Part shown: positions 1 through 64,000 of the stretch, piece after piece
How the letters are laid out: every line of letters starts with the position of its first letter
How positions within the stretch are numbered: position 1 is the stretch's first letter
Virus record (IMG/VR): IMGVR_UViG_3300027996_002186
Location: 310,001 to 374,000 of that record
DNA: 64,000 nucleotides
Strand: one strand, 5' to 3'
Position numbers and translations under genes: made by a program
Notes under the pieces: model-generated
Told to the model about the DNA's origin: nothing
The model's database searches: none
Seen by the model: the letters and a program-made list of their open reading frames with translations, nothing else

Positions 1-162
1 TGGTTTAATATCTGTCAGTTCAACTGATATTAAATCATCTGATATATCTCCACCAACCTTTGATATTACGCTTATAAGATCCGGTGAAAAATAAAGAAAA
101 GATTCATTCACTAAACTCTCTAGTAACAAGTCTTCTTTAAATTTATTATACTTACTAATCAT
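1..162 (-). CDS. Partial ORF (runs off window start); putative virion internal protein, paralog of 52390..53685
   Basis: Manual translation from CAT at 160-162: MISKYNKFKEDLLLESLVNESFLYFSPDLIS...; capsid-targeting-like leader; AATATATA motif at 168-175; not in ORF track. Confidence 0.65.
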   Translation of the reverse strand, partial: MISKYNKFKEDLLLESLVNESFLYFSPDLISVISKVGGDISDDLISVELTDIKP

Positions 163-228
163 AATTCTATATATTAACTTTGTTGATTCAAAATATTTGC
201 TTATCTTTATAAATAACAAAATATAAAT

Positions 229-714
229 ATGGAACTTATAAATTTAAAGAAACCTTTCGTTATAGTACTTATTGGACCGCCACTTTCAGGTAAAACAACT
301 TGGATAAGAAATAACTTTCCAGATACGGAAGTTATTAGCCGAGACGAAATACTTATGGAGGTTTATGGTTCCAGAAATTACTCAGAAGCTTTTAAGAATG
401 TGGACCAAAGAAATGTTGATAAAGTTCTTAAAGAAAGATTGGTTAATGCTGATAAAGAAATGAAGAATACTATTATTGATATGACTAATATGAGTTCTAA
501 AAGAAGAAGAGGAAACTTAGACTACTTCTCAGATGATTATTTCAAATTAGGAGTAATATTCCCAATTTTAAAGGATGAGGAATATGAAAGAAGAAATAAA
601 AAGAGAATTGAAGAAGAAAATAAAGACTTACCAATGCACATCGTTAAAAGGATGATATCACAATATCAAAATATTAAAGAAGATGAAGGATTTGATAAGA
701 TAATTTCTTTATAA
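229..714 (+). CDS. P-loop kinase, AAA_33 / polynucleotide-kinase-like domain
   Basis: Walker A GPPLSGKTT, SRDEI, IIDMTN motifs typical of Pnk-type kinase domains. Confidence 0.75.
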   Translation: MELINLKKPFVIVLIGPPLSGKTTWIRNNFPDTEVISRDEILMEVYGSRNYSEAFKNVDQRNVDKVLKERLVNADKEMKNTIIDMTNMSSKRRRGNLDYFSDDYFKLGVIFPILKDEEYERRNKKRIEEENKDLPMHIVKRMISQYQNIKEDEGFDKIISL

Positions 715-732
715 AGAAACTGAAAATATATT

Positions 733-762
733 ACTTTAAGGTGATTTATATTGCCTTAAAGT
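733..762 (+). terminator. Hairpin terminator after the kinase gene
   Basis: Inverted repeat ACTTTAAGG / CCTTAAAGT. Confidence 0.5.
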
Positions 763-763
763 C

Positions 764-793
764 TTGCCGTTTAAAATAATTTCCGTATATTTG
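764..793 (+). promoter_or_regulatory. Bacteroidota housekeeping-sigma promoter
   Basis: TTG (764-766), 19-nt spacer, TATATTTG (786-793), matching TTG-N19-TAnnTTTG. Confidence 0.7.
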
Positions 794-818
794 TTATACA
801 CTAAAAAACAAACACAAT

Positions 819-1175
819 ATGGGATTCATCGAAAAATGCACATTAGACCTTAATAACTTAGAAGTAGTTGATACTTATATATTTTCTGATTGGGATGAAT
901 TAATCTGTGAGCATGATGGTCACTATTCAAGTGATGATCAATATATTATATTCAAGTCTAATGGGATTGAAATGTGTGTAAACTTTGAATTAAGTGTTAC
1001 TGGTTACTATATTTATGATGAAGGTGATTATTGGACACCACCAAGTAGTGATTCTGAAATTACCGATGTTGAAATAAATATTGGTGATGTTTTAATTGAT
1101 GATTCTTATGAGTTAACATTAAATAAAGAAACTCTGAATTTACTCACAAATAAAATTAAGACTTTAATTAAGTAG
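819..1175 (+). CDS. Acidic hypothetical protein
   Basis: 118-aa ORF directly downstream of the host-type promoter. Confidence 0.6.
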   Translation: MGFIEKCTLDLNNLEVVDTYIFSDWDELICEHDGHYSSDDQYIIFKSNGIEMCVNFELSVTGYYIYDEGDYWTPPSSDSEITDVEINIGDVLIDDSYELTLNKETLNLLTNKIKTLIK

Positions 1176-1199
1176 TATATTTTTTTTTATATATACCTT

Positions 1200-1706
1200 A
1201 TGCGTATTAAAGGGGTATATGAATTTTTCGATGATGATGATCTAAAATCACAATTCGAGATCCCACATCTAAGAGGTGAAATGGGTGACGAAATTAGTAA
1301 ATGGAAAACATTTGCTGAACCTTTAGGTGATGAAACGCCAAAATCCTTTCTAAATAAAATAGCATTTAAATTTCCCGTACTTAAAAGTTTTCACCAAGAT
1401 GTGAAAACAACTGATGATAATGTTGAAATATATTGCTTTTATGATTACTCACAAGAAGTTTGTGAAAATGGTAATGAATATTATGTGCAGTTAGTTATAT
1501 CATATGATATAAAAACCAAAGAATACTTCATAAACATTGTTATAAGAAACAAAGATGATTACGAAGACCAAAGTAAATGGAAGAGGTATGATGTTGAAAC
1601 TAAAGATATTACTCAAGCTTATGGATTAATCGAATCCTTTTTAACTAGTTGTATAAAACTAAATGTTATAACTCCTGAGCAAAAATCTGCTTTACTATCA
1701 AACTAA
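1200..1706 (+). CDS. Hypothetical protein (late-promoter operon)
   Basis: ORF; TATATATA at 1188-1195; overlaps the next start codon. Confidence 0.6.
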   Translation: MRIKGVYEFFDDDDLKSQFEIPHLRGEMGDEISKWKTFAEPLGDETPKSFLNKIAFKFPVLKSFHQDVKTTDDNVEIYCFYDYSQEVCENGNEYYVQLVISYDIKTKEYFINIVIRNKDDYEDQSKWKRYDVETKDITQAYGLIESFLTSCIKLNVITPEQKSALLSN

Positions 1707-2143
1707 TGAAACATATTAAAACATTCGAAAGTAAATGGAATTTACCTCAAAATAAGAGGTTAATAGTTCAGGGATCATTTAATAAATCTAACTTTACTCC
1801 AGCAACTGATAAAGTTAATTTATCACAAATATACCAATATATTATAATTGAAACCGAGGGAGGTAATATTATAACAATTGATAAGAGTGGTGTTCTTGAT
1901 ATTTGGATGAATGATGATTCTGGTGTTACTTCTGCTATCAGAAAAGCACTCGATAATATAAGTGACGAAACTTATGATGATATATATTTTGAGGATTTCG
2001 AAGATTTTAAGTCATATGAATATATAGTGAATTTGTTAGATTACAATCCTATAAACTTCCAAGAGATTGAAAATATTTTGATAGACCACGGTTATAGTGT
2101 TGATAACATATGGGGAGCTATTGATAATTTACCACAAAAATAA
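1706..2143 (+). CDS. Hypothetical protein with capsid-targeting-like leader
   Basis: Starts MKHIKTFES. Confidence 0.6.
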   Translation: MKHIKTFESKWNLPQNKRLIVQGSFNKSNFTPATDKVNLSQIYQYIIIETEGGNIITIDKSGVLDIWMNDDSGVTSAIRKALDNISDETYDDIYFEDFEDFKSYEYIVNLLDYNPINFQEIENILIDHGYSVDNIWGAIDNLPQK

Positions 2144-2149
2144 AATTTC

Positions 2150-2656
2150 ATGAAATACATAAAACCATATATTATTTTTGAATCAAAAGAATTATCTGAA
2201 TATTTTGATATTTTCATAAAAAGTGATATCATCGATGATGATAATTACGTAAATAGTTTACGTCAAAACAATCTTTGGTTTAGAGAAATAAGTCTTCAAG
2301 ATTTCATGGGGAGTAAATATAAAAATTTCAGACAAAAGAGCGATTCAGTAAGAAGAAAGGAATTTAAAAAGTATACCGTCTCATCTACACCATATTCTCG
2401 TGCTAGACAGAAAGAAAATTGTTTATGTGTGCAAATTGGATCATCCTTTAATATAGATGATGTTGAAATTTATATCAGAAGAATGTTAGATTATGCTAAT
2501 GAAAATGGATATTCTTATGAAGTTAGAAAAGAATTACAAGCTAGTCGAAAAAGTATAGATATAACAAATCTAATTAATCGAAGACTCAAACGTAAGAACA
2601 ACAGGGTTAATACACAGAAGATTCTATCTATTCAAATTTTATTCTATAAAGAATAA
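2150..2656 (+). CDS. Hypothetical protein with capsid-targeting-like leader
   Basis: Starts MKYIKPYIIFES. Confidence 0.6.
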   Translation: MKYIKPYIIFESKELSEYFDIFIKSDIIDDDNYVNSLRQNNLWFREISLQDFMGSKYKNFRQKSDSVRRKEFKKYTVSSTPYSRARQKENCLCVQIGSSFNIDDVEIYIRRMLDYANENGYSYEVRKELQASRKSIDITNLINRRLKRKNNRVNTQKILSIQILFYKE

Positions 2657-2708
2657 ACTTTTACATAATCAAATACTATATACTATCTACTCATTAAAAA
2701 AGTAGAAA

Positions 2709-2985
2709 TTAATTACAAATTAATTTGGTAGAACGAAAGTCTATCCGTATATTTGTAAGACAATTAAAGAGAACCAGTAGTTTGCGGTTTGTTCCATAAA
2801 ACTATAATACGTCATACTTTAATTGTTTTTTGAAAATAATTATAAATAAATTAGGTAGAAGAGAAAAGTCTCCTTATATTTGTAAGAACAAACAAAGACA
2901 ATGAAGTCTTCAAAAAATAAAAAAAGAAATTATAAATAAATTAGGTAGAACGAAAAACTCTACTTATATTTGTAAGACAAACAAA
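2709..2985 (+). promoter_or_regulatory. Three tandem near-identical Bacteroidota-type promoters
   Basis: Repeat unit AAATWAATT(T/A)GGTAGAA..N..TATATTTGTAAGA; -7 boxes TATATTTG at 2748-2755, 2875-2882 and 2965-2972, each 20 nt after TTTG/TTAG. Confidence 0.75.
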
Positions 2986-2992
2986 ACAAAAT

Positions 2993-3088
2993 GGTCGGTT
3001 CGTCTAGTGGCTGGTTTTCTCTTGAGAGAATCTTAGGACGGTAACCTTTTCGGGTTACAGACAGAGTGTTCGATTCCTCTACCGACTA
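2993..3088 (+). tRNA. Atypical tRNA-Glu-derived element 1 (D-loop hairpin insertion, non-canonical anticodon arm)
   Basis: Acceptor GGTCGGT/ACCGACT; D-stem GTC/GAC with TAGTGG; ~22-nt hairpin insert 3011-3033; anticodon arm GTAACC-TTTTCG-GGTTAC; T-loop TTCGATT with a bulged stem; no encoded CCA. Confidence 0.7.
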
Positions 3089-3090
3089 CA

Positions 3091-4020
3091 AGAAGTTACT
3101 CAACGGAGTAACATATGTTCTTTGAAATGTTAAATACACAGAAACTCGACTTCGGTCTTAGAGTTCTTCGGAACAGAGTGGATGTAGGGCGGCTTATAGT
3201 CCTTAAATAAACCACGAAAGTGGGATAAAGTGGATACAATGTGTAAAATGTGTCTGCGGCTCGAACCTAGTTTGAGCTCGAGTAAGCAAGTGAGATATCA
3301 CCAATCTTGAAGTACCGAGGGTAACTCCGTAGGGAAATGGATTCGTGACTGGGCAATTTGTAGGTGTTCAGTTGAGGTCGGAAGACCAATAAGAATAACT
3401 CATAGAGATTATTACAAGAAGTGTTGACTATCCGGTTAATACCATTGTGTGTCTCAATCTGAGAGGTATCTCAAAGTCGAAAGACAATTCTTCGTACAGG
3501 TGGTGCTGTTGTAGAACATTAATCTCTCTACCAAGAGAGTAGATTGTAGCAGTCTAACAAACGTACAGTTGTGATGAAGATATCTTAAATGGTTGTGGTG
3601 GAGGCATCACACGGAGAAGTCCAGTATTCTTGAGACCAAAAATTTTGAGAGCTGAGAGGTAACCACTCCTTCGAAACAATCTACAAACACTTAAATTTAA
3701 TTTTAATTCAAAACTAAAAATAAATCGAAAGTGTTACCTAGTTACTAGTGAAAGGTGACTACTTAGTCGTGAATCGTTCACGGCCACGAAAGCTCGAAAG
3801 GCGGACGTGATTTCACTGAAAAACTTATAGGGTGTCGAAACCCGAATCAGGATGCGAATCTTGAATAAGCAGAGTAAGTGGAGAGTAATTAGTAACTCAA
3901 GAAGTGGTTAGTCTAACTAACCGTCACTGACAAGATACCGTTCACAAAAGAAACGGTGGATAAGTTGGGAATTAATAATCCAACTAAAGACTTGTCACTT
4001 AAAGATGTAATCTCAGTCTT
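3091..4020 (+). ncRNA. Large ornate structured RNA, GOLLD-like
   Basis: No ORF; GC content far above flanks; many UUCG/GNRA-capped hairpins (3148-3157, 3163-3174, 3212-3223, 3476-3485, 3848-3863); long-range pairs TGACAAG 3928-3934/CTTGTCA 3991-3997 and CTGAGA 3652-3657/TCTCAG 4011-4016; tRNA-adjacent phage context and size fit GOLLD; family assignment from recall only. Confidence 0.7.
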
Positions 4021-4028
4021 TTTTATAT

Positions 4029-4123
4029 GGTCAGTTCGTCTAGTGGTGGGGTCTCTTTTAAGATACTCCGAGGACAGTAACCTTTTCGGGTTATAAACAT
4101 TGGTTCGAATCCAATACTGACTA
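4029..4123 (+). tRNA. Atypical tRNA-Glu-derived element 2 (same architecture as element 1)
   Basis: Acceptor GGTCAGT/ACTGACT; D-loop hairpin insert GGGGTCTCTTTTAAGATACTCC (4048-4069); anticodon arm GTAACC-TTTTCG-GGTTAT; canonical T-arm ATTGG-TTCGAAT-CCAAT. Confidence 0.72.
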
Positions 4124-4201
4124 CAAAGTTTTCGTAGTGGTTAACTTCTCTTTAATTAGAGGGTCTGTTTTGAACAGTTTTGATTACCTAACATCATCTA
4201 T

Positions 4202-4239
4202 AAACCCATCAATAGATTTATTTCATTGATGGGTTTTTT
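4202..4239 (+). terminator. Intrinsic terminator closing the RNA locus
   Basis: AAACCCATCAAT / ATTGATGGGTTT followed by a T-run. Confidence 0.75.
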
Positions 4240-4286
4240 ATTTATATACAATTTGTAAACTTTTCCTTTTAAAATAAAATAATAGT

Positions 4287-4898
4287 ATGGGAAAAGAGAT
4301 GTTGAAAAATAAAGAGCTTAGGATGATGGGGTTAGTGCCTTACAACCTATCAGATATACAAAAAGGTATTCAATTTGGACACGCTGTTGTTGAGTATAGT
4401 CAAATGATTAAAAAATCCAATAAAATTACTCATATAAATAGATATGAAGATTGGGCAGATAACTGGAAAACATTTATAATATTGAATGGTGGTACATCAA
4501 ATCATTCGGTTAATAGGTATCAACCAAATGAGGAATTTATCGGGTCTATGGAAACAAATCTAGAGACTCTAAAAAAGGCCGGAATACCAGTTGGTGTTTT
4601 TTATGAACCAGATCTAAATGATATGTTATCGGGTATTGTTTTCGTAGTTCAAGAAGAAGTTTTTAATAAAAAGGATTATCCTGATTTTGAAGATTGGGTT
4701 ATTGAAAATTATGGTGGTTTATTAAAAGTAGATACTGATAATCAATCATATGCTGAATCATCTAAACAACTATCGATGATGATTAAATATTCAGAGGATG
4801 AACATGATCAAAAAATCTATAATAAATGGGTTGATTTCGTTGGTGGTAGTAGTAACGCATTTATGAAAGAATTTTTAATAAATTTTAGTTTAGCATAA
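4287..4898 (+). CDS. Peptidyl-tRNA hydrolase 2 (Pth2)-like protein
   Basis: QFGHAVVE, FIILNGG and FYEPDLNDMLSGIVF motifs as in phage Pth2-like proteins. Confidence 0.6.
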   Translation: MGKEMLKNKELRMMGLVPYNLSDIQKGIQFGHAVVEYSQMIKKSNKITHINRYEDWADNWKTFIILNGGTSNHSVNRYQPNEEFIGSMETNLETLKKAGIPVGVFYEPDLNDMLSGIVFVVQEEVFNKKDYPDFEDWVIENYGGLLKVDTDNQSYAESSKQLSMMIKYSEDEHDQKIYNKWVDFVGGSSNAFMKEFLINFSLA

Positions 4899-5320
4899 TG
4901 TCTATACCAGTATTAAAACAAAATAATAAACCACAAAGTAAATGGTTTAAAATAAAGGATGATACATTTTATTCTGAATCTATTTCCTGTCAGTTATCAA
5001 TAGGTTCTCATAGTGATATTGATATATCACTGGATTTAAATAAATATACGAATTATAGAAAATACTTTTATGATTTATTTGATAAGATGTATAATGCTAA
5101 TACTGGTCAACACGGATATAAGAAAGATTATATCTTTGATATAATAACCGCACATTGGAGAGGCATTGGATGTAGTATAAAAAGTATGGATATAAATACG
5201 AATGGTTTGCTAAACTTAGATATACGTTGTGACTATATAGATATGGAGAATATACAAGAAAGAAGAGAAAATATACTCAATGATATTTTAAATGAAACTT
5301 CTGATAAGAAAAATATATAA
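4898..5320 (+). CDS. Tail-tube-fold-like small protein with C-terminal RxxI/K tag
   Basis: KKDYIFD..HWRGIGCSIKSMD..LDIRCDY resembles tube proteins; ends RENILNDIL. Confidence 0.4.
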   Translation: MSIPVLKQNNKPQSKWFKIKDDTFYSESISCQLSIGSHSDIDISLDLNKYTNYRKYFYDLFDKMYNANTGQHGYKKDYIFDIITAHWRGIGCSIKSMDINTNGLLNLDIRCDYIDMENIQERRENILNDILNETSDKKNI

Positions 5321-5338
5321 ATTAAAATAACAAATAAT

Positions 5339-7453
5339 ATGGAAGAAAATAAAGAGAAAGAATATTTGGATAAAGTTGAAGAAGTGAAAGCTTCAATTGA
5401 TGATGGTGGTGATGAGGATAGATACATTTCTTCTAAGAAACCAGACCCGAAATCTAAAACTCCGGTATTAGATACTTATAGTCGTGATCTAACTAAGATG
5501 GCAGAAGATGGTAAGCTTGATCCAATTGTTGGAAGAGAAAAGGAAATCGAAAGAGTTTCTCAAATTCTTTCAAGAAGAAAGAAAAATAATCCGATTCTAA
5601 TCGGTGAACCAGGGGTTGGTAAATCTACTATCGCAGAGGGATTAGCACTTAGAATAGTTCAAAGAAAAGTTAGTAGAATTCTTTTTAATAAAAGAATTGT
5701 AATGCTTGATTTAGCTTCTATGGTAGCTGGTACTAAGTATAGAGGACAGTTTGAAGAAAGAATCAAAGCTCTTATGTCAGAACTTGAAAAAGATCCTGAT
5801 ATTGTTCTTTTCATTGATGAAATTCATACTATTATCGGTGCTGGTGGTGCATCAGGTTCACTTGACGCATCCAATATGTTCAAACCAGCATTAGCTCGTG
5901 GTGAAATACAAATCATTGGAGCAACTACACTTGATGAGTACAGAAAGCATATCGAAAAAGATGGGGCACTTGAAAGAAGATTTCAAAAGGTAGTTGTTGA
6001 GCCAGCAACACCAGAAGAGTCAATTCAAATTTTAAGTAACATACTTGATAGATATGAAGACCATCATAATGTTACTTATACACCAGATGCTATTAAGGCT
6101 TGTGTTGAATTAACAACAAGATATATGAATGATAGATTCTTACCAGATAAGGCTATTGATGCTCTTGATGAATCTGGGGCTAGAGTACATATCGCTAATA
6201 TAATTGTTCCAAAGGAAATAACTTCCATTGAGAAAAAGATTGTCGATATTAAAGAAATGAAGAACGATGTTATACGTTCTCAGAAATATGAAGAAGCGGC
6301 TAAACTAAGAGATGTTGAAAGACAACTTAATGAATCTTTGGATATAGCAAGACAAGCTTGGGAGGATGATTCAAAAAACAATAGACAAACTGTAACTGAT
6401 GAAAATGTTGCTGAAGTTATTTCGATGATGACTGGTGTACCTGTTAGTAAGGTAAACGAGAAAGAGAATACAAAACTTGGAAAGATGAAAGATGTAGTAT
6501 CATCTAAAGTTATTGGACAAGATGAGGCTGTTAAAAAGATTGTGAAAGCTATTCAGAGAGGTCGTGTTGGACTTAAAGACCCGAATAAACCAATTGGTTC
6601 ATTTATGTTCTTGGGACCTACTGGTGTTGGTAAAACACAATTAGCCAAAGAATTGACCAAGTATCTTTTCGACTCAGAAGAGTCTTTAATTAGAATTGAT
6701 ATGTCAGAGTATATGGAGAAATTCGCAGTGTCTAGATTGATTGGAGCACCTCCGGGATATGTTGGTCACGATGAGGGTGGACAATTAACTGAAAAAGTTA
6801 GAAGAAAACCTTATTCTGTAATCTTACTTGATGAGATTGAAAAAGCTCACCCAGAAGTATTTAACTTACTACTTCAAGTATTAGATGATGGTCAATTAAC
6901 TGATTCACTTGGAAGAAAGGTGAACTTCAAGAATACGATTATTATTATGACATCAAATACTGGTTCTCGTCAATTAAAAGATTTTGGTAATGGTGTTGGA
7001 TTTTCAACAAAAGCAAAACAATCGTCTAAAGGTGAACACTCCAATGCGGTTATTGATAAAGAGTTGAAGAAAAAATTCGCACCCGAATTCTTAAATCGTG
7101 TTGATGATATCATTATGTTTAACTCTTTAGATAGAGAAGATATTAATGAGATAATCAAGATTGAAGTTGCTAAAGTTGTTGAAAGAGTTGAGCAAATGGA
7201 ATTCACACTTGACTTTACAGACGAGTCTATCAATTATATAGCTGGTGAAGGATTTGATCCTCAATATGGGGCTAGACCTTTGAAAAGAGCAATTCAAAGA
7301 CACGTTGAAGATGTTCTAACAGAAGAAATCATTGAATCTAATCCACCTAAAGGATCTAAGTTAACACTTGATTATGATAGTGAAAATGAGAAAATGATTG
7401 TTCTTACTAAGAAGAAAAGAGCTACTCGTAAGAAAAAAGAGGGTGATGAATAA
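5339..7453 (+). CDS. clpC: ClpC-type Hsp100 AAA+ ATPase lacking the N-terminal Clp_N domain
   Basis: Two Walker A motifs (GEPGVGKS, GPTGVGKT), FIDEIH, UVR motif KYEEAAKLRD, GVGF ClpP-docking loop, GARPLKR. Confidence 0.9.
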   Translation: MEENKEKEYLDKVEEVKASIDDGGDEDRYISSKKPDPKSKTPVLDTYSRDLTKMAEDGKLDPIVGREKEIERVSQILSRRKKNNPILIGEPGVGKSTIAEGLALRIVQRKVSRILFNKRIVMLDLASMVAGTKYRGQFEERIKALMSELEKDPDIVLFIDEIHTIIGAGGASGSLDASNMFKPALARGEIQIIGATTLDEYRKHIEKDGALERRFQKVVVEPATPEESIQILSNILDRYEDHHNVTYTPDAIKACVELTTRYMNDRFLPDKAIDALDESGARVHIANIIVPKEITSIEKKIVDIKEMKNDVIRSQKYEEAAKLRDVERQLNESLDIARQAWEDDSKNNRQTVTDENVAEVISMMTGVPVSKVNEKENTKLGKMKDVVSSKVIGQDEAVKKIVKAIQRGRVGLKDPNKPIGSFMFLGPTGVGKTQLAKELTKYLFDSEESLIRIDMSEYMEKFAVSRLIGAPPGYVGHDEGGQLTEKVRRKPYSVILLDEIEKAHPEVFNLLLQVLDDGQLTDSLGRKVNFKNTIIIMTSNTGSRQLKDFGNGVGFSTKAKQSSKGEHSNAVIDKELKKKFAPEFLNRVDDIIMFNSLDREDINEIIKIEVAKVVERVEQMEFTLDFTDESINYIAGEGFDPQYGARPLKRAIQRHVEDVLTEEIIESNPPKGSKLTLDYDSENEKMIVLTKKKRATRKKKEGDE

Positions 7454-7474
7454 TTAAAAAAACATCAAAAAATT

Positions 7475-7506
7475 AAAGGGAGAAGGTTAACTTTCTCCCT
7501 TTTTTT
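7475..7506 (+). terminator. Intrinsic terminator after clpC
   Basis: AAAGGGAGAAGG / CTTTCTCCCTTT plus T-run. Confidence 0.75.
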
Positions 7507-7532
7507 GTATATAAAAAATAAATAAAAAATCA

Positions 7533-8114
7533 ATGACACTTTATGTTTTTATAACACACCAGAAAAATATTAATAATTGTTATGAAACAATATCCGAAAT
7601 GATGGATTCAGATTTCATAATTGTTCAAGGTGGATTCATTAAGAATGAATATGATGAAGAAAAAAGAATTCTAAATCTAAATTGTAATGATGGATATGCT
7701 GGACTTCCAGAAAAGGTAATGAAAACATTCCACTTTTTAATTAGTGATGATAGGTTCAATAAGTACACACACTTTTGTAAATTAGATGATGATATGAAAG
7801 TTACTAAACGGTTTGAAAATATCGAAGGTGATTATTTAGGAAATGTTCATTATGTTGATGGTAGTAGAAATTGGCACATGGGTAGATGTGGTAATTTTTG
7901 GGATAAAGTACCATATATGGGTGAGTTTACTCCTTGGTGTATGGGTGGGTTTGGTTATGTAGTTTCTAGAAATGCTTTAGAAAAAGCTTTACCTAATTTT
8001 AATTATCTAGATCACATCTACGAAGATCTTTATATTGGTATCCTACTCAAAAGTGTTGGGATAGAACCAAAGATGATAAATACAAAAGAGCATTTGGTTA
8101 GTCCAGATCATTAA
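7533..8114 (+). CDS. GT31/Galactosyl_T-like glycosyltransferase
   Basis: KLDDD (DxD), WCMGGFGYVVSR, YEDLYIGIL. Confidence 0.7.
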   Translation: MTLYVFITHQKNINNCYETISEMMDSDFIIVQGGFIKNEYDEEKRILNLNCNDGYAGLPEKVMKTFHFLISDDRFNKYTHFCKLDDDMKVTKRFENIEGDYLGNVHYVDGSRNWHMGRCGNFWDKVPYMGEFTPWCMGGFGYVVSRNALEKALPNFNYLDHIYEDLYIGILLKSVGIEPKMINTKEHLVSPDH

Positions 8115-8184
8115 TAAATTATGGAGAATAATAAAAACTATTATTTAAAATGAAAGTAGCGACAATAAAATAAAATTTAAGATA

Positions 8185-8862
8185 ATGAAAATAGGATTAT
8201 TAATAATAGCAACAAATAAATACTCGCAATTTTTACAACCACTAATTGAAAGTGCTGATAGGTTTTTTCTTAAAGACCAGGATGTAACATACTTTGTTTT
8301 TACTAATGAAGATATACAGATTAATACTAATAGGAAAGTAGTTAGAATTAATGTTGAGCATAAAGAGTGGCCCTGGATGACACTAGGTCGATATGAAATA
8401 TTCTCAAATAATTCAAACGAATTATCAAAAATGGATTATCTATATTATTGTGATGCAGATATGAGATTTGTTGATTTCGTTGGTGATGAAATTTTAAGCG
8501 AAAGAGTAGCTACACAACATTGTGGTTATTATGAAGTTAGAGGAACACCCGAAACGAATACAAATTCACTCGCATATGTTGCTCCGAATGAGGAAATGCA
8601 ATATTTAGCAGGTGGATTTAATGGTGGTACATCAGAAGAATATCTAAAAATGTCAAAAGTATTATCTGATAGAACTAATAATGATTTTGAAAAAGGTATT
8701 ATTGCTGTTTGGCACGATGAAAGTCATATGAATAGATATTTCATAGATAATAAACCAACACTTATACTAGACCCTAGTTATTGTTATCATGAGGGTAGTA
8801 ATAGACCATTTAAGCAAAGATTAGTAGCTTTATCAAAAAATCATTCAGAACTAAGAAAATAA
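8185..8862 (+). CDS. GT6 glycosyltransferase (ABO-transferase family)
   Basis: IATNKY, DADM, AGGFNGG, WHDESHMNRY. Confidence 0.9.
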   Translation: MKIGLLIIATNKYSQFLQPLIESADRFFLKDQDVTYFVFTNEDIQINTNRKVVRINVEHKEWPWMTLGRYEIFSNNSNELSKMDYLYYCDADMRFVDFVGDEILSERVATQHCGYYEVRGTPETNTNSLAYVAPNEEMQYLAGGFNGGTSEEYLKMSKVLSDRTNNDFEKGIIAVWHDESHMNRYFIDNKPTLILDPSYCYHEGSNRPFKQRLVALSKNHSELRK

Positions 8863-8877
8863 AAATAAAAATAAATT

Positions 8878-9399
8878 ATGCCTTCAAAAACAGAAAATTT
8901 TAGTAAATATCCAAACGGTATCTTTATAGAAACTGGTAGTTTCATGGGAGATGGAATACAACAAGCTCTAAACGCTGGTTTTAGTAAAATAATATCAATT
9001 GAGTTATCCGATAAATATTTCGAGATATCAAAAAATAGATTCTCTAATAATCCAAATGTTGAAATTGTAAAGGGTGATTCTTTCAAAGTATTACCCGATG
9101 TGTTAAAAGACATAGATGAGCCAGTTACATTTTGGTTAGATGGACATCATTCTTGTGGAGATACAGCTTTAGGTGACCACTGGGCACCTCTAATGCAAGA
9201 GTTGGATGTTATAAAAGAACACAAAATAAAAACACATACTATCTTAATAGATGATATGAGATGTTGGGAACTTCCAAATCCAGTACACGGTTTTTATAAA
9301 GATGATATTTTCAAAAAATTATCAGAATTAAACCCAGATTACCAATTGACATATGAAGATGGTCTTCAAGAAAATGATATTTTAGTAGCACATCCATGA
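8878..9399 (+). CDS. Class I SAM-dependent methyltransferase-like protein
   Basis: FIETGSFMGDG, SIELS, GDS, FWLDGH, ILIDDMR. Confidence 0.65.
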   Translation: MPSKTENFSKYPNGIFIETGSFMGDGIQQALNAGFSKIISIELSDKYFEISKNRFSNNPNVEIVKGDSFKVLPDVLKDIDEPVTFWLDGHHSCGDTALGDHWAPLMQELDVIKEHKIKTHTILIDDMRCWELPNPVHGFYKDDIFKKLSELNPDYQLTYEDGLQENDILVAHP

Positions 9400-10046
9400 T
9401 ATCAATCCTATTAGCAACATATAACGGTGAGAAATATCTATCTCTATCCATTGAGTCTATTTTAAACCAGACATATCAAGATTTTGAGTTATTAATTGGG
9501 TTTAATGGCACTACTGATGATTCTAAGAGTATACCTGATAAATATAATGATCCTAGAATAAGGGTTTTTGATTATGGTGATGATAAAGGAAAATCTAAAA
9601 CTCTAAATAAACTCTTAAAGGAGGCTAAATATGATTGGATTGCTTTACAAGATGATGATGATTTTTGGATTCACACAAAGTTAGAAAAACAAATAAAATT
9701 AGTTAATGATTATGATGTCATTGGTACTTTCATAAATTATATTAATGAAAATGGTGATATAACTGGTAGACCAATCTTATCAAGCTTCCCAAATGATATA
9801 AAACACATATCATTAGCTGGTATTAACCAAGTAGCCAACACAAGTGCTATTTTTAAGAAATCAGATGCTTTATTGATGAATGGTTGGAAAGATGGACTTG
9901 ATGGTATAGAGGATTATGATTTTTGGTTAAGACTTATGAGAGAGGGTAAAAGTTTTATAAATATACCCGAAGAATTAGTTCATCATAGATTACATTCGAA
10001 TAGTAATTTTAATACAAAAAGACACGATTTAAGAAAAATATTATAA
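9396..10046 (+). CDS. GT2 glycosyltransferase
   Basis: ISILLATYNGEKY, LQDDDD, EDYDFWLR. Confidence 0.9.
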   Translation: MISILLATYNGEKYLSLSIESILNQTYQDFELLIGFNGTTDDSKSIPDKYNDPRIRVFDYGDDKGKSKTLNKLLKEAKYDWIALQDDDDFWIHTKLEKQIKLVNDYDVIGTFINYINENGDITGRPILSSFPNDIKHISLAGINQVANTSAIFKKSDALLMNGWKDGLDGIEDYDFWLRLMREGKSFINIPEELVHHRLHSNSNFNTKRHDLRKIL

Positions 10047-10050
10047 ATAT

Positions 10051-10689
10051 ATGTTAATAAGCTTTAATGAAATAGTAGGTAAATATGGTAAACCCAATGG
10101 TATTATACACCTTGGTGCACACTTAGCAGAAGAGATGGTTGATTATGTTAACCAAGGAATAAAAAATGTTGTATGGGTCGAAGCAAATCCGAGTTTATAT
10201 GAAAATTTAAAAGATATAATAAAAGATACTAACCATATTGCGATATCTGAGTTATTGTCTGATGTTGATGGGGATGTTATGAAGTTCAACATAGCTAAGA
10301 ACCACTACAATGGTAATTACCAATCATCATCGGTATTGGAATTTGGAACACACGCAACTAACCACCCACATATTGTTATGGAGGGTAGTGTTAATCTAAC
10401 ATCTAAAACACTAAACACCATATTTGAAGAAAGGGAATTGGATTATTCAAATTATGATTTTGTGAATTTAGATTTACAAGGATATGAACTTCCTGTTATA
10501 AAGGGATTCGGGGATAATATTTCAAAAATGAAATATATCTATACCGAAGTAAACACCGGGGAGGTTTATATGAATTGTACTAAGTTGAGTGAGTTAGATG
10601 AATACCTTGGTGGTTATGGGTTCAAAAGAGTTGAAATTAAAATGACCGAAGCTGAATGGGGTGATGCTCTGTATATAAAAATAATATAA
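10051..10689 (+). CDS. FkbM-family methyltransferase
   Basis: IHLGAH, VEANP, NLDLQGYEL, YTEVN, WGDALY. Confidence 0.85.
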   Translation: MLISFNEIVGKYGKPNGIIHLGAHLAEEMVDYVNQGIKNVVWVEANPSLYENLKDIIKDTNHIAISELLSDVDGDVMKFNIAKNHYNGNYQSSSVLEFGTHATNHPHIVMEGSVNLTSKTLNTIFEERELDYSNYDFVNLDLQGYELPVIKGFGDNISKMKYIYTEVNTGEVYMNCTKLSELDEYLGGYGFKRVEIKMTEAEWGDALYIKII

Positions 10690-10691
10690 TT

Positions 10692-11204
10692 ATGCCTAGA
10701 ATAGAAAAATTTAAAAACAAAACATCTAATTTTATAGAAACCGGATCTTATTTAGGTGATGGTATTCAATTAGCAATCGATAGTGGATTTGATAATATAT
10801 ATTCAATAGAATTATCAGATGAATATTATAATCATTGCTCTATAAGGTTTAGTGGTAATGATAAAGTAAAATTAATAAAAGGTGATTCTTATTATGAGCT
10901 TGATAATTTAATAAACGAATCAAATGAAATATTTACTTATTGGTTAGATGGGCATTATAGTGGAGGTAATACTGGATTTGGAATTTTGGAATTCCCAATA
11001 ATGAATGAATTGGAATCTATATTGAAAAGGGGAGTTAGTGGGGAAATTATTTATATTGATGATATGAGAATTTTAAGAGATTATTCAGACTCAATTAATG
11101 AGAATAAAATTATTGAGTTAATAAATAAATATAAAATTGACTATATAATTTCATATGAGAAATCAATTCATGATGAAAAAGATATAATAGTAATTGAATA
11201 TTAA
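10692..11204 (+). CDS. Methyltransferase-like protein, paralog of 8878..9399
   Basis: FIETGSYLGDG, SIELS, YWLDGH, YIDDMR. Confidence 0.65.
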   Translation: MPRIEKFKNKTSNFIETGSYLGDGIQLAIDSGFDNIYSIELSDEYYNHCSIRFSGNDKVKLIKGDSYYELDNLINESNEIFTYWLDGHYSGGNTGFGILEFPIMNELESILKRGVSGEIIYIDDMRILRDYSDSINENKIIELINKYKIDYIISYEKSIHDEKDIIVIEY

Positions 11205-11218
11205 AAAAAAATAATTAT

Positions 11219-12070
11219 ATGAATTTTTACTTTGAAGGATATTGGCATCATAAAAATCTTAATGGTTTAAAATTGATGATCAATGAGGGTATGTGTGTTG
11301 ATTTTACTTTTAATTCTAATAAAGAATATGATTGGATAGTTAATCTTAGTGAACTTAAAGTATATGATAATCACAATGGTGGTGTTATATATGGGCCGCA
11401 AATTCTATTTCATGTAATAGACATTAATTCTGTACCAAACTTAGATGGAAGAACATATTGTAATCTTTTATCTAAATGGAATAAAAAATTATGTAATGAT
11501 ATACATAATAGTAAAATAAAATGTCTTGCTCTACCATTCGGGGTGGATGTTAATAGATTTATACCGGGTGAAAAAACAGGCAAACCAGTTATTTATTTCA
11601 AACATGTTGATATCAAAAGACTTAGTGATGTTATAGAACACCTTGGTAACGATTTTATCATTTTTGACTATCAAAAGAAATATCAGGAACAATCATTTAA
11701 TGAAGCTATCTCAAAGGCTCCTTATGCTATTTGGGTAGGTAGGCACGAAAGTCAAGGATTTGCTTTTCAAGAAACATTAAGTTGTAACACACCTATATTT
11801 GTAATTGATATAAAATCTCTACGGGATGAGGTTGTTCCTAATGTTAAGACTGTGTGGGTTGATTATCTACCTGGTCATGATTTATCTGGTACAGCCGCTT
11901 CTTATTTTGATGATACTTGTGGGTTAATATCCTATCCAGAAAATTGGAAAGAAGATTTTAAATCATTTATGGATAATTTAGATAATTACTCTCCGAGAGA
12001 GTTTATAGTAAAAAACTTATCACCAAAAGCATGTTATGACCTTTGGATAAAAACATTATCAAGTCTATGA
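11219..12070 (+). CDS. GT-B fold glycosyltransferase-like protein
   Basis: HESQGFAFQETLSCNTPIFV resembles the EX7E nucleotide-binding motif; sits in the glycan island. Confidence 0.55.
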   Translation: MNFYFEGYWHHKNLNGLKLMINEGMCVDFTFNSNKEYDWIVNLSELKVYDNHNGGVIYGPQILFHVIDINSVPNLDGRTYCNLLSKWNKKLCNDIHNSKIKCLALPFGVDVNRFIPGEKTGKPVIYFKHVDIKRLSDVIEHLGNDFIIFDYQKKYQEQSFNEAISKAPYAIWVGRHESQGFAFQETLSCNTPIFVIDIKSLRDEVVPNVKTVWVDYLPGHDLSGTAASYFDDTCGLISYPENWKEDFKSFMDNLDNYSPREFIVKNLSPKACYDLWIKTLSSL

Positions 12071-12699
12071 ATCTAGTTATAATAACATCTGTTATAAACA
12101 TATCTAAAGATCCATTAGATTATAGTAGGGTGAGATCTGTTTATACACCAGAAGAAAGGTATACACAAGTAATAAAAACAATAGAAAGTATTAATGGTAA
12201 AATAGAAAACTCTGACATTCTATTTTTAGAATCTTCTGAAATTGATATAGAAAAGGAAAATACTATAAAGGATATGGTTGATCATTATGTTAAATTAACA
12301 GATGATAAAATTAAAAAGGTGATAGATGGACAATTCAAAGCGTCTGCTGAATCAACACAAATACTAGAGGGTCTTAAAAGGATTGATATTAATAAATATC
12401 ATAATATTTATAAAATATCTGGTAGATACTCTCTTAATGATAATTTTGATTATATGAAATATGATAATGATCATAACATATTTTTTGAAACATCTGATGG
12501 GTTAAAGATAGCTACTGTTTTTTATAAGATAAATAAAAAATATATTGATACTTTCATAAGCACATTAGAATATTGCTCAAATAGTAAAAATATGTTAGAG
12601 ATGGAATTTAAGAATTCTTTTGTAGATGAGTATAAAAAAATAGAAGTTCTTGGGGTAGAAGGTAATGTTAGTGTCGATGGTAATTATATAAATTGGTAA
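12067..12699 (+). CDS. Hypothetical glycan-island protein (possible GT)
   Basis: Likely start MNLVIITSVIN at 12067; KISGRY motif; operon context. Confidence 0.45.
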   Translation: MNLVIITSVINISKDPLDYSRVRSVYTPEERYTQVIKTIESINGKIENSDILFLESSEIDIEKENTIKDMVDHYVKLTDDKIKKVIDGQFKASAESTQILEGLKRIDINKYHNIYKISGRYSLNDNFDYMKYDNDHNIFFETSDGLKIATVFYKINKKYIDTFISTLEYCSNSKNMLEMEFKNSFVDEYKKIEVLGVEGNVSVDGNYINW

Positions 12700-12700
12700 T

Positions 12701-13372
12701 ATGAATAAAATAGTAATAATAGGTGATAGTCATGCTGATTTATTCAGTGATGATGATATTAGAACCAAAAGAGGAAAGTGGGTAAATAGAGATTACGTTA
12801 ATCTGTTTGATGTTAGGTGGTTAGGACCACTTACATACTGGAGAATTTGTAGGGATAAAGAGGTAGCAATGGATTTTCATAATGGTGTATCATATAACCC
12901 AACTGGTCAAAAATCTGTTTCTACTAAAATAGAAATTGGTAGTGATGTTATGATAGTTTTTGGGGAGATTGATATCAGATGTCATATAAAAAATCATGGA
13001 GGAGATGATTATAAATCATTAATAGATGATATGTCTTCTACAATAAATGGTATAGTTGAATCATATAAGGATTCTTATAATCTACACCTATGTTCTATAA
13101 CACCACCAATGTGTGAAGATAAATGTATATCAACAAATATTAATTTACCATTTGTCGGGGATGATGAATATAGAAGCGAGGTGACACTATACTTCAATTC
13201 AAAATTAAAAGAGATATGTGTAACTAATAATATTGGGTACTTTGACACACATACACAATTTTCAGATGAAAATAACATGATAGACTTTGGTAAATCGGAT
13301 AAAATTGTACATGCCATTAAAACTAAAGAGCTAGAGGATTATATAAAAGAGTACTTTGGTATTAAAAATTAA
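12701..13372 (+). CDS. SGNH/GDSL hydrolase-like protein
   Basis: IIGDSH, FGEIDIRCH, terminal D..H. Confidence 0.6.
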   Translation: MNKIVIIGDSHADLFSDDDIRTKRGKWVNRDYVNLFDVRWLGPLTYWRICRDKEVAMDFHNGVSYNPTGQKSVSTKIEIGSDVMIVFGEIDIRCHIKNHGGDDYKSLIDDMSSTINGIVESYKDSYNLHLCSITPPMCEDKCISTNINLPFVGDDEYRSEVTLYFNSKLKEICVTNNIGYFDTHTQFSDENNMIDFGKSDKIVHAIKTKELEDYIKEYFGIKN

Positions 13373-13379
13373 ATAAGAT

Positions 13380-14330
13380 ATGAAAAATAAAAAAATATTA
13401 ATAATAGGTGGGACCGGAGCACTTGGTAAAACTTTAATAAAAAGGTATCAAGGTATAAATGATATACTTATACTGAGTCGTGATGAACACAAACATGTCT
13501 ATTTAAGTAAAGAAGAATGGGTGAGTGAAGATGTTAAATTTAGAATAGGTGATGTTAAAGATATAGATTCTTTGAGAAATACGATAGAAGACTATAAACC
13601 AGATGTTATTATTAATACAGCTGCTTTAAAGCACGTTCCTATTTGTGAGGCTAACCCATATGAATCAGTTAATGTTAATGTTATAGGACACCAAAATTTA
13701 ATACAAGCTATTAAATGGTCTTCACATACAATAGAAACATTGATATTTGTTAGTACTGATAAAGCTTGTAAACCTATTAATGTTTATGGTATGTGTAAAG
13801 CTATATCAGAGAGGCTTTATATTGAGTATGCAAATCAACAAAGTGATATAAAGGTTTGTTTGGTTAGATATGGTAATGTATTAGAATCTACTGGATCTGT
13901 CATACCATTCTTTAAGAAATTATTAGAAGAGGGTAAGACTAGTCTCCCGATTACTGATATGAGGATGACTAGATTTTTATTAACTCTAGAGAGAGCAACC
14001 GAATTGATTGATTGGGCTTATAACAATGACACACATGGTAAAATTGCCATACCTAAAGTGGAATCATTTTCTATTAAATCAATAGCAAATGCTTTAATTA
14101 AATGGAAAGGTATTGATGGTGAGTTAGATATTGTTGGTATTAGACCAGGTGAAAAGTTACATGAGGAAATGATATCGGACATTGAGTGGATGAGAACAGT
14201 TGATGCTGGTGAAAATTTCTTAATAACTGATAATTTTGTAACAAATGATACCAAATCATATAATTCACTTGATTCATTAATGGATGATGATAAGGTTTAT
14301 GAATTTTTAGAAAATAGTGAGGTAATATAA
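13380..14330 (+). CDS. UDP-GlcNAc 4,6-dehydratase (PseB/FnlA/CapD-like)
   Basis: GGTGALG, AALKHVP, STDKA, RYGNV, MTRF, GIRPGEKLHE. Confidence 0.9.
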   Translation: MKNKKILIIGGTGALGKTLIKRYQGINDILILSRDEHKHVYLSKEEWVSEDVKFRIGDVKDIDSLRNTIEDYKPDVIINTAALKHVPICEANPYESVNVNVIGHQNLIQAIKWSSHTIETLIFVSTDKACKPINVYGMCKAISERLYIEYANQQSDIKVCLVRYGNVLESTGSVIPFFKKLLEEGKTSLPITDMRMTRFLLTLERATELIDWAYNNDTHGKIAIPKVESFSIKSIANALIKWKGIDGELDIVGIRPGEKLHEEMISDIEWMRTVDAGENFLITDNFVTNDTKSYNSLDSLMDDDKVYEFLENSEVI

Positions 14331-14345
14331 AAATAATAAAATTAA

Positions 14346-15590
14346 ATGCAAGTTTATAAAAAAAGAGAATGTTGTGCTAGTTGTACTAGTAAAAATCTAA
14401 GAAACATTTTAGATTTAGGTATTGTTCCGTTAGCTGGTAATTTCCCAAAAAAAGAAGAACTTTCTGAGGTAGAAACCTATCCATTAGCTTTACAATTTTG
14501 TGAAGATTGTAAGTTGGTACAAACGGACTCTGTTATAGATCCAGATGTTTTATTCAGAGATTATAGATATCTATCATCAATTGGCCTAACTGATTATTTT
14601 AAAGGTGTTGCTGTTGAGTTGGATAATAAATATAATTTAAGTGGTAAGGATATTTTAGAATTTGGTTGTAATGATGGGGTTTTACTCAAACCATTGGTAG
14701 AATTAGGGGCTAATGCCATAGGTATAGATCCTTCTATAAATGTATCAAAAATAGCTAGAGATAAAGGATTGAATGTTATTACTGATTATTTTAATATAGA
14801 TAACTTTGGTGGTGATGAGTGGGAAGATAAATTCGATATAATTATATCCAATAATACTTTTGCTCATATTATTGATATAAATAGTGTTGTGAAATCTGTA
14901 AAGCATTGCTTAAAGGATGGTGGTAAATTTATATTCGAAGTTCATTACTTAAAAAGTTTAATAGATGAGTTACAATGGGATAATATCTATCATGAGCATA
15001 TTTATTATTACTCAGTAACATCTCTTAAAAACATGTTAGGTAAATTTGGGTTGTCTATAATAGATGTTGAAAATAGAGATATACATAGTGGATCTATAAG
15101 AGTTACCGCTGAGAAATCTGGGAAAGTATCAGAAAAAGTATCAGAGATAATAGAAAGTGAGAGAGACACAATATGTGATGTAAATTATTTAGATATTTTC
15201 CAAAAATTAGTAAACAAACACATAGAAGATTTTAAGGATGAGATTAAAAAGTCTAAAGATAAAGGTCTTAAAATATGTGGGTATGGTGCCTCTGGTAGAG
15301 CTAATATGTTCTGTAACATAACAAATATTGACGATACTATAATAGATTTTATTGTTGATGAATCACCAGAAAGATGTGGTAGGTATATTGCTAATAAAAA
15401 TATACCTATTGTTGATGTGGAAACATTGAAGAATAGTGAGGTGGATTTATTGATAATATTTGCTTGGAATTATTCTAAAATGATAATGGAGAAGACAAAG
15501 TATAAAAAATATAATTATATGGTAGCTTTTCCAAAAATACAATACATAAACGAGTATGATACTGAGAAGATAAAATTTAAATCAATATAA
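14346..15590 (+). CDS. NDP-hexose C-methyltransferase
   Basis: N-terminal Zn site CxxC..CxxC, EFGCNDG, YHEHIYY, HSGSIR, YGASGR, DESP. Confidence 0.85.
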   Translation: MQVYKKRECCASCTSKNLRNILDLGIVPLAGNFPKKEELSEVETYPLALQFCEDCKLVQTDSVIDPDVLFRDYRYLSSIGLTDYFKGVAVELDNKYNLSGKDILEFGCNDGVLLKPLVELGANAIGIDPSINVSKIARDKGLNVITDYFNIDNFGGDEWEDKFDIIISNNTFAHIIDINSVVKSVKHCLKDGGKFIFEVHYLKSLIDELQWDNIYHEHIYYYSVTSLKNMLGKFGLSIIDVENRDIHSGSIRVTAEKSGKVSEKVSEIIESERDTICDVNYLDIFQKLVNKHIEDFKDEIKKSKDKGLKICGYGASGRANMFCNITNIDDTIIDFIVDESPERCGRYIANKNIPIVDVETLKNSEVDLLIIFAWNYSKMIMEKTKYKKYNYMVAFPKIQYINEYDTEKIKFKSI

Positions 15591-16432
15591 TGGAAGATTT
15601 TGGATTTATAATACCATCATATTGTGAAGATGATATACATCTTACTCAGTTATTGAGATGTCTGAATTCTATACGTAGATTTCACCCAAATAACACAATA
15701 TTAGTAATCGATGATTATTCTAAAGTAAATTTAGATGATAAATTATCATCATTTGATAATATCAAAGTTATAAAATCCTTTGTTAAAGGAGCAGGTGATA
15801 TGGTAACATTTGATGTTTTTAGAAAAACTAAACTATTTAAGAAAGCTGTTATATTCCAAGATAGTATGACTTTGGAATCTGAGTTGGTTAATATAGAAGA
15901 TATAGAAGATATTTCGTATATATGGTACTTCACAAATCATAGATTATATTGGCACATAATACCCGAGCCAAAAAATGAATATAACATAAAGAATAATATA
16001 AATGTACATGATGATGCTGTAATGGATAGCATTAAAAACTTTATAACAAATGAAAATTTTAAAAAATATGCTTTGGATATGTATCCAAAGAAGGATGAGT
16101 GGTCTGGTTGTTTTGGATGTCTTGGTATAATAGATATAGATTTTTTAGAAATATTAAATAACGAAACAGGTATAATAGATTTTCTATCTAATATGGATGA
16201 TAATAGGAAAAGGAGAGTAGCTGAAAGTATATTTGCACTAGCTTGTAAATATGTATTAGGAGATTCTGTTTTCGAAAAAGCTTATGATGGGTTATATTGG
16301 GATGGAAAAAACGAACAAAGAAATAAAAAAATGATGAATTCAAGAGAATTGGGATTTGATTTCAACATGAGATTAGATCAAGTTTGTAAGAATGATTATT
16401 TTTCAAAAATTAGCTTTAATAGAAATTTATAA
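15590..16432 (+). CDS. GT-A-like hypothetical glycosyltransferase
   Basis: FIIPSY, VIDDYS, IFQDSM; island context. Confidence 0.5.
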   Translation: MEDFGFIIPSYCEDDIHLTQLLRCLNSIRRFHPNNTILVIDDYSKVNLDDKLSSFDNIKVIKSFVKGAGDMVTFDVFRKTKLFKKAVIFQDSMTLESELVNIEDIEDISYIWYFTNHRLYWHIIPEPKNEYNIKNNINVHDDAVMDSIKNFITNENFKKYALDMYPKKDEWSGCFGCLGIIDIDFLEILNNETGIIDFLSNMDDNRKRRVAESIFALACKYVLGDSVFEKAYDGLYWDGKNEQRNKKMMNSRELGFDFNMRLDQVCKNDYFSKISFNRNL

Positions 16433-16433
16433 T

Positions 16434-18950
16434 ATGGAGAGAAAATATAGTATAATAGGTCACACTGGTTTTGTTGGTAGTTATCTATCTAATGTGTTAG
16501 ATCCAACATTTAAGTATAATTCCAAAAACATAAAAGATATTATAGTTGATGAACATGATATAATCATATGTTGTGCTCCGAGTGCTACTAAATGGTTAGT
16601 TAATAAAAACCCAGAAGAAGATAAAAATAATATCGATAATATGATTGGTATTATTTCTGAGCTGAGGGGTAAATGTAAGAAATTTATATTAATATCAACA
16701 ATAGATGTTTATGATGATTTGGATGGGTCTGATGAAGATTCTTCTATAAGTGATGATAACCACCATTATGGAACCAATAGACATTATTTCGAAAATAAGT
16801 GTTCTGATATTTTTGGTGATGATTTAAATATAATTAGATTATGTGGTTTATATGGATATGGGTTAAAGAAAAACATAATATTTGATTTCATAAACGACAA
16901 ACTGGAAAGCATAAACATAAATTCTAAATTTCAATGGTATAATATCGAGTATCTAGGAAAGGATATACAATATTCAATTGAACAAAATATTAAAGTTTTG
17001 AACTTATTTTCAGAACCAATTAAAAACACAGAATTATTAGAACTGTTTAGTGAATTTAAGGATACCACTAATATAATTAAGGATAGTGGTGTTGGGGTTA
17101 GTTACGACTGTAAAACAAAATTTTCAAATACTGGATATTGGCTTAATAATGAAACGATACTAAATGATATTAGATCGTATTTAGATAAAATGGTAAATCC
17201 ATCCAAGATAATAGTTAGTAATATATGTTGGTCAGAAGATATTGATTATAAAATATATGATAAATATGGTATAGATTCAATTGAAGTTTCACCTAGTAAA
17301 CATTTTGGTGTTAATTATATCAACGAAGATATTGAATTTTTTGATAAATTTAAAGATGATAATATCTATTCATTTCAATCTATTTTTTTTGGAAAAAACT
17401 TTACCATAATTGATAATTATGACGAAGTATTATCACACTTAAAGAAAATAATAGACATATCCGAATACTTATCTATTAAATCAATTGTATTCGGATCACC
17501 AAAGGTAAGGATTGTAAATAATGAAAATGATTATAATACAATTTTCAAATTCTTCAAGGAAATATCTGAATATTTAAATAATAAGTGTGTTATTCTATGT
17601 CTAGAGCCAAATTCCAAAGGATACGGTTGTAATTTTTTAACCAATACGGACGAAACATCAATATTTATAAAGAAGGTAGATAGTTATAATATAAAAATGG
17701 TAATAGATACCGGTTGTATGCAAATGGAGAATGAGTATATATTATCTTCCATTGAAAAACACAAAGAAATAATAGAACACGTTCATTTTAGTGCTCCTAG
17801 ACTAACTAACCTTTTCGAATATAAGGATATTATCAATTATAAACTTATAATGAAAAAATTAGAAGAAATATCTTATGATAAAAAGATAACCATTGAGATG
17901 TTAAATAAATCAAAATTAGAAATTGATAAAAATCTTTATTTATTGTTTAGTAATATCAATATATTAATTATTGGAGCCGGTTGGTATGGTTGTCATATTT
18001 CTAAAAAATTAATAAAAAGTGGTATAATACCAACAATTGTTGATAAAAAGGGAATATTTAGTGGGTCCTCATCATTGAATCAAAATAGGTTACATTTGGG
18101 CTTTCATTATCCTAGATCTTATAACACTAGGATGTTATGTAGGGACAATTTCGATTCATTTGTTGATGAGTATGGTGAATTTTTAGATGATGTCGATAAC
18201 AATCTTTATTTAATATCAAACAAATCACTATTAGATTTTAAAACATATTTACAAATAATGGAATCATCAGGTTTGAAATTTTCAACAATAGATGTTAATG
18301 ATAATTTAAAGAATATTGAGGGTGGTATACGATGTGATGAAAAATTAATAAAACATGATAGTGTTAAATCATATTTCAAAGAGACATTATCCAGGTATGT
18401 TAGTATTAAAACTATATCTAATCCCAAAGAATTGAAAAATGAATATGATTTAATATTGGATATGACTAATAATAATTATGGGTTGATAAATAATGAAAAG
18501 AAAGTATTCTATGAGAATACTATTTCATTTGTCTATAAAAAAATAAAGGATAGTGATGAAGTAACATCATATACTATAATGGATGGTAAATTTTTAAGCA
18601 TATATCCTTATGATATTAAAAATAATCTATACACATTAACTGATGTTGAATTCACACCATTTATGGTAAGTGATTCCATAGAAGATTTGGATAAGTTTAT
18701 ACCAACTAATGAGTGGTTGGAGAAAACAAAAGCTAATTTTAATAATAAGGTTATAGAGTATCTACCAGATTTTGAAGAAAAATTTAGATATGAATATTTC
18801 TTCATATCTAAAAAAAGTAAGTTTGATTTTGGTTCTGACTCAAGAGAATTGATAAGTGATTCAAATTCAAATATAATTTCATATAGTTGTGGTAAGATAA
18901 CTGGAATTTTTGAATGTGAGAGATATTTAGAAAAAATAAAAATAATATAA
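16434..18950 (+). CDS. Tri-domain fusion: NAD-dependent epimerase + xylose-isomerase-like TIM barrel + FAD-dependent oxidoreductase
   Basis: GHTGFVG Rossmann start (likely start 16434); middle VFGSPK, LEPN, IDTG, HVHFS; C-terminal IIGAGWYG, NQNRLHLGFHYPRS. Confidence 0.7.
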   Translation: MERKYSIIGHTGFVGSYLSNVLDPTFKYNSKNIKDIIVDEHDIIICCAPSATKWLVNKNPEEDKNNIDNMIGIISELRGKCKKFILISTIDVYDDLDGSDEDSSISDDNHHYGTNRHYFENKCSDIFGDDLNIIRLCGLYGYGLKKNIIFDFINDKLESININSKFQWYNIEYLGKDIQYSIEQNIKVLNLFSEPIKNTELLELFSEFKDTTNIIKDSGVGVSYDCKTKFSNTGYWLNNETILNDIRSYLDKMVNPSKIIVSNICWSEDIDYKIYDKYGIDSIEVSPSKHFGVNYINEDIEFFDKFKDDNIYSFQSIFFGKNFTIIDNYDEVLSHLKKIIDISEYLSIKSIVFGSPKVRIVNNENDYNTIFKFFKEISEYLNNKCVILCLEPNSKGYGCNFLTNTDETSIFIKKVDSYNIKMVIDTGCMQMENEYILSSIEKHKEIIEHVHFSAPRLTNLFEYKDIINYKLIMKKLEEISYDKKITIEMLNKSKLEIDKNLYLLFSNINILIIGAGWYGCHISKKLIKSGIIPTIVDKKGIFSGSSSLNQNRLHLGFHYPRSYNTRMLCRDNFDSFVDEYGEFLDDVDNNLYLISNKSLLDFKTYLQIMESSGLKFSTIDVNDNLKNIEGGIRCDEKLIKHDSVKSYFKETLSRYVSIKTISNPKELKNEYDLILDMTNNNYGLINNEKKVFYENTISFVYKKIKDSDEVTSYTIMDGKFLSIYPYDIKNNLYTLTDVEFTPFMVSDSIEDLDKFIPTNEWLEKTKANFNNKVIEYLPDFEEKFRYEYFFISKKSKFDFGSDSRELISDSNSNIISYSCGKITGIFECERYLEKIKII

Positions 18951-19705
18951 TGGAGAAAAGAGAAATATGCTTTGCTACTTTTGCTAGAAATGAAAAAGTT
19001 AGATTACCTATATGGTTAAAACACTATTCTCAATTTTCTAGTAAAGAAGATATATATGTATTTGATCAGAATACTGATGATGGTAGTACTTCTAATATAG
19101 AATGTAATGTTATACCAGAACCAAATGAAAAAGTCTTCGATCATAGTTGGATACAAGATATGATAAATAGAAGACATAAATGGTTGTTAGAAAGGTATAA
19201 AATAGTTGTTTTTATGGAATGTGATGAATTAATAATAACAAAAAACTCTGAAAATTTAAGAGATTATCTAATTAATAAACTTAAAACCCCTAATAAATTA
19301 GCAATTGAGATATTTGATATTGTGCAAAATGAGAAAGAAGGTGAGGTTTTATATGATGATACTATTAAAATTTCAAACCAAAGAAAATATTGGAGACCTT
19401 GGACAGGAGCTCACAAATCAACAATATCATCTATTGAGAAGAATATAAATATAGGATTTCATGGGAAGGATGGGTGTGAAATTGATAATAATTTAGTTTC
19501 TATACACATACAACTATTAAATATAGACTTTTTTAGACAAAAAATAAATGATAGATTGGAAGAGAGTGATAAACATGGTAAAGGTGATGATCATGCTTGT
19601 TGGGACATACACTATAAAAGAGATATGATTGATAATCATATTAATGAAGCATATTCTTTGATGGAAGAAGTGCCGGATTGGTTTAAAAATAACAAATGGA
19701 TATAA
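18950..19705 (+). CDS. GT2-like (Glyco_tranf_2_4-type) protein
   Basis: LPIWLKHY, DQNTDDGST, FMECDE, IGFH. Confidence 0.55.
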   Translation: MEKREICFATFARNEKVRLPIWLKHYSQFSSKEDIYVFDQNTDDGSTSNIECNVIPEPNEKVFDHSWIQDMINRRHKWLLERYKIVVFMECDELIITKNSENLRDYLINKLKTPNKLAIEIFDIVQNEKEGEVLYDDTIKISNQRKYWRPWTGAHKSTISSIEKNINIGFHGKDGCEIDNNLVSIHIQLLNIDFFRQKINDRLEESDKHGKGDDHACWDIHYKRDMIDNHINEAYSLMEEVPDWFKNNKWI

Positions 19706-20523
19706 TGAGTATATTAATAATAGGATCGACTGGGATGTTAGGTAATACCCTTAAAAAATATTTAACAAAAATAAATATAGATTTTAAAACCTTAGATAGG
19801 AAAGATTTGGATTTATCCAAATGTGGATTCGATATTGTAAAGGAAAAAATAATACAATCAGGCTGTAATGTTGTTGTAAATTGCGCAGGTATTGTTAAGC
19901 AAAGGAAGAATACATCAACTGCTGATTTTATACATGTGAACTCATTAATACCACACTGGATTTCCGATATATGTGAGAAGCAGGATATGAAAATGATACA
20001 CATAACAACTGATTGTGTATTTGATGGTAAAATAGGTGATTACAAAGAAAGTGATGTACATAGTGTTTATGATGATTATGGTAGAAGTAAATCAATGGGT
20101 GAACCAAAAAACTGTACTGTAATAAGAACATCAATAATTGGTGAGGAGGAAGAAAATAAACTATCATTATTAGAGTGGGTTAAGTCAAATAAAGGTAATG
20201 AAATAGATGGGTATAAAAACCATCTATGGAATGGATTAACTTGTCTTCAATTATCTAAATTGATGAAATATATAATCGATAACGATTTATATTGGAATGG
20301 TGTCAAACATATATTCTCAAACCAAGTTAATAAATATGATTTGGTTAAAATGATTAATGAAATATACGAATTGGATATTAAAATACACCCAACTAATGGA
20401 TCAACATTGGTAAACAGAACACTTGATACAGTATATGATATTGATATATTTAATATACCTAATCTAGGTAAGCAAATAAAAGAAACAAAAGACTTCCATA
20501 ATAATATAAAAATGAGGAATTAA
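19705..20523 (+). CDS. rmlD: dTDP-4-dehydrorhamnose reductase
   Basis: GSTGMLG, NCAG, HITTDCVFDG, YGRSKSMGE, IRTSIIG. Confidence 0.85.
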   Translation: MSILIIGSTGMLGNTLKKYLTKINIDFKTLDRKDLDLSKCGFDIVKEKIIQSGCNVVVNCAGIVKQRKNTSTADFIHVNSLIPHWISDICEKQDMKMIHITTDCVFDGKIGDYKESDVHSVYDDYGRSKSMGEPKNCTVIRTSIIGEEEENKLSLLEWVKSNKGNEIDGYKNHLWNGLTCLQLSKLMKYIIDNDLYWNGVKHIFSNQVNKYDLVKMINEIYELDIKIHPTNGSTLVNRTLDTVYDIDIFNIPNLGKQIKETKDFHNNIKMRN

Positions 20524-20544
20524 AAAATATTACGATAACTTATT

Positions 20545-21657
20545 ATGAAAATAGCAATAGTAACAGGGTCAGCAGGACTCATAGGATCACAAACGTGTGA
20601 TTTTTTACACGAAAAGGGATATAAAATTGTTGGGGTTGATAATGATATGAGGTCATACTTTTTTGGAGAAGAAGCTTCAACTAATGATTCTCAAATATCT
20701 TTACAAGATAAATTAGAAAATTACGAACATCAATATGTAGATATTAGAAACTATGAAGAGATGGATAAAATATTTAAGAGACATGCTGATGATATTGAGA
20801 TGGTAATACACACAGCGGCTCAACCATCACATGATTGGGCTGTTAAAGAACCACTTACTGATTTTAGTGTGAATGCGACCGGTACGATGAATATGTTAGA
20901 GTTAACAAGACTGAATTGTCCAAAAGCAACATTTATATTTACATCAACCAATAAAGTATATGGGGATAGACCAAATCTATCTTATGATAATTCATCATCA
21001 GATTTAGAATATAATGGCATGATGATAAAGGAAGAGGAAACTAGATGGGAAGCTTATTTTGAAAGTAAAGAAACGGCTTTATCAGCTATTGATGAAAAAA
21101 TGTCAATTGACAATACAAAACACTCTGTATTTGGAGCTTCTAAAGTAGCAGCCGATGTTATGTGTCAAGAATATGGTAAATATTTCAATATGAATATAGG
21201 TATCTTTAGGGGTGGGTGTTTAACTGGTCCTAACCACGCTGGTGCTGAATTACACGGGTTCCTTTCTTATCTAGTAAAATGTGCTGTTCATAATAAACCA
21301 TATACAATATTTGGATATAAGGGTAAGCAAGTTAGGGATAATATACACTCTTGGGATTTGGTTAATATGTTTTGGCATTTTCACAAAGACCCAAAACAAG
21401 GAGAGGTTTATAATGTAGGTGGTGGTAGAAATAATTCAACTTCCATATTAGAAGCAATAGATAAAATAAATAAAATATCTGGGTATAATTGGGATAATTA
21501 TACTCTAAGTGATGAAAATAGAGTTGGTGATCATATGTGGTATATATCAGACTTATCTAAATTTAAGAATGATTACCCAGGATGGGATATAACAATAGAT
21601 TTGGACGAAACTTTGAAACAAATGGTTGAGTTTGAAAAAAATAAAATAGATAAATGA
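20545..21657 (+). CDS. NAD-dependent sugar epimerase (CDP-paratose 2-epimerase-like)
   Basis: TGSAGLIG, HTAAQPSHD, STNKVYGD, FGASK, GKQVRD, R.GD. Confidence 0.8.
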   Translation: MKIAIVTGSAGLIGSQTCDFLHEKGYKIVGVDNDMRSYFFGEEASTNDSQISLQDKLENYEHQYVDIRNYEEMDKIFKRHADDIEMVIHTAAQPSHDWAVKEPLTDFSVNATGTMNMLELTRLNCPKATFIFTSTNKVYGDRPNLSYDNSSSDLEYNGMMIKEEETRWEAYFESKETALSAIDEKMSIDNTKHSVFGASKVAADVMCQEYGKYFNMNIGIFRGGCLTGPNHAGAELHGFLSYLVKCAVHNKPYTIFGYKGKQVRDNIHSWDLVNMFWHFHKDPKQGEVYNVGGGRNNSTSILEAIDKINKISGYNWDNYTLSDENRVGDHMWYISDLSKFKNDYPGWDITIDLDETLKQMVEFEKNKIDK

Positions 21658-22493
21658 TAGTAGTTAAGCTTATGGGTGGAATGGGTAATCAGATGTTCCA
21701 ATACGCACTAGGACGGAGTTTATCAATTAAATATAACACACAATTAAAGATAGATTTATCCTTTCTTAAAAATAAGAATATGGGTACTAACTTCACTTAT
21801 AGAGATTATGATTTGAATATTTTCAATATGAGTGAGGATTTTGAAATTGGTTCGGTTAATCTACTAGGTGTTAATGAGCCAAATTTTTCATATTCACAAC
21901 CACTAATAGATATGATTAAGTCTAAAATGGATGAGGATGTAAATAACTCTTTTTTGTTAAATGGTTATTGGCAAACCCCAAAATATTTTCAAGATATAGA
22001 AGATCAAATAAGAACCGATTTTACATTTAGAGATAAGGTTGAAGAAGCAGATGAAAGCATTAAGGAAATGTTAAATCAGATAAAATCAACAAACTCGGTT
22101 TTATTGAATGTGCGTAGGACTGATTATCTAAACACAGATTACCATGGGGTTATGGGTGATGAATATTTAAAAAAAGGTGTTGAGTTAATTGAATCGAAAA
22201 TAGAAAACCCTCATTATTTTTTATTCTCAGATGATGTTGAGTGGTGTAAAGATAATATAAAATTTGATAATATGACTATTGTTGATCATTCTTATAAGGG
22301 TGATAGATTTAGTTATTATTTACAACTGATGAAGAATTGTAAACATTTTATCATACCAAATAGCTCATTTGCTTGGTGGGCAGCTTGGTTAAATGAGGAT
22401 AGTGATAAAATAGTAATAGCACCTGAGAAATGGTTTACTGATAGTAATATAAATACAAGCGATTTGATACCAGATAACTGGATAAGAATATAA
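21654..22493 (+). CDS. GT11 alpha-1,2-fucosyltransferase family
   Basis: GGMGNQMFQYA, GYWQ, NVRRTDY, FSDD, IPNSSFAWWAAWL. Confidence 0.9.
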   Translation: MIVVKLMGGMGNQMFQYALGRSLSIKYNTQLKIDLSFLKNKNMGTNFTYRDYDLNIFNMSEDFEIGSVNLLGVNEPNFSYSQPLIDMIKSKMDEDVNNSFLLNGYWQTPKYFQDIEDQIRTDFTFRDKVEEADESIKEMLNQIKSTNSVLLNVRRTDYLNTDYHGVMGDEYLKKGVELIESKIENPHYFLFSDDVEWCKDNIKFDNMTIVDHSYKGDRFSYYLQLMKNCKHFIIPNSSFAWWAAWLNEDSDKIVIAPEKWFTDSNINTSDLIPDNWIRI

Positions 22494-22502
22494 TAAAAAA
22501 GA

Positions 22503-23348
22503 ATGGATTTAGGAGTAATAGGACAAGGATTTGTCGGAGGGGCTGTTAATGAGGGTATGAAAAACTTCTTTAATATGGTCACATTTGATTTAAATGGTAA
22601 TTGTACAGAACCATCATTATTCTCTTTGATAGAGAAGGTTGATGAGACATTTTTGTGTTTACCAACACCGATGAGAAAAACAGGTGAATGTGATTTATCG
22701 ATTGTTAGAAATTGTTTAAATGATGTATCAAGTATTGTAAAGTCATTGGGTAAAAAAGATTTCATTGTGGTAATAAAATCAACGATACCACCAGGAACAA
22801 CTGAGATGTTAAATAATGAATATGATAATATCAACATTGTTTTTAACCCAGAGTTTCTAACAGAAGCTAATGCTATTGAAGATTATAAAACCCAAAATAG
22901 AATTATAATTGGTGGTGATAGACCATATTCATCAAGAATAAAACAGGTTTTTGAAAAAGCTTTCCCGAAAGTTCCGATAATTAAAACATCATCAACAATT
23001 GCGGAAATGATTAAGTATGTTACTAATACATTTTTATCAACTAAAGTATCTTTTGCTAATGAGATGTATCAGATATGTGAAGGATTAGATATTGATTTTG
23101 ATAAAGTTATAGAATATACTAAATATGATGATAGATTGGGTAATACACATTGGTCTGTACCAGGACCAGATGGTGATTTTGGATATGGTGGACATTGTTT
23201 CCCAAAAGATATATCAGCACTTAAATATGTTTCTGATGAGATGGGTGTAAACACAACTATGTTATCAGCAACCATAGAAAAGAACAAAGAAGTTCGTAGT
23301 GATAAAGATTGGGAAAAACAAAAAGGAAGAGCAGTATCAGATGAGTAA
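22503..23348 (+). CDS. ugd: UDP-glucose/GDP-mannose dehydrogenase family (short form)
   Basis: GQGFVG, CLPTP, IKSTIPPG, FNPEFL, KVSFANE, GYGGHCFPKD. Confidence 0.8.
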   Translation: MDLGVIGQGFVGGAVNEGMKNFFNMVTFDLNGNCTEPSLFSLIEKVDETFLCLPTPMRKTGECDLSIVRNCLNDVSSIVKSLGKKDFIVVIKSTIPPGTTEMLNNEYDNINIVFNPEFLTEANAIEDYKTQNRIIIGGDRPYSSRIKQVFEKAFPKVPIIKTSSTIAEMIKYVTNTFLSTKVSFANEMYQICEGLDIDFDKVIEYTKYDDRLGNTHWSVPGPDGDFGYGGHCFPKDISALKYVSDEMGVNTTMLSATIEKNKEVRSDKDWEKQKGRAVSDE

Positions 23349-24198
23349 AGTATTAGTAACCGGTGGTTTAGGATTTGTAGGATCTAATTTGGTTGATAAG
23401 TTAGTTGAACAAGGTAATGAAGTAGATGTTATAGATAATTTATCATCTATATCATCATCAAAAGAATATTGTAATCCATTAGCTAATTATTACTATGAAG
23501 ATATTAACAATATAGATATTCTGAATAAACAATATGATAAGATATTTCACTTAGCGGCAGAAGCTAGAATACAACCTTCTTTCGAAGAACCAGTTAAATG
23601 GTTTGAATCAAATGCTTTAGGTACAATTAAAGTTATGGAGTTCGCTAGAAAAAATAATTGTGGGATAGTTGTTTACTCAACCACATCATCAAAAAATCAT
23701 GGTTCTGATTATATAAGTCCTTATACATATTCAAAAGTAGTTGGAGAAGGAGTACTCAAAACTTATTCAGAGTGTTATGATATAAATTGTGCGATGGCTA
23801 CTTTTTATAATGTTTATGGTTATAGGGAACCAGAAATGGGTGAATGGGCTACAGTTGTTGCTAAATTTTTAAGACAATATAAAGATAGCGAATTAATAAC
23901 GGTTGTTGGTGATGGTCAACAGAGTAGGGATTTTACACACGTTGATGATATATGTGATGGGTTGATATCAATTAGTGATGGTGAGTGGAAGGCTGATAAC
24001 TTTGATTTGGGTCGTGGAGAACCAATTAAAATACTTGATTTAGCTATGATGGTTTATGAGGGAGAGGAAGATAATATAAATCATATTCCTTTAAGAAAAA
24101 ATGAAGGACAACATACAGAATCTAATTGGAAAGAAACTTATGAAAAATTAGGATGGAGAGCTAAAAATAATTTAGCAAATTATATAAAAGAAAAATAA
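23341..24198 (+). CDS. NAD-dependent epimerase/dehydratase
   Basis: TGGLGFVG (likely start 23341), HLAA, YxxxK, NVYG, RDFTHV. Confidence 0.85.
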   Translation: MSKVLVTGGLGFVGSNLVDKLVEQGNEVDVIDNLSSISSSKEYCNPLANYYYEDINNIDILNKQYDKIFHLAAEARIQPSFEEPVKWFESNALGTIKVMEFARKNNCGIVVYSTTSSKNHGSDYISPYTYSKVVGEGVLKTYSECYDINCAMATFYNVYGYREPEMGEWATVVAKFLRQYKDSELITVVGDGQQSRDFTHVDDICDGLISISDGEWKADNFDLGRGEPIKILDLAMMVYEGEEDNINHIPLRKNEGQHTESNWKETYEKLGWRAKNNLANYIKEK

Positions 24199-24200
24199 TT

Positions 24201-24770
24201 ATGGCACACAAAGAACAAGATGATTACATCAATAGAATAAAGAATAAATTTCCGAATTTTTTCAAAAATAAAAAAGTATTAGGTATAGGAACATTTAATG
24301 TTTGTGGTACAGAAAATGAATACTTCAATGATTGTGATTACCAGGGGTTAGACCTTGGTCCGGGAGAGGGAGTTGATATAATTTGCCCGGCACAAGATTA
24401 TGACGCACCAGATGGAACATTTGATGTTATTATTTCTTGTGAATGTTGGGAACATAATCCTTATTACAAGGAAAGCATACAAAATGCAACTAGAATGTTA
24501 AAAAGTGGTGGGTTTTTTATATTCACTTGTGCTACTACCGGAAGACCAGTACATGGTGTTAAATATTTAGAAGAAGAATGTAAACTACAATATGATGATT
24601 GGAAAACAATGCCAAATGTGTCTAGGGATAATTGGGATAATGATTATTATAAAAATTTAACCGAAGGTGATATAAGAGAATGTGTTAATATAGATGATAC
24701 ATTTTCTTCTTATGAATTTGAAGTGGAAGAAAATCACTGTGATTTATTCTTCTGGGGTATAAAAAAATAA
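24201..24770 (+). CDS. Class I SAM methyltransferase (type 11-like)
   Basis: GLDLGPG.GVD, FDVIISCECWEH, MLKSGG. Confidence 0.7.
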   Translation: MAHKEQDDYINRIKNKFPNFFKNKKVLGIGTFNVCGTENEYFNDCDYQGLDLGPGEGVDIICPAQDYDAPDGTFDVIISCECWEHNPYYKESIQNATRMLKSGGFFIFTCATTGRPVHGVKYLEEECKLQYDDWKTMPNVSRDNWDNDYYKNLTEGDIRECVNIDDTFSSYEFEVEENHCDLFFWGIKK

Positions 24771-24777
24771 TAAGAAG

Positions 24778-25572
24778 ATGATAGTTAAAGAAGATGATAT
24801 AGTATTTGTTACTAATTCACTTTATACAAAGTGGATGGATTACCAATCAAAAATAATTAAAAGGCTTTTTCCAAATAGCGATCATATAATTGTTGATGGA
24901 TCAACACCAGAATTCAAGGCAAATTGGCCAAATTCTTGGTTTTATCATTTAGATGAAATAAAAAAATCAGATAAAAAATACTATATTCATATTGATGAAG
25001 ATTTCTTTTTAACTTCTAAAGAAGAGTTATTAAAAGCTGTCCAAAAAATGGAAGATGAAAATATAGACTTATTGGGGTGTCCGGATGGATATCAACACTT
25101 CAGAGGAGCAAATCCAGTTGCTATAAACACATTTTTTATGATTGGTAGAGTAGAAGATGTTAAGAGGTTGGATGTTGATTTAAAGTCAGCTAAATATTCT
25201 ATTGTTGTTTCTGAGGGCAATATCTATCATTGGTCTAATAACTTTGGGATAAAATTCGAAGAAATATTTAAAGATGATTTCAATTATAGGTGGGAAGATC
25301 AAGGTGGATCCAATTTCAAATATGACCATGAACCGTATTATACTTTCCTTTGGTCAATGAAAGAAATGGGTTGTAAGTTTGATTATTTATATCCATTTTT
25401 TGATGATAGATTTAAATCAACCAATCCTAGATTAGAAAAAGATTCAGATGATATTGGTATACATATGTGGTATACAAGAAATTGTGATAGTAATATGGAT
25501 GTCTGGGGATTACCAAATGTAGAGAGGTATAATTTGGTTGAAAAATATATTAATGAATTATATGAAATCTAA
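24778..25572 (+). CDS. Hypothetical GT-like protein ending the glycan island
   Basis: YIHIDEDFF (DxD-like); context. Confidence 0.45.
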   Translation: MIVKEDDIVFVTNSLYTKWMDYQSKIIKRLFPNSDHIIVDGSTPEFKANWPNSWFYHLDEIKKSDKKYYIHIDEDFFLTSKEELLKAVQKMEDENIDLLGCPDGYQHFRGANPVAINTFFMIGRVEDVKRLDVDLKSAKYSIVVSEGNIYHWSNNFGIKFEEIFKDDFNYRWEDQGGSNFKYDHEPYYTFLWSMKEMGCKFDYLYPFFDDRFKSTNPRLEKDSDDIGIHMWYTRNCDSNMDVWGLPNVERYNLVEKYINELYEI

Positions 25573-25759
25573 AATTAATAGTACTGAGATACAAGATATA
25601 GGTTCTGCTTATGGTATGGATGTAGAAGATGAATTAACTTCGATGTTATCGGAAGAGATAGCTAAATCAATTGATAGAGAAATATTTAAAAGTATGGGTA
25701 TAGAACTAGATAGATTTAAACGAAGAAAAACATCAATTAATAAGATATTTTCCTCTTAA
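25562..25759 (+). CDS. Mini-protein consisting of a major-capsid (gp23-like) helix fragment plus C-terminal tag
   Basis: QDIGSAYGMDVEDELTSMLSEEIAKSIDREI matches T4 gp23 QDLRAVHGMDADAELSGILATEIMLEINREV (recalled); ends RKTSINKIF. Confidence 0.65.
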   Translation: MKSKINSTEIQDIGSAYGMDVEDELTSMLSEEIAKSIDREIFKSMGIELDRFKRRKTSINKIFSS

Positions 25760-25786
25760 ATATTAGATATATAGATATAAATTCCG

Positions 25787-25794
25787 TATATTTG
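25787..25794 (+). promoter_or_regulatory. Bacteroidota -7 box upstream of the HD gene
   Basis: TATATTTG ends 5 nt upstream of the ATG at 25799. Confidence 0.55.
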
Positions 25795-25798
25795 TTAT

Positions 25799-26410
25799 AT
25801 GAACAACAACAAAAACATATCACCATTCACAGACTTCGTTTCTTTAGTCAAAAGAGCTAGAATCTTTGCTACTGAAGCTCATAAAGGAGTTTACCGTAAA
25901 GGTAAAGATGAGAATGGAGAAAAGTTAGAGTATATCACTCATCCTATTGCTGTTGGGAAAATTATACACACTCATAAGAAATCTCATAGGATTGCTGTCT
26001 TAGTAGCAGTAGCCATGTTGCATGATACGGTAGAAGACTGTGAGTGGGTTACTATCGAAGTTATCCGACAAGAGTTTGGTGACTTAATCGCTTCTTTAGT
26101 TGAAGAATTAACTTCTGACCCTAAAGGTCTTGAGCAATTTGGTAAAGAGCAATACTTAATTAACAAAATGACTTTTATGTCAACTTGGGGATTATGTATC
26201 AAATTAGCTGACAGAATTCATAACTTATCTGATGTTCAATCTAAGATTGATAGTGGTAAGAACTCTGATATCAAATGGGCTATCAAATACTCTACACAAA
26301 CTAAAAACATCGTAGCGGCTTTAGAGTCTAAAAGAACGTTAACAAATACTCACAAGGTTTTAGTTGAAGTTATTAAAGAGAAAATCGCACCGGCTTTAGA
26401 ACTAGTCTAA
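25799..26410 (+). CDS. HD-domain (p)ppGpp hydrolase, small alarmone hydrolase (SpoT/Mesh1-like)
   Basis: AH..RK, YITHP, LHDTVED, IKLADRIHNL. Confidence 0.8.
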   Translation: MNNNKNISPFTDFVSLVKRARIFATEAHKGVYRKGKDENGEKLEYITHPIAVGKIIHTHKKSHRIAVLVAVAMLHDTVEDCEWVTIEVIRQEFGDLIASLVEELTSDPKGLEQFGKEQYLINKMTFMSTWGLCIKLADRIHNLSDVQSKIDSGKNSDIKWAIKYSTQTKNIVAALESKRTLTNTHKVLVEVIKEKIAPALELV

Positions 26411-26415
26411 TCAAC

Positions 26416-27015
26416 TTAAATCTTTTGTACAATAGTTGGTAATGTACCAAGTTCAAGAAGTTTACTTTTATTAAGTAAGAACTCAATATCATAAAAGTTA
26501 TAGTTAAAGGTCATTGTAAACTCTTTAGCACTAACTTTTTGTTGTGAGTAATTGAAATCATTATCTGATAAAGACTTTAATACAATCTCATAGAATTTTA
26601 TAACATAAATAGCATCTCTGTGTATATCAAGAGCTGTTATAGTAAATGGGTTTAACCAAGAATTCTCAGTATCTAAATAATGCTTGCTAATAATATCAAA
26701 CATTAACCAATAATTCAAATCAGAATCAACTGATCTAAAAGTTACTTGTAATTCACTTGTAGTTATTATATCTTGTATATTTTTAGCAGGTTTGAAACTT
26801 CTTTCCTTACCTCTCATAGTAATTTGTTTTGGCATATCAAAAGATATACCAGGAAAGTTAACACTCTTCATAGTAGAATTAATATAATCAATAACATTAT
26901 CATACTGTATCCAATTCTTTTCTAGAATTGGTTGGTAAGTTTCAATTATCTCAGCAGGCAAAACATCACCTGGTAGATTGAATATAAACTGACTGGACTG
27001 ACTACTTAATCTCAT
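26416..27015 (-). CDS. Tail-tube-fold structural protein (T4 gp3/gp19/gp54-like)
   Basis: SVNFPGI..ELQVTF..D..LNYW..FTMTFNY pattern; late-promoter operon. Confidence 0.45.
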   Translation of the reverse strand: MRLSSQSSQFIFNLPGDVLPAEIIETYQPILEKNWIQYDNVIDYINSTMKSVNFPGISFDMPKQITMRGKERSFKPAKNIQDIITTSELQVTFRSVDSDLNYWLMFDIISKHYLDTENSWLNPFTITALDIHRDAIYVIKFYEIVLKSLSDNDFNYSQQKVSAKEFTMTFNYNFYDIEFLLNKSKLLELGTLPTIVQKI

Positions 27016-28950
27016 TTAATTTGTTTCATCTGTTTTATTTTCACCAGTTGGTTCCTGAGACACACCTGTTGGAATTGGAGCCGGAGGGACAGGAACTCCT
27101 TGTTTTTTAGTAACGGTCGCTGTTTCTTGTGCTAAACTTGTATCTGGTATAATAGAAGGGTTTGAATTTTGTTTATCCGATGCATCATTAAGATCATTAA
27201 CATTACCCTTATCATCATAAATCTTAAATAATCCGGTGTAAATAACAGATGTTGTTGATTTATTCGAGCCGATTATATAAAACACATTAATTCCTGATGT
27301 GTATATTCTTTTTATCTCAGCAAATTTATTTTGAGTAATTTTGAATGATACTTGACCAATATCTAGGTTAATATCACCACTCTCTACAAATAAAGGAAAT
27401 GCTATTTGATTTTTATCATTTCTAATAGTTAATTTAATTTCATTAAATCCAGTTAAATTAAAATATTCTGGCTGTTCATTTGTACCAGTAGCTATTGAAA
27501 ATTTAACAATATTATCATATGGATAAAGTAATATTTGAATTTTACCTAACCCAAAGAAATTCGTACTATCAAAAGTTGCATTTTCGGATTTACCAATAAT
27601 ATTAAATCTATCTATAAGAACTGGGAAAGGAATATTAACAGTTTCAACAATTACATTACCATTTCCGTTTCGACCATTTCCGGCTCCACCACCATTCCCA
27701 CTTAATAATCCACCAGCAGTAGCAGGACCTGGTGTTTGTGGTGTGTTTATTTTATTATCAACTGTTATAACACCCATTGAATTAGCAACACCCACTAATG
27801 ATGGGTCAATAGCATTCTTTATGTTATATATTTTTGGTTTATACGCATTCTTTAGATTGATTTTCATCAATTTTAATGAATATTTGGAAACTTCATCTTG
27901 TAACATACCATAACTAGCTCTTCTTATTATATAAGATTCATCAACAGCATCAATCAACCTCATCTCAACATCAATGATAGCTGTTGTTGTTGAATATTTA
28001 ATTATAGGTCTATACTCTATTGTCTCATTAAAAGAATCTGTTATAGTAACTGTTATAGTTTTACCTCTTATATTTTGCTCATACATCGTGATATTATATT
28101 GTACATAATATCTATGACCTTGTGAAACGGAGTCGTCTAGAAACTTCTTAAACCCACCTAGTGTGTCATTATAAGTTCCATATATCTCAAAGAAATCACC
28201 ATTTTCAGAATTTTCGATAACTAATCCCATTTTTTCAAATTCAGGAGATTGAGTTATAGTAGTAGTTATTTTAGGATCAGTTAAATAGGTAGTGACTCCA
28301 TTTATAGTTTGTATATTATTAACAAAGTGAAAATCAATGAATATCGGACTGGTTAAACTTAAACCAGAACCATTTGTCAAATTAGCATTTATACTATTTA
28401 CTTTTGGTCTATTATCTTCCAATTGAGTAGAAATTTCACTAAGAGCTGGTATCTCAATTTTAATATTCTTACCCCATAACTTCTCTTGAAAAAGAAGTGG
28501 TGGTGATGTAAAATTCATTAGATATTGCTGACTAACATCAGTCATATCAAAATAAAAGTTAGATAAATCGTAAGTTTTTTGATTTAATGAATCATAAGAA
28601 TAAACTTTTATGTAAAATCCTAAATATTCACCGAATGTCCAGTTTATTGGTAAATGAAATTTAAGAATATCATGTCTTATGGGAGGCCCAGCAGAATAAT
28701 TTTTTGTTTGTAAAAAATTATAATAGTCAGGGTTGACCTTGCCATATCTACCAGATACAGCATCAATTCTAAATAGTTGGTTTCCTTGTGTATTTCCTGT
28801 ACCACTTGTTTCAGTGGCCATGTATGATTGTATCTTCTCCTTTGAGTTTATAAGTATATCATATGCTTCACCTATTAAGTTACCATCATTATATACATAC
28901 TCTAAAAGAATATTTTTATCAAGCTTTACGAACTTCGATATCTTAGACAT
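27016..28950 (-). CDS. Large beta-rich putative virion structural protein
   Basis: 644-aa ORF with G/P-rich linkers; TATATATA at 28973-28980; no recognised motif. Confidence 0.5.
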   Translation of the reverse strand: MSKISKFVKLDKNILLEYVYNDGNLIGEAYDILINSKEKIQSYMATETSGTGNTQGNQLFRIDAVSGRYGKVNPDYYNFLQTKNYSAGPPIRHDILKFHLPINWTFGEYLGFYIKVYSYDSLNQKTYDLSNFYFDMTDVSQQYLMNFTSPPLLFQEKLWGKNIKIEIPALSEISTQLEDNRPKVNSINANLTNGSGLSLTSPIFIDFHFVNNIQTINGVTTYLTDPKITTTITQSPEFEKMGLVIENSENGDFFEIYGTYNDTLGGFKKFLDDSVSQGHRYYVQYNITMYEQNIRGKTITVTITDSFNETIEYRPIIKYSTTTAIIDVEMRLIDAVDESYIIRRASYGMLQDEVSKYSLKLMKINLKNAYKPKIYNIKNAIDPSLVGVANSMGVITVDNKINTPQTPGPATAGGLLSGNGGGAGNGRNGNGNVIVETVNIPFPVLIDRFNIIGKSENATFDSTNFFGLGKIQILLYPYDNIVKFSIATGTNEQPEYFNLTGFNEIKLTIRNDKNQIAFPLFVESGDINLDIGQVSFKITQNKFAEIKRIYTSGINVFYIIGSNKSTTSVIYTGLFKIYDDKGNVNDLNDASDKQNSNPSIIPDTSLAQETATVTKKQGVPVPPAPIPTGVSQEPTGENKTDETN

Positions 28951-28986
28951 TTAGTAATAAAAGATTTTGATTTATATATAAAAAAC

Positions 28987-29012
28987 AAAAACCTTTCTAT
29001 TATGAAAGGTTT
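28987..29012 (-). terminator. Intrinsic terminator
   Basis: AAAACCTTTC / GAAAGGTTTT. Confidence 0.6.
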
Positions 29013-29413
29013 TCTTTTATTAGTCTTTGTTTAACCGATTCTGCTATTTCATCATCTGTTAAATTATAATGTTTTTGTTTTATTAGTCTATAAAGTTCTT
29101 GTTCTTCTAATGCTAGTTTTTCGATTTCTTTATTCAAAGGATCAACTAGATTTTCTAATCTTTGACCCTCAATATCAACGTCTTCTAAAATTTTAAGCAT
29201 TTTACTTAAAGCTTTTTCTCCTGAAAATCCAGATTTTTTAGTATTTCGAGATTCCTCCGCTTCCTTTTGGATATCACCAACTTTAACCATAGTCTCCTCT
29301 AACCTTTCAACAACACTCTCCGCAGCTTTTCTATAAAAGTCCATATTATTAGACATTTTTAAATATGTTCTTCTTATATGAATTGCGCTTTGTAAAAAAT
29401 TCTCATCTATCAT
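29000..29413 (-). CDS. Coiled-coil hypothetical protein
   Basis: 137-aa helical ORF. Confidence 0.55.
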   Translation of the reverse strand: MIDENFLQSAIHIRRTYLKMSNNMDFYRKAAESVVERLEETMVKVGDIQKEAEESRNTKKSGFSGEKALSKMLKILEDVDIEGQRLENLVDPLNKEIEKLALEEQELYRLIKQKHYNLTDDEIAESVKQRLIKENLS

Positions 29414-30426
29414 TACATTTTTATTATTTTTCCAAGTTCTTCTATTCTTTTAGAACCTGCTTCTTTAACACTCTTAGCTTTCTCACCTATTAATGCCTTT
29501 TTAACCATATCTACTGTTTTTAATTCTGAAATAACTTTTGCTCTTTGTGAAGCATTTAGTTTTTTCAGGTTATTCATTTTATCATTAGAGGTGGTAGTTT
29601 TATCAACAATCTTTTCTTCTGTTTTAACATTTTCCGAAACAACAATTGGTTTAGGGGCTCCATAAACTAACAGTTTTATTTTTTCTGTAATAATATCTTT
29701 TATTATATTAGGATTTTGTAAAATCTTATCAGTAAATTCTTCTGCTAAAAAATCTATTAAACTAATTTCATATGAATCTTCCATCATTTCAATAAAATCC
29801 AATCTAGGAATTTTATCAGAAATTTCAACATTTATATCAAACTTAACATTTCTTTTAACTCCCTTAAACATTGTTATAATAGGGTCAACTGGTTTTTGAA
29901 CGTTAATTGGTTTTTGAACCTCTTCTCTACTTACCTCAACTCTTTGAATATTATCAACCTCCATTGTTGTTTTTGGTTGAAGTGGTGATTGTGGTAAATC
30001 TTCATCCTCTAATATTTTAGAGAAAGCTTCATTTTGTTTAGATACTGCATTTGTATCATCTACAACCGCACCATATTTCTTAGCCAATTCGGCTCTTTCA
30101 TCCTCTTCTGTTGTCATAATAACAGCACTTTCATTGGTTAATGGTTGTAATCCACCACCATCTACATTTATAGAAACTGTTCCTTCTTCATCTATCATGT
30201 TATTTACAGGAATGTTTTTTATTTTATCCGCTAGCGAATTATAAGAACCTTGGCTATTGAAAAATGAACCTGGGTCTATTTGTTCTGTGTATTTATTAGT
30301 ATCCATAAGTATATTAACATCTATTTTTTGTTTGTTTTCTAGAATAACAATATTCTCAAAAGAGTCGATTACTTTTACTTCTTCTCCTGTTAAATTATTT
30401 TTGAAAACTTTTTTTGCTAAACTCAT
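29413..30426 (-). CDS. Hypothetical protein
   Basis: 337-aa ORF. Confidence 0.6.
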   Translation of the reverse strand: MSLAKKVFKNNLTGEEVKVIDSFENIVILENKQKIDVNILMDTNKYTEQIDPGSFFNSQGSYNSLADKIKNIPVNNMIDEEGTVSINVDGGGLQPLTNESAVIMTTEEDERAELAKKYGAVVDDTNAVSKQNEAFSKILEDEDLPQSPLQPKTTMEVDNIQRVEVSREEVQKPINVQKPVDPIITMFKGVKRNVKFDINVEISDKIPRLDFIEMMEDSYEISLIDFLAEEFTDKILQNPNIIKDIITEKIKLLVYGAPKPIVVSENVKTEEKIVDKTTTSNDKMNNLKKLNASQRAKVISELKTVDMVKKALIGEKAKSVKEAGSKRIEELGKIIKM

Positions 30427-30486
30427 AATTTATTTATTATATTTTTATCCTTCCTTTTATATTAAAAAAGAAAAAATAGTTGTATA

Positions 30487-30521
30487 AAAAAACCTCATAT
30501 TAAATATAATATGAGGTTTTT
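30487..30521. terminator. Bidirectional terminator downstream of SSB
   Basis: AAAAAACCTCATATT / AATATGAGGTTTTT. Confidence 0.7.
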
Positions 30522-30537
30522 ATTAATCATTTGTTGA

Positions 30538-31491
30538 TTATAAATCAGCAAAGAAGTCATCTTCTGATTCTGTTGTAGAACTAACCTCAGATACCTTAGT
30601 TGCTTCATCCATAGAGAAATCATCAGATGATGCTTCACTAGTCTTGTTAAAAGACCCAGAAGACTTACCAGTTAAGAAATTAGAAATTTCTGTAATCTTA
30701 GCTTGTTGCTCATCTGTTAAAGGTTTAGGAGCGAAATCTTCAAGATTGTGATCTCTATCCATTAAAAACTCTTTAATTTTCCCTTGAACTTTAGCATCAA
30801 TCTTACCACCTTCGTTAAGAGGAGCATTTTTGAATTCACCCTTCTCTTTGAAGTAAATAGGTAATGATGTGTTTTCTGGTTTGAACATACTCATCTTGTA
30901 ATCAGGATAAGTTTCGTCACCAGTTTGGATTTCTTTTACTACAAGAACGAAATCTTTTCCAGCTGATAAATCAAATACATTACATTGTACTCCAGAGATT
31001 TCTCCGTTTCTCTCAGCCGAGATTTTATCTTTGATAGTTTTACCATACTGCCAAATCATTATCTTACCAACTAATTCTGGTTGTTGTTCATCTTCAAGAA
31101 CAAGAACATAAGAGTAATACTTCTTAGAATAGTTTAACATTCTTGATTTCTCCATTAAGATTGCGTTCTTTGAATTTTGCATCGTGTAATACAAATCTGT
31201 TAAAGGACACTTTTCTCCAAAATTCTTTGGTGAGTCAAACCAACCACCCAATTCTCTTGGATTTTGGATTTTCACATAGTGAGCGATTTTTTCAATCGCT
31301 GATTGACCTACTTTACCATCTTCTGTTAAGTTAGGAAGAAATCTTACTACGGATCTCCATCCTTTCTTTTTATCTTTCGCCTTTGAAAGATCAACACGGT
31401 AAATTCCGTCATTGTTTGTCTTTTTTACTTCATTCAAGAAGTCCATTTTGCTGTCTAACCCTCCGTTAAACAAATCATCTAAATCTGCCAT
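30538..31491 (-). CDS. T4 gp32-like single-stranded DNA-binding protein
   Basis: VRFLP, CPL, YYSYVLV..D...P...GKI..W.YGK.I.DKI, FDL..GKDF, acidic tail DDFFADL. Confidence 0.85.
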   Translation of the reverse strand: MADLDDLFNGGLDSKMDFLNEVKKTNNDGIYRVDLSKAKDKKKGWRSVVRFLPNLTEDGKVGQSAIEKIAHYVKIQNPRELGGWFDSPKNFGEKCPLTDLYYTMQNSKNAILMEKSRMLNYSKKYYSYVLVLEDEQQPELVGKIMIWQYGKTIKDKISAERNGEISGVQCNVFDLSAGKDFVLVVKEIQTGDETYPDYKMSMFKPENTSLPIYFKEKGEFKNAPLNEGGKIDAKVQGKIKEFLMDRDHNLEDFAPKPLTDEQQAKITEISNFLTGKSSGSFNKTSEASSDDFSMDEATKVSEVSSTTESEDDFFADL

Positions 31492-31605
31492 AATTGCTTT
31501 TTATTTTGTTATTATTCGAACCTTTTTTAGTCCGATAAATGTTATATCGATTAGTGTTGATAAAGTTTAGTAAAAAATTAGGTTATTTGAAATTATTTTC
31601 GTACC

Positions 31606-32763
31606 TTATGAAAATTTGCTAATTAGTACTGAATTCAAGGCTGAGTCTCGTTGTGTTCTTACTCCCTCGGCCAATATCGATTTTGATAACATCTCATATT
31701 CTATATCACTAACCTTACAAAGTTTTAATTCTGCGTGATATAATGTAATAATATCCCCGTTATCTTCATCCACGTAGTCTTCCATCCTCAAACCACCAAT
31801 TGGTCTAAACTCAGTAGTTTCATATATTCGTTCTAAACATTCATATAATGTTTCGAGACCTGTTTTTTCAAGTGTTATATTTATAAATTTAATTGGATAA
31901 GCTTTTATATTACCATTTAATATATTCTCATAAAATAAATCCCAAAAATTAGATGTTTTATCTTCTATGGAGTCATATTTACGAGAGAAAGTGGTTTGAT
32001 TTGTGGTGGGTTTCAAATCACTTAAAAAAAGGTATTCTACGCTACTATTTCTGAGTTTAAGTTTATTAGATTCCTCTACTGTCATAATATATTCTTTCCA
32101 ATATTCATCAGCCAATCCAGGTATTGGTTTATTTAACCAATCATCTTCAAAAGACATATCATATAACATCTGTGATCTTCTTTCTCTTGTTAAATCTGCT
32201 GATGGGAAGAAAGCATACCCACCTTGATCTACACCAAAGTTGTGGTGGTATAATTCATCAGTTATATCATAGAAAATTTCTTCAATATCGACATCCAATG
32301 GGAATTCATCTTTAGTTACAACCTTTGATTCATTTATACTCTCAGATACTTTATTTAACTTGAAATAAAGTTTTATGAAATTAGTCTCGTCTAAATTCAT
32401 CAAGTGTTTAGGTAATAAATCAATCCCCATTCCAAAATCCTTATATGTTTGTCTAATGTTATGTTTATCATCATAATTAAATGCTATAAGAGTATAATTT
32501 TTAGGATTCATATATTCTATTAATCTCATAAAAGCATCTTCATATTTCTTTACCTTAAATACTTTATTGATTTGATCCAAAAAAGTAAGCACAGGGTCAA
32601 ATTCTTCACCAATAGTTATTATAACATTACCATCTACTCTAGCATCAACCGAAACTGGTATACTATCATCTGATAATTCGGATAATATATCATTAACATC
32701 AGATATGGTATCATAATCCATATAGATTGATTCAAATAATTTATATTTCTTTAAGTATTTCAA
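31606..32763 (-). CDS. Putative virion internal protein, two repeated modules
   Basis: MKYLKKYKLFES leader; DIL.EL.DD module; internal ESINES linker. Confidence 0.6.
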   Translation of the reverse strand: MKYLKKYKLFESIYMDYDTISDVNDILSELSDDSIPVSVDARVDGNVIITIGEEFDPVLTFLDQINKVFKVKKYEDAFMRLIEYMNPKNYTLIAFNYDDKHNIRQTYKDFGMGIDLLPKHLMNLDETNFIKLYFKLNKVSESINESKVVTKDEFPLDVDIEEIFYDITDELYHHNFGVDQGGYAFFPSADLTRERRSQMLYDMSFEDDWLNKPIPGLADEYWKEYIMTVEESNKLKLRNSSVEYLFLSDLKPTTNQTTFSRKYDSIEDKTSNFWDLFYENILNGNIKAYPIKFINITLEKTGLETLYECLERIYETTEFRPIGGLRMEDYVDEDNGDIITLYHAELKLCKVSDIEYEMLSKSILAEGVRTQRDSALNSVLISKFS

Positions 32764-34046
32764 AATTTTAATAATATTTTTAATGTATAATCTTCTATAT
32801 CCCTATCATCATCGAATTGTCTATCTCCTCTACTCTTCCCGAAAATAACCTCACCGTGGTCCATTGTTGGTAATATTGTTGGTAAAACTTCATCTAACCC
32901 AGATTCTAATTTCCTTAAATTCATCGGTACTGATTTATACGGGTACATACCAACAATACCCTGATCAGTATTACCTATATCAATATAAACACAAGGAACA
33001 TACATAGTTAATATGTTTGCTGGGCTATAATTACGCAATTTTTGTAAATCATATTTATTTTTAACTATGATATCACTATTTCTAACAACCTCATAGTTCA
33101 TAATATCAAAGTTAACACATTGGAATTTTTTATCAGTTACATATTCCTCAGCTTCATCTTGTCTGATATAAACATCATTTTTATACCCACCTATTTTAAA
33201 TGTCGGTAACATAATTGATCTAATTATATCTCTCATTATCATATAAAACCTACTATCATCTTCTGTATCATAAACAGGCATTGTTCCATTATATTTATTC
33301 TTAATTGGTTCATCTTTTTTATAATAATCACCATAAGTTATAGCAGTTGTGACCCATTTACCCTTTTCAGTTGGTATTTCATCCCATATATCATATAGTC
33401 TATCATTAACATAATCTATATCAACTTTCTTCATAGAATTCCAAGTTTTAGTCAAATAATCTTCGATTATACCATACCATTTATCACCAATAAAATGGTT
33501 TGTCCATTTTTTAATATCAGACTCACTTAATTTATTATTCTTCATATTCTGATAATATAAATCATTATAAAAATCAAAAATGCTATATCTTTCTTCGTTG
33601 GATTCATTTAAACTCTCATCCATTGAATTTAATAAATCACCATAATCATCCTCTGAATAAATAAGTAATGATATACCTGGATAACTAAACTCTTCACCAC
33701 CATAAACATCGATGAATCTATCTAATGACATCCAATCTTGTTCCTTTGTAACTTCTACATCAACACCATATCCTTCATCAGCTCTCCAAACATAATCTTC
33801 TATTCTTTTAACAGCATCCTTTATATCATCCCATCTCCAAATCTCATCATTCTTTCTATAAATACCAACACATACCGATCTTATTGAGTCTGAAAACATA
33901 GGTGGTGTGTAATTAGTCTCATCTATAACTACACCAAATCCATCATCAGATAATTCTAATACAATATCCTCTAATTCTCTTTTTAGATTGGAGAATCTAG
34001 TAGAGTCTTCTGATTCAAATAGTTTATATTTCTTTAAGTATTTCAC
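32760..34046 (-). CDS. Putative virion internal protein
   Basis: MKYLKKYKLFES leader; DIVLELSDDG module; internal ESLNES linker. Confidence 0.6.
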   Translation of the reverse strand: MKYLKKYKLFESEDSTRFSNLKRELEDIVLELSDDGFGVVIDETNYTPPMFSDSIRSVCVGIYRKNDEIWRWDDIKDAVKRIEDYVWRADEGYGVDVEVTKEQDWMSLDRFIDVYGGEEFSYPGISLLIYSEDDYGDLLNSMDESLNESNEERYSIFDFYNDLYYQNMKNNKLSESDIKKWTNHFIGDKWYGIIEDYLTKTWNSMKKVDIDYVNDRLYDIWDEIPTEKGKWVTTAITYGDYYKKDEPIKNKYNGTMPVYDTEDDSRFYMIMRDIIRSIMLPTFKIGGYKNDVYIRQDEAEEYVTDKKFQCVNFDIMNYEVVRNSDIIVKNKYDLQKLRNYSPANILTMYVPCVYIDIGNTDQGIVGMYPYKSVPMNLRKLESGLDEVLPTILPTMDHGEVIFGKSRGDRQFDDDRDIEDYTLKILLKF

Positions 34047-35353
34047 TTTCTAATTACTTTAATTCTTTCTGTTTGATACTTCATTATATCAACATCTTGA
34101 TGCTCTGTTAATAAATCAACAATACCTTGATACATTTGTATTGTTATTTTACAATCTGTAATAGCATCGTGATAACCACTCATATTAATACCAAGTACTG
34201 GTCCTATTTTAGACATAGATGATGATATTAATCCATTATCTCTTGGTGAAGTACCAATAAAATCTATTTTCTCTTGAAAAGATGGGTCAGTCTCAGCTAA
34301 CTTCTGTAACAATGGTAAAAAGTATAATTGTATCAACATCTTAGTATCAAATACTTCATTCACAATCTTATTACCATATCTACCACTCAACATAGCCATA
34401 TCAAATGCCGCGTTTTGTGCAATTAATAAACAAGGTTCGTATTCACCTATGAATTTAAAGAAATCATTAACAACAGTTTCTTCGTCTTTGTACTTATATC
34501 CGCCACTACCATAATGGTTGAATCCTAAAACCCATTTAGTTCTATCTTCTGGTTCGTTATATTTAGACTTAGTATCATTTGTTAGTTTTATTTTCTCATC
34601 AAATTGTCCTAACTCCTTGAATTCGTTATTATCAAAATCACATTCAGTTACTAAACAAGATACTTGTGTTAATTGTTCTTTCTTTGGACCATTTAATCCT
34701 GTTGTTTCCACATCAACAAAAATCCAAGGCATATCAGTTTTAGAATCTAACCAAGAAAGTATTTCGGGTATTGATTTATACCACATCTTATTTTCATTTA
34801 TTGATTCTGAAACGTTATTAACTTCAAATTTGAATTCCTTACCATCAGCATGTGAATAAGTAACTTTATCAATGTTCTTAACATTATATTTATAATCGGG
34901 TTTTAGATATTTCTTACCCATACCTTTTTTAACATAAGCAATTGTTATATGTGGTTTATATTCTGGGTATTCATTTGAATTTGGTAATTCGGATAATTCA
35001 TCAAAAAGATTTTGTAATGATCCCTGTGGGTTAATATTGAATTTAACAACATCAAATTTATCATTCTCAAATATATCAACACCATCAACTTCTATATTTA
35101 TATCACCTTCAAAGGTATCGAATATAGACTTAACTTCCTCATTTGATACTTCCTTATGTAAACCATATAAAAGTGTAAGGTGTGGTCTCTTTTGTACACC
35201 ATACGTTGAATCACCGTCACTTTCATAGATGTCTTCTGGGTCTATCCAAGATGTTATTTCTTCCCAATTATTAACTGGTACGTCAACCATAACACAACCA
35301 TATTCATAGCCGTTTATTGATTCTTTAATAAATTCTTTATATTTCTTTAACAT
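34043..35353 (-). CDS. 2H phosphoesterase + DEDDh 3'-5' exonuclease fusion
   Basis: PHLTLLY and PHITIAY (two HxT motifs); FVDVETTG, AQNAAFD, HDAITD; MLKKYKEFIKES leader; ESINE linker between the domains. Confidence 0.8.
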   Translation of the reverse strand: MLKKYKEFIKESINGYEYGCVMVDVPVNNWEEITSWIDPEDIYESDGDSTYGVQKRPHLTLLYGLHKEVSNEEVKSIFDTFEGDINIEVDGVDIFENDKFDVVKFNINPQGSLQNLFDELSELPNSNEYPEYKPHITIAYVKKGMGKKYLKPDYKYNVKNIDKVTYSHADGKEFKFEVNNVSESINENKMWYKSIPEILSWLDSKTDMPWIFVDVETTGLNGPKKEQLTQVSCLVTECDFDNNEFKELGQFDEKIKLTNDTKSKYNEPEDRTKWVLGFNHYGSGGYKYKDEETVVNDFFKFIGEYEPCLLIAQNAAFDMAMLSGRYGNKIVNEVFDTKMLIQLYFLPLLQKLAETDPSFQEKIDFIGTSPRDNGLISSSMSKIGPVLGINMSGYHDAITDCKITIQMYQGIVDLLTEHQDVDIMKYQTERIKVIRK

Positions 35354-35432
35354 ATCATGTATATATTTTATTTCTATGATGGAAAAACAGAAAATATTCC
35401 TTATATTCGTAATAACTTAAAGATATAAAATT

Positions 35433-35606
35433 ATGGAACAAAGATATTCAATGAAGGAAGTAATGAAGCAAAAATTCGGTGAAACTGAAAAAAACATCAA
35501 AACTAACCAAGCTACTAAAAGGGCTTCTAAAAAAGCTTCTAAATCAAAAGGTGGTAAATACACAGTGAAAGTTGTGGATGGTGTTAAGTATATGATACTT
35601 AAATAA
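35433..35606 (+). CDS. Small basic hypothetical protein (57 aa; not in track)
   Basis: MEQRYSMKEV..KYMILK*; stop overlaps the next ATG; TATATTCG box at 35402-35409. Confidence 0.55.
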   Translation: MEQRYSMKEVMKQKFGETEKNIKTNQATKRASKKASKSKGGKYTVKVVDGVKYMILK

Positions 35607-35908
35607 TGTTTAGTACTAAAGATATAAACCAAAATTATATTCTTGTTTACTTAAATTACAGGAAGCTTCCAAATATGGATCATAAAGAAGATTCGATGTC
35701 TTCTGGTTCAGACGTTCTTACATTAGATGATTTTAATATGGTTGAGGGTAGAATGTATAATGACGAACAGACTGTTAATATACAACCAATTACTGGTAAA
35801 TTCATACCCTTTACATTAACCGAAACCTATTATAAGGATGTTGTTTTACATATAGCATTATTTGAAAGAGATAGGAAAATAGATAATATAATAAAAAAAG
35901 AGACTTAA
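35606..35908 (+). CDS. Hypothetical protein with C-terminal tag
   Basis: Ends RDRKIDNII. Confidence 0.55.
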   Translation: MFSTKDINQNYILVYLNYRKLPNMDHKEDSMSSGSDVLTLDDFNMVEGRMYNDEQTVNIQPITGKFIPFTLTETYYKDVVLHIALFERDRKIDNIIKKET

Positions 35909-35921
35909 AGGTCTCTTTTTT
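35894..35921. terminator. Bidirectional terminator between convergent genes
   Basis: AAAAAAGAGAC / GTCTCTTTTTT. Confidence 0.7.
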
Positions 35922-35923
35922 AT

Positions 35924-36193
35924 TTAGTTTAAGTTGTAGTTAAATATTGGTGTTTCATCTTCATAATCATCATCCTCAGCGTCTGTATCGAAATCAAATC
36001 CCATACTTACTAAGTAACTCATAACTTCATCAGTTAATTTCATGTTAGCATTTCTTTCTTCCATATAGTTGTCAAACATACCAACAGTAAATTGACCCCT
36101 TTCTTCTCTAAGTTTTATTAACTTAGGTAATAGGTCTTTAGCAATGTCTTCTGCTAAGTTTGAATGTGATTCAAATGTTTTTAAATGCTTCAT
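35924..36193 (-). CDS. Small protein with capsid-targeting-like leader
   Basis: MKHLKTFES. Confidence 0.6.
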   Translation of the reverse strand: MKHLKTFESHSNLAEDIAKDLLPKLIKLREERGQFTVGMFDNYMEERNANMKLTDEVMSYLVSMGFDFDTDAEDDDYEDETPIFNYNLN

Positions 36194-36620
36194 TGTCTAA
36201 CTCTGTTTTAATTTTCTCAAATGGTTTGTGGTATTGAGAGTCAATTACTTCAAAGAAGTTTTTCCAACCATCTCCCCTATAATTAAACAACAAGGTACTT
36301 TCTTTGTCTTTACTATTAAATATGTATCTTAACCTTGAACCTACTTTTTTCCGGGTGTAGAAATTAAGCAATGGAATTTCAGCCATTAATTGGTTTGAAC
36401 CCATACCCTTAATGAACTCAACTTCAATCGGTCCAGTAATATATTCTTCTTCTCTAGGTGGTGAATCTGGATGAAAAATCGTTGCTCCGTATCTTCGGTT
36501 TAGGTCATCGATATTAATTTTATAATCGAAATTAAGATTCTTCGTCAATATATTTGTTTCTACCTTTTCACCACCATAAGATGATTCGTTAAATTTTTCA
36601 AATTTATTTAAATATTTCAT
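36171..36620 (-). CDS. Protein with capsid-targeting-like leader
   Basis: MKYLNKFEKFNES. Confidence 0.6.
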   Translation of the reverse strand: MKYLNKFEKFNESSYGGEKVETNILTKNLNFDYKINIDDLNRRYGATIFHPDSPPREEEYITGPIEVEFIKGMGSNQLMAEIPLLNFYTRKKVGSRLRYIFNSKDKESTLLFNYRGDGWKNFFEVIDSQYHKPFEKIKTELDNEAFKNI

Positions 36621-36907
36621 TGTTTAATCTTTGTAACTTTTTTACCACCGAATGGTCCACTTAAATGTTTTAAGTTCCAAGATGGTATGAATTTCTTATT
36701 AGCTTTTTCATAATCTTCATAAGATTCAATGCCTGTATCAATAGGATTATGAATATATTGTATATTAGCACCTTCTTTATTCATATCAGAGATTCTATCA
36801 CCGATATCAGTACCTTTAGTTAACTTTCTTAACCTTTTAAGTTGGTCAACAGTGTGTTGCCTTGGTAGTGATTCGTTTATCTCACTAAATCTTTTTAAGT
36901 ATTTCAT
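36617..36907 (-). CDS. Protein with capsid-targeting-like leader
   Basis: MKYLKRFSEINES. Confidence 0.6.
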   Translation of the reverse strand: MKYLKRFSEINESLPRQHTVDQLKRLRKLTKGTDIGDRISDMNKEGANIQYIHNPIDTGIESYEDYEKANKKFIPSWNLKHLSGPFGGKKVTKIKQ

Positions 36908-37353
36908 AATTTGTTTATTTCATCTATTTTTACTTGTAGTGTATCTATTTTTGATTTTAGACCACTTGTTATATCTTCTTTAGATATTTTAGTGACAATC
37001 CAATCACCATAATAATCACCACCATCATAAACTCTATCATCTTTTGGATCCATAATTATTTTGAAAAACTCTCCTTCAAAAAACAAAAAATTTCCTAAAT
37101 CTGATTTATACATTTTTTGAATTCTGTAACCATCATCATTAATTATAAAGACCTTACCTTCTTCTTTAGCTCTTTTCATACAATATTCAGCTAAACTTTC
37201 TAAGTTAATTCCTGGTGTTCTTGGATTTGACCAAACCTTTTTAGATATTTCTTTATATTCATCTTCTCTTGAAGGAACATTACCATATTCAGATGCTTCA
37301 CCATTATCAATATAATCTTTAACATTTTCGTTAAATTTCTTTAAATGTTTCAT
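36904..37353 (-). CDS. Protein with capsid-targeting-like leader
   Basis: MKHLKKFNEN; AATATATA at 37374-37381. Confidence 0.6.
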   Translation of the reverse strand: MKHLKKFNENVKDYIDNGEASEYGNVPSREDEYKEISKKVWSNPRTPGINLESLAEYCMKRAKEEGKVFIINDDGYRIQKMYKSDLGNFLFFEGEFFKIIMDPKDDRVYDGGDYYGDWIVTKISKEDITSGLKSKIDTLQVKIDEINKL

Positions 37354-37447
37354 AATAAAATTATTTTATGTTTTATATATTAAATTTTAGCAACAAAAAA
37401 ACCCACCTCATAAGAAGTGGGTTAATTAACCTTGTCGAGTAATTTAA

Positions 37448-38413
37448 TTAAAAATCATCAGAAAGGTTATCATAATCAATGTTAGTATTAGATGCTTTTT
37501 GATATTCAGATACTCTTTTCTCAAAGAAGTTACTTTTATTCTGTAAAGATAACATATCCATAAAGTCAAATGGGTTCTCAGCGTGATACACTTTAGAACA
37601 TCCTAATTCAATTAACCAATAATCAGCAACGTACTCGATGTATTGTTGCATTAATACCTCATTCATTCCGATAAGAGCAACTGGTAAAGAATCTGTTACA
37701 AACTCTTTTTCGATTTCAACGGCTTCACAAATGATTTCTTTAATACGTTCTTCACTTACTTTGTTTTGAATGTATTTGTTGTGTAATAAACAAGCAAATA
37801 AACAATGAAGTCCTTCATCTCTTGATATCAACTCATTTGAGAATGTTAATCCAGGCATTAACCCTCTTTTCTTTAACCAGAAGATAGAACAGAATGAACC
37901 AGAGAAGAATATACCTTCAACTGCCGCAAATGCTATAAGTCTTTCAGCAAAAGATTCAGAATCAATCCACTTCAAGGCCCATTGAGCTTTCTTTTGAACA
38001 GAATCAATTGTATCAATAGCATTGAATAAATGGTCCTTTTCTTTATTATCCTTTATATAAGTATCAATTAATAATGAGTATGTTTCTGAGTGAATATTCT
38101 CGATTGTTAATTGGAAACCATAAAAGAATTTAGCTTCTGGATATTGAACTTCTTTAACAAAATTCTCAGCCAGATTTTCATTAACGATACCATCAGATGC
38201 CGCAAAAAATGCTAATACGTTCTTTATATAATGTCTTTCATCATCATTAAGTTTTTCTTCCCAATCAGTCATGTCTTGTGACAAGTCAATTTCTTCTGAT
38301 GTCCAGAATGAATGTTCTGCTGTTTTGTACATTTCCCAAATGTCGTGATATTTTAGTGGGAATACCACAAACCTACCAGGGTTCTCTGTTAATATGTGTT
38401 CTTGTTCTACCAT
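37448..38413 (-). CDS. nrdB: Class Ia ribonucleotide reductase beta subunit
   Basis: [43 protein letters not shown]. Confidence 0.95.
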
Positions 38414-38516
38414 TTAAATAATTTATTTATGTGTATTATATATTAATTATATCTAATTGTTTAGACTTTATTGGGGTTTTTATCTATATTTGTAGGAGAA
38501 TAATTAAAAAAGTTTT

Positions 38517-39092
38517 ATGGGAAATGAAAAGAAAGATAAGAGAGCGAGATGGTCTCAATACCCCAATAGGTTAAATGATGCCTTAATTAGTAATGTTCAT
38601 GCAAATCAATTAGATAATCTAAAATTTAACGTTTCTTCACTAAGATCTGATTTATTCAATGATAAATTAAAAAGAAAGCTATTATCATTATCAATATCAA
38701 ATGGATCAAAAGATTGTGCTTTATTCTTAATAGAACAAGGATCTATTTGTAATCCCTATCTCATACCATCAGAGTGTAGATATGATAAGATAGATGTTGT
38801 ATGTGATATCTTGGAAGAGTTGATGAACGAATACCCACAAAGTTTCACACCAGTAGATTTTGGAACAAATATAAACTTCATGGGTAAGAAAGTGTTAATT
38901 AAGAGGATACTAGACCCTTCTAAGGTAGTTGATAATCCCGGAAGAGTTGATTATTTAATGAAAAATACACATTTTTTTGATACTAAAGATATAAAGGAAG
39001 TAATAAACGAAGAATTTAAAAGTAATCCTGAAAAATGGAGTTCTCTTATATCATTATTAAGAGATATTAAATTAAAAGAATTAGGAATATGA
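38517..39092 (+). CDS. Hypothetical protein with C-terminal tag
   Basis: TATATTTG at 38485-38492; ends RDIKLKELGI. Confidence 0.6.
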   Translation: MGNEKKDKRARWSQYPNRLNDALISNVHANQLDNLKFNVSSLRSDLFNDKLKRKLLSLSISNGSKDCALFLIEQGSICNPYLIPSECRYDKIDVVCDILEELMNEYPQSFTPVDFGTNINFMGKKVLIKRILDPSKVVDNPGRVDYLMKNTHFFDTKDIKEVINEEFKSNPEKWSSLISLLRDIKLKELGI

Positions 39093-39475
39093 AATTAATC
39101 TATAAAGATGATAAGTACCCTTGTGTACTAAAAAGTGAAATGAGGAAAGATATGTGGTATTCAATGGAACCTGTTAAATTAACAGTTACTATACCATTAA
39201 CAGAATATTTCGAAATGAGAAAAGATATAACTGATAGCCAGAATAATTTTCATTTCAGGCTATTGGTTGATAAGAATGATAAATTAAAGAATTTTAATGA
39301 TAAATTCGAAAGTGGGTTGTGGGTTGTTGATACTCAATTTGAGAGATCAACAATATCATCTAGTTTTGGTAAAGGTGTTGTTAAAGTAACATTCAAATTA
39401 CATATATCAGAAAGAGAGCTTAGTGATAAAAGTGAATTAAGAGATTTTATAATGTACGACTTATTTAAAAAGTGA
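39089..39475 (+). CDS. Hypothetical protein with variant C-terminal tag
   Basis: Ends RDFIMYDLF. Confidence 0.55.
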   Translation: MKLIYKDDKYPCVLKSEMRKDMWYSMEPVKLTVTIPLTEYFEMRKDITDSQNNFHFRLLVDKNDKLKNFNDKFESGLWVVDTQFERSTISSSFGKGVVKVTFKLHISERELSDKSELRDFIMYDLFKK

Positions 39476-39560
39476 AAAGACTGAGTAGCGAATTCAGTCT
39501 TTTCTATTAGCGTAACTAATACCGGTCCTAAAGATTGGGGCTATTGCCCTCCGGTTCGTG
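39474..39560 (-). ncRNA. Candidate small structured RNA ending in an intrinsic terminator
   Basis: GC-rich island; ACCGG/CCGGT stem enclosing GGGC-AATA-GCCC; ATTAG-TTACG-CTAAT hairpin; 11-bp terminator GAAAAGACTGA/TCAGTCTTTTC; TATATATA at 39564-39571. Confidence 0.45.
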
Positions 39561-39641
39561 TAATATATATAAACTTTTAAATCTTTAGTCTAAACTTTTA
39601 TAGTAATTAATACTAATATTATAGTAAATTAAACGAAAAAT

Positions 39642-39950
39642 ATGATAAAGCACGAAATAAGAGTAGAATTGACAAACAAAGATGATTTAATGAAAATCAT
39701 TGATAAATCTTACTTCAAAGAAGGTTTTGGTGGTAAGATAACAGATTCTAAAAAAAACTTCATAAAAATTGAGGATGATGTGAATGTGGCTATCTTTAGT
39801 GGATTACACAACGCCACTGTTAAAGTAATGAATGAGGAATTAATAGATGGATCTATGAGATTTCTAATTGAGGATGATGATAAAGGAATAAGACTTTATC
39901 CAATATCAATATACTGTATCAAAGTAGAGGATAAATATTCTTTCTATTGA
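39642..39950 (+). CDS. Hypothetical protein
   Basis: 102-aa ORF. Confidence 0.55.
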   Translation: MIKHEIRVELTNKDDLMKIIDKSYFKEGFGGKITDSKKNFIKIEDDVNVAIFSGLHNATVKVMNEELIDGSMRFLIEDDDKGIRLYPISIYCIKVEDKYSFY

Positions 39951-39951
39951 T

Positions 39952-40068
39952 ATGAAAAAAATATACGAATATTTCTTCAAAGTTAATAATGGTGGCACTA
40001 TACCATTATCTTATATAATACTATTTATTGCTGCTTTAATGACTGCTCTAATAGTTTTCAAAAACTAA
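39952..40068 (+). CDS. Small single-TM membrane peptide (38 aa; not in track)
   Basis: MKKIYEYFFKVNNGGTIPLSYIILFIAALMTALIVFKN*; fills the gap between neighbours. Confidence 0.45.
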   Translation: MKKIYEYFFKVNNGGTIPLSYIILFIAALMTALIVFKN

Positions 40069-40077
40069 AACCACAAA

Positions 40078-41130
40078 ATGGATATTAAATTAGATTGGAA
40101 TGATGTTTCAATAGTGCCTTCTGAATTGAGTTCAATCTCTTCAAGATCAGAGATAAACCCATTAAAAGATGGTAAACTACCATTGTTTACAGCACCAATG
40201 GATACAGTTATTGATGATACAAACATACAACACTTTGTTGGTAATACTAATATTTGTTTACCTCGTCATGTAAAATACAATGTGTTAACTAAAGTATATA
40301 ATTCTAGTTGGATGAATGATGGTTGTGATTCTTTTTTCTTTTCTTATGGATTGGATGAAATAATTGAACTATTTGAAAATGGTTCTAAATTACCACCAAG
40401 AGTTTTGATTGATGTGGCTAACGGTCATATGCAAAAGCTTTATGATATATCTAAGAGAATCAAAGAAAAATTCGGAAATGATATTGAGTTAATGGTTGGT
40501 AATATTGCTAATCCAAATACTTATAGAAAGTACTGTGAAATTGGTGTTGATTATATTAGAGTTGGTATTGGTGGTGGGTCTGCTTGTACTACATCAGCTA
40601 ATGTTTCTATACATTTTCCAATGGCATCTTTAATAGATGAGTGTGCTAAGATAAAATCAGAATTTGATAACCCAACCAAAATAATTGCGGATGGTGGATT
40701 CAGAAACTTTTCAGATATAATTAAAGCTTTGGCAATAGGTGCTGACTACGTTATGTTAGGTGGTATTCTAAATAAATCACTTGAAAGTTGTGGCACTACT
40801 TTTATGAAAGATAAAGATGGTCAATATGAAGAAGTTGATTTTGATACGGCTAATACAGCATTGAAGACGGGTGCGTCTGTTTATAAATATTATAGAGGTA
40901 TGTCAACTAAAGAAGTCCAAAAATCTTGGAATAGAGCTGAATTGAAAACTGGTGAAGGTATAACTAAATATAACTTGGTTGAATATACAATAGATGGTTG
41001 GTGTGAGAATTTCACTGATTACTTAAAGTCAGCTATGTCATATACTGGGTATCGAAGTTTATATGGGTTTGTTGGTGGACCAGAGTTTGTTCAAATAAGT
41101 CCAATGGCATTTAATAGATTCAATAAGTAA
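40078..41130 (+). CDS. guaC: GMP reductase / IMPDH family (no CBS domain)
   Basis: APMDTV, IDVANGH, GNIA, RVGIGGGSACTT, IIADGG, YRGMST. Confidence 0.75.
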   Translation: MDIKLDWNDVSIVPSELSSISSRSEINPLKDGKLPLFTAPMDTVIDDTNIQHFVGNTNICLPRHVKYNVLTKVYNSSWMNDGCDSFFFSYGLDEIIELFENGSKLPPRVLIDVANGHMQKLYDISKRIKEKFGNDIELMVGNIANPNTYRKYCEIGVDYIRVGIGGGSACTTSANVSIHFPMASLIDECAKIKSEFDNPTKIIADGGFRNFSDIIKALAIGADYVMLGGILNKSLESCGTTFMKDKDGQYEEVDFDTANTALKTGASVYKYYRGMSTKEVQKSWNRAELKTGEGITKYNLVEYTIDGWCENFTDYLKSAMSYTGYRSLYGFVGGPEFVQISPMAFNRFNK

Positions 41131-41131
41131 T

Positions 41132-41548
41132 CTACGGTTTTATTATGATATCTTTCATTAGTTTACCCCATTTGAATTGTATCATACCATAACATAATAT
41201 TTTACCATCATATTCATAATCAGGTTCTTTAGCTAAATCATATCTTATATCTGAGTATTTATCTTGTATTCTATTAATACAAGTTTCGATTTCTTTATAT
41301 ATTTCTAAATTTTTTTCGGTGTTTTTTATAAAGTCTGATACTTTACCATGTGCCGTACCGATACTAAATCCAGTTAATTTTTTATTTAATTTGTGTAAAG
41401 TGTTTAGGTCAAAATTAACATAACACTCTTTACCACCACTATATTCAAAATCAGATCCATCATCTATAAAATCAGCAAAAACTAATTTTATATAATCTGA
41501 TACTTCATCATTATCAACAGATTCGTTATATTTATTTAGATGTTTCAT
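41132..41548 (-). CDS. Protein with capsid-targeting-like leader (start reassigned)
   Basis: MKHLNKYNES at 41548; AATATATA at 41553-41560. Confidence 0.6.
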   Translation of the reverse strand: MKHLNKYNESVDNDEVSDYIKLVFADFIDDGSDFEYSGGKECYVNFDLNTLHKLNKKLTGFSIGTAHGKVSDFIKNTEKNLEIYKEIETCINRIQDKYSDIRYDLAKEPDYEYDGKILCYGMIQFKWGKLMKDIIIKP

Positions 41549-41601
41549 AAAGTATATATTAAATCTATTTTTTATATTTCCATATATTAAATTATGGTAA
41601 C

Positions 41602-42381
41602 CTATTTCTTCACCATGTAAAACCACGAACTATTACTCTGCCCTTTGACTTCTTCTTCGACTTCTTTAACTTCTGCTTGTCCTTGTGATATCAAATCAGT
41701 TGCTTGTATCTTAATACCACCGGGGAGCGTGAAATCGTATCTACCAACCATATTACCCAATTGTTGTTTAGCATATCCAACAATATACTTAAAGAATAAA
41801 TCATCTTTATATAAATTTTCTTTGGGTATATCAGCATAAGCTTCCATAATAACATGATATTCAACCGCTGTTAGTATATTAAGTCTATGATTTAATTGGT
41901 TAAAGTGGTATTTAAGTGTATATTTATTTAATTGGTTCATCATATCAGACATCGAATCTAATATAGTCTTATAAACACCTAATTCACCTATTGTGGTAAC
42001 GTAAGATGATAGATATGGTTGATTGGTAACACCTAAATTAACTGATAGGTTCGGAGTGTTTATACCTAATTGAAATAAAGAATCACCTCTAACCTCATAT
42101 AAATAAACAACTGATTGTATCTCACAAGGAACTTGTACAAAGTTATATTTTGTAAATTCTTCTGATGTAAATGCTTCTCTGTTTATAAAGAAATACATTT
42201 TTTGAACAGCGTATTGATAATTACGATAAAACCAAGGAAGTGCTCTTACTTCGATTATTTGTCTAATCGCCGCATCTGGTAATGTTTTCGGAAGTGAACA
42301 TGCAACATTCAATTCAAATTGAACCATATCAATAAGTTCATCTATTGTGTAACCTCCTTGGTAAGGAATATAATCAGCCAT
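41602..42381 (-). CDS. T4 gp13-like neck (head-tail adaptor) protein
   Basis: KY..GYAKQQLG..VGRY..TLPGGIKI...DLISQGQAE pattern. Confidence 0.7.
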   Translation of the reverse strand: MADYIPYQGGYTIDELIDMVQFELNVACSLPKTLPDAAIRQIIEVRALPWFYRNYQYAVQKMYFFINREAFTSEEFTKYNFVQVPCEIQSVVYLYEVRGDSLFQLGINTPNLSVNLGVTNQPYLSSYVTTIGELGVYKTILDSMSDMMNQLNKYTLKYHFNQLNHRLNILTAVEYHVIMEAYADIPKENLYKDDLFFKYIVGYAKQQLGNMVGRYDFTLPGGIKIQATDLISQGQAEVKEVEEEVKGQSNSSWFYMVKK

Positions 42382-42447
42382 AAATATATTTATATTTCTT
42401 TATATATTAATTTGGTGATTTCAGTTATTTTTCATAGTTTTGATATT

Positions 42448-42627
42448 ATGAAAAAGTCCAAAATAATAAAAATCGGGAAAATTACTAGAGACCAACTTCT
42501 TAAATCTGAAAGAAAGATTTCTAGGGAAATTGAATTAGAAAGTTCAACTGGCTGGACTTGTATGCACAAAACTCATAAATCTAAGAAAACTTATACAAGA
42601 AACCCTAAGTATAAAACGGATTATTAA
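42448..42627 (+). CDS. Small basic hypothetical protein (start reassigned)
   Basis: MKKSKII..HKSKKTYTRNPKYK; promoter TTTG(42411-42414)-N20-TAGTTTTG(42435-42442). Confidence 0.55.
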   Translation: MKKSKIIKIGKITRDQLLKSERKISREIELESSTGWTCMHKTHKSKKTYTRNPKYKTDY

Positions 42628-42703
42628 TCAATACCCAATTCGGTTAACTTATTATCACGTTTAATGCAATAGATTCTAATTCCTTAATATCTTTAAATTT
42701 CAT
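42624..42703 (-). pseudogene. Frameshifted mini-ORF with C-terminal tag
   Basis: MKFKDIKELESIAL in one frame and KRDNKLTELGID* in the -1 frame; one base missing in TTAAA. Confidence 0.35.
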
Positions 42704-42712
42704 TCGGTATTC

Positions 42713-42898
42713 TTATCCATTAAATACTTTATTAATTTTATTTTTCCTATTACTTTGTTTAATATCGGTCCAAATATCTGAACGAAAAGTTAATGATTTC
42801 CACTCACCACTTTGAAAAATATAGTTATTTGATTCAATCGTGTTATAATAAATATCTCCTTCTATTGGATTCTCTGGTACTGTTGATAATACCAACAT
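42713..42898 (-). CDS. Mini-protein with fibre-like repeat and C-terminal tag
   Basis: PENPIEGDIYYNT..YIFQSGEW; ends RKNKINKVF. Confidence 0.5.
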   Translation of the reverse strand: MLVLSTVPENPIEGDIYYNTIESNNYIFQSGEWKSLTFRSDIWTDIKQSNRKNKINKVFNG

Positions 42899-43989
42899 TA
42901 AGCTTCAAAATTCTTAGATCTCTTTAGTTTTTCAAGTATATACTTTTCATCCATTGAAATCTTCGTTGGTATTCTAATATTAACAACTACGAATAAATCA
43001 CCCAATCCTAAATTAACATCAGGTATACCTTTTCCAGAAACTCTTATAGTTCTTCCGTGAGGTGTTCCTTCATCGATAGTAATTGGTAATTCACCGTGTG
43101 GTGTTTTAACTTTAAGATGTGCTCCTAAGATAGCATCTATAACGGATACTTCTTTCTCAACAATTAAATTATTACTATCTCTTTTGAAATAGAATTCTCT
43201 GAGTTCATCTATCATAATATGTAAATCCCCAGGAACACCATCTCTTACATGATTACCATAACTTCTCATATTAAGTTGCATACCGGCAGAAACACCAGCC
43301 GGGATATCTACCTCAACAACTTCATCTTTAACACTTGTACCACTTCCGTGACAAACACCACATTTATTACTGATTTGTTTACCACCGCCTTGACAATCTG
43401 GACAAGTTGCTTGTTGTCTAACTTGTCCGAATGGTGTCTGTTGTAAAACCACTCTACTTCCTCTACCACCACAAGGAATACAATCTTTAACACCAGATCC
43501 TCCTTTACCAGAACAACTATTACAAGAATCCTGTCTCTTATATTTTATCTTCTTAGTAGTACCATTTAAGACATCCTCAATCGACAATGTAACTTTTATT
43601 CTTAAATCAGATCCTCTATTTTTCCTTCTTTGTTTTGGTCCGCCGAATTGTCCGCCGCTTCCGAAAATATCACCAAATTGACTAAAAATATCTTCCATAT
43701 TAAATCCATGACCATATTGACCACCGTCACCTCCTCCACCATTGGAGAATGGATTACCTTGTCCAAATGGACTACCACCTGGTCCATATCTATCATAACT
43801 TTCTCTCTTTTCTTTAGATGAGAGTGTATCATATGCTTCTGCTGCTTCTTTGAATTTAGATTCAGACTCAGCATTTCCTGGGTTTTTATCTGGGTGATGT
43901 TTCATCGCCATTTTGCGATAAGCTCTCTTAATCTGATCCTCAGATGCCGTCTTATCTACTCCTAGTGTGTTGTAATAATCTTTTGCCAT
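42898..43989 (-). CDS. dnaJ: DnaJ co-chaperone
   Basis: J-domain HPD, G/F-rich region, four CxxCxGxG zinc repeats. Confidence 0.95.
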
Positions 43990-43992
43990 AAC

Positions 43993-44355
43993 TTATGCTA
44001 ATATCTTTGTTAGTTTAATATCTCTATATATTTGTTTGGTGCTATCCGTTAGTCTTATTTCTGTGTATTTACTATATTGTATAATAAATTGATCAACTCC
44101 GTTCTCTTTACTTATCCTATAATTCATAACAGGCATTTCCTCAATTATTTCCGCAAATACTGTTTCTATTTGAGATATTTTCAATTCTCCACTCACAACA
44201 TCAGTTAATCTATTACAAAAATAATCCATTAGTGGTGTTGCTGTTTCCACAACTTTTTTTAGAAATTTTTCACTATTATATCCACGGTTGACGCCAATTG
44301 GAATTCTACTTATCCCTAATCCTGGATTGGATATAACATACCAATCTACTATCAT
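43993..44355 (-). CDS. Hypothetical protein with C-terminal tag
   Basis: Ends RDIKLTKIL. Confidence 0.55.
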   Translation of the reverse strand: MIVDWYVISNPGLGISRIPIGVNRGYNSEKFLKKVVETATPLMDYFCNRLTDVVSGELKISQIETVFAEIIEEMPVMNYRISKENGVDQFIIQYSKYTEIRLTDSTKQIYRDIKLTKILA

Positions 44356-44909
44356 TTTGTTAAAAAATTTAATTTCTTTTCTCTTCTAATTCTTATTATT
44401 TCACCTTCTATATCATACGATTCTAAAACGTTATTAACTAATTTAGCAACGTAGTTATCAACTATTAATGATATGTTTTCAGCGGTTCTATCAAGATATT
44501 TCAATTTATCTAATATTCCCTTTGATGATATCAACATTTCAACTAAATACTCATTGAATTCATCAATATCAAACATAATTTGAAATAATTCTAATCTCTT
44601 ACCATCGTCATGTTCACCTTGGAATATAGGAGGAGGCTTCAAAAATATTTTATGTAAAACTTTAGCAACTGCTGGTAAAACTAAATCAAGTGTATCATCT
44701 TCTCCTTCATAGAAACTACCCTCTAAATCTTCTCTATCGAAAATACTAGTATCATCAATAACTTGGTTTAGTATCTTAATAAATTCAGGTTTTAGTTTTT
44801 CATCAACTCTATTTGATAACTCACCAACTATATACTGTCTGTACTTTATATTAGACTTGATATCAAATAATGTAACTTTAACTTTATCCTTTCTTGTTTG
44901 GTTTGACAT
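44352..44909 (-). CDS. Hypothetical protein with C-terminal tag
   Basis: Ends RREKKLNFL. Confidence 0.55.
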   Translation of the reverse strand: MSNQTRKDKVKVTLFDIKSNIKYRQYIVGELSNRVDEKLKPEFIKILNQVIDDTSIFDREDLEGSFYEGEDDTLDLVLPAVAKVLHKIFLKPPPIFQGEHDDGKRLELFQIMFDIDEFNEYLVEMLISSKGILDKLKYLDRTAENISLIVDNYVAKLVNNVLESYDIEGEIIRIRREKKLNFLTK

Positions 44910-45412
44910 TATTTACCCAATATTATTTTAGGATATCTAAATGGTTTACCATTTAGTGTATATCCCTTACTAATTACATCAATTATTTTAGATTCACCAA
45001 TATCAACAACACTTATAGGTTCGTGTAATTCACTATCATAAGTCTCTGTTTGTATCGATTCTATACCTTGTGATTTCAAGAAACTATTAACCTTAGAAGA
45101 TATTAGAGATACTCCTTCTTTGGCTTCTTCGTTAGTTATAGATTTCAACGCAAGTGATATATCACTATCCATATCAAGTATAGAACTAAGCATTTTAACC
45201 TTAGTATTATTTACTAATTCTTCCTTTTCCTTATAAGTTCTCTTTTTATAATTATCAAATTCAGCAGCTAATCTAAGATTAGCGTTGTTTTTATATTCTT
45301 CTAATAGCTCATTTAATGATACTTCACCAGCATCATCATGTATAATCTTAAATGATTCTTTATCTTCCGCTAATAGTTTCTTATCTCTCAAAAATTCTAT
45401 TGTTTCTTCCAT
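44909..45412 (-). CDS. grpE: GrpE nucleotide exchange factor (start reassigned to MEETI)
   Basis: LRLAAEFDNYKKRT, YD.ELHE.I, KGY.LNGK..RYPK. Confidence 0.9.
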   Translation of the reverse strand: MEETIEFLRDKKLLAEDKESFKIIHDDAGEVSLNELLEEYKNNANLRLAAEFDNYKKRTYKEKEELVNNTKVKMLSSILDMDSDISLALKSITNEEAKEGVSLISSKVNSFLKSQGIESIQTETYDSELHEPISVVDIGESKIIDVISKGYTLNGKPFRYPKIILGK

Positions 45413-45413
45413 C

Positions 45414-45899
45414 TTAATAATTAAATTTAAGCATTTTTCTAATATGATTGGAGTTATATAATTCATAAGTGATGTTCTTATCAACAATCTTATGTATCTC
45501 TAATTTCGCTAATTTTGTTTTAAATACCTCGATATAATCAACTAAATCCTTTAAAGAATTTGTCCAATTAATAGATGGTTCCCAATAATCAGGAAATTTA
45601 TCTAAGAACTTATCAACAGTATTATCAAATGCTTTTCTACTTGTTAGTAGTAAGGTACCCTCTTTCTTTGTTTTGTTTGCTAAAAACTCAGCTACATGAG
45701 TATTGAATTTGTGTATAAGGTTATCGGTTTCGATAACTTTTAATAATCCAATAATTAAAGCATCTCTTTCTGTTATTTCCATTTCTTCGTTACTCTCAAG
45801 TAATTTTTGTCCTTCTTTGTCTGATCCAAGTATGTAATATACATACGAGTCCCACACACACCTACGAATTAGGTCCTCTGCGCATAAAGTAATTTTCAT
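45414..45899 (-). CDS. Hypothetical protein
   Basis: 161-aa ORF upstream of grpE. Confidence 0.55.
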   Translation of the reverse strand: MKITLCAEDLIRRCVWDSYVYYILGSDKEGQKLLESNEEMEITERDALIIGLLKVIETDNLIHKFNTHVAEFLANKTKKEGTLLLTSRKAFDNTVDKFLDKFPDYWEPSINWTNSLKDLVDYIEVFKTKLAKLEIHKIVDKNITYELYNSNHIRKMLKFNY

Positions 45900-46085
45900 A
45901 TTTAATATCTAATTTATTATTATACACAAAATAAAAACAAAGTTTATGCAAAAACAACTAACACTAAAGTAGATCACATCTAAAATTTCGACCTTGTTAA
46001 AGGTATAAATAAATTTTTCTCAAATATTCAAATAAATTTTTTTATTTTAATTATATTATATATATTTGCAAATAAATAAATTAAA

Positions 46086-46301
46086 ATGGAATTAGAAGAA
46101 AAATTAGAATTAAACAAACTTATAAGAAAGTATGATGGTGAAAACTCATTTATACTTTCTTTACAGAAATCATTAAAAACATCTAAGTATTTGGATAAAG
46201 TTATGGTAGGGAAAAAGACTCTTAAAGTATTAAGTGATAAACAATATCAAGCGGCTAAAACAACATTTGTGATAATCTTTAACCCAGATATTGATATTTA
46301 A
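46086..46301 (+). CDS. Small hypothetical protein
   Basis: TATATTTG at 46061-46068 upstream. Confidence 0.5.
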   Translation: MELEEKLELNKLIRKYDGENSFILSLQKSLKTSKYLDKVMVGKKTLKVLSDKQYQAAKTTFVIIFNPDIDI

Positions 46302-46303
46302 AG

Positions 46304-46495
46304 ATGATAGGTATTAAAATGTTGGTGGATGTGAAAACACTATTTGGGGTTGTGTTAAAGAATAACACTTACCGTATTGGTAAATTTACATTTGGTGTCG
46401 TTAATAAACTCAACAAGAATGGATCATTTACAACAAAACATGGTAGTAAATCAATTACATTCTCACCAAATCAATTTAAACAAATAATAATATAG
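46304..46495 (+). CDS. Small hypothetical protein
   Basis: 63-aa ORF in tandem. Confidence 0.4.
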   Translation: MIGIKMLVDVKTLFGVVLKNNTYRIGKFTFGVVNKLNKNGSFTTKHGSKSITFSPNQFKQIII

Positions 46496-46562
46496 TAATT
46501 ATTGTTTATTTTGTAATAAATTCCTTATATTTGTTTATTATTAAACCACTAAAGAAAAAGAT

Positions 46563-46976
46563 ATGATTACAGACAGCAAAATTGACAAAGTACAGAATAG
46601 AATCAAAGCAGCAATAGCTAAAATTGAGAAAGAAGAAAATGTGAAAATATCTTTCGGTAATATTAGATATAATAGTGCATACTATACCTCACAACTAAAA
46701 GTATCAACCACAGAAAAGAGTAACAAAGTTACTAATGTATATGAGGGTATCTGTAAGAGATTAGGATTTACTCAGAACATAATTGGTATGAAATTCATGT
46801 CTGGTAAAATTTTAATGGAAATTGTTGATATAAAAACCAGAAATAGAAAATATCCTATCTTAACTACTGGTAGTAATGGTAAAAGCTATAAACACACAGT
46901 TGGTCAAGTTAAAACATTAATCGGCGGTGATAAAATCATCAATAGAAATGCTAATTTAGATAAAATACTAAGTTAG
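46563..46976 (+). CDS. Hypothetical protein with C-terminal tag
   Basis: TATATTTG at 46526-46533; ends RNANLDKIL. Confidence 0.6.
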   Translation: MITDSKIDKVQNRIKAAIAKIEKEENVKISFGNIRYNSAYYTSQLKVSTTEKSNKVTNVYEGICKRLGFTQNIIGMKFMSGKILMEIVDIKTRNRKYPILTTGSNGKSYKHTVGQVKTLIGGDKIINRNANLDKILS

Positions 46977-47062
46977 AATTATAAATATTTATGATATGCT
47001 AGACCGTATTCAATTATATATAATGACAGCAAAAACAGTGAAAAAATAAAAGATATAGTAAT

Positions 47063-47599
47063 ATGAATATAGTAATAATGGGACCACCCGGTGCGGGTAA
47101 AGGAACTATCTGTGAAAAACTAACTAAAGATTATAATTATAAATTGATTTCTGCTGGAGATTTACTCAGAGAAGAGAAATCGTCTGGTAGTGAATTAGGT
47201 AATGAAATTGCCTCTATCATAGACAAAGGCAATTTAGTCCCTGATGGGATGATAACCACTATAATATTAAGTGAGTTGGATGATAATGAAGATGATTCAT
47301 TTTTAGTTGATGGTTACCCAAGAACAATAAGACAAGGAAATAGCCTAGATAATATGATGGATGTTTCAAAGGTTATTTGGTTAAATGTTAGTGAAGAAAC
47401 AACTATTAAAAGAAATTTAAATAGAGGTAAAACTTCAAATAGACCAGATGATGCAAATGAAGAAGTTATAAAAGAAAGAATAAAAAATTACAATGAAACA
47501 TCCGCACCCTTAAAAGATTTCTATAAGGAGAGGATAATTGAAATTGATGGAGAAGGAACACCTGATGAAGTTTATGAATTAATTAAAAATAAGATTTAA
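47063..47599 (+). CDS. adk: Adenylate kinase (short LID)
   Basis: GPPGAGKG, GDLLR, LVPD, DGYPR, RPDD. Confidence 0.92.
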   Translation: MNIVIMGPPGAGKGTICEKLTKDYNYKLISAGDLLREEKSSGSELGNEIASIIDKGNLVPDGMITTIILSELDDNEDDSFLVDGYPRTIRQGNSLDNMMDVSKVIWLNVSEETTIKRNLNRGKTSNRPDDANEEVIKERIKNYNETSAPLKDFYKERIIEIDGEGTPDEVYELIKNKI

Positions 47600-47606
47600 A
47601 TAATAT

Positions 47607-48086
47607 ATGAGTTTTTTGGAAATGACTGTTCCAAGTCCGGGTGAATCTATTAGTGAAGTTGAAATTTCCACTTGGTTAGTATCAGATGGTGATTATGTTA
47701 AGAAAGACCAATCAATCGCAGAAGTAGATTCAGACAAAGCAACTTTAGAATTACCAGCAGAAGAATCTGGTATTATTAAGATAAAGGTTGAAGAAGGTCA
47801 GTCGGTAAGAATTGGGGAGGTGGTTTGTTTGATAGACTTATCAACATCCGAAAAAAATAAAACAGTCGTAAAGAAGAAAGAAGAAGGTAGATTAGAAGTC
47901 GGAAGACAATTAAATATAGAATATAAAATAGGAGATATTGTTAGATGGTGTTGGTCAGAACAACACAGAAGCACTTACTTCATTATCAGTATAGATAATA
48001 AGGGAGTTATGTTGAAACAGAATTTTGGAATGGGACAAACGCTAACAGGTAAAATACACATATCAGAAATTGAATTGGACTATTAA
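47607..48086 (+). CDS. Lipoyl-domain (SucB/E2-like) fused to an unrelated beta domain
   Basis: VPSPGESISEVEI..W...GD.V.KDQ.IAEVDSDKATLELPAE with lipoyl-Lys DKA; no E2 catalytic domain. Confidence 0.8.
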   Translation: MSFLEMTVPSPGESISEVEISTWLVSDGDYVKKDQSIAEVDSDKATLELPAEESGIIKIKVEEGQSVRIGEVVCLIDLSTSEKNKTVVKKKEEGRLEVGRQLNIEYKIGDIVRWCWSEQHRSTYFIISIDNKGVMLKQNFGMGQTLTGKIHISEIELDY

Positions 48087-48128
48087 AAGAACAAACCAGA
48101 TTATATCTGGTTTTTTTATATATAAAAA

Positions 48129-49394
48129 ATGAAGAAATTGTCAAAATATTTAGAATTTATAAATGAAAGCTCAGATTACAAGGGTTATTCAATTCCTTCT
48201 TATAAGGAAGCTGTTGAGTTATGCTCAAAAAATGCTGCTTTTTATGAATCTAAAATGATTGTTGATGGATTTAATGTATCTGTATTCAATTACAGACTAA
48301 CAAGTTATAAGGATTTTGCTAACCCTCTTGATCACAAACCAGAATTAAAAGGTTATGAAATGAGGGGGTTAACATTCATTTTTAATGAAGATGGTACATT
48401 ATTCAATAGATATGTGTTGCTTGAAAAATTCTTTAATATAAATCAAGTTCCGGAATCAATGTATTCCATTGTTAAGGATTATAAAATAAAATATGTTAAT
48501 AATAAAGAAGATGGTTCAATAGCGACATTCGTGAAATTACCAAATGGTAAAATTGTTGGTAAATCTAAAATGGGGTTTGATAATGACCAATCAAATGGTA
48601 TTAATAGAATATATCAAAATGATACTGAAATAAAGACATTAGTTAACTGGTGTTTAGATAATGATATAATACCTATATTTGAATATGTCGCTCCTCATAA
48701 TAGAATTGTATTGAGATATACACAAGAGGAATTGATACTTTTAAGATTAAGAGATAATAAAACCGGTAAACATATCGATATACAAGACCACTTAGATAAG
48801 ATTGGTTCGACTAAGATTGCTCCATTCGAAGATGATCACCAAGGTAACTTGGATAAGTTAATTGAATTGGTTGCTAATCAAGTTGATAAAGAGGGATGTG
48901 TTGTACAAGCTGAGGATAGTGAAGGTAGAGATTTCTTCTTCAAATTAAAGACTCCTTGGTATTGTGAGCGTCATGGTTTATTAACTAATGATATTTACAG
49001 AGAACACATTATAATAGGATATATCTTAGATGATAAGATTGATGATATTCTTAGTCAAATACCAGAGGATGAAGTTGAAGCACATACAAGAATAAATAAG
49101 ATTATTGTAATAGTTAAGAGAGCTATAGATGATAAGATGGAAGATATCAAGAAGTCATATCAGGTATTTCTTGATATGGGGGAAGACAGAAAAGAGTATG
49201 CTCTTACACATATGAAGGCAGAACCTAACTTCTGTTATGTTATGAATTTAGCAAACGGTAAAGATCTTTATGATATAGCTAAAGAGCACGTAAGAGATAA
49301 GACTAAGAGGTTGATGATATCAAGAGATTGGTTACAGAAAATAGACCCAACACTTTTCTTCCAAGACCCGGAAGAAGATGAAGAGAATAATTAA
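48129..49394 (+). CDS. rnl1: T4 Rnl1-family RNA ligase
   Basis: LEKFFN, KEDGS (motif I), EY..P.NRIV, EGCV, FKLKTPWY; leader MKKLSKYLEFINES. Confidence 0.85.
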   Translation: MKKLSKYLEFINESSDYKGYSIPSYKEAVELCSKNAAFYESKMIVDGFNVSVFNYRLTSYKDFANPLDHKPELKGYEMRGLTFIFNEDGTLFNRYVLLEKFFNINQVPESMYSIVKDYKIKYVNNKEDGSIATFVKLPNGKIVGKSKMGFDNDQSNGINRIYQNDTEIKTLVNWCLDNDIIPIFEYVAPHNRIVLRYTQEELILLRLRDNKTGKHIDIQDHLDKIGSTKIAPFEDDHQGNLDKLIELVANQVDKEGCVVQAEDSEGRDFFFKLKTPWYCERHGLLTNDIYREHIIIGYILDDKIDDILSQIPEDEVEAHTRINKIIVIVKRAIDDKMEDIKKSYQVFLDMGEDRKEYALTHMKAEPNFCYVMNLANGKDLYDIAKEHVRDKTKRLMISRDWLQKIDPTLFFQDPEEDEENN

Positions 49395-49432
49395 AGAGAG
49401 TTTTTAACTCTCTTTTTTTATATATACTATTA

Positions 49433-50116
49433 ATGGAATATCTACAAACATATAAACTATTTGAAAGTGATTCTTCAATGCCGGAATTATCCGAACAAGA
49501 ATTAAAAGATGATGAACTTTATAGTTATATAGGTGATATATGTCAAGAATTAAAAGATGATGGGTTAGAAGTTAGAATAAAAATAAGTGATTGTTCTAAA
49601 GTAGGTAATATGTTATGTGATGATGTGGTTTCTATCTGGACAAACGTTCCATCATCAATTGATATATCTAATAGGATTAATGATATTATTGAATATAGCG
49701 AGATAAAGGAAACCTATGATAGATTGATTGAGTATTTTGCATCAAAGGGGTATGATAATTATGAATTGAAAAGATTTAATTTTGAAGATGGTTCTATTTA
49801 TTTGGATTTTGATGGTGATGAGAATAAAAAATCAGAATCATTTAAGATAGAATTTTACAAATCAGTTAATCATATAATAGAATCTAAAACGACATCTAAA
49901 TTAAAATTTAACAAACAATCTAGAAAGAAAGGTGCTAAGACTGATGTTTATAACGTAGTTAAGAATGGTACTACAATAGGTCAAGTTAAATGGTATAGTA
50001 GATTACGTGGTTATGGTTTCTTGCCACCTACTGGCGATGAAGCAGAAGTAAAGGAATTTGTTAAAGAAGTTTCTAGACTACGTAGAGAAGAAATGAAAAA
50101 GAACAAAAAGAAGTAA
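49433..50116 (+). CDS. Putative virion internal protein
   Basis: MEYLQTYKLFES leader; DICQELKDDG module; TATATATA at 49419-49426. Confidence 0.55.
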   Translation: MEYLQTYKLFESDSSMPELSEQELKDDELYSYIGDICQELKDDGLEVRIKISDCSKVGNMLCDDVVSIWTNVPSSIDISNRINDIIEYSEIKETYDRLIEYFASKGYDNYELKRFNFEDGSIYLDFDGDENKKSESFKIEFYKSVNHIIESKTTSKLKFNKQSRKKGAKTDVYNVVKNGTTIGQVKWYSRLRGYGFLPPTGDEAEVKEFVKEVSRLRREEMKKNKKK

Positions 50117-50337
50117 TGGATAAGGTTGAAAAGAAAAAATATCTAAAACGATTAGAAGCTAAAAGGAAGAGCAGACGTAGAAGAATTAAGAAATTTTTAG
50201 ATTTTAGAAAGTCTGAACCAAAAACATCTAAGTTTAATTCAATAGCTAGCTCACCACTACCTGGTCCTATGTCTGTGGGTCGAAGTTTGGGTAGTGGACC
50301 AGGATCCGTAGATATTATTTCACAAACATCAAATTAA
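50116..50337 (+). CDS. Small basic hypothetical protein
   Basis: 73-aa K/R-rich ORF. Confidence 0.45.
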   Translation: MDKVEKKKYLKRLEAKRKSRRRRIKKFLDFRKSEPKTSKFNSIASSPLPGPMSVGRSLGSGPGSVDIISQTSN

Positions 50338-50392
50338 TACTAAACTTTTTATTCAATATTTATATAATTTAAGTATCATTAAAAAATGGTAG

Positions 50393-50432
50393 TGACATTT
50401 TGTCATACTATTTATTTTGGTACAATAATTGA
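50393..50432 (+). promoter_or_regulatory. Palindromic operator plus sigma54-like promoter upstream of dnaK
   Basis: TGACA-N3-TGTCA (50393-50405); TGGTAC-N5-TTGA (50418-50432) versus consensus TGGCAC-N5-TTGC. Confidence 0.4.
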
Positions 50433-50460
50433 AATTAATAATAAAAAATAAATAAATTAT

Positions 50461-52341
50461 ATGAGTAAAGAAACTACAATAATTGGTATTGACTTAGGAA
50501 CAACAAATAGTTGTTTAGCAGTTGTTCAAGGTGGAGAACCTATTGTTATTACTAATTCAGAAGGTAAGAGAACTACCCCATCAGTTGTTGGATTCACAGA
50601 CAATGATAGAAAGATTGGTGATCCAGCCAAAAGACAAGCGGTTACTAATCCTGAGAAAACTGTTTATTCAATTAAACGTTTCATAGGTAAAGACTTTTCT
50701 GTTTGTAAAAGTGAAGTATCAAAGGTACCTTACAAGTTAGTAAAAACGGGGTCAAATGTCCCAGGTGTTAAAATAGATGATAGAGTCTATACACCACAAG
50801 AAATTTCAGCAATGATTCTACAAAAAATGAAGAAAACGGCTGAAGAGTTTTTAGGTCACGAGGTGGAAAGAGCAGTTATTACTGTTCCAGCTTATTTTGG
50901 TGATGCTGAAAGAACAGCAACTATCGAAGCAGGAGAAATTGCTGGTTTGAAAGTTGAAAGAATTATAAACGAACCAACTGCTGCAGCTTTAGCTTACGGG
51001 TTAGACAAAAAGAATACAGATTCTAAGATTCTTGTATTTGATTGTGGTGGTGGTACACATGATGTTTCAGTTTTAGAAATTGGTGATGGTGTTTTTGAAG
51101 TTAAATCTACGGATGGTGATACTCATTTAGGTGGTGATGATTTCGATAATGCGATTATTGACTGGATGGTAAAAGAATTCAAATCAGAATATGGTATGGA
51201 TTTAACAAAAGATCCAATGGCTCTTCAAAGGTTGAAGGAAGCTGGTGAAAAAGCAAAAATCGAGTTATCAACATCAACACAAACTGAAATAAATCTACCT
51301 TACATCACAGCTAAAGATGGTACACCGTTACACTTTGTTAAGAAGTTATCAAACTCTAAGTTTGAACAAATGACTTCTAAGTTAGTGGATAGAACTATCG
51401 CTTGTGCGAAAAGTGCTCTCAAAAGCGCAGGGTTGAAACCAGCAGACATTGACGAGGTTATACTTGTTGGTGGTTCTACTAGAATCCCAGCTATTCAAAA
51501 AGCTGTTGAAGATTATATTGGTAAAACACCTAATAAATCAGTAAACCCAGATGAAGTTGTTGCTCTTGGAGCGGCTATTCAAGGAGCTGTTTTAGGAGGA
51601 GGAATTACAGATGTTTTACTTCTTGATGTAACACCCCTTTCACTAGGTATTGAAACAATGGGGTCAGTAATGACTAGATTGATTGATGCTAATACAACGA
51701 TTCCTACTCGTAAGGCGGAAACGTTTTCAACGGCATCTGATAATCAACCATCTGTTGAGATTCATGTTTTACAAGGTGAAAGACCAATGGCAAAAGATAA
51801 TCGTGACTTAGGTAGATTCCATTTAGATGGTATAATGCCCGCTCCAAGAGGTATTCCTCAAGTTGAAGTTACATTAGATATCGATGCTAATGGAATCCTT
51901 TCTGTTTCTGCTAAAGATAAGGCTACTGGTAAAGAGAATAAAATTCGAATTGAAGGTGGTTCTCAATTATCTAAAGAAGAAATTGAAAGAATGAAGTCTG
52001 AAGCTGAGGCTAACGCTGAAACAGATAAAATCGAAAGAGATAAAGTTGATAAACTTAATGAAGTAGATAACTTAATGTTTCAGACAAATAAGCAGATGAA
52101 GGAATTCTCTGAACAATTAACGGAGGAGGATGTTAATTCTCTAAAGTCTGATCTTGAAGAGGTTCAAAAAGCTCATTCTGAACAAGACATTGAAAAGATG
52201 GATGAAACATCCAAGAAATTGAGTGAAACTTGGTCAGTAATCAGTACTAGGCTATACCAAGAAACAAATGAGGCCGAATCGACAGAAGAGGTCGTAGATG
52301 AAGGTGAAGTGGAAGACACTCCATTTGAAGAGGTAGATTAA
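50461..52341 (+). CDS. dnaK: DnaK (Hsp70)
   Basis: [32 protein letters not shown]-like linker DVLLLDV, GIETMG. Confidence 0.97.
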
Positions 52342-52344
52342 AAC

Positions 52345-52378
52345 AAAAAACCCAGTCAATTTTGACTGGGTTTTTTTT
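52345..52378. terminator. Bidirectional terminator
   Basis: AAAAAACCCAGTCAA / TTGACTGGGTTTTTT. Confidence 0.8.
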
Positions 52379-52389
52379 ATTACTTATGT

Positions 52390-53685
52390 TTAATCATGAC
52401 ATTGTAAATCACCATCATCATCCATATAACAACCATCGGTATCTCTGAATGTTCTATTTATATATAAATCACCATCTCTATCATTAGTTAACGACCCCAA
52501 CCAATGATCGAAGCTTAAATAACACATAGTATCCATATAAGGATATCTAGTCCATTTACCACCACTGCCGGTTAACTTAACAACCAAGACAGCAGATTTA
52601 CTAGTTGAACCATTTGTGATTTTTTCACTTGGATCCATGGTTTGTGATTTCTTATACCACCAGTTATTCTTCTCAGCATATTGTTTGAATAATTCAACAT
52701 CACTATCATTCGTTGTGTATATTCTATCCATAAATGTACCTTCTGTTCCGTCAATAGTAGCTTTCCATAATAACGCTCTACCCTTTATTTGATCTGACTT
52801 AAACACACCATTACCTTTAATTTCACCATCATCACCATATAAAATAACCATTTGAATTTCTTTTGTGTTGTTACAATACATATCAAAAAATTCACTAGGT
52901 GATTCAGCCATACAAGAACTATTCAAAACACCTCCACCATCAACATATCTATCTTCATTGCTATTATCATACCAATATGCTATATCTTCACCTTTAACAA
53001 TATCGAATTGTTTTAATACGTCCTGTGCGAAATCAAATGTGGCTTTATATGTATTTGTAAATTCTTCTATGTCTTTATCAAGAAATTCTAACCCAGATGC
53101 TTTTAACACAGCTCTAACTAATCTACCAACTTTAATTTTATTTCTTGATGTAGACCATATTTTAGAATTTTCTGATGAATCTGTTTCTTCCAATGATTCT
53201 TTATTAAGAACTGTTTTTCTAGGTGAGTCGGTATCATCTTCTTCAAATATAACATATATCTTACCAGATGACTCACTAATAGTTTCTCCTAAAATAATAC
53301 CAATAGTTTGGTCTACGGGTGCCCAAGGTTCTCCTGATGGCTTTTCATAACCAAGAGCTTCGAAAAGTTTATTATTACCATTGGAGTGTGTTAAATACCT
53401 TTGTGAATCTATAACTTCCCATAATTGTGGTTTATCCTTTAATATTTCTTGTGCTTTTCTATCTGGTGTGAATGAAACAGCATCCTTAGCATCAGTAATA
53501 TCAATATAGTTGTGTGAAATTTTCACATCTTTAGAATAAAGATTCAATAATTCGGATGCTATCTTATTTGATTTCATCTTATTCAATAAGTTAATAAACT
53601 TTTTAGAAAAAACCATTTTAGATTCTAGTAATAGCTCATAAGCTACTTTTTCTGTTATATAATCATTATATTTTAATAAACTCAT
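52390..53685 (-). CDS. Conserved jumbo-phage hypothetical protein (start reassigned), putative virion protein
   Basis: MSLLKYNDYITEK leader; SSCM, GRALLW, FMDRIY, YPYMDT motifs; AATATATA at 53712-53719. Confidence 0.6.
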   Translation of the reverse strand: MSLLKYNDYITEKVAYELLLESKMVFSKKFINLLNKMKSNKIASELLNLYSKDVKISHNYIDITDAKDAVSFTPDRKAQEILKDKPQLWEVIDSQRYLTHSNGNNKLFEALGYEKPSGEPWAPVDQTIGIILGETISESSGKIYVIFEEDDTDSPRKTVLNKESLEETDSSENSKIWSTSRNKIKVGRLVRAVLKASGLEFLDKDIEEFTNTYKATFDFAQDVLKQFDIVKGEDIAYWYDNSNEDRYVDGGGVLNSSCMAESPSEFFDMYCNNTKEIQMVILYGDDGEIKGNGVFKSDQIKGRALLWKATIDGTEGTFMDRIYTTNDSDVELFKQYAEKNNWWYKKSQTMDPSEKITNGSTSKSAVLVVKLTGSGGKWTRYPYMDTMCYLSFDHWLGSLTNDRDGDLYINRTFRDTDGCYMDDDGDLQCHD

Positions 53686-53802
53686 CAAATTAGTTATTGT
53701 TTTATTATTGTTATATATTAAAATATAAAAATTCAAAACACTAAATTTTAACCAAATTGAAATTTTAATATATAACCAGTGAAGAAAATTTTATACAGAG
53801 TT

Positions 53803-54036
53803 ATGAAAAATAAAATAATTAACTTAATAAAGTTGTTAGGATTTGGTGTTAATGAACTTTTAATGGATATAAATCTACCAATGGCTGATTTTAATTCAGT
53901 TGAGTGGGATGCCGAAACAAATAAAGTTTTCTTACATATATTCAAGGATGATTTAGATATCATTATTGATTTTGATGATGTTGATGAAGAAAGTCAATTA
54001 AAATTATATCAACTATTATCAATTATTTACAACTAA
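53803..54036 (+). CDS. Small hypothetical protein
   Basis: ORF; AATATATA at 53767-53774. Confidence 0.45.
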   Translation: MKNKIINLIKLLGFGVNELLMDINLPMADFNSVEWDAETNKVFLHIFKDDLDIIIDFDDVDEESQLKLYQLLSIIYN

Positions 54037-54100
54037 TTGATAAGTGATAATTATCACTACTCAATTTCATCACTTACACCACCATAAACAACATATAATA

Positions 54101-55060
54101 TTATAATGATATTAGCATTTCTACTAATTCTTTTTGCGGAAAGCAATCATACTTATCTTTACGAACATTTGTGTGTGTCCATAACCCGAATTGGTTTGCA
54201 TTATACGCATCTTCATTAAATTCAAATGCTTCTGCAGGTGGCATTCCATATCTCAATAATTTAGGCAATCCATGTACCAAGTCCATTTTAGGATATATGT
54301 CTTTTAGATGTAGTAATAACAATCTAAGACTTTCTATTTGTTTAGTTGTGTATGCGTGCCAATATTGATGGCCTCTGAATTCGTAACCTAGATCACAAAC
54401 AAATTCTGGCATAACCTCGGTATTAACATATGTGTAGAATTTACCGTTTTTCTTAGTAAGATATCCGAAGTTACATAACTCAACTCCACCAGAAAACTTT
54501 GAAATGTTAAAACCACCGACCTTTCCTAGATGCCACCCTAGATAATTATCAGGAAAACATTCCACCGTAACTCCATCATATTTAGCTTCATTTCCTTTTA
54601 CATTAGAACCCCCGATTACGTACTGTGTAGCAACTCTACCTCTAGAATCTTTATTCCAACTATTAACTGTGTTATATGGATTATCCCAACCAGCGGTGTG
54701 GTGTATGAAAAAACCAAGTGGTTCAATCTTACCATAATCTCTTACATATTCATCTGAATCCAAATATACCTTATCAATAACTAGACCATCCTTTGTTGTG
54801 TATTTACCATGATACGCTAGCTTATCATCTTTATCGTTAGATGGTTCTTCATTTTTAGTTGTTGATGATTGATCAGTATCAATACCAGCAGCTTCCCATG
54901 TTTTCCTTCCAACTATACCATCAGCAACTAATCCGTTGTCTTTTTGAAATTGTATAGTTAACCTTTCCGTTCCAGAACCGAATATACCATCTGGTGTCGT
55001 TTTTAAAACTTGTTGCCATTCAACTACTTCAGATCCTCTGTCTCCTTTTCTAATTGTCAT
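54101..55060 (-). CDS. Peptidoglycan-binding + Amidase_2 endolysin
   Basis: PG-binding repeats DGIFG/DGIVG; HHTAG, VELCN, THTNVR, KYDCFP. Confidence 0.85.
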   Translation of the reverse strand: MTIRKGDRGSEVVEWQQVLKTTPDGIFGSGTERLTIQFQKDNGLVADGIVGRKTWEAAGIDTDQSSTTKNEEPSNDKDDKLAYHGKYTTKDGLVIDKVYLDSDEYVRDYGKIEPLGFFIHHTAGWDNPYNTVNSWNKDSRGRVATQYVIGGSNVKGNEAKYDGVTVECFPDNYLGWHLGKVGGFNISKFSGGVELCNFGYLTKKNGKFYTYVNTEVMPEFVCDLGYEFRGHQYWHAYTTKQIESLRLLLLHLKDIYPKMDLVHGLPKLLRYGMPPAEAFEFNEDAYNANQFGLWTHTNVRKDKYDCFPQKELVEMLISL

Positions 55061-55093
55061 AATATTTTTTATTTTTTAATAATTTTATATACT

Positions 55094-56125
55094 TCATAAA
55101 GTGTTTAACATTTCTATCATCTCCTTCTGTGGGAATATATCAAATTTACCTGTTCTTACTTGTGTATTGTTTCTAAGACCACCATGACTAAACCACTTAA
55201 CATCATACTCAAACCATTGTTCGTCATAAATACCAGTCTCAATTTGTATATCCCATCTTTTTTTCAAATATAAAATAAGTTTTCTAGTACTTTCTATTTG
55301 AGCATCTGTATATCTTTCATAATGTGTATATCCTCTGAAAGGTTTATCTAACTCAACAACATCCTCATCATTAATAGGTTGATTAACATAATTATAATAT
55401 CTACCATCTTTACCTAATGTCAATGGTCCATAATTACATATCTCAATACCAATAGATTTTGAGTTTAATGCTTTACTTTTTGTGTGTGATATATCTAAAT
55501 GATAAGCCCAGTGTCTATCATCAAATGATCTTAATACTTTACCATCCCATAATATATCATTTTTAGATGAAGAACTTCTACCTATTACAAATTGTGTTCC
55601 AACTCTTAATGGTTTCGGATTACCCTTTTTATCTAAAATAGCATTACCCTTTTTATCTTTTTGGAAATCTCTTTCCCAACCACCGATAGTCCAATCTGGT
55701 CTAGACCCACCAGCAGTGTGGTGTAACCAAATTGTATCTTTTACTGTTTCTGTTTTATAATATTCATCATCTTCTAAAAAACAATCATATATTGTTAATG
55801 AATCCTCGCCGATATAAGATATTTTAAATGGTATATTTTCATTTCTAGGAGTTGGAGTGATAACAACATCAGTCTCAATACCCTTTGACTCTTTTTCTTT
55901 TTTATTTTCTAAATGGTTAGTTATTTGACTCCAAGTTTGTGGACCAATAACACCATCAGCTTTTATACCAACAGACCTTTGATAATTAGTAACTGATACT
56001 AATGTATTTTGAGTGAAGTTCCCATCAATTATATTTTTGTGATATCCATATTCTTTTAATCTAGTTTGTACCCAACGGACATCATCACCGGACATTTTCA
56101 GCATTAAAATTCTCTTTAGTTTCAT
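55094..56125 (-). CDS. Second PG-binding + Amidase_2 paralog (Zn-ligand His replaced)
   Basis: DGNFT/DGVIG; HHTAG, IEICN; GLRNNTQVR where the paralog has GLWTHTNVR. Confidence 0.8.
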   Translation of the reverse strand: MKLKRILMLKMSGDDVRWVQTRLKEYGYHKNIIDGNFTQNTLVSVTNYQRSVGIKADGVIGPQTWSQITNHLENKKEKESKGIETDVVITPTPRNENIPFKISYIGEDSLTIYDCFLEDDEYYKTETVKDTIWLHHTAGGSRPDWTIGGWERDFQKDKKGNAILDKKGNPKPLRVGTQFVIGRSSSSKNDILWDGKVLRSFDDRHWAYHLDISHTKSKALNSKSIGIEICNYGPLTLGKDGRYYNYVNQPINDEDVVELDKPFRGYTHYERYTDAQIESTRKLILYLKKRWDIQIETGIYDEQWFEYDVKWFSHGGLRNNTQVRTGKFDIFPQKEMIEMLNTL

Positions 56126-56640
56126 AAACTATTATTATTTTTATATCTTTCTTTTTGCTTATTATCTAAATATGCTTTCAAATCAGCATAAGTAACATTT
56201 CCTGGGTTTTGAAGTATATTTTCAGCAATACCATCTGCCTTAACTTCAAGCTTCTTAAGCTCTTCATTCTTAACCCTTTCCTCATACTGATCTTCAACAT
56301 TCTTTAGAATGTGTCCTAGATAAAAATCTATATTATTTTTGATTACCATAATTTTATCGAAAGTATATAAAAATTCCTCGAAGGTATCACCATAATAAAC
56401 AGCGAAGGTATCATCTTTTATAAAATGATCAGCATAGAATTTTATATCACCAACATTTCCTTGGCCATATATCGTAGCTTTGTATTGATTAAAATAGAAA
56501 TAAGTGAATTTATCGTTTGGGTTAAAAGTTCTTTTACCATTTTTCTCAACAGTAGCAACTAATCCAAGATTTATCCTAAAATAACTTGATCTTTTAAATT
56601 CTGTTATAGTTTGATATGATGAAACAACGTGTAAAGCCAT
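56122..56640 (-). CDS. Hypothetical protein
   Basis: 172-aa ORF heading the amidase operon; AATAAATA at 56645-56652. Confidence 0.55.
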   Translation of the reverse strand: MALHVVSSYQTITEFKRSSYFRINLGLVATVEKNGKRTFNPNDKFTYFYFNQYKATIYGQGNVGDIKFYADHFIKDDTFAVYYGDTFEEFLYTFDKIMVIKNNIDFYLGHILKNVEDQYEERVKNEELKKLEVKADGIAENILQNPGNVTYADLKAYLDNKQKERYKNNNSL

Positions 56641-56732
56641 AGGTTATTTATTAAAAAAAATGTGCTTCCTAATGTATATGATTAAAAATAATGATAATTA
56701 TCAACGATTGTAGAATTTTATGTGTGAAAATA

Positions 56733-57302
56733 TTACTCAGTCTCGATTGCAAACTCATCACTATCATCACCAAATTTATCATCAAGTTCTATCTTTAAAT
56801 CGATTAAGAACTCCTCATCTATATCTTTGATATCAATATTTTTACTAATTTGACCAATTATTTCAGTAAGTTTATCTAAGCTATATTTCTTAAATTTAAT
56901 ATAACATTTTTCTATATCATCACTATCGAAATTTTTCTCTGGATCTTTAGGTATAGCTTCTTTAATATCTATCATTAATATAAGAGTATATGTATTTTCA
57001 TCATCCATAAATTTAATTGTTAATGAGTCATACATTTTAGAATATTTTGATACTTCTGAACTTAGTAAAGAAACACCCAAATCTTCAAAGGTCATTTTAT
57101 TACTATCCTTCATTGATATTTTTTTAATCTTTGTTGGATCTTCTTCTGCTTCTTCTTCTGGGTTATCTATATCACCATCTTGAAAAACAAACATTTTATC
57201 TATCTTTAATTTGATTTGTGATAATGCCGTTGCTATATAACTCTCAGGAGTTTCAGCAAATAACTCTTCTTTTATAAAATCTAAATATTTTCTAACTATC
57301 AT
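56733..57302 (-). CDS. Acidic protein with capsid-targeting-like leader (start reassigned)
   Basis: MIVRKYLDFIKEE at 57302; AATATATA at 57307-57314. Confidence 0.6.
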   Translation of the reverse strand: MIVRKYLDFIKEELFAETPESYIATALSQIKLKIDKMFVFQDGDIDNPEEEAEEDPTKIKKISMKDSNKMTFEDLGVSLLSSEVSKYSKMYDSLTIKFMDDENTYTLILMIDIKEAIPKDPEKNFDSDDIEKCYIKFKKYSLDKLTEIIGQISKNIDIKDIDEEFLIDLKIELDDKFGDDSDEFAIETE

Positions 57303-57373
57303 ATCATATATATTAAAATAATATAACCTTTTTATCATTTGTTATATTAATATTTAATCACTATATTTATAAA

Positions 57374-58297
57374 ATGAGTAATATAGGATATTGTTGCATA
57401 CCATTAGGTTGTAATTTAAATAAAAAAGCAAAAGAACACATTAAAGTTAACCGAGGAATGATTCGTAGAACATTTCTTTCAAAAGGCATATCTTATGTTT
57501 CTGAATTAGTAATTGAGAATCTCAAAGATACTTTAAAGGTATTGGATTATAATCTGAGCCAAGATATTTATATCTACCGATTATCATCGGATTCATTTCC
57601 TTGGATGTCTGAGTATGAATTTGAAGATTTACCAAATTTTAACAAAATACAATCTTTGTTATTAGATATCGGTGATAAAGTTAAGTCTAATAGTATAAGA
57701 GTTTCATATCATCCAGGTCCTTTTAATGTATTAGCTTCTGAGAATGAGGCAGTTGTTTTAAAAACTATCAAAGAGTTAAATAAACATGCTGAGATAATGG
57801 ATTTGATGGGTTTAGAACAAAACACATTTTACCCAATTAATATACACATCAACACAACAAAACCAACTAGAGAAGAAGCTGCTCAAAGATTCGTAGATAG
57901 ATTTAGTGAGTTAACTGAATCTTGTAAAAAAAGATTAACTATTGAGAATGATGATTCACCAAATCAATACTCAGTTAAGATGTTACATGATTGGTTACAT
58001 AAGAAAATAGGTATACCAGTTGTTTTTGACCAACATCACTTTTTATATGGACCTCAAGACCAAAGTATGGAAGACGCTATAAAACTAGCATACTCAACTT
58101 GGAATACGAGAGTAATGACTCACATGAGTTCATCAAAAACATTAGAAGATAAAACAGGTAGAAAAACAGCTCACTCAGATTATATTTATGAAGAGATAAA
58201 AACTTATGGATTAGATTTTGATACAGAGATTGAAGCTAAGGCTAAAGACCTCGCAGTTATAAAATACAGGAAACAATTTCAGGTTCTAAAAGGATGA
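57374..58297 (+). CDS. uvdE: UV-damage endonuclease (UvdE/UvsE)
   Basis: IGYCC, YRLSS, SYHPG, IENDD, VFDQHH, HSDY, EIEAKAKD. Confidence 0.9.
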   Translation: MSNIGYCCIPLGCNLNKKAKEHIKVNRGMIRRTFLSKGISYVSELVIENLKDTLKVLDYNLSQDIYIYRLSSDSFPWMSEYEFEDLPNFNKIQSLLLDIGDKVKSNSIRVSYHPGPFNVLASENEAVVLKTIKELNKHAEIMDLMGLEQNTFYPINIHINTTKPTREEAAQRFVDRFSELTESCKKRLTIENDDSPNQYSVKMLHDWLHKKIGIPVVFDQHHFLYGPQDQSMEDAIKLAYSTWNTRVMTHMSSSKTLEDKTGRKTAHSDYIYEEIKTYGLDFDTEIEAKAKDLAVIKYRKQFQVLKG

Positions 58298-58299
58298 TG

Positions 58300-58533
58300 T
58301 TAAATACCTAATGATTTTATTTTCATATGTCTTTTAACTTTTAAGTAATCATCCTTATCCATTGATAATGTTATTTTCTTGTCTCTGTAATAAGTTACAC
58401 CTTTACAAACCCAATCAATTTTCACATAATCAATAAAAACACTACTTGTGTATTCAGTTGCTTTTAATATTTTTATCTTATCAAAAAAGCTTATATCGAT
58501 CTCATATATTTCCCCATATATTCTAACTGTCAT
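58300..58533 (-). CDS. Small protein with C-terminal tag
   Basis: Ends RHMKIKSLGI. Confidence 0.55.
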   Translation of the reverse strand: MTVRIYGEIYEIDISFFDKIKILKATEYTSSVFIDYVKIDWVCKGVTYYRDKKITLSMDKDDYLKVKRHMKIKSLGI

Positions 58534-59011
58534 CTCCTAATATTGAACTTAGTTTATTATCCCTAACTTCATATTTCTCAGTTATATCAGCATATCGAAT
58601 AACATAAAAACTACTCATTTTAGATAAATCGGCGAATTTTGAAATGGTGTAGATTGCGAATTTTTTCCACTTACCCTCTTCAAAGAACTTATGCAAATCT
58701 GATTCGGTTTTGAATGTATAGGCACGTGTCTCATATGTTCTTGTTATGATTTTATTACCTTCCAATTTCATTATGTTAAAAACGGGTGATTTACAAACAT
58801 ATGATATCTTATCCCAATACTTATCAAGTAAATCATCTAACCATAAAGAAGTATTGAATGTTGCTAAATTCACATTAACATTAGAACTATCATTACAAAC
58901 CTCACAATTTTCAACTAAATATTTAAGAGCTTCTAAATTATACTCAGATATTGGATATACTGATAATTCTCTTTTTGGATTCACACTTTTAATAAAATCA
59001 CCAAACATCAT
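58523..59011 (-). CDS. Hypothetical protein with C-terminal tag
   Basis: Ends RDNKLSSILG. Confidence 0.55.
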   Translation of the reverse strand: MMFGDFIKSVNPKRELSVYPISEYNLEALKYLVENCEVCNDSSNVNVNLATFNTSLWLDDLLDKYWDKISYVCKSPVFNIMKLEGNKIITRTYETRAYTFKTESDLHKFFEEGKWKKFAIYTISKFADLSKMSSFYVIRYADITEKYEVRDNKLSSILGDDS

Positions 59012-59420
59012 ATTTTTTTATTTCTATTCCAGCTTCCTTTAGGAAATCCAAACCGGATGTATCTTTATATTCTATAACATAAACCAATCTTTTTATACCA
59101 GATTGTAAAATCAATTTAGAACAATCTTTACAAGGTGAATGTGTTTGATATAAAGTAGCACCATCACATGAATGTCCATGTCTAGCACATTTCAGAATGG
59201 CGTTTGCTTCTCCGTGTATAACACTCCAACTTGTAGTACCATCATCTATTTCACAAGCGTTATCGAACCCTGTGGGTGTACCATTATAACCATCTGATAT
59301 AATCATACCATTCTTTACAATAAGAGCACCTACTTGTTTACGTGTACAATGAGAGAGATTGGACCACTCTTTAGCCATCTCTAAATATGTTTTATCATAT
59401 CTTTCTTGCTTAGTATCCAT
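58998..59420 (-). CDS. dCMP deaminase
   Basis: HCTRKQVGA, GYNG, HGEAN, PCKDC. Confidence 0.92.
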   Translation of the reverse strand: MDTKQERYDKTYLEMAKEWSNLSHCTRKQVGALIVKNGMIISDGYNGTPTGFDNACEIDDGTTSWSVIHGEANAILKCARHGHSCDGATLYQTHSPCKDCSKLILQSGIKRLVYVIEYKDTSGLDFLKEAGIEIKKYDVW

Positions 59421-59571
59421 TACTTCGATTTTTATTAAATATTCTTTTAATTTTCTCTTTTCTAACTTCTCTGGATAAGTTTAATATATTCTTAATAGCC
59501 CAATCAGTACTGATATATTGATTACCAGTTATCATAAGCTCTTTCATTAATTCCCACTTAAAGTTATTCAT
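59410..59571 (-). CDS. Mini-protein with C-terminal tag (start reassigned to MNNFKW)
   Basis: Ends RKEKIKRIF..; FKWELMKELMITGNQY weakly resembles a portal helix. Confidence 0.5.
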   Translation of the reverse strand: MNNFKWELMKELMITGNQYISTDWAIKNILNLSREVRKEKIKRIFNKNRSNGY

Positions 59572-59737
59572 TGAATATATTTTTAATTTTATACATCCTC
59601 TCAGATCTTTTATCAAGCCCATTAATCATGTCACTAACAACCTGACTAGTAACTATGTAATTACCAACTCCTCTTCTCGAATATTTGTTTATTTTAGAAG
59701 CAGTTTTTAATATTTTATCAAATAAATTTTTAGACAA
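59564..59737 (-). CDS. Mini-protein: major-capsid (gp23-like) fragment + C-terminal tag (TTG start; not in track)
   Basis: Manual translation LSKNLFDKILKTASKINKYSRRGVGNYIVTSQVVSDMINGLDKRSERMYKIKNIFNE*; matches T4 gp23 LLFQIDKEAVEIARQTGRGEGNFIIASRNVVNVL (recalled). Confidence 0.65.
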   Translation of the reverse strand: MSKNLFDKILKTASKINKYSRRGVGNYIVTSQVVSDMINGLDKRSERMYKIKNIFNE

Positions 59738-59743
59738 TGATAT

Positions 59744-60283
59744 TTATTTCTTTTTGTCTATTTGCATTATATTAAGATCCATAGGTGTTTTTCTACCAAA
59801 AATAGCAACGGATACTGTAATCCTATCACCATTAATAGCTTCAATGGTACCAATCATTGTATCAAATGGGCCATCTGTTATTGAGACATCCTCACCAACA
59901 ATAAACATATCACTAATATCCATTTCTTTTTGTTCTTCTTGTTGACCTATCATTCTTTTTATCTCTTTTTCTTTCATAGGATTTATACTACCATCTCTTT
60001 CTGTTAAAAATCCGGTTGCTCCGTCACAACCACTTAGAAAGTATTTCAACTCACCAATAGAATTGGCTTCAACAAAAATATAACCAGGAAACATTATTTT
60101 ATCTCTGACAACTTTTTTACCATTTTTAAGATTCACAACAGTTTCCATTGGCACAAGTACTTGACTAACAGCCTTTTGTAATTCCGGTTCTTTTTGTATT
60201 CTCTCACAAACTTTTCTTTCTTTATTACCCTGTGTTCTGATAATATACCAATTCATTGTTTTTTCTTTTGTTCTAGTTCTCAT
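59744..60283 (-). CDS. nusG: Transcription elongation factor NusG
   Basis: NGN domain WYIIRT..E.KV, FPGYIFVE; KOW GE.V.I.DGPF, IFGRKTP. Confidence 0.9.
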   Translation of the reverse strand: MRTRTKEKTMNWYIIRTQGNKERKVCERIQKEPELQKAVSQVLVPMETVVNLKNGKKVVRDKIMFPGYIFVEANSIGELKYFLSGCDGATGFLTERDGSINPMKEKEIKRMIGQQEEQKEMDISDMFIVGEDVSITDGPFDTMIGTIEAINGDRITVSVAIFGRKTPMDLNIMQIDKKK

Positions 60284-60600
60284 AATATTTGTATTAATTT
60301 ATTTATCTTAAAGTCTCTTAATTTCTCTTTAGCTTCACTATTTTTTGATAACCATTTCTGGAATTCTTCATTACTTGTAACTTCTTCTATTTTAGAAACC
60401 TTATTAAGTTCAATATATTTTATTAAAATTGAATCTTTTTTATTCTCATCTGATTTTTGATATATTTCAAAATCTACACTATCAAACTCAACCATACAAA
60501 AATAAAACTTATCACCCTTTAAATAATTAAAGAAAACTAGGTTATCAAACCTTCCCATTTCCTCTTCCTTAAATAATATTATTTTATCCGATCTTATCAA
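60280..60600 (-). CDS. Hypothetical protein with C-terminal tag
   Basis: Ends RDFKINKLI. Confidence 0.55.
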   Translation of the reverse strand: MIRSDKIILFKEEEMGRFDNLVFFNYLKGDKFYFCMVEFDSVDFEIYQKSDENKKDSILIKYIELNKVSKIEEVTSNEEFQKWLSKNSEAKEKLRDFKINKLIQIL

Positions 60601-60976
60601 GAGCTTTATAATATTTTAATTCCTCTTTAATAAAATCAAAATGGTTTTCAATTAAATAGTGTAGGTCTAAATCCTTAATCTTTAATTTCATTAAAAGTAG
60701 TTTGAAGTCTTTGTTTGGTATAACTGGCTTCTCTTTTTTACTTTTAGACCAAAACCAATTAGGGTATGATTTATTTAACATAAAATAATACCATAAGTCC
60801 ATAGAGGATACTTTATCTATACTTTTTGAGTTAAGAAGTTGTGATTTATCTGGAAACTTTTTAGAAAAATACCGATTGAATATAAAGAAGTTTTTATCCT
60901 TTTCATCATCCGTAATATTAACCCAATCACTTTTATTTCTAAACATTGCGTTAGCAACATCAACTAATTCTGCCAT
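60584..60976 (-). CDS. Possible T4 gp62-like clamp-loader small subunit
   Basis: FIFNRYFS..QLLN..W.K pattern; replication-gene neighbourhood. Confidence 0.4.
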   Translation of the reverse strand: MAELVDVANAMFRNKSDWVNITDDEKDKNFFIFNRYFSKKFPDKSQLLNSKSIDKVSSMDLWYYFMLNKSYPNWFWSKSKKEKPVIPNKDFKLLLMKLKIKDLDLHYLIENHFDFIKEELKYYKALDKIG

Positions 60977-60977
60977 A

Positions 60978-61175
60978 TTACTTGTATATTATTACAACCT
61001 CTTTGTTTGTTTTCAATTTAGTATCATTTATACATTTAATAGCTAAATCAAAAGTATCAAATACACCATAACCAGCATCACTACCATTCATCGGTTTTTC
61101 ATAATCATACCAACATTTTTCAGTAACCCAATATTTATCTTGTTTATCCTTTAATAATTCTAAAAATAGTTTCAT
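60978..61175 (-). CDS. Small hypothetical protein
   Basis: 65-aa ORF in operon. Confidence 0.45.
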   Translation of the reverse strand: MKLFLELLKDKQDKYWVTEKCWYDYEKPMNGSDAGYGVFDTFDLAIKCINDTKLKTNKEVVIIYK

Positions 61176-61561
61176 AATATTTTATTTAATGAGTGTTCTC
61201 TCCACTTCTGTTTATCTAATTCTCTAATAAAATCAACACCAAATAAATCTACTAATTCTTCTGTTGTTGGTTCCCTTTTGAATTTGTTTTTCTCTGTTAT
61301 AATAAATCCATTTTCCAATTCATATTCAATCTCTCCGCTTATTGGATTATACAAGGTCCTTTTAATTTCACTCTTTTTAGATTTTTTTAATTTTGTTAAA
61401 AGATGATTTATCTTTTCTGGTAAATCATCTTTATCAGGATTACTAACACAATAATCTTCACAAAAAAAACTAATTATCTCTGCTAAATTTTTGTTGACAA
61501 TTCCTAAACCCTGCGTTATAGGAATCCATTTGTCAAGTATTTCACTTTTTGTATTTATCAT
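61172..61561 (-). CDS. Protein with MCP-N-terminus-like segment and C-terminal tag
   Basis: ILDKWIPITQGLGI resembles the L.EKW.P.L start of gp23-type capsid proteins; ends REHSLNKIL. Confidence 0.5.
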   Translation of the reverse strand: MINTKSEILDKWIPITQGLGIVNKNLAEIISFFCEDYCVSNPDKDDLPEKINHLLTKLKKSKKSEIKRTLYNPISGEIEYELENGFIITEKNKFKREPTTEELVDLFGVDFIRELDKQKWREHSLNKIL

Positions 61562-62522
61562 TATATGTAATAATCATTTTATTAACAACTTCCGTTGGAA
61601 GATTAGATATTCTCAAATCTATAAGTGTAAAATTAGATTCAATATTTTCAACTATCTCATCTATTTTAGTCTTACTTAATTTCTTTTTCTCACAGATTAA
61701 ATCTGCTATATTTTCATTCATATCAGGGTCAGTAAAACTCATCTCACCAAACTCAAGTAAATAGTCATCATAAATAGTCTGTGCTCCTTTATATCCAATA
61801 CCTCTCTTCTTACCATTTTTAATAACAGACCAAACAGATCCAATGTTATCCGACTTATCACCAGATATAATCTTAACCATTAAAGATTTCATATAATTTA
61901 TCTCAACAACTTCATACTTCTTAATAAAGCCATTTATAAATCTTAAAAATTCAGTATTATCATTTATATCAAATATATTATCATTTGGTATTTTCTGCAC
62001 TTTGTTAATAAAGTTTTGATAGTTCTCTGGTAAGAATAACTTTTCTTTATTATACATTTCATTAGTCATCATATTAACCCAAAGTGGATCAAAACTATGC
62101 TTAACCATTTGTTTAATATCATAATCATTCGATACTATTATAGTAGATCTTCCTTCTTCATTAGCCTTCTCAACTAAATAAGCTATCCAGTCATCACCCT
62201 CTATATGTGGTGCTTCTAATATTTTGAAAGTACCCTCCATTGATTCTTTGAATTCACCATAAGCCTCATAAACAAACTTCCAATCAATATCAGTATTTTT
62301 CTTTCGGGTGCCTTTATACTCGTCTATGTATTTCTTTCTCCAAGATTTTTCTTTGGAATCAGAAACTAGGTAAACGTTAGCAAACGGATACCATTTCTTA
62401 TATTTTAACATAGCATTTTCTAATGCTTTATGTAATGCTCCGTAAAGTAAATTATTTTTGTGTAAAGTGAAAACTAAACGACTAAGAATATAATTTCCAT
62501 CGATGATTAAGTCACATCTCAT
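61542..62522 (-). CDS. rnh: T4-like RNase H / 5'-3' exonuclease (PIN fold)
   Basis: IIDGN, SWRK..EYKGTR, EGDD.IA, SND.D..Q, GDKSDNI. Confidence 0.88.
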   Translation of the reverse strand: MRCDLIIDGNYILSRLVFTLHKNNLLYGALHKALENAMLKYKKWYPFANVYLVSDSKEKSWRKKYIDEYKGTRKKNTDIDWKFVYEAYGEFKESMEGTFKILEAPHIEGDDWIAYLVEKANEEGRSTIIVSNDYDIKQMVKHSFDPLWVNMMTNEMYNKEKLFLPENYQNFINKVQKIPNDNIFDINDNTEFLRFINGFIKKYEVVEINYMKSLMVKIISGDKSDNIGSVWSVIKNGKKRGIGYKGAQTIYDDYLLEFGEMSFTDPDMNENIADLICEKKKLSKTKIDEIVENIESNFTLIDLRISNLPTEVVNKMIITYNDKYKK

Positions 62523-62566
62523 AGCGTAAAAGTATTATTTAATATATATATGAAAAAAGGTCAATT

Positions 62567-64000
62567 ATGTTGTTAACTATTGAGATAAAAGTAAAAATGA
62601 ACAGAGGTAATCTTGGATATTATAATAAAAAAATGAATAGGAAGTTTAAAATTGATGATGAGGTATTAATACCAATAGATAAAATACCAAAGAGTTCGTA
62701 TTTTGATGTTGGTGTAATGTGTGATATTTGCTCAATGGAGAAAGAAACAACATATAGAAATTATAATGATTGTTTGAAATATGGATTTTATTCTTGTCAA
62801 AAATGCAAACACATCAAAAGGAGAATGACTAATAAGATTAAATATGATGATGAAAATTTCACAAACATAAAGAAGCGAAAAGAAACTATGATATCCAAAC
62901 ATGGTTGTTATTTTAACAATAATGAAAAATCCAAAAAAACCGTTAAGGATAAATATGGTGTTTGTAACATTTCACAATTAGATTCAATTAAATGTAAAAA
63001 GAAAGAAACAACATTATTGAATTGGGGAGTTGATAATCCAACTTATATAAAGGATAATAAGTTTATCTATACACAAGATGGTTATATCGAATATAACAAA
63101 GTAGATAAATATCACAAAATTAAATGTGGAGTTGGTCATGAGTTTAATATAACTACAAATTTATTTTATAGTAGATATTATAGAGGATCAACAATATGCA
63201 CTACATGTAATCATATAAACAAACTAACATCCGAGGGTGAGAATGAAGTATATGATCTAATAAATGATAATTATGATGGGAGAATAATTCAATCATATAG
63301 GGATGTTTTGGAGATAGATATTTATCTACCGGATTTGAATATAGGATTTGAATTCAATGGATTATATTGGCACTCAGAAGAACATAAAAATAAAAATTAT
63401 CACCTACACAAAACCGAACATTTCAAGGAAAGGGGTATCAGGATTATACACATATGGGAAGATGATTGGTTGAAAAGGAGAGAAATAATGAAATCAATTA
63501 TTTTAAATAAAGTAAAAAAATCTAATAGAATATTTGCACGAAAATGTAAAGCATGTGAAATTAATAATATAACAGAAGTTAAAGATTTTTTGAATACCAA
63601 CCATATTCAAGGGTTTAATAATAATATCAAAAAATCAATTGGTTTATATTATAATGGTGAATTGGTATCAATAATGTCATTTAATGATATCGAAGGAAGA
63701 AAAAGAATGAAAAATGGGTTTAATATAACTAGATTTTGTAATAAGTTAAACACATCAGTCATAGGAGGAGCTTCAAAAATAATAAGCTTATTTAAATCCA
63801 AGTACAGATATGACTATATGATAAGTTATGCTGATTATTCACTATCAGATGGTGGTCTTTATAAATCAATTGGATTTGAATTGGTTAATAAAAGCTACCC
63901 GGATTATACTTATATAGTTGGTGGAGTTAGAAAACATAAATCAAATTATAAGAAAGATAAATTAGGTATAAAGGGTAAATCAATCACGGAATCAGAGTTC
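62567..64000 (+). mobile_element. Hef-like free-standing homing endonuclease gene, truncated by window end (not in track)
   Basis: Reading frame from ATG 62567 runs off the window end: CxxC pairs, KYGV.N.SQ, EIDIYLPDLNIGFEFNGLYWHSE, IWEDDW, FL..NHIQG, RFCNK...VIGGASK, SYAD..LY. Confidence 0.8.

What the first reader, a model, noticed from the sequence alone, without database searches (positions are those of the whole stretch)
4898..61561. Shared C-terminal tag R-x-x-K-[IL]-x-x-[ILV]-[LFIG] on about 15 otherwise unrelated small proteins
Seen tails: RENILNDIL (4898), RKTSINKIF (25562), RDRKIDNII (35606), RDIKLKELGI (38517), RDFIMYDLF (39089, variant), RKNKINKVF (42713), RDIKLTKIL (43993), REKKLNFL (44352), RNANLDKIL (46563), RHMKIKSLGI (58300), RDNKLSSILG (58523), RKEKIKRIF (59410), RMYKIKNIF (59564), RDFKINKLI (60280) and REHSLNKIL (61172). 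None of these has the N-terminal leader, and none of the leader proteins has this tail. Inference: this amphipathic helix is an address code that docks diverse cargo onto one receptor, such as a phage scaffold, membrane, sliding clamp or the N-domain-less ClpC as a degron. It is the strongest candidate here for an undescribed protein-level system.
Basis: partly seen in the sequence, partly recalled or inferred. Interest (0 to 1): 0.85.

Follow-up and report, generated by a model that had tools for sequence, protein, structure and literature searches.

The report
Shared C-terminal tag on early megaphage proteins
In this giant phage and its relatives, about one protein in six, nearly all small early-expressed proteins of unknown function with unrelated bodies, ends in the same 10-13 residue arginine-anchored helix. 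This looks like an undescribed docking tag read by one unidentified partner.

Summary
All 15 tails exist. In the window, 15 proteins carry the loose motif in their last 21 residues, against 0.6 expected. In the closest complete genome (LR745206, 635 kb), 172 of 921 ORFs carry it (9.4 expected), and 108 match the strict form (about 1 expected).

Consensus: [ST]-K-[SQ]-E-[ILY]-R-[DEN]-x-K-[IL]-[NKD]-x-[ILV]-[LGIF], usually 0-2 residues before the stop.

- Selection acts on the protein. Codons follow genome usage, Arg is not replaced by Lys, and the tail is the best-conserved block in two families.
- AlphaFold2 models it as a low-confidence, undocked helix.
- The bodies are unrelated, small, fast-evolving ORFans.
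- Tail genes sit in units headed by Bacteroidota-type TAnnTTTG promoters (91 versus 26). Virion genes and the N-terminal-leader proteins use a phage-specific TTTAATATATA motif.
- LR756502, LR756504 and many IMG/VR contigs carry variants. LR756501 lacks it.

Best reading: a docking helix for one receptor that marks early proteins, most likely coupling them to AAA+ proteolysis. The receptor is unidentified. Membrane anchoring, capsid loading, a DNA-level signal and reinitiation are disfavoured.

The parts
5264..5290 (+). Tail RENILNDIL (+9 residues) of the 140-aa ORF 4898-5320, immediately upstream of the ClpC-like gene
   Evidence: the orthologue in LR745206 keeps RENIINDIL
25724..25750 (+). 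Tail RKTSINKIF of the 68-aa ORF 25553-25759, whose body matches a segment of Gp23 major capsid protein
   Evidence: RRKNSINKIF is kept in LR745206 and in several IMG/VR relatives
35867..35893 (+). Tail RDRKIDNII of the 100-aa ORF 35606-35908
   Evidence: the orthologue has RNDKINKII
39060..39089 (+). Tail RDIKLKELGI* of the 191-aa ORF 38517-39092 (ankyrin-like by language-model features)
38485..38492 (+). TATATTTG box (Bacteroidota -7 type) 25 nt before the ATG of tail gene 38517
   Evidence: consensus from PMC6847099
39440..39466 (+). Variant tail RDFIMYDLF of the 128-aa ORF 39089-39475
   Evidence: the orthologue has RDLIINDLF
42722..42748 (-). Tail RKNKINKVF of the 61-aa ORF 42713-42898, last gene of the GrpE-DnaJ operon
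43999..44025 (-). Tail RDIKLTKIL of the 120-aa ORF 43993-44355
   Evidence: TKQIYRDIKLxKIL is the most conserved block in 19 homologues; AF2 gives helix 105-119 with pLDDT about 38 against a body of about 80
44361..44384 (-). Tail variant REKKLNFL (one residue shorter) of the 185-aa ORF 44352-44909
   Evidence: the orthologue ends RDIKIKSITSD
46944..46970 (+). Tail RNANLDKIL of the 137-aa ORF 46563-46976 (Y4mA_C family, PF27402)
   Evidence: INRNANLDKL is nearly invariant in 120 homologues; AF2 gives tail helix 122-136, with pLDDT below 50 over residues 127-137, against a body of 70-87
46526..46533 (+). TATATTTG box 30 nt before the ATG of tail gene 46563
58303..58332 (-). Tail RHMKIKSLGI* of the 77-aa ORF 58300-58533
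   Evidence: the orthologue has RHLKIKSLGI
58535..58564 (-). Tail RDNKLSSILG of the 162-aa ORF 58523-59011
59437..59463 (-). Tail RKEKIKRIF (+8 residues) of the 70-aa ORF 59410-59622
59573..59599 (-). Tail RMYKIKNIF of a short ORF (59 codons stop to stop, about 59564-59743) between NusG and ORF 59410-59622
   Evidence: the LR745206 51-aa orthologue ends RKYKIKNIFGG
60292..60318 (-). Tail RDFKINKLI of ORF 60280-60600
61175..61201 (-). Tail REHSLNKIL* of the 129-aa ORF 61172-61561
5339..7453 (+). ClpC-type AAA+ unfoldase without a Clp_N domain; candidate receptor only (inferred, not shown)
   Evidence: Pfam AAA, AAA_lid_9, UVR, AAA_2 and ClpB_D2-small, with no Clp_N; VGF tripeptide at residues 553-555; TTTAATATATA-type motif at -27

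Best explanation
The tail is a protein-level short linear motif: a 10-13 residue amphipathic helix. It has an S/T-x-x-E N-cap, an invariant Arg at the head of an I/L-I/L-L stripe, and often a Gly C-cap. It hangs free from the C-terminus of many unrelated, small, fast-evolving proteins that the phage makes from host-type (early) promoters.

Shown:
- The motif exists, and it is enriched at the C-terminus.
- Selection acts at the amino-acid level.
- The carrier bodies are unrelated.
- It is associated with the TAnnTTTG promoter class and excluded from the class that holds virion genes.
- It has lineage-specific variants.

Inferred:
- The helix docks into a groove of one common receptor, with Arg making a specific salt bridge.

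My committed guess for the outcome is that docking couples these early proteins to an AAA+ protease, the phage's own N-domain-less ClpC with ClpP or a host protease. The tail would act either as an encoded degron that clears early effectors when the late programme starts, or as a tether that lets these binder proteins deliver their targets for destruction.
For: - Enrichment: 15 against 0.6 expected in the window; 172 against 9.4 (loose) and 108 against about 1 (strict) in LR745206.
- Arg-specific: with position 1 freed, there are 108 R and 4 K among 125 C-terminal matches, although K is 2.4 times commoner. Position 5 is I or L in 141 of 147.
- Amino-acid-level selection: codons at motif positions follow genome usage.
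- Conservation: tail identity is 72% against 50% for bodies in orthologues. The tail is the most conserved block in two families.
- AF2 gives helices with pLDDT below 50 beside bodies of 70-87 in both families.
- Bodies are unrelated (170 components of 172). 37 of the 40 longest have no Pfam family. Tail proteins evolve faster (median identity 65% against 78%, P=0.005).
- Early class: directly upstream, 25 E against 2 L. By operon, 91 E against 26 L, compared with 183 E against 339 L for other genes (P=2.5e-17). 39% of class-E ORFs of 200 aa or fewer carry the tail, against 11% of class-L ORFs.
- Class L holds portal, Gp23, TerL and a baseplate hub. Class E holds ThyA, FolD, DNA methylases and similar enzymes.
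- The TAnnTTTG identity of class E comes from PMC6847099.
- The phage encodes a ClpC-type unfoldase with a VGF loop but no Clp_N, and LR745206 encodes a ClpP.
- A near-terminal position (118 of 172 tails end 0-2 residues after position 9) suits a terminus-engaged protease or a tether.
Against: - No receptor was identified and no interaction was modelled or measured.
- ClpC/ClpA-like genes without an N-domain occur in many jumbo phages in which no such tag is known to me; their proteomes were not scanned here. The gene is therefore not specific to this system.
- LR756504 has such a gene. LR756501 could not be checked.
- 16 full-consensus copies lie inside longer ORFs, where a free end is not available. 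They may be gene fusions.
- A capped, sequence-specific helix is unlike the known bacterial C-terminal degrons.
- The early and late classes rest on promoter-like motifs and on which genes carry them, not on expression data.
- The association is weaker in the LR756502 sample (P=0.04) and could not be assessed in LR756504.
Confidence: 0.35

Rival explanations
1. It is a docking tag with a non-proteolytic outcome. The helix recruits early proteins to a common site or scaffold, such as the replisome, a viral factory or host RNA polymerase. Alternatively, tails pair with each other so that tail proteins co-assemble.
For: All the evidence for a free, conserved, Arg-specific helix applies equally. 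Internal copies are easier to accept for a docking helix than for a degron.
Against: No candidate site or scaffold was found. It is unclear why about 40% of small early ORFans, but none of the early enzymes, would need co-localisation.
Confidence: 0.25
2. It is a chaperone handle. The tail recruits the phage DnaK/DnaJ/GrpE system to marginally stable, newly evolved ORFan proteins.
For: Three tail genes are interleaved with GrpE and DnaJ in one operon (42713-45487), and the same order is kept in LR745206. The carriers are ORFans, not enzymes.
Against: LR756501 has a DnaK (63.5% identical) but no tails (1 of 121 ORFs). DnaK binds extended hydrophobic cores, not capped helices with alternating charges (established knowledge, recalled from memory). 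Strict Arg specificity would not be expected.
Confidence: 0.1
3. It is a capsid-loading peptide, analogous to encapsulin cargo-loading peptides or the T4 capsid targeting sequence but placed at the C-terminus. Tail proteins would be packed into the head and injected.
For: The carriers are small, as injected proteins need to be. The capsid is of T4 Gp23 type. One tail protein resembles a Gp23 segment.
Against: Tail genes are nearly excluded from the promoter class of portal, major capsid protein and terminase (2 of 27 direct; 26 L against 91 E). A separate N-terminal leader with a late-class promoter already fits the capsid-targeting role and is mutually exclusive with the tail.
Confidence: 0.07
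4. It is a membrane-targeting amphipathic helix of the MinD/FtsA kind.
For: It is C-terminal, about 10 residues long, amphipathic and often followed by Gly. The pattern K-I-K-S-h-h-G resembles MinD tails (recalled from memory).
Against: Mean net charge is +0.07 counting the carboxylate, and Asp or Glu is common at positions 2, 6 and 7. Lys cannot replace Arg. There are only 0.25 aromatic residues per core.
Confidence: 0.05
5. It is an inherited structural element. All carriers would descend from one ancestral small gene or share a 3' cassette spread by recombination, and the helix would simply be the slowest-evolving part, with no common partner.
For: LR756504 has small paralogue groups among its carriers (components of 5, 4, 2 and 2). 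Carriers cluster in arrays of small genes.
Against: 170 of 172 bodies show no similarity. Body types differ (ankyrin-like, Y4mA_C, Gp23 fragment). The helix is not packed in AF2 models, so a structural role in cis is unlikely. There is no nucleotide-level conservation that recombination would need or leave.
Confidence: 0.08
6. It is a nucleic-acid-level or translational signal (promoter, terminator, A-rich initiation region or termination-reinitiation element for the next gene) that merely translates into a peptide.
For: The tail codons are A/T-rich. Many tail genes overlap the next start (ATGA).
Against: Synonymous codons are used in genome proportions at every conserved position. Hydrophobic positions swap between ATA, ATT, TTA, CTT and TTG. 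Tight stop-start coupling is no commoner than in matched non-tail genes (56% against 52%, P=0.64). 44% of tail genes have no closely coupled downstream gene.
Confidence: 0.02

Closest known systems
Phage T4 capsid targeting sequence (N-terminal, about 10 aa, on internal proteins)
   Same: A short terminal peptide shared by otherwise unrelated phage proteins, which acts as an address.
   Different: The T4 sequence is N-terminal, ends in an L/I-x-E protease site and sits on late, packaged proteins. Here that description fits the separate MK[YH]LKxF..E leader class (late-type promoter). The tail is C-terminal, belongs to the early class and is mutually exclusive with the leader. T4 details are from memory.
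C-terminal degrons and adaptor tethers of bacterial AAA+ proteases (ssrA tag, MuA C-terminus, SspB ClpX-binding tail); NblA as a small phage-borne ClpC adaptor
   Same: Short C-terminal peptides, exposed and near the end of the chain, that connect diverse proteins to one unfoldase. The phage encodes a ClpC-type unfoldase with a ClpP-docking loop and, in LR745206, a ClpP.
   Different: There is no sequence resemblance. The known examples are not capped amphipathic helices, and none is written into more than 100 genes of one genome. Binding was not tested.
Poxvirus ankyrin/PRANC (F-box-like) and other viral adaptor families
   Same: Many variable binder domains, at least one ankyrin-like here, share one C-terminal module that plugs into a single hub. 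They sit in variable genome regions and are expressed early.
   Different: PRANC/F-box is a folded domain of about 40-50 aa in eukaryotic viruses that targets Skp1. Here the module is a helix of about 13 aa in a bacteriophage, and the hub is unknown.
Encapsulin cargo-loading peptides
   Same: C-terminal short peptides on unrelated cargo, some with an L-G-I-like pattern, that bind the inside of an HK97-fold shell.
   Different: Their consensus is Gly/Ser-rich and extended, and cargo is co-expressed with the shell. The tail genes avoid the promoter class of the capsid genes.
MinD/FtsA membrane-targeting sequence
   Same: C-terminal amphipathic helix of about 10 residues, sometimes ending in Gly.
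   Different: Those sequences are cationic, with Lys and Arg interchangeable. The tails are neutral and strictly need Arg.

Membership tests
T4-type capsid targeting sequence | N-terminal position with a prohead-protease site (L/I-x-E) at its end | tested here: not met
   The motif is C-terminal. N-terminal zone hits: 0 in the window and 5 (loose) or 0 (strict) in LR745206.
T4-type capsid targeting sequence | Carried by proteins made together with the head (late class) | tested here: not met
   Tail genes are 91 E against 26 L. Portal, Gp23 and TerL are in class L. This rests on promoter motifs, not on expression data.
MinD/FtsA membrane-targeting sequence | Net positive amphipathic helix in which Lys and Arg are interchangeable | tested here: not met
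   Mean net charge +0.07; R 108 against K 4 at position 1.
Sliding-clamp binding motifs (PIP box Q-x-x-[LIM]-x-x-[FY]-[FY]; bacterial QL[SD]LF) | Gln at position 1, hydrophobic at 4, aromatic pair at 7 and 8 | tested here: not met
   Logo: R1, K4, I/L5, I/L/V8, L/G/I/F9, with 0.25 aromatic residues per core. The clamp motif definitions are from memory.
C-terminal degron of an AAA+ protease | Exposed peptide at or very near the free C-terminus | tested here: met
   118 of 172 tails end 0-2 residues after position 9. AF2 pLDDT is below 50. However, 16 copies are internal.
C-terminal degron of an AAA+ protease | Shortens half-life in a protease-dependent way, or binds the unfoldase or an adaptor | not testable with these tools
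   Needs a stability or binding assay, or multimer modelling.
Encapsulin cargo-loading peptide | Co-expression with, and binding to, an HK97-fold shell protein | tested here: not met
   The promoter class is opposite to that of the Gp23 gene. Binding was not testable.
F-box/PRANC adaptor module | Folded three-helix domain of about 40-50 aa matching the Pfam F-box or PRANC models | tested here: not met
   No Pfam family matched on 20 window proteins, 16 of them tail carriers, or on 37 of 40 LR745206 carriers. The conserved block is only about 13 aa.
Protein kinase catalytic loop (look-alike YRDIKLENIL) | Embedded in a kinase fold, with catalytic Asn at +5 and a DFG motif downstream | tested here: not met
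   The only PDB profile hits are at chance level (E above 5). The tails end the protein and no kinase domain is found.
One paralogous gene family | Detectable similarity outside the shared motif | tested here: not met
   170 BLAST components among 172 bodies. No PHROG family matches the tails. Remote homology was not excluded for every pair.

The most novel reading that the evidence does not exclude
The tail proteins are a phage-encoded adaptor arsenal. More than 100 fast-evolving early binder domains per genome would each be plugged by the same C-terminal helix into one AAA+ protease (the phage's N-domain-less ClpC-ClpP or a host protease). The phage could then direct destruction of many host proteins, including defence proteins. 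This would be a bacterial-virus counterpart of the F-box/PRANC strategy of eukaryotic viruses.
Probability: 0.12. Interest if true: 0.95.

Novelty: new variant of a known kind. Interest (0 to 1): 0.8.

Why it matters
- Nearly all of these proteins have no known function. A shared tag gives a single experimental handle on 12-19% of a megaphage proteome: one peptide, one receptor to find.
- If the tag controls stability or delivery to a protease, it would be the first proteome-wide encoded fate signal in a phage. It would also explain how a 0.6-Mb phage manages a very large early effector set.
- It offers a portable tag for Bacteroidota, which are poor in genetic tools.
- It gives a sequence rule to pick out early effector candidates in metagenomic megaphage contigs.
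- The tail, the separate N-terminal leader and the two promoter motifs together sort much of the proteome into classes from sequence alone.

Tried and rejected
- Chance or K/I/L-rich composition: rejected by tail-only shuffles, reversed-motif and N-terminal controls.
- DNA- or RNA-level signal: rejected by codon usage at motif positions and by varied codons.
- Termination-reinitiation aid: no excess of tight stop-start coupling.
- Paralogy: all-against-all BLAST without tails.
- Known families: Pfam and PHROGs on carriers gave almost nothing. The one 'ClpP with tail' is the ordinary ClpP C-terminus and a chance match.
- PDB profile search: only chance hits, including the kinase catalytic loop.
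- Foldseek of one body: nothing significant.
- ClpC as a lineage-specific marker: it is widespread in jumbo phages, so co-occurrence is uninformative.
- Alternative C-terminal tag in LR756501: none seen by eye.
- Literature: four searches found no description of the motif.
- Metatranscriptome contigs: fragmentary, and they give no transcription start or timing information.
- Promoter-class replication in LR756504: failed because its promoter motifs differ and most genes stayed unassigned.

Full report
**What the window is.** The DNA is 29% G+C and densely coding. It is identical over a 644-aa gene to two IMG/VR contigs of 313 and 483 kb. Its closest complete relative is the 634,780-bp uncultured megaphage LR745206 (DnaK 88.8% identical, about 81% nucleotide identity in shared parts), followed by LR756502. 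These belong to the over-630-kb megaphage group described in PMC9723777. The core is T4-like: gp32-like SSB, Rnl1-like ligase and 5'-3' exonuclease in the window, and Gp23, Gp20 portal and T4-type terminase in LR745206. Two findings point to a Bacteroidota host: CHU_C type IX secretion domains and intergenic TAnnTTTG boxes, which match the Bacteroidetes -7 promoter element (PMC6847099).

**Checking the observation.** All 15 peptides are present, in frame, 0-9 residues before a stop.
- The strict motif occurs 8 times in 86 window proteins, always within 8 residues of the end.
- The loose motif occurs 19 times, 15 of them within 12 residues of the end.
- Shuffling only the last 25 residues of each protein predicts 0.6 carriers. 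The reversed motif and the N-terminal zone each give none.
- Two extra loose matches (genes 29413-30426 and 31606-32763) are not kept in orthologues and are chance.

**Scale.** I tiled the whole LR745206 genome and called 921 ORFs of at least 50 aa.
- 172 carry the loose motif in their last 21 residues (expected 9.4, maximum 21 in 300 shuffles).
- 108 carry the strict form (expected about 1).
- The reversed motif gives 11 and 1.
- Carriers occur all along the genome and are densest in small-gene arrays, for example 19 of 47 ORFs in the first 20 kb.

**Anatomy.** The logo is [ST](-4) K(-3) [SQ](-2) E(-1) [ILY](0) R(1) [DEN](2) x K(4) [IL](5) [NKD](6) x [ILV](8) [LGIF](9). 118 of 172 tails end 0-2 residues later.
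- S/T-x-x-E is a helix N-cap pattern, and Gly followed by a hydrophobic residue is a C-cap pattern. This is my reading of the logo.
- With position 1 left free, 108 of 125 C-terminal matches have Arg and only 4 have Lys, although Lys is 2.4 times commoner in the proteome.
- Position 5 is I or L in 141 of 147 matches.
- On a helical wheel, R1, L5, I8 and L9 fall on one face, flanked by K4 and D2 (inference).
- Mean net charge is about 0.

**Level of selection.** Codons at each conserved position are used in genome-wide proportions, with only a mild ATA excess at position 8. Hydrophobic positions use ATA, ATT, TTA, CTT, TTG and ATG. The constraint is therefore on amino acids.
- In window-LR745206 orthologue pairs, the tail is 72% identical against 50% for the bodies.
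- In the 43993-44355 family, TKQIYRDIKLxKIL is the most conserved block across 19 homologues, the most distant (P0136) about 38% identical by BLASTP.
- In the 46563-46976 family (Y4mA_C, 450 homologues), INRNANLDKL is nearly invariant, while the 0-4 residues after it vary.

**The carriers.**
- With tails removed, the 172 proteins form 170 BLAST components.
- Median length is 107 aa, against 148 for all ORFs.
- 37 of the 40 longest have no Pfam family. The 'ClpP' match is the normal ClpP C-terminus.
- Fourteen of the sixteen window tail carriers scanned have no Pfam family. The exceptions are the Gp23-like fragment and GrpE, whose RYPKIILG is a loose-motif match.
- One window carrier looks ankyrin-like to a protein language model.
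- Tail proteins diverge faster than their neighbours (median identity 65% against 78%, P=0.005) and are lost more often (9 of 14 retained against 55 of 71).

**Structure.** AlphaFold2 with family alignments models both tested bodies at pLDDT 70-87. Both tails come out as helices whose pLDDT falls below 50 (residues 127-137 of helix 122-136, and 107-120 of helix 105-119). High conservation combined with low placement confidence is what a partner-binding helix would give. Foldseek found no significant fold match for one body.

**Transcription class.** Two intergenic motifs dominate LR745206:
- TAnnTTTG, 192 intergenic copies, called class E here.
- TTTAATATATA, lying 5-40 nt before start codons, with 193 of 302 copies in the 7.6% of the genome that is intergenic, called class L here.

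| Gene group | Directly upstream | Inherited along same-strand runs |
|---|---|---|
| Tail genes | 25 E, 2 L | 91 E, 26 L |
| All non-tail genes (leader proteins included) | 62 E, 170 L | 183 E, 339 L |
| N-terminal-leader proteins | 0 E, 20 L | 2 E, 40 L |

The Fisher P for tail against non-tail genes is 2.5e-17. Large class-L genes include portal, Gp23, TerL and a baseplate hub. Large class-E genes are ThyA, FolD, EF-G, DNA methylases, PRPP synthetase and ligases. So 39% of class-E ORFs of 200 aa or fewer carry the tail, against 11% of class-L ORFs. The window agrees: E boxes lie before 38517 and 46563, and L motifs lie before leader operons, RNR and the ClpC-like gene. Calling E 'early' and L 'late or phage-specific' is an inference from promoter type and gene content. 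The LR756502 sample shows the same direction (P=0.04). LR756504 could not be classified.

**Distribution.**

| Genome sample | ORFs with tail | Typical form |
|---|---|---|
| LR756502 (100 kb) | 47 of 185 | often ...R[ND]xKLxx[IL]GI* |
| LR756504 (100 kb) | 35 of 210 | [LIV]xE[YH]RKxIIxxL[LI]* |
| LR756501 (100 kb) | 1 of 121 | no alternative tail visible, though the N-terminal leader is present |

An IMG/VR scan with one back-translated form returned 116 stretches. About 72 seeds lie 0-10 codons before a stop, and 33 loci hold three or more tails. One example has 22 of 40 ORFs in 15 kb, ending ...REEKLNQLGI*.

**Mechanism.** The data fit a free helix read in trans by one receptor, specific to early ORFan proteins. 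Several alternatives are disfavoured:
- Membrane anchoring: neutral charge and strict Arg requirement.
- Capsid loading: wrong promoter class, and the leader already fills that role.
- A nucleic-acid signal: codon usage.
- Reinitiation: 56% against 52% tight coupling.
- Simple common descent: unrelated bodies.

For the outcome I commit, with low confidence, to coupling with AAA+ proteolysis.
- The phage has a ClpC-type unfoldase with a UVR middle domain and a VGF ClpP-docking tripeptide but no Clp_N domain. LR745206 has a ClpP.
- The near-terminal position suits a degron or a tether.
- A fate signal restricted to early effectors and absent from early enzymes makes biological sense.

Against this reading:
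- Such ClpC/ClpA-like genes are common in jumbo phages.
- Sixteen full-consensus copies are internal.
- Nothing was tested for binding.

**Comparison with known systems.** In logic, the tail resembles terminal address peptides (T4 capsid targeting sequence, encapsulin cargo peptides), protease degrons and tethers (ssrA, SspB tail, NblA), and viral adaptor modules (PRANC/F-box). It meets the defining features of none of these where they could be tested. No Pfam, PHROG or PDB entry matches it. Four literature searches found no description.

**Limits.** Gene calls are my own greedy ORF calls. Promoter classes are motif-based. Related genomes other than LR745206 were only sampled. Details of T4, MinD, SspB, NblA, PRANC and encapsulin motifs are recalled from memory.

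Noticed in passing
window 3612-4019 (+), with 2706-2993, 2991-3063 and 4027-4099: A full-length GOLLD RNA (RF02032, 278 bits) lies in the ORF-free stretch. It is flanked by two 73-nt direct repeats (81% alike, tRNA-like in look, but ARAGORN calls no tRNA). It is preceded by three 71-nt repeats that each carry a TAnnTTTG box.
   Followed up: partly
window 1706, 2150, 34043-35353, 35924-37353, 41132-41548, 48129-49394, 49433-50116; LR745206 genome-wide: An N-terminal leader MK[YH]LKxF..E[S] sits on 53 LR745206 proteins. It is tied to the TTTAATATATA promoter class (40 L against 2 E) and is mutually exclusive with the tail. Carriers include a T4 Rnl1-like RNA ligase and a 2H/Acb1-like phosphoesterase fused to an exonuclease. 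It resembles the T4 capsid targeting sequence with an L-x-E protease site (from memory), which suggests packaged and injected enzymes. It is also present in LR756501.
   Followed up: partly
LR745206 intergenic regions; window e.g. 38485-38492 and 46526-46533: There are two promoter-like motif classes. The Bacteroidota-type TAnnTTTG heads metabolic and ORFan units. TTTAATATATA lies 5-40 nt before the ATG and heads virion genes, some aaRS genes, RNR and the ClpC-like gene.
   Followed up: yes
window 25553-25759 (+): A 68-aa ORF matches a 36-50 residue segment of T4 Gp23 major capsid protein (Pfam E=2.7e-7; PHROG 138) and ends in a tail. It is conserved with its tail in LR745206 and in several IMG/VR relatives.
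   Followed up: partly
window 42713-45899 and 50461-52341: A complete phage Hsp70 set is present: a GrpE, tail-185aa, tail-120aa, DnaJ, tail-61aa operon, plus a DnaK that ends ...FEEVD. The ClpC-like gene 5339-7453 lacks Clp_N but has a VGF loop. Similar N-domain-less ClpA/C genes occur in RaK2-, 121Q- and GAP32-like jumbo phages.
   Followed up: partly
LR745206, e.g. 120830-122440, 235077-236744, 571551-572561: Sixteen full-consensus motifs lie inside longer ORFs, each followed by an N/G/D-rich stretch and 15-330 more residues. One ORF has two copies. These are probably fusions of neighbouring small genes.
   Followed up: no
window 36800-42700: Marine metatranscriptome assemblies hold identical or near-identical pieces of this stretch (RNR gene, ORFs 39642-39950 and 41602-42381, and parts of tail genes from a relative). 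The phage group therefore occurs in marine samples. Transcription itself is not proven.
   Followed up: partly
window 62523-64000: About 1.5 kb has no long ORF and contains short dispersed direct repeats and a TATATATA palindrome next to the exonuclease gene. It is unexplained.
   Followed up: no
window 8185-25572: A 17-kb same-strand block of about 20 tightly packed genes has no tail, no leader and no promoter motif inside it. I did not scan these genes against any family library.
   Followed up: no

What the first reader, a model, noticed from the sequence alone, without database searches (positions are those of the whole stretch)
7533..25572. 18-kb co-directional glycan island without export or polymerisation genes
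Seen: 21 tightly packed + strand genes, including ~8 glycosyltransferase-like, 5 methyltransferase-like, NDP-sugar enzymes and an SGNH protein. I see no multi-TM flippase, Wzy, ABC transporter or undecaprenyl-P initiating transferase. Known: cyanophage P-SSM2 and other large phages carry such islands. Inference: the product is a heavily methylated glycan attached in the cytoplasm, to virion proteins or DNA, rather than host LPS or capsule.
Basis: partly seen in the sequence, partly recalled or inferred. Interest (0 to 1): 0.6.

Follow-up and report, generated by a model that had tools for sequence, protein, structure and literature searches.

The report
Swappable glycan-building cassette of a huge phage
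A marine "huge phage" carries 21 adjacent genes, all coding for soluble enzymes, that should build a methylated, fucose-containing, blood-group-A-like sugar chain; related phages swap the contents of this cassette at the same genomic spot, and what the sugar is attached to remains unknown.

Summary
Window 7533-25572 has 21 tightly packed + strand genes, and each gets a glycan-related assignment: 9 GT-like, 5 methyltransferases, 6 NDP-sugar or redox enzymes and 1 SGNH. None has a predicted membrane helix. No priming transferase, flippase, polymerase/ligase or true ABC ATPase was found in the 312-kb contig or in the complete 634-kb relative.

The genome is a marine Mahaphage-type huge phage, probably infecting Bacteroidota. 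The island is not unique. Its core (GT11, a GT-like protein, an FkbM methyltransferase and a phage-type GT6) is homologous to the 15-gene "LPS" island of cyanophage P-SSM2.

Not found in the papers I searched:
- The cassette sits in a fixed slot, ClpB-like gene upstream.
- It always ends with a conserved GT-A-fold enzyme that matches no Pfam family.
- Its content differs in all five relatives whose slot I examined.

The same layout is known from bacterial O-antigen loci and Megavirinae fibril-glycan clusters.

Missing export genes do not exclude use of the host's lipid carrier and exporters, which is the usual reading in the literature. I rate a phage (virion) protein acceptor at about 0.4, the host envelope at about 0.35, and DNA as unlikely.

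The parts
5339..7453 (+). ClpB/Hsp104-like double AAA+ ATPase; conserved upstream flank of the slot
   Evidence: Pfam AAA_2, AAA_lid_9 and ClpB_D2-small. 79-85% identical in L001, L010 and L021, immediately before their cassettes.
7475..7502 (.). Bidirectional terminator-like hairpin (12-bp stem followed by a T run) that separates the ClpB-like gene from the island
   Evidence: No + strand terminator-like site lies inside 7533-25759.
7533..8114 (+). GT31-like (beta-1,3-Gal/GlcNAc-transferase family) GT-A
   Evidence: Pfam Galactosyl_T, E 4e-8. D-D-D at residues 85-87. 81% identical in L001.
8185..8862 (+). Phage-type GT6 (alpha-1,3-GalNAc/Gal transferase, histo-blood-group A/B synthase family)
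   Evidence: Pfam Glyco_transf_6, E 3e-44. PDB: BoGT6a E 2e-38, human GTA/GTB about 3e-34. It has D-A-D where BoGT6a has N-A-N, and Ala-Gly-Gly at the donor-specificity positions, as in the GalNAc-using BoGT6a. At 225 aa it ends with the catalytic domain, with no BHB tail. 44% identical to the P-SSM2 GT6.
8878..9399 (+). Small class-I SAM O-methyltransferase (COMT-like fold) with no Pfam family
   Evidence: 1156 unannotated homologs. AF2 pLDDT 91. Foldseek matches COMT-type O-MTs at TM 0.6-0.66, E 1e-6.
9396..10046 (+). GT2 glycosyltransferase
   Evidence: Pfam Glycos_transf_2, E 1e-24. 74-80% identical in L001, L023 and L024.
10051..10689 (+). FkbM-family methyltransferase
   Evidence: Pfam Methyltransf_21, E 4e-12. 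37% identical to PSSM2_267.
10692..11204 (+). Paralog of 8878-9399 (second COMT-like O-MT)
   Evidence: 41% identity, E 3e-39.
11219..12070 (+). GT-like protein (lead only); homolog of P-SSM2 PSSM2_266
   Evidence: ESM Atlas: viral 'putative glycosyltransferase' clusters score 0.98-0.99, and the nearest Pfam-bearing clusters are Glycos_transf_1. Pfam GT1 only at E 0.074. 26% identical to PSSM2_266. No PDB sequence hit.
12043..12699 (+). GT-like protein (lead only; WavE-like); probable true start at ATG 12067
   Evidence: ESM Atlas: viral clusters score 0.97-0.98, and the nearest Pfam-bearing cluster is WavE at 0.89. No PDB hit. 83% identical in L001.
12701..13372 (+). SGNH/GDSL-type esterase or acyl-transfer enzyme (probably sugar O-acetyl handling)
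   Evidence: In 19 homologs G-D-S-H, G-E-I-D and D200..H204 are invariant. PDB profile hits: sialate O-acetylesterase E 1.3e-3 and GDSL lipases.
13380..14330 (+). UDP-HexNAc 4,6-dehydratase (PseB/FnlA/CapD-like short form)
   Evidence: Pfam Polysacc_synt_2, E 4e-79. NCBIfam PseB 263 bits and FnlA 194 bits, both below the equivalog cut-offs. 91% identical in L001.
14346..15590 (+). NDP-4-keto-6-deoxy-sugar 3-C-methyltransferase (TylC3/TcaB9/KijD1 type)
   Evidence: Pfam Methyltransf_13, _23 and _14. PDB 4rv9 and 3ndi, E about 1e-54, aligned over the full length.
15590..16432 (+). GT2-like glycosyltransferase (weak)
   Evidence: Pfam Glycos_transf_2, E 1e-4, just under the cut-off. The genome search places it over the cut-off when neighbouring stretches are counted. 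56% identical in L001.
16392..18950 (+). 852-aa three-domain protein: SDR (partial), xylose-isomerase-like TIM barrel and FAD-binding oxidoreductase. Probable start at 16434. Specific role unknown.
   Evidence: Pfam Epimerase 1.6e-7, AP_endonuc_2 2e-16, DAO 3e-3. NCBIfam keto-sugar epimerase models, E 4e-15. Absent from L001.
18950..19705 (+). GT2_4-type glycosyltransferase
   Evidence: Pfam Glyco_tranf_2_4, E 1e-7. Absent from L001.
19696..20523 (+). RmlD-like NDP-4-keto-sugar reductase
   Evidence: Pfam RmlD_sub_bind, E 9e-22. NCBIfam rmlD 73 bits, below the cut-off.
20545..21657 (+). Extended SDR, GalE or 4,6-dehydratase-like (specificity open)
   Evidence: Pfam Epimerase, E 1e-40. NCBIfam galE 108 bits and dTDP-Glc dehydratase 105 bits.
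21654..22493 (+). GT11 (alpha-1,2-fucosyltransferase family)
   Evidence: Pfam Glyco_transf_11, E 8e-30. The GDP-binding motif reads N-V-R-R-T-D-Y, so R-R-x-D is kept and His is replaced by Asn. 32% identical to PSSM2_265.
22503..23348 (+). Short NDP-sugar 6-dehydrogenase (UGDH-like) that lacks the C-terminal UDP-binding domain
   Evidence: NCBIfam TIGR03026 matches model positions 73-296 of 413. GxGxxG and the catalytic G-G-H-C-F-P-K-D are intact. Error-free contigs from independent runs cover it. Absent from L001.
23299..24198 (+). Extended SDR, either an NDP-sugar 4-epimerase or a UDP-GlcA decarboxylase (ambiguous); probable start at 23341
   Evidence: PDB: 4-epimerase 4zrm E 2e-32, UXS1 E 1e-25. 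33% identical to PSSM2_270.
24201..24770 (+). Class-I SAM methyltransferase
   Evidence: Pfam Methyltransf_11 and _23. 88% identical in L001.
24778..25572 (+). Conserved terminal GT-A-fold glycosyltransferase with no Pfam family; closes the cassette in every relative examined
   Evidence: 183 homologs, several on contigs of up to 445-635 kb. H71-x-D73-E74-D75 is invariant. AF2 pLDDT 92. Foldseek: LH3 GT domain, PBCV-1 A64R, Mimivirus R699 and Fringe, E 4e-6 to 1e-4. Only 284 representatives among 1.84 billion proteins. Fusions with GT7 and GT2 domains exist. Its position is conserved in L001, L010, L021, L022 and L023.
25538..25759 (+). Conserved mini-ORF resembling a short segment of the Gp23-type major capsid protein; downstream neighbour of the cassette (belonging uncertain)
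   Evidence: Pfam Gp23 positions 159-194, E 3e-7. PHROG 138 major head protein. 34% identical to residues 335-375 of the relative's MCP. Conserved in five relatives.

Best explanation
SHOWN
- The island is a self-contained, membrane-independent glycan-assembly cassette of a marine Mahaphage-type huge phage.
- Its enzymes are all soluble.
- It lies in a fixed slot between a ClpB-like gene and a conserved GT-A gene.
- Its core is homologous to the P-SSM2 cyanophage island.
- Its content is reshuffled between relatives.

INFERRED FROM FAMILY KNOWLEDGE
In the infected cytoplasm the cassette would:
(a) tailor nucleotide sugars. A PseB/FnlA-like 4,6-dehydratase, a TylC3-type 3-C-methyltransferase and an RmlD-like reductase would give a branched 6-deoxy-3-C-methyl-HexNAc. 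Further SDRs would give 4-epimers and possibly UDP-pentose.
(b) assemble a hetero-oligosaccharide with up to nine Leloir GTs. GT31 followed by GT11 would give a Fuc-alpha-1,2-Gal (H-type) motif. The D-x-D phage-type GT6 would cap it with alpha-1,3-GalNAc, giving a blood-group-A-like end.
(c) decorate it with O-methyl groups and probably O-acetyl groups.

MY COMMITMENT ON THE OPEN STEP
The acceptor is a phage-encoded protein, most plausibly a virion surface component. The conserved terminal GT-A would handle the conserved part of the structure, and the variable genes would diversify the outer part. This is what chloroviruses and Megavirinae do with their capsid and fibril glycans.
For: Solubility and missing export genes
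- No island product has a hydrophobic segment, and no transporter-sized membrane protein lies on the contig.
- No PGT, WecA-type enzyme, Wzx, Wzy/WaaL or true ABC ATPase in the contig or in the complete 634-kb relative.

Phage-type GT6
- The GT6 has D-A-D, is a minimal 225-aa domain and has no basic-hydrophobic tail.
- PMC3516806 states that bacterial O-antigen GT6 enzymes carry a C-terminal membrane-association domain and N-x-N. The P-SSM2-type clade lacks that domain and keeps D-x-D. A member of the P-SSM2-type clade makes A antigen from UDP-GalNAc and H acceptors.

A long-resident viral toolkit
- The GT11, PSSM2_266-like, FkbM and GT6 genes are shared at 26-44% identity with a cyanophage whose host belongs to a different phylum.
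- The GT-A, the small O-MT, 11219 and 12043 have only unannotated viral or metagenomic relatives.
- The closest 'bacterial' GT6 hits are mis-binned phage contigs.

Architecture
- The flanks and the terminal GT-A are conserved, and the interior differs in all five relatives.
- Megavirinae fibril-glycan clusters have the same layout: 6-33 genes, clade-specific, between two conserved genes (PMC10117803).

Fold of the terminal GT-A
- It is nearest to GT-A enzymes that act on proteins or protein-bound glycans: LH3, PBCV-1 A64R and Fringe. This is similarity of fold only.
Against: - No acceptor was identified.
- No Ser/Thr-rich, collagen-like or other obvious acceptor protein, and no prolyl/lysyl hydroxylase, was found.
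- The island lies among replication and chaperone genes, not in a structural module.
- Timing is unknown, because no recognisable promoter class lies upstream.
- The GT families present are the ones bacteria use on lipid-linked O-units, and soluble GTs are normal there. Absence of export genes therefore does not discriminate.
- The GT-A occurs fused to GT7 and GT2 domains, which suggests chain building rather than priming.
- The literature favours host-surface modification (PMC7824862).
- Two of the nine GT assignments are leads only.
- The UGDH-like gene lacks a domain.
- The GT11 motif has Asn in place of His.
Confidence: 0.4

Rival explanations
1. Host-envelope remodelling. The phage GTs work at the cytoplasmic face on the host's own undecaprenyl-(pyro)phosphate-linked or lipid-A-core intermediates. 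The host's priming enzyme, flippase or ABC exporter, and ligase do the rest. The infected cell then displays an altered O-antigen, capsule or O-glycoprotein glycan, which could exclude superinfecting phages or keep progeny from sticking to debris.
For: - This is the standard reading of P-SSM2-type islands. Polymorphism between related phages is taken as O-antigen-like diversification (PMC7824862 and PMC12801897).
- GT2, GT6, GT11, GT25, GT10, FkbM MTs, an SGNH enzyme and PseB-like and RmlD-like enzymes are typical O-antigen or Bacteroidota O-glycan cluster content.
- The fixed-slot, variable-content layout equally resembles bacterial O-antigen loci.
- Huge phages encode many envelope-directed proteins (bioRxiv 10.64898/2026.10.24.761521).
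- Soluble GTs are the rule for cytoplasmic O-unit assembly.
Against: - There is no phage-encoded link to the lipid carrier at all.
- The GT6 lacks the membrane-binding tail that bacterial O-antigen GT6 enzymes have.
- Host Wzx, Wzy and ligase enzymes tend to be structure-selective (background knowledge). Constantly reshuffled phage cassettes would therefore need permissive host machinery.
- The core module is shared between phages whose hosts belong to different phyla.
- The nearest relatives of several genes are viral, not host-like.
Confidence: 0.35
2. DNA hypermodification. The island glycosylates hydroxymethyl-pyrimidines in phage DNA with a complex glycan to evade restriction and CRISPR.
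For: - Phage GTs that build multi-sugar DNA glycans are known (Pyle et al. 2024, as cited in PMC12619734).
- The island sits beside replication genes (gp32 and exonucleases).
Against: - Nine GTs, a C-methyl branched-sugar pathway and five MTs go far beyond any DNA glycan I am aware of (background knowledge).
- GT6, GT11 and GT31 act on glycan acceptors: PaGT6 needs a fucosylated acceptor.
- No thymidylate-synthase-family hydroxymethylase lies on the contig. The relative's single ThyA-family gene scores 332 bits over the full model, like an ordinary ThyA. I did not test its specificity.
Confidence: 0.04
3. A non-anchored or small-molecule product: a free methylated oligosaccharide, a glycolipid other than LPS, a glycosylated secondary metabolite, or glycosylation of host cytoplasmic proteins.
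For: - C-methyltransferases of the TylC3/TcaB9 type are best known from antibiotic sugar pathways.
- Iyer et al. propose secondary-metabolite roles for a second cyanophage sugar cluster.
- No acceptor could be found here.
Against: - No aglycone-forming genes (PKS, NRPS, terpene) lie in or next to the island.
- The GT6, GT11 and GT31 combination builds a glycan epitope, which only makes sense if it is displayed.
- Clade-wide diversification points to a recognised surface.
Confidence: 0.1

Closest known systems
The 15-gene 'LPS/cell-surface' glycan island of cyanophage P-SSM2 (PSSM2_257-271) and its counterparts in other large T4-like cyanophages
   Same: - A phage-encoded, co-directional cluster of NDP-sugar epimerases, GT2, GT1, GT11-like and GT6 enzymes plus methyltransferases, with no annotated export genes.
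- Direct homology of GT6 (44%), FkbM MT (37%), GT11-like (32%), an SDR (33%), PSSM2_266 (26%) and GT2.
- The acceptor is experimentally unknown.
   Different: - This island is larger (21 genes, 18 kb).
- It lies in a >600-kb-class phage that probably infects Bacteroidota, not cyanobacteria.
- It adds a C-methyl branched-sugar pathway, two COMT-like O-MTs, an SGNH enzyme and a tri-domain redox protein.
- It ends with a GT-A family that is absent from cyanophages and all other deposited phages.
- It occupies a fixed slot, with cassette-like replacement across the clade.
Megavirinae (Mimivirus, Moumouvirus, Megavirus) fibril-glycosylation gene clusters
   Same: - Virus-encoded clusters of 6-33 genes for rare bacterial-type sugars plus GTs.
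- Clade-specific content between two conserved flanking genes.
- AT-rich like the rest of the genome.
- All cytoplasmic (PMC10117803).
- ESM Atlas places 11219 and 12043 next to clusters labelled Nucleocytoviricota.
   Different: - Their hosts are eukaryotic, and virion glycans have been demonstrated chemically.
- Here nothing is demonstrated, the sugars predicted differ, and the Atlas taxon labels may themselves be mis-assignments.
Bacterial O-antigen / capsule loci that make blood-group-like antigens (for example Bacteroides ovatus BoGT6a)
   Same: - GT6 of the A-synthase type, predicted to use a fucosylated acceptor.
- GT11 and GT31-like partners.
- A variable cassette between conserved flanks.
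   Different: - The bacterial enzymes are N-x-N, metal-independent, and carry a membrane-binding BHB tail (PMC3516806).
- As a rule, bacterial loci also include a flippase/polymerase pair or an ABC exporter (background knowledge). Neither is present here.
Chlorovirus capsid N-glycosylation machinery (PBCV-1 A64R and others)
   Same: - Soluble virus-encoded GT-A enzymes acting in the cytoplasm.
- A64R is among the structural neighbours of the terminal GT-A.
- From background knowledge, not checked in a paper here: the sugars are methylated, and a conserved core carries strain-variable outer sugars.
   Different: - The chlorovirus genes are scattered rather than clustered (background knowledge).
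- No sequence homology was detected, only similarity of fold (TM about 0.4).
Mycobacteriophage virion glycosylation (Freeman et al. 2023, known here only through citations in PMC12619734)
   Same: Phage-encoded GTs put glycans on capsid and tail-tube subunits inside a bacterial cytoplasm.
   Different: From background knowledge, not verified here: those phages carry only a few GT genes, placed beside the structural genes they modify. Here there are 21 genes, remote from any structural module.

Membership tests
P-SSM2-type phage glycan ('LPS-like') island | Located in a tailed-phage genome | tested here: met
   gp32, T4 Rnl1 and RNR lie in the window. The nearest records are huge-phage genomes. 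IMG/VR lists the contig as a virus record.
P-SSM2-type phage glycan ('LPS-like') island | Co-directional cluster of several GTs, NDP-sugar SDRs and methyltransferases | tested here: met
P-SSM2-type phage glycan ('LPS-like') island | Homology of its genes to the P-SSM2 island | tested here: met
   Six genes match PSSM2_257-270 at 23-44% identity, E 1e-9 to 1e-62.
P-SSM2-type phage glycan ('LPS-like') island | No lipid-carrier priming or export genes in the island | tested here: met
   The P-SSM2 annotation also lists none.
Bacterial O-antigen / capsule locus (Wzx/Wzy- or ABC-dependent) | Initiating phosphoglycosyl transferase (WbaP/PglC or WecA type) | tested here: not met
   PF02397 and PF00953 gave no match in the contig or in the 634-kb relative. 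The controls were positive.
Bacterial O-antigen / capsule locus (Wzx/Wzy- or ABC-dependent) | Flippase plus polymerase/ligase, or an ABC exporter | tested here: not met
   PF01943 and PF04932 gave no match, and PF00005 gave only sub-cut-off P-loop hits. No ORF has more than 5 hydrophobic segments.
Serotype-converting Gtr-type phage systems | GtrA, GtrB and GtrC membrane proteins | tested here: inconclusive
   No island product has a TM segment, and no ORF on the contig has more than 5 hydrophobic segments, so nothing has the size of a multi-pass GtrC-type transferase. The GtrA family itself (PF04138; about 4 helices, about 120 aa) was not searched, so a small GtrA elsewhere on the contig is not excluded.
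Phage-type (clade 1) GT6 as defined in PMC3516806 | [quoted passage not shown] | tested here: met
   The protein is 225 aa. It aligns to BoGT6a 1-233 through residue 220, with D-A-D opposite N-A-N. Its C-terminal 30 residues are not basic-hydrophobic-basic. It is 44% identical to the P-SSM2 GT6.
Phage-type (clade 1) GT6 as defined in PMC3516806 | Transfers GalNAc to a Fuc-alpha-1,2-Gal acceptor in a metal-dependent reaction | not testable with these tools
   Inferred from Ala-Gly-Gly at the donor-specificity positions and from the reported PaGT6 activity. An enzyme assay is needed.
Megavirinae-type virion glycosylation cluster | Clade-specific gene content in a conserved genomic slot | tested here: met
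   compared with PMC10117803.
Megavirinae-type virion glycosylation cluster | Late expression together with structural genes | tested here: inconclusive
   Two intergenic motif classes were found on the contig, but neither precedes the island. No RNA run holds the sequence.
Megavirinae-type virion glycosylation cluster | The glycan is chemically present on virions | not testable with these tools
   The phage is uncultured.
DNA-glycosylating hypermodification system | A hydroxymethyl-pyrimidine-forming ThyA homolog plus DNA-directed GTs | tested here: inconclusive
   PF00303 is absent from the contig. The relative has one copy with a full-length 332-bit match, and its specificity was not tested. 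Families of DNA-directed GTs were not searched.
SGNH hydrolase superfamily (gene 12701-13372) | Block I G-D-S, block III G-x-x-D and block V D..H catalytic residues | tested here: met
   The residues are invariant in 19 homologs. PDB profile hits to SGNH esterases have E 1e-3. The Asp-His spacing is one residue longer than the canonical D-x-x-H.
TylC3/TcaB9 sugar 3-C-methyltransferases (gene 14346-15590) | Zn-binding N-domain, SAM domain and C-terminal domain, with a full-length match to solved members | tested here: met
   Pfam Methyltransf_13, _23 and _14. PDB 4rv9, 3ndi and 5t64, E 1e-49 to 1e-55 over residues 9-385.

The most novel reading that the evidence does not exclude
The largest known phages coat their own virions with self-made, strain-variable, methylated histo-blood-group-like glycans. 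This would be a bacteriophage counterpart of giant-virus fibril glycosylation. The clade-specific terminal GT-A would tie the glycan to a conserved phage acceptor, and the swappable cassette would generate 'virion serotypes' in the sea.
Probability: 0.35. Interest if true: 0.75.

Novelty: new member of a known kind. Interest (0 to 1): 0.45.

Why it matters
Glycan ("LPS-like") islands in phages have been known since the P-SSM2 genome, yet their acceptor has not been tested in any paper I found.

- **Wider distribution.** The same toolkit, with a homologous core, is a clade-wide, fixed-slot, cassette-swapping feature of the largest phages. It recurs unchanged in marine metagenomes from at least 15 studies.
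- **Concrete handles for experiments.** These are a GT-A enzyme confined to this clade of huge phages, a phage-type GT6 and GT11 pair predicted to make an A/H-like epitope detectable with standard lectins and antibodies, and a rare C-methyl sugar pathway.
- **If the glycan is on virions.** Huge phages would converge with giant viruses in making their own surface glycans.
- **If it is on the host.** The cassette would be a large, diversifying system for rewriting the host's serotype during lytic infection.

Either way, phage-type GT6 enzymes are relevant to the proposed origin of vertebrate ABO synthases (PMC3516806).

Tried and rejected
1. **Collagen/hydroxylysine acceptor.** The idea came from LH3-like fold hits and from a 2OG oxygenase beside the GT-A in L023. 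No G-x-y repeats and no PF13640 gene were found in the contig or the relative, so I dropped it.
2. **Population-level loss of the UGDH/SDR pair as the cause of about 0.7 k-mer shares.** Error-free fragments tile the whole stretch in three partial holders. The low shares reflect low coverage, so this is rejected.
3. **Inferring timing from promoters.** Two enriched intergenic motifs were found, but neither lies upstream of the island. No conclusion.
4. **Terminal GT-A as counterpart of P-SSM2's terminal glucosyltransferase, or a paralog of the island's GT31.** hhalign probability was below 1%. Rejected.
5. **Complex prediction of the GT-A with the adjacent MCP-like mini-protein.** The verdict was 'no answer' with score 0.01. 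This is evidence neither for nor against binding.
6. **Searching for a bacterial source of GT6.** The best 'Flavobacterium' and 'archaeon' MAG hits are phage-like fragments. True bacterial hits are 43% identical or less.
7. **PDB sequence searches and PHROGs for 11219 and 12043.** Nothing was found, so these remain GT-like leads only.
8. **Sigma-70 promoter scan.** It found 140 sites against 146 expected by chance, so it is uninformative.
9. **The second glyco-locus at G000 68-71 kb.** It holds a lone GT2-like gene and an SDR among nucleotide-metabolism genes, with no export function.

No alternative genetic code was used.

Full report
**WHAT THE GENOME IS**

- The window is about 29% G+C.
- Around the island it encodes gp32, T4-type RNA ligase 1, an RNR small subunit, an Acb1/2',5'-ligase-exonuclease fusion, a ClpB-like ATPase, DnaJ and Hsp70.
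- The only similar deposited genomes are the >630-kb 'uncultured phage' records. For LR745206.1, gp32 is 85% identical and 44% of the island DNA is covered at 81.5%. LR756502.1 is the next closest.
- Al-Shayeb et al. place all genomes >634 kb in the 'Mahaphage' clade and predict Bacteroidetes hosts (PMC7162821).
- The window lies on a 312,709-bp linear IMG/VR virus contig. The contig is probably about half a genome. The relative is 634,780 bp, and a protein identical to one island product occurs on a 551-kb contig.
- The DNA is marine. At least 15 studies from 2012-2020 hold it, several with all sampled words. Error-free contigs from three further independent runs tile the tested 6 kb.

Three independent hints point to a Bacteroidota host:
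- T-A-T-A-T-T-T-G is enriched 13-31-fold in intergenic DNA, mostly 17-31 nt before start codons. From background knowledge, this is the Bacteroidota sigma-A -7 box TAnnTTTG.
- The printed leaders are A/T-rich, with no Shine-Dalgarno motif visible by eye. I did not test this against a control.
- A closely related cassette fragment was binned into a Flavobacterium MAG.

**THE OBSERVATION**

It is accurate. Twenty-one + strand ORFs fill 7533-25572. The gaps are at most 79 nt, and nine junctions overlap.

A 12-bp-stem terminator hairpin (7475-7502) precedes the island, and no + strand terminator-like site lies inside it. This fits one long transcription unit, although internal promoters cannot be excluded.

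Every gene gets a glycan-related assignment:
- Six GTs by Pfam: GT31, GT6, GT2, weak GT2, GT2_4 and GT11.
- One GT by fold: 24778-25572, with pLDDT 92, a GT-A fold and an invariant H-x-D-E-D.
- Two GT-like leads: 11219 and 12043, from ESM Atlas only.
- Five methyltransferases: an FkbM type, a TylC3/TcaB9-type C-MT, a class-I MT, and two paralogous COMT-like O-MTs from a 1156-member unannotated family.
- One SGNH enzyme.
- Six NDP-sugar or redox proteins.

No island product reaches the hydropathy threshold for a membrane helix.

**EXPORT AND INITIATION GENES ARE ABSENT GENOME-WIDE**

- The contig has only eight ORFs with three or more hydrophobic segments. The maximum is five, in a 203-aa protein, and one ORF looks rhomboid-like by eye.
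- I searched for Bac_transf, WecA/MraY-type GT4, Wzx and Wzy/WaaL in the contig and in the complete LR745206.1. All gave nothing, while 10-13 of 14 control genomes matched.
- ABC_tran gave only sub-threshold P-loop hits.
- A second, small glyco-locus at G000 68-71 kb holds a lone GT2-like gene and an SDR among DHFR and PRPP synthetase genes.

The island sits in a fixed slot.
- *Upstream:* the ClpB-like gene is 79-85% identical in relatives.
- *Downstream:* the 264-aa GT-A, a 73-78-aa mini-ORF, a 199-aa gene, an approximately 640-aa gene and gp32 are all conserved.

Between these flanks the content changes:
- **LR745206.1** lacks seven of the window's genes: both COMT-like MTs, the FkbM MT, the tri-domain protein, GT2_4, and the UGDH-like and SDR pair. 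In their place it has another FkbM MT, a CE4 deacetylase, a sugar N-formyltransferase and an unknown gene.
- **LR756502.1** has a 23-kb cassette that shares only GT6, a C-MT and GT11, at 31-58% identity.
- **A 629-kb JGI contig** has a 7.5-kb cassette: two SDRs, two GT2s, GT6, FkbM and GT11.
- **A 445-kb contig** adds DegT and FdtA.
- **A 290-kb contig** uses GT47, GT25, GT10 and two FkbM MTs.

The terminal GT-A is present in every case. The family is small: 284 representatives among 1.84 billion proteins. Among deposited phages it occurs only in these two huge-phage records. In some members it is fused to GT7 or GT2 domains.

**RELATION TO KNOWN SYSTEMS**

- The GT6 is 44% identical to that of cyanophage P-SSM2.
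- P-SSM2's 15-gene island (PSSM2_257-271) also holds homologs of the GT11, of 11219, of the FkbM MT, of an SDR and of a GT2. The window's island is therefore a relative of a known kind of phage island.
- The literature interprets such islands as modifiers of host O-antigen or capsule that pre-empt other phages. It cites their polymorphism between related phages and offers no experimental evidence (PMC7824862, PMC12801897).
- The other close analogue is the Megavirinae fibril-glycosylation cluster: 6-33 genes, clade-specific, between two conserved genes, expressed late, with glycans shown on virions (PMC10117803).

**WHAT IT PROBABLY MAKES** (inference from family knowledge)

- *Branched sugar:* the adjacent PseB/FnlA-like UDP-HexNAc 4,6-dehydratase and the TylC3/TcaB9-type 3-C-methyltransferase, together with the RmlD-like reductase five genes further on, form a plausible route to a 6-deoxy-3-C-methyl-HexNAc. 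In the nearest relative the same branch gains a deacetylase and an N-formyltransferase, so the branch is re-tailored in modules.
- *Blood-group-like end:* GT31-like, GT11 and GT6 together are the enzyme types needed for Gal-beta-1,3-R, then Fuc-alpha-1,2-Gal, then GalNAc-alpha-1,3(Fuc)Gal.
  - The GT6 keeps D-x-D. Its donor-specificity positions are Ala-Gly-Gly, like the GalNAc-using BoGT6a.
  - PaGT6, a member of the same phage-type clade, makes A antigen in a metal-dependent way (PMC3516806).
- *GDP-fucose:* I found no dedicated synthesis genes in the island, so the host would have to supply it.

Caveats:
- The GT11 motif reads N-V-R-R-T-D-Y, with His replaced by Asn.
- The UGDH-like protein keeps its catalytic Cys motif but lacks the C-terminal UDP-binding domain. 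It is identical in independent samples.
- The neighbouring SDR is ambiguous between a 4-epimerase and UXS.

**WHERE THE GLYCAN GOES**

This cannot be settled from sequence.

In favour of a soluble, phage-encoded (virion) acceptor:
- There is no link to the lipid carrier anywhere in the 634-kb relative.
- The phage-type GT6 lacks the membrane-association tail that bacterial O-antigen GT6 enzymes carry (PMC3516806).
- The core module is shared by phages whose hosts belong to different phyla, and several families appear to be virus-only.
- The architecture matches Megavirinae clusters.
- The terminal GT-A has fold neighbours that act on proteins or protein glycans.

In favour of the host envelope:
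- The GT families are typical of O-antigen clusters.
- Soluble GTs are normal for O-unit assembly.
- The cassette layout equally recalls O-antigen loci.
- Huge phages encode many envelope proteins.
- No acceptor protein was found.
- The island sits with replication genes, not structural genes.

DNA is unlikely, because GT6 needs a fucosylated glycan acceptor and the island is far more complex than any DNA glycan I know of.

My odds are: phage protein 0.4, host envelope 0.35, other soluble or small-molecule product 0.1, DNA 0.04. The remainder is unassigned.

**VERDICT**

This is a new member of a known kind, the P-SSM2-type phage glycan island. The clade-wide fixed-slot cassette architecture and the GT-A family are not mentioned in any paper I found. 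Interest is moderate.

Noticed in passing
window 25538-25759 (+); window ~59618-59809 (-) (= G000:122290-122481 +); G000:293121-293342 (+): Three tiny ORFs (59-78 aa) each resemble a different short segment of the Gp23-type major capsid protein (model positions 159-194, 197-259 and 302-354). All three share a basic C-terminal '...K-I-x-N-I-F' tail. The relative LR745206.1 has the same mini-ORFs in addition to a full-length MCP elsewhere. They are about 32-34% identical to that MCP. Their purpose is unknown; they could be decoys for capsid-sensing defences or remnants.
   Followed up: partly
whole contig G000; e.g. window 25787-25794 upstream of the HD-domain gene at 25799: T-A-T-A-T-T-T-G is enriched 13-31-fold in intergenic DNA (27 sites, mostly 17-31 nt before start codons). 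It matches the Bacteroidota sigma-A -7 promoter box TAnnTTTG. A second motif, T-T-A-A-T-A-T-A-T-A, occurs 72 times, peaking 5 and 20-27 nt before starts, upstream of both RNR and giant ORFs. It may be a phage-specific promoter or leader element.
   Followed up: partly
window 22503-23348 (+): The UDP-glucose-dehydrogenase-like gene is truncated to 281 aa. Its NAD motif and catalytic Cys motif are intact, but the whole C-terminal UDP-binding domain is missing. It is nevertheless identical in independent marine samples. It may work with a partner, or it may be a maintained remnant.
   Followed up: partly
window 16392-18950 (+): An 852-aa fusion of a partial SDR, a xylose-isomerase-like TIM barrel and an FAD-oxidoreductase N-terminus, with about 260 unassigned C-terminal residues. 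It is absent from the nearest relative. It may be a keto-sugar epimerising or oxidising enzyme.
   Followed up: no
window 34043-35353 (-): A 436-aa fusion of a 2',5'-RNA-ligase/Acb1-like phosphodiesterase domain (anti-CBASS Acb1, E 9e-6) with an RNase T/DnaQ-type exonuclease. In relative L021 the two parts are separate genes.
   Followed up: no
window 5339-7453, 42898-43989, 50461-52341: The phage encodes a full chaperone set within 47 kb: a ClpB-like disaggregase, DnaJ and Hsp70/DnaK (Hsp70 scores 815 bits).
   Followed up: no
G000 (whole contig): The CheckV completeness of 91% looks too high. The closest relative is 634,780 bp, a protein identical to one island product lies on a 551-kb contig, and the relative's major capsid and ThyA genes fall outside the part that matches this contig.
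   Followed up: partly
L024 (CAYOCC010000012.1, 'Flavobacterium sp.' MAG); L025 (NYZO01000016.1, 'archaeon' MAG): Both contigs carry the same GT6, GT2 and MT gene order. L024 also has three Laminin_G_3 lectin-domain genes and a T4-type dNMP kinase. They are probably phage fragments mis-binned into cellular MAGs.
   Followed up: partly
L036:2175-3431 (= G000:64174-65430, +): A phage-encoded PAS-domain histidine-kinase-like protein (PAS_9 plus HATPase_c) lies next to DHFR, PRPP synthetase and a lone GT2-like gene.
   Followed up: no

What the first reader, a model, noticed from the sequence alone, without database searches (positions are those of the whole stretch)
25562..61561. Free-standing major-capsid-protein fragments fused to the C-terminal tag: candidate structural decoys
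Seen: 25562..25759 carries QD...GMD.E.EL..ML..EI...I.REI, and 59564..59737 (missed by the ORF track) carries LF.KI.K.A..I....RRG.GNYIV.S..V. Both match distinct segments of T4 gp23 as I recall them. 61172..61561 resembles the gp23 N-terminus (DKW.PI). Weaker resemblances are to tube (4898), fibre repeat (42713) and portal (59410) proteins. Each fragment is too small to fold as HK97, and each ends in the RxxK[IL] tag. Known: several defence systems are triggered by capsid, portal or tail proteins (Lit by the gp23 Gol peptide, CapRel, Avs). Inference: this is a library of epitope decoys that titrate or misdirect such sensors, or of assembly modulators.
Basis: partly seen in the sequence, partly recalled or inferred. 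Interest (0 to 1): 0.85.

Follow-up and report, generated by a model that had tools for sequence, protein, structure and literature searches.

The report
Capsid-protein pieces as tagged mini-genes
A giant marine phage carries several small, conserved genes, each encoding one building block of its own T4-type capsid protein joined to a short C-terminal motif that about one in ten of its genes share; I found no description of this arrangement, and its function is unknown.

Summary
The core observation holds. The window is a non-structural region of a ~0.55-0.64 Mb AT-rich marine megaphage related to LR745206 and LR756502.

ORF 25538-25759 matches Pfam Gp23 above its gathering score. It aligns to the capsid protein's long helix region (hhalign E 3e-8). 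ORF 59564-59737 matches the next helix-strand element more weakly (Pfam E 3e-4, below threshold; custom MCP profile E 4e-5). The first 44 residues of ORF 61172-61561 align in register with the capsid protein's N-terminus (hhalign E 4e-6, probability 87%). The tube and portal resemblances are not supported.

All three ORFs end in h-R-x-x-[K/S]-[I/L]-x-x-[I/L/V]-[L/F]. This peptide-level motif is about 60-fold enriched at C-termini and occurs in about 10% of genes.

In the complete relative LR745206, 7-11 further dispersed small ORFs match other capsid-protein segments. Two more match the prohead protease-scaffold gene. Most of these carry the tag.

These ORFs are not debris. The first belongs to a conserved free-standing family (dN/dS about 0.25 in its core), and the third to a family of more than 100 clusters.

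Function is unresolved. I favour capsid-protein mimics that dock onto head-assembly partners (confidence 0.35). Immune decoys remain a live rival.

The parts
25538..25759 (+). mini1: 65-73 aa protein (likely ATG at 25553 or 25562). A long helix homologous to the gp23-type MCP long-helix region is followed by a loop and a C-terminal tag helix.
   Evidence: Pfam Gp23 30.5 bits, above GA 24.4. hhalign E 3e-8 to MCP 328-372. 27 free-standing homologues of 53-74 aa. AF2 model of two helices, residues 9-46 and 53-66, mean pLDDT 81. dN/dS 0.25 in the core.
25562..25693 (+). MCP-like segment of mini1: the strand end plus the long conserved helix (GMD..E.EL..ML..EI...ID.EI).
   Evidence: The top PDB sequence hits are T4 gp24 and gp23 at the same element. 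MCP-invariant D347, L356 and I364 align with mini1-invariant D23, L32 and I40.
25724..25750 (+). C-terminal tag of mini1 (RKTSINKIF). RRxxSINKI is invariant across the 24 aligned sequences and the final F nearly so.
59564..59737 (-). mini2: 57 aa, TTG start 6 nt after the NusG stop. It combines an MCP helix-strand element (..RRG.GNYIVTS..) with the tag RMYKIKNIF (59573-59599).
   Evidence: Pfam Gp23 E 2.8e-4, profile 222-259. MCP HMM E 4e-5. hhalign to MCP 412-446. Divergent homologue in LR756502. An RNA-library contig covers 59548-59885 with 0 mismatches.
61172..61561 (-). mini3: 129 aa. Its N-terminal 44 residues (61430-61561) resemble the MCP N-terminus. An unrelated alpha/beta middle part follows, then the tag REHSLNKIL (61175-61201).
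   Evidence: hhalign 1-44 to 1-44, probability 87%, E 3.9e-6. Family of 112 clusters at 50% identity; the 32 diverse members aligned all keep KW.P and the C-terminal R, with near-universal hydrophobics. Low-confidence model.
59410..59622 (-). Tagged small ORF (likely start at 59571, overlapping the mini2 stop), tag RKEKIKRIF.
   Evidence: Orthologue in LR745206. No match to portal or to any family.
42713..42898 (-). Tagged 61-aa ORF directly downstream of DnaJ. Its N-terminal ~35 aa match a motif found near the N-terminus of large phage proteins. Tag RKNKINKVF.
   Evidence: PHROG E 1.6e-5 to 2e-4. Orthologue in LR745206.
4898..5320 (+). Not part of the phenomenon on present evidence.
   Evidence: No Pfam hit. 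Only a weak PHROG hit of unknown function. No hit to large proteins of the relative.
56122..56640 (-). 172-aa ORF without a tag, with a marginal match to the MCP 420-493 region.
   Evidence: MCP HMM E 0.046. Orthologue in LR745206 E 0.12. No Pfam hit. Treat as a lead only.

Best explanation
These are real genes for small soluble proteins with two parts. The first part is one conserved structural element of this phage lineage's T4-type (gp23) capsid protein. In mini3 it is the N-terminal arm or propeptide, in mini1 the long conserved helix, and in mini2 the helix-strand that follows it. The second part is a short C-terminal helix carrying the motif h-R-x-x-[K/S]-[I/L]-x-x-[I/L/V]-[L/F/I], which about 10% of the phage's genes share.

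I think they most likely act as capsid-protein mimics in head morphogenesis. The copied element would dock where that element normally docks: on the capsid protein itself, or on its protease/scaffold partner. That partner could belong to the phage's own head or to a co-infecting T4-type phage. The shared C-terminal helix would serve as a common docking peptide to one partner.

Shown: homology to distinct MCP segments, free-standing conserved genes, purifying selection, peptide-level enrichment of the tag at C-termini, and presence in an RNA library. Inferred: that the mimic binds MCP or scaffold, what the tag binds, and the biological outcome.
For: - All three ORFs are homologous to three different MCP segments.
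- The MCP-invariant residues in the helix coincide with the invariant residues of the mini1 family. This argues that the same contacts are preserved.
- In the complete relative LR745206 the MCP has more partial small-ORF matches than any other large protein: 5 at phmmer E<0.01, against 2 for the next best. A three-MCP HMM finds 7 small ORFs in that relative at E<0.05 (5 at E<1e-3), and four more come only from weaker or other searches. Together they cover MCP 5-118, 44-98, 201-216, about 300-383, 411-505 and 493-542.
- The other two proteins with tagged fragments are parts of the gene next to the MCP. That gene is a gp21-like prohead protease fused to a 13-residue-repeat scaffold region. All donors are therefore head-assembly partners.
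- Gp23 is the only Pfam family found more than once among 89 tagged proteins.
- mini1 is predicted with confidence as a helix-loop-helix ending in the tag helix. The coat-binding domain of the P22 scaffolding protein has the same layout. There, R293 and K296 (R-x-x-K spacing) hold the coat N-arm (PMC9965877).
- Conservation: 27 mini1 homologues at a fixed genomic position, 112 mini3 clusters, dN/dS 0.25-0.4.
Against: - No binding was or could be tested here.
- The genes sit among replication, transcription and sugar-metabolism genes, not in the head module.
- Tagged genes are depleted from transcription units headed by the promoter-like motif that precedes portal, protease and MCP (13/97 against 350/905, p 2e-7). 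This fits early expression better than co-assembly.
- T4-type scaffold proteins that I could read have no such C-terminal motif.
- Most tagged proteins show no similarity to any larger protein.
- mini1 is no closer to its own clade's MCP than to T4-like MCPs, so co-evolution with the phage's own MCP is not evident.
- An immune-decoy role predicts the same sequence features.
Confidence: 0.35

Rival explanations
1. Immune decoys. The MCP-, protease- and scaffold-like pieces are made early. They occupy host sensors that recognise capsid proteins and prevent their activation. The tag may hand the bound sensor to a shared machine.
For: - Capsid proteins are among the phage proteins reported to trigger bacterial immune sensors. 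Avs7, Avs8, Avs10 and Dsr1 sense MCPs, and Avs7 does so together with EF-Tu (PMC13581612). Lit/Gol and CapRel are further examples, cited from memory.
- The fragments lie in non-structural gene blocks and are depleted from head-promoter units.
- Gene content turns over between relatives: mini2 and mini3 are absent from LR745206, which has other fragments.
- One LR745206 fragment (291407-291880) includes the stretch aligned with the T4 Gol region. The Gol coordinates are from memory.
Against: - Avs sensors are reported to recognise conserved core folds, not short linear pieces.
- A fragment that binds a sensor might trigger it rather than block it.
- I found no precedent for such decoys in the literature searched.
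- The host and its defences are unknown.
- mini1 and mini3 are slowly evolving and widely conserved, which is unlike typical arms-race genes.
Confidence: 0.2
2. Exapted debris. Partial duplicates of head genes were captured in frame by members of a large tagged small-protein family. The MCP similarity is historical and present function has nothing to do with capsids.
For: - Tagged proteins are overwhelmingly ORFans with unrelated N-terminal parts.
- Some MCP-like ORFs lack a clear tag (93266-93520 and 554784-555284 in LR745206).
- Similarity to the phage's own MCP is low (22-42%).
Against: - The MCP-like core of mini1 is its most conserved part (dN/dS 0.25; invariant positions are those invariant in MCPs).
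- Only head-assembly proteins are repeated donors.
- The mini3 N-terminal motif is kept across the 32 diverse representatives aligned, out of 112 clusters.
Confidence: 0.2
3. Bait-plus-degron adaptors. The tag is a recognition signal for the phage's own proteostasis machines (Lon-like protease, Hsp70/DnaJ). MCP-like baits deliver bound targets to them, or the tag simply times the removal of early proteins.
For: - The same 64-kb window encodes Lon, DnaJ and a full Hsp70 (815 bits). Tagged ORFs flank DnaJ.
- The tag is a basic-hydrophobic terminal peptide. From memory, it resembles the MuA-type C-terminal ClpX signal RRKKAI.
- Tagged genes look early.
Against: - The tag is not strictly at the extreme C-terminus: 0-12 residues follow it, and about 15 are internal.
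- Aspartate is common at position +1, which is unfavourable for DnaK binding (from memory).
- No test was possible.
Confidence: 0.1
4. Packaged head-internal proteins. The tag is a capsid-targeting or cargo-loading peptide, comparable to encapsulin cargo peptides or the T4 capsid-targeting sequence. MCP-like N-termini add targeting to the scaffold core.
For: - A short terminal peptide is shared by about 100 unrelated small proteins.
- The mini3 family starts exactly like the MCP.
- Giant phages package many proteins (general knowledge).
Against: - Tagged genes are depleted from units with the head-gene promoter motif and from the structural region (9 of 179 genes at 100-250 kb).
- About 100 distinct cargo species is implausibly many.
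Confidence: 0.1
5. Chance similarity in an AT-rich genome combined with spurious ORFs.
For: mini2 alone is below the Pfam threshold, and it has only one near-identical database homologue.
Against: - mini1 exceeds the curated threshold.
- Three independent methods agree, and the matches fall on successive MCP segments.
- Homologues are conserved.
- The tag is about 60-fold enriched at C-termini with genome-typical synonymous codons.
Confidence: 0.02

Closest known systems
T4 gp24 vertex protein and other MCP paralogues (Pfam PF07068 Gp23)
   Same: Derived from the gp23-type capsid protein. The mini1 profile's best PDB hits are gp24 and gp23 at the same helix.
   Different: gp24 is a full-length HK97-fold paralogue. 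These ORFs cover 35-50 residues of the fold each, are dispersed outside the head module and carry an unrelated C-terminal motif. No full-length second MCP copy was found in LR745206.
C-terminal coat-binding helix-loop-helix of the P22 scaffolding protein gp8, and satellite mimics of scaffold C-termini such as SaPI CpmB (the latter from memory)
   Same: A small C-terminal helical motif with basic residues in R-x-x-K spacing that docks on the coat N-arm (PMC9965877). mini1 is predicted as a helix-loop-helix ending in such a helix. The satellite proteins are small proteins that mimic part of a head-assembly protein.
   Different: No sequence homology was shown. The motif here is on about 100 mostly unrelated proteins. 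The T4-type scaffolds I inspected lack it. Binding is untested.
Encapsulin cargo-loading peptides and the T4 capsid-targeting sequence (from memory)
   Same: A short terminal peptide shared by otherwise unrelated proteins, in a system built on an HK97-fold shell.
   Different: The genes look non-late, and there are far more of them than known cargo sets. There is no evidence of packaging.
Capsid-derived triggers of bacterial immunity (T4 Gol peptide/Lit and CapRel from memory; Avs7/Dsr1, PMC13581612)
   Same: Parts of the capsid protein are the relevant ligands.
   Different: Those are segments of the real MCP acting as triggers. Here the phage itself encodes separate conserved copies, and no sensor is known.
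Closterovirus Hsp70 homologue with capsid-protein-derived accessory proteins (from memory)
   Same: A virus encoding its own Hsp70 together with proteins carrying duplicated capsid-protein domains that are used in virion assembly.
   Different: That is a plant RNA virus with whole-domain duplications and no shared terminal tag. It is an analogy only.

Membership tests
Pfam PF07068 Gp23 (T4-type major capsid protein) | Score at or above the curated gathering threshold (24.4 bits) | tested here: met
   Met for mini1 only (30.5 bits). mini2 scores 20.9 bits, which is not met. mini3 has no hit.
Pfam PF07068 Gp23 (T4-type major capsid protein) | Covers the HK97-type fold, i.e. most of the 376-position profile, so that it can form capsomers | tested here: not met
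   The matches cover profile positions 159-194 and 222-259 only. The proteins are 57-129 aa long. They are homologous fragments, not capsid proteins.
Pseudogene or gene debris | Disrupted frames, no conservation, neutral substitution pattern | tested here: not met
   Intact ORFs in 27 (mini1) and 15 or more (mini3) database homologues, with 112 clusters for mini3. dN/dS is 0.25-0.43. Position is syntenic.
Scaffold-type coat-binding C-terminal motif (P22 gp8-like) | C-terminal helix-loop-helix with basic residues three apart | tested here: met
   AF2 model of mini1 has helices 9-46 and 53-66, with pLDDT 85-97 in the structured part. The tag has R at position 0 and K/S at +3. This is a resemblance of form only.
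Scaffold-type coat-binding C-terminal motif (P22 gp8-like) | Binds the capsid-protein N-arm or procapsid | not testable with these tools
   No multimer prediction or experiment is available.
Capsid-targeting or cargo-loading peptide | Shared terminal peptide on unrelated proteins | tested here: met
   96 of 1002 genes carry it within 12 aa of the C-terminus, an enrichment of about 60-fold over interior positions.
Capsid-targeting or cargo-loading peptide | Cargo made with the head (late) and found in virions | tested here: inconclusive
   Tagged genes are depleted from units headed by the motif that precedes the head genes (13/97 against 350/905). The timing class of that motif is unproven, since it also precedes the RNR small-subunit gene. 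No virion data exist.
Anti-defence decoy | Binds and neutralises a host sensor of the mimicked protein | not testable with these tools
   The host and its sensors are unknown.
PIP-like or T4 gp45 clamp-binding C-terminal peptide (considered) | Present at the C-termini of clamp clients such as the flap endonuclease | tested here: not met
   The h-x-x-h-h spacing resembles a PIP box. The FEN/RNase H homologue 61542-62522 and its two orthologues nevertheless lack the tag.

The most novel reading that the evidence does not exclude
The megaphage runs a proteome-wide address system. About 10% of its genes encode small bait modules that end in one docking peptide. A dedicated subset of baits copies the major elements of the capsid protein, prohead protease and scaffold. 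These baits intercept whatever binds those elements, either host immune sensors of capsid proteins or the head proteins of competing T4-type phages. They then couple the intercepted partner to a single phage machine (Hsp70/DnaJ-Lon, or the procapsid).
Probability: 0.2. Interest if true: 0.9.

Novelty: categorically new. Interest (0 to 1): 0.72.

Why it matters
If the capsid-protein pieces are functional mimics, this would be a viral strategy I have not seen described: encoding a tiled set of single structural elements of one's own capsid protein as separate, conserved proteins.

Either reading would be new biology. The mimics could control or sabotage HK97-type head assembly, or they could blunt capsid-sensing immunity.

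The findings also give concrete, testable peptides for interfering with T4-type capsid assembly or with MCP sensors.

The C-terminal motif by itself marks about 100 ORFan genes per genome as one functional class. That could open a tenth of the dark proteome of the largest known phages to experiment.

Tried and rejected
- **Tube, portal and fibre claims.** No family hit and no hit to the relative's large proteins for 4898-5320 and 59410-59622. ORF 42713-42898 does not match the 707-aa protease-scaffold protein.
- **DNA-level explanation of the tag** (promoter, terminator, mobile-element end, or initiation region of the next gene). Rejected. Information content follows codon positions 1-2. Synonymous codon use at R, K, I and L equals the genome-wide use. 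No conserved bases flank the motif. mini1 keeps the tag where no same-strand gene follows.
- **Recoding or read-through.** mini2 lies in frame with NusG behind a TAA stop, but its LR756502 homologue is not next to NusG. Stops follow quickly downstream of every mini-ORF. There are no tRNAs in the window.
- **Foreign (T4-like) origin of mini1.** Identity to megaphage MCPs and to T4-like MCPs is about equal at 0.24-0.42, so this is not resolved.
- **Tagged proteins as a general fragment library.** Not enriched for matches to large proteins.
- **Structure searches.** The mini3 model is poor (pLDDT 62) and has no PDB match. The mini1 hairpin has no Foldseek match. The ESM Atlas gave no lead.
- **Unbiased profile search with mini3** over 1.8 billion proteins. 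It found only small family members and no MCP. The MCP link for mini3 therefore rests on hhalign and tblastn position only.
- **Silent cassettes for gene conversion of the MCP.** Rejected because identity is too low (22-42% at the amino-acid level).
- **T4-type scaffold C-termini.** They show no tag.
- **Literature.** Searches found no description of these genes or of the motif.

Full report
**What the window is.** The sequence is 26-35% G+C. Megablast links it at about 80% identity to two uncultured phage genomes of 635 and 642 kb, LR745206 and LR756502. These belong to the clade of the largest known phages, and marine relatives are described in PMC9723777. The same DNA occurs in many seawater metagenomes, and one protein of the window sits on a 551-kb contig.

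The window holds no head or tail genes. It encodes a Lon-like protease, a roughly 25-kb run of sugar-modifying enzymes, SSB, an exonuclease and an RNR subunit. It also encodes DnaJ, a full Hsp70, an RNA ligase, two cell-wall amidases, dCMP deaminase, NusG and a flap endonuclease.

**The observation.**
- **mini1.** ORF 25538-25759(+) scores above the curated threshold of Pfam Gp23 (30.5 against 24.4 bits, E 3e-7) on profile positions 159-194. It also hits the PHROG major-head-protein family.
- **mini2.** ORF 59564-59737(-) hits the same Pfam model on the next conserved stretch, 222-259. The score is 20.9 bits (E 3e-4), below threshold.
- **mini3.** ORF 61172-61561(-) hits no library model.
- **tblastn of mini1.** It finds about 2,000 T4-type capsid genes.

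**Comparison with the lineage's own capsid protein.** The window lacks the capsid gene, so I fetched all of LR745206. Its T4-type head module reads portal (Portal_T4, 195 bits), then a 707-aa protein, then a 560-aa gp23-type MCP. The 707-aa protein has a weak gp21-protease N-terminus, about fourteen 13-residue repeats and an acidic region.

Profile-profile comparison against an alignment of this MCP with a T4-type and a Flavobacterium-phage MCP gave these results:

| Family | Aligned MCP residues | hhalign probability | E-value |
|---|---|---|---|
| mini1 | 328-372 | 95% | 3e-8 |
| mini3 | 1-44, matched to mini3 residues 1-44 in register | 87% | 3.9e-6 |
| mini2 | 412-446 | 55% | 1.2e-4 |

An HMM built from the three MCPs, searched against 1,099 proteins, gave mini1 E 1.7e-9, mini2 E 4e-5 and mini3 E 0.03. 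The mini1 profile's best hits in the whole PDB are T4 gp24 and gp23 at the same helix.

The tube (4898) and portal (59410) resemblances have no support. ORF 42713 matches only an N-terminal motif of large phage proteins of unknown function.

**The tag.** All three ORFs end in R-x-x-[K/S]-[I/L]-x-x-I-[F/L].
- With a strict pattern, all 10 matches in the window's 97 genes lie within about 10 residues of a C-terminus.
- In LR745206 the rate is 6.1 per 1000 positions at C-termini against about 0.1 elsewhere.
- With a slightly wider pattern, 96 of 1,002 genes carry the tag within 12 residues of the end. Their median length is 97 aa, and about 15 convincing copies are internal.
- The consensus is h-R-[D/E/N/K]-x-K-[I/L]-x-x-[I/L/V]-[L/I/F].
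- Selection acts on the peptide. Nucleotide information follows codon positions 1 and 2, synonymous codon use at the conserved residues equals genome usage, and no flanking DNA is conserved.
- Tagged proteins are soluble, mildly acidic ORFans.
- Among 89 of them, the only Pfam family seen more than once is Gp23. PHROGs adds nothing.

**The phenomenon is larger than the window.** In LR745206 the MCP has more partial small-ORF matches than any other large protein: five at phmmer E<0.01, against two for the next best. With the MCP HMM and BLAST, the dispersed ORFs are:

| LR745206 ORF | MCP segment matched | Tag |
|---|---|---|
| 291407-291880 | 5-118 | RDRKIDSIT, directly after the MCP-like part |
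| 93266-93520 | 44-98 region | no clear tag |
| 554784-555284 | 44-98 region | no clear tag |
| 598978-599391 | 201-216 | tag |
| 222206-222391 | about 290-320 (marginal match) | tag |
| 440158-440361 (mini1 orthologue) | 328-383 | tag |
| 104947-105339 | 420-497 | tag |
| 207176-207907 | 343-530 | tag |
| 255010-255237 | 493-542 | tag |
| 224359-225165 | weak match to the C-terminal half | tag near the N-terminus |

Two further tagged ORFs copy parts of the gene next to the MCP. ORF 460435-460686 carries three scaffold repeats (55% identity, E 1e-15). ORF 194897-195382 matches part of the protease domain.

Tagged small proteins in general are not enriched for matches to large proteins (4 of 98 against 19 of 708). 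Head-assembly proteins are thus special donors. The 735-kb phage LR756501 also shows four MCP-like places.

**Real genes, not debris.**
- mini1 has 27 free-standing homologues of 53-74 aa. RRxxSINKI of the tag is invariant, and so are D, L, L-S, E and I-D in the helix. The helix positions coincide with MCP-invariant D347, L356 and I364.
- mini1 always lies at the 3' end of a variable sugar-gene operon. That operon converges on a conserved 199-aa plus ~640-aa gene pair.
- Pairwise dN/dS for mini1 is 0.28-0.43, and 0.25 in the MCP-like core.
- mini3 belongs to a family of 112 clusters at 50% identity, almost all 100-180 aa. The 32 diverse members I aligned all keep the N-terminal KW.P motif and the C-terminal R, with near-universal hydrophobic positions.
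- mini2 is young or fast-evolving. It has one near-identical database homologue and one 25%-identical homologue in LR756502, and none in LR745206.
- A metatranscriptome contig of 338 nt with no mismatch covers all of mini2 and the end of NusG. Other RNA-library contigs cover neighbouring genes. DNA carry-over cannot be excluded.
- AlphaFold predicts mini1 as a long helix (residues 9-46), a loop and a tag helix (53-66), with pLDDT 85-97 over the structured part. The mini3 model is poor.

**Mechanism.** The data show a two-part architecture: one conserved capsid-protein element plus a clade-wide docking-type peptide. All repeated donors are proteins that contact each other in the prohead.

The conserved residues of mini1 are those conserved in capsid proteins. 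This suggests the copied element keeps its normal contacts. I therefore favour mimicry in head morphogenesis, meaning docking onto the MCP or the protease/scaffold of the phage itself or of a co-infecting T4-type phage. The helix-loop-helix with R-x-x-K spacing recalls the coat-binding end of the P22 scaffolding protein. This is inference, at confidence about 0.35.

Several points count against it. The genes lie in non-structural blocks. A strong promoter-like motif, T[AT]ATATATA, has 72% of its 258 copies in the 5% of the genome that is intergenic. It lies 10-40 nt upstream of 183 genes, including portal, protease and MCP. Only 13 of 97 tagged genes fall in units headed by it, against 350 of 905 other genes (p 2e-7). 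The motif's timing class is unproven, because it also precedes the RNR small-subunit gene.

That idea gains plausibility from the reported sensing of MCPs by Avs7, Avs8, Avs10 and Dsr1, but it has no direct support. A bait-plus-degron reading is suggested by the phage's own Lon, DnaJ and Hsp70 in the same window. Exaptation of partial duplicates and packaged cargo are further rivals.

**Novelty.** Pfam, PHROGs, the PDB, the ESM Atlas and literature searches gave no described family for the tag or for MCP-fragment mini-proteins. The nearest known things are full-length MCP paralogues (gp24), scaffold C-terminal coat-binding motifs and their satellite mimics, terminal cargo peptides, and capsid-derived immune triggers. 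None of them combines a tiled set of single capsid elements with a proteome-wide terminal motif.

Noticed in passing
window 50461-52341 (+), 42898-43989 (-), 5339-7453 (+): The phage encodes its own full-length Hsp70/DnaK (815 bits), a complete DnaJ (J, Zn-finger and C-terminal domains) and a Lon-like AAA+ protease. Tagged small ORFs directly flank DnaJ (42713-42898 and 43993-44355).
   Followed up: partly
LR745206 genome-wide (L006-L018); window at e.g. 1187, 28981, 38445: The promoter-like motif T[AT]ATATATA has 258 copies, 72% of them in the 5% of the genome that is intergenic. It sits 10-40 nt upstream of 183 genes, including portal, protease-scaffold and MCP. Genes with the C-terminal tag are depleted from the units it heads.
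   Followed up: partly
LR745206 198546-200669 (L025:8546-10669): The gene just upstream of the MCP fuses a weak gp21-like prohead-protease N-terminus to about fourteen tandem 13-residue repeats (YSEYLAENLDKNI), an acidic stretch and a C-terminal domain. It appears to be a protease-scaffold fusion.
   Followed up: partly
window 59738-59746 (-): mini2 lies in the same reading frame as NusG, separated only by a TAA stop and two codons, and it starts with TTG. This is probably coincidental, since the LR756502 homologue is not next to NusG.
   Followed up: partly
window 34043-35353 (-): A 436-aa protein combines a 2'-5' RNA ligase / Acb1-like phosphoesterase region (Acb1 E 9e-6, just below threshold) with a DEDD exonuclease domain. 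It may be an anti-CBASS-type nuclease.
   Followed up: no
window 26416-27015 and 27016-28950 (-): A conserved 199-aa plus ~640-aa gene pair of unknown function always converges on mini1 in every relative examined, while the gene upstream of mini1 varies. The 640-aa gene is preceded by the promoter-like motif.
   Followed up: partly
LR745206: about 15 genes, e.g. 71455-71883, 194897-195382, 332300-332968, 357716-358123: The tag also occurs internally, often 15-55 residues from the N-terminus and followed by D/N-G/E. It looks as if a tagged mini-ORF had fused to the next gene, so the tag marks module ends.
   Followed up: no
window 54101-55060 and 55094-56125 (-): Two adjacent paralogous genes each combine a peptidoglycan-binding domain with an N-acetylmuramoyl-L-alanine amidase domain.
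   Followed up: no
window 1200-26410 (+): A roughly 25-kb co-directional block of glycosyltransferases, epimerases, methyltransferases and related enzymes has a single promoter-like motif at its head. mini1 is its last or second-to-last gene.
   Followed up: no
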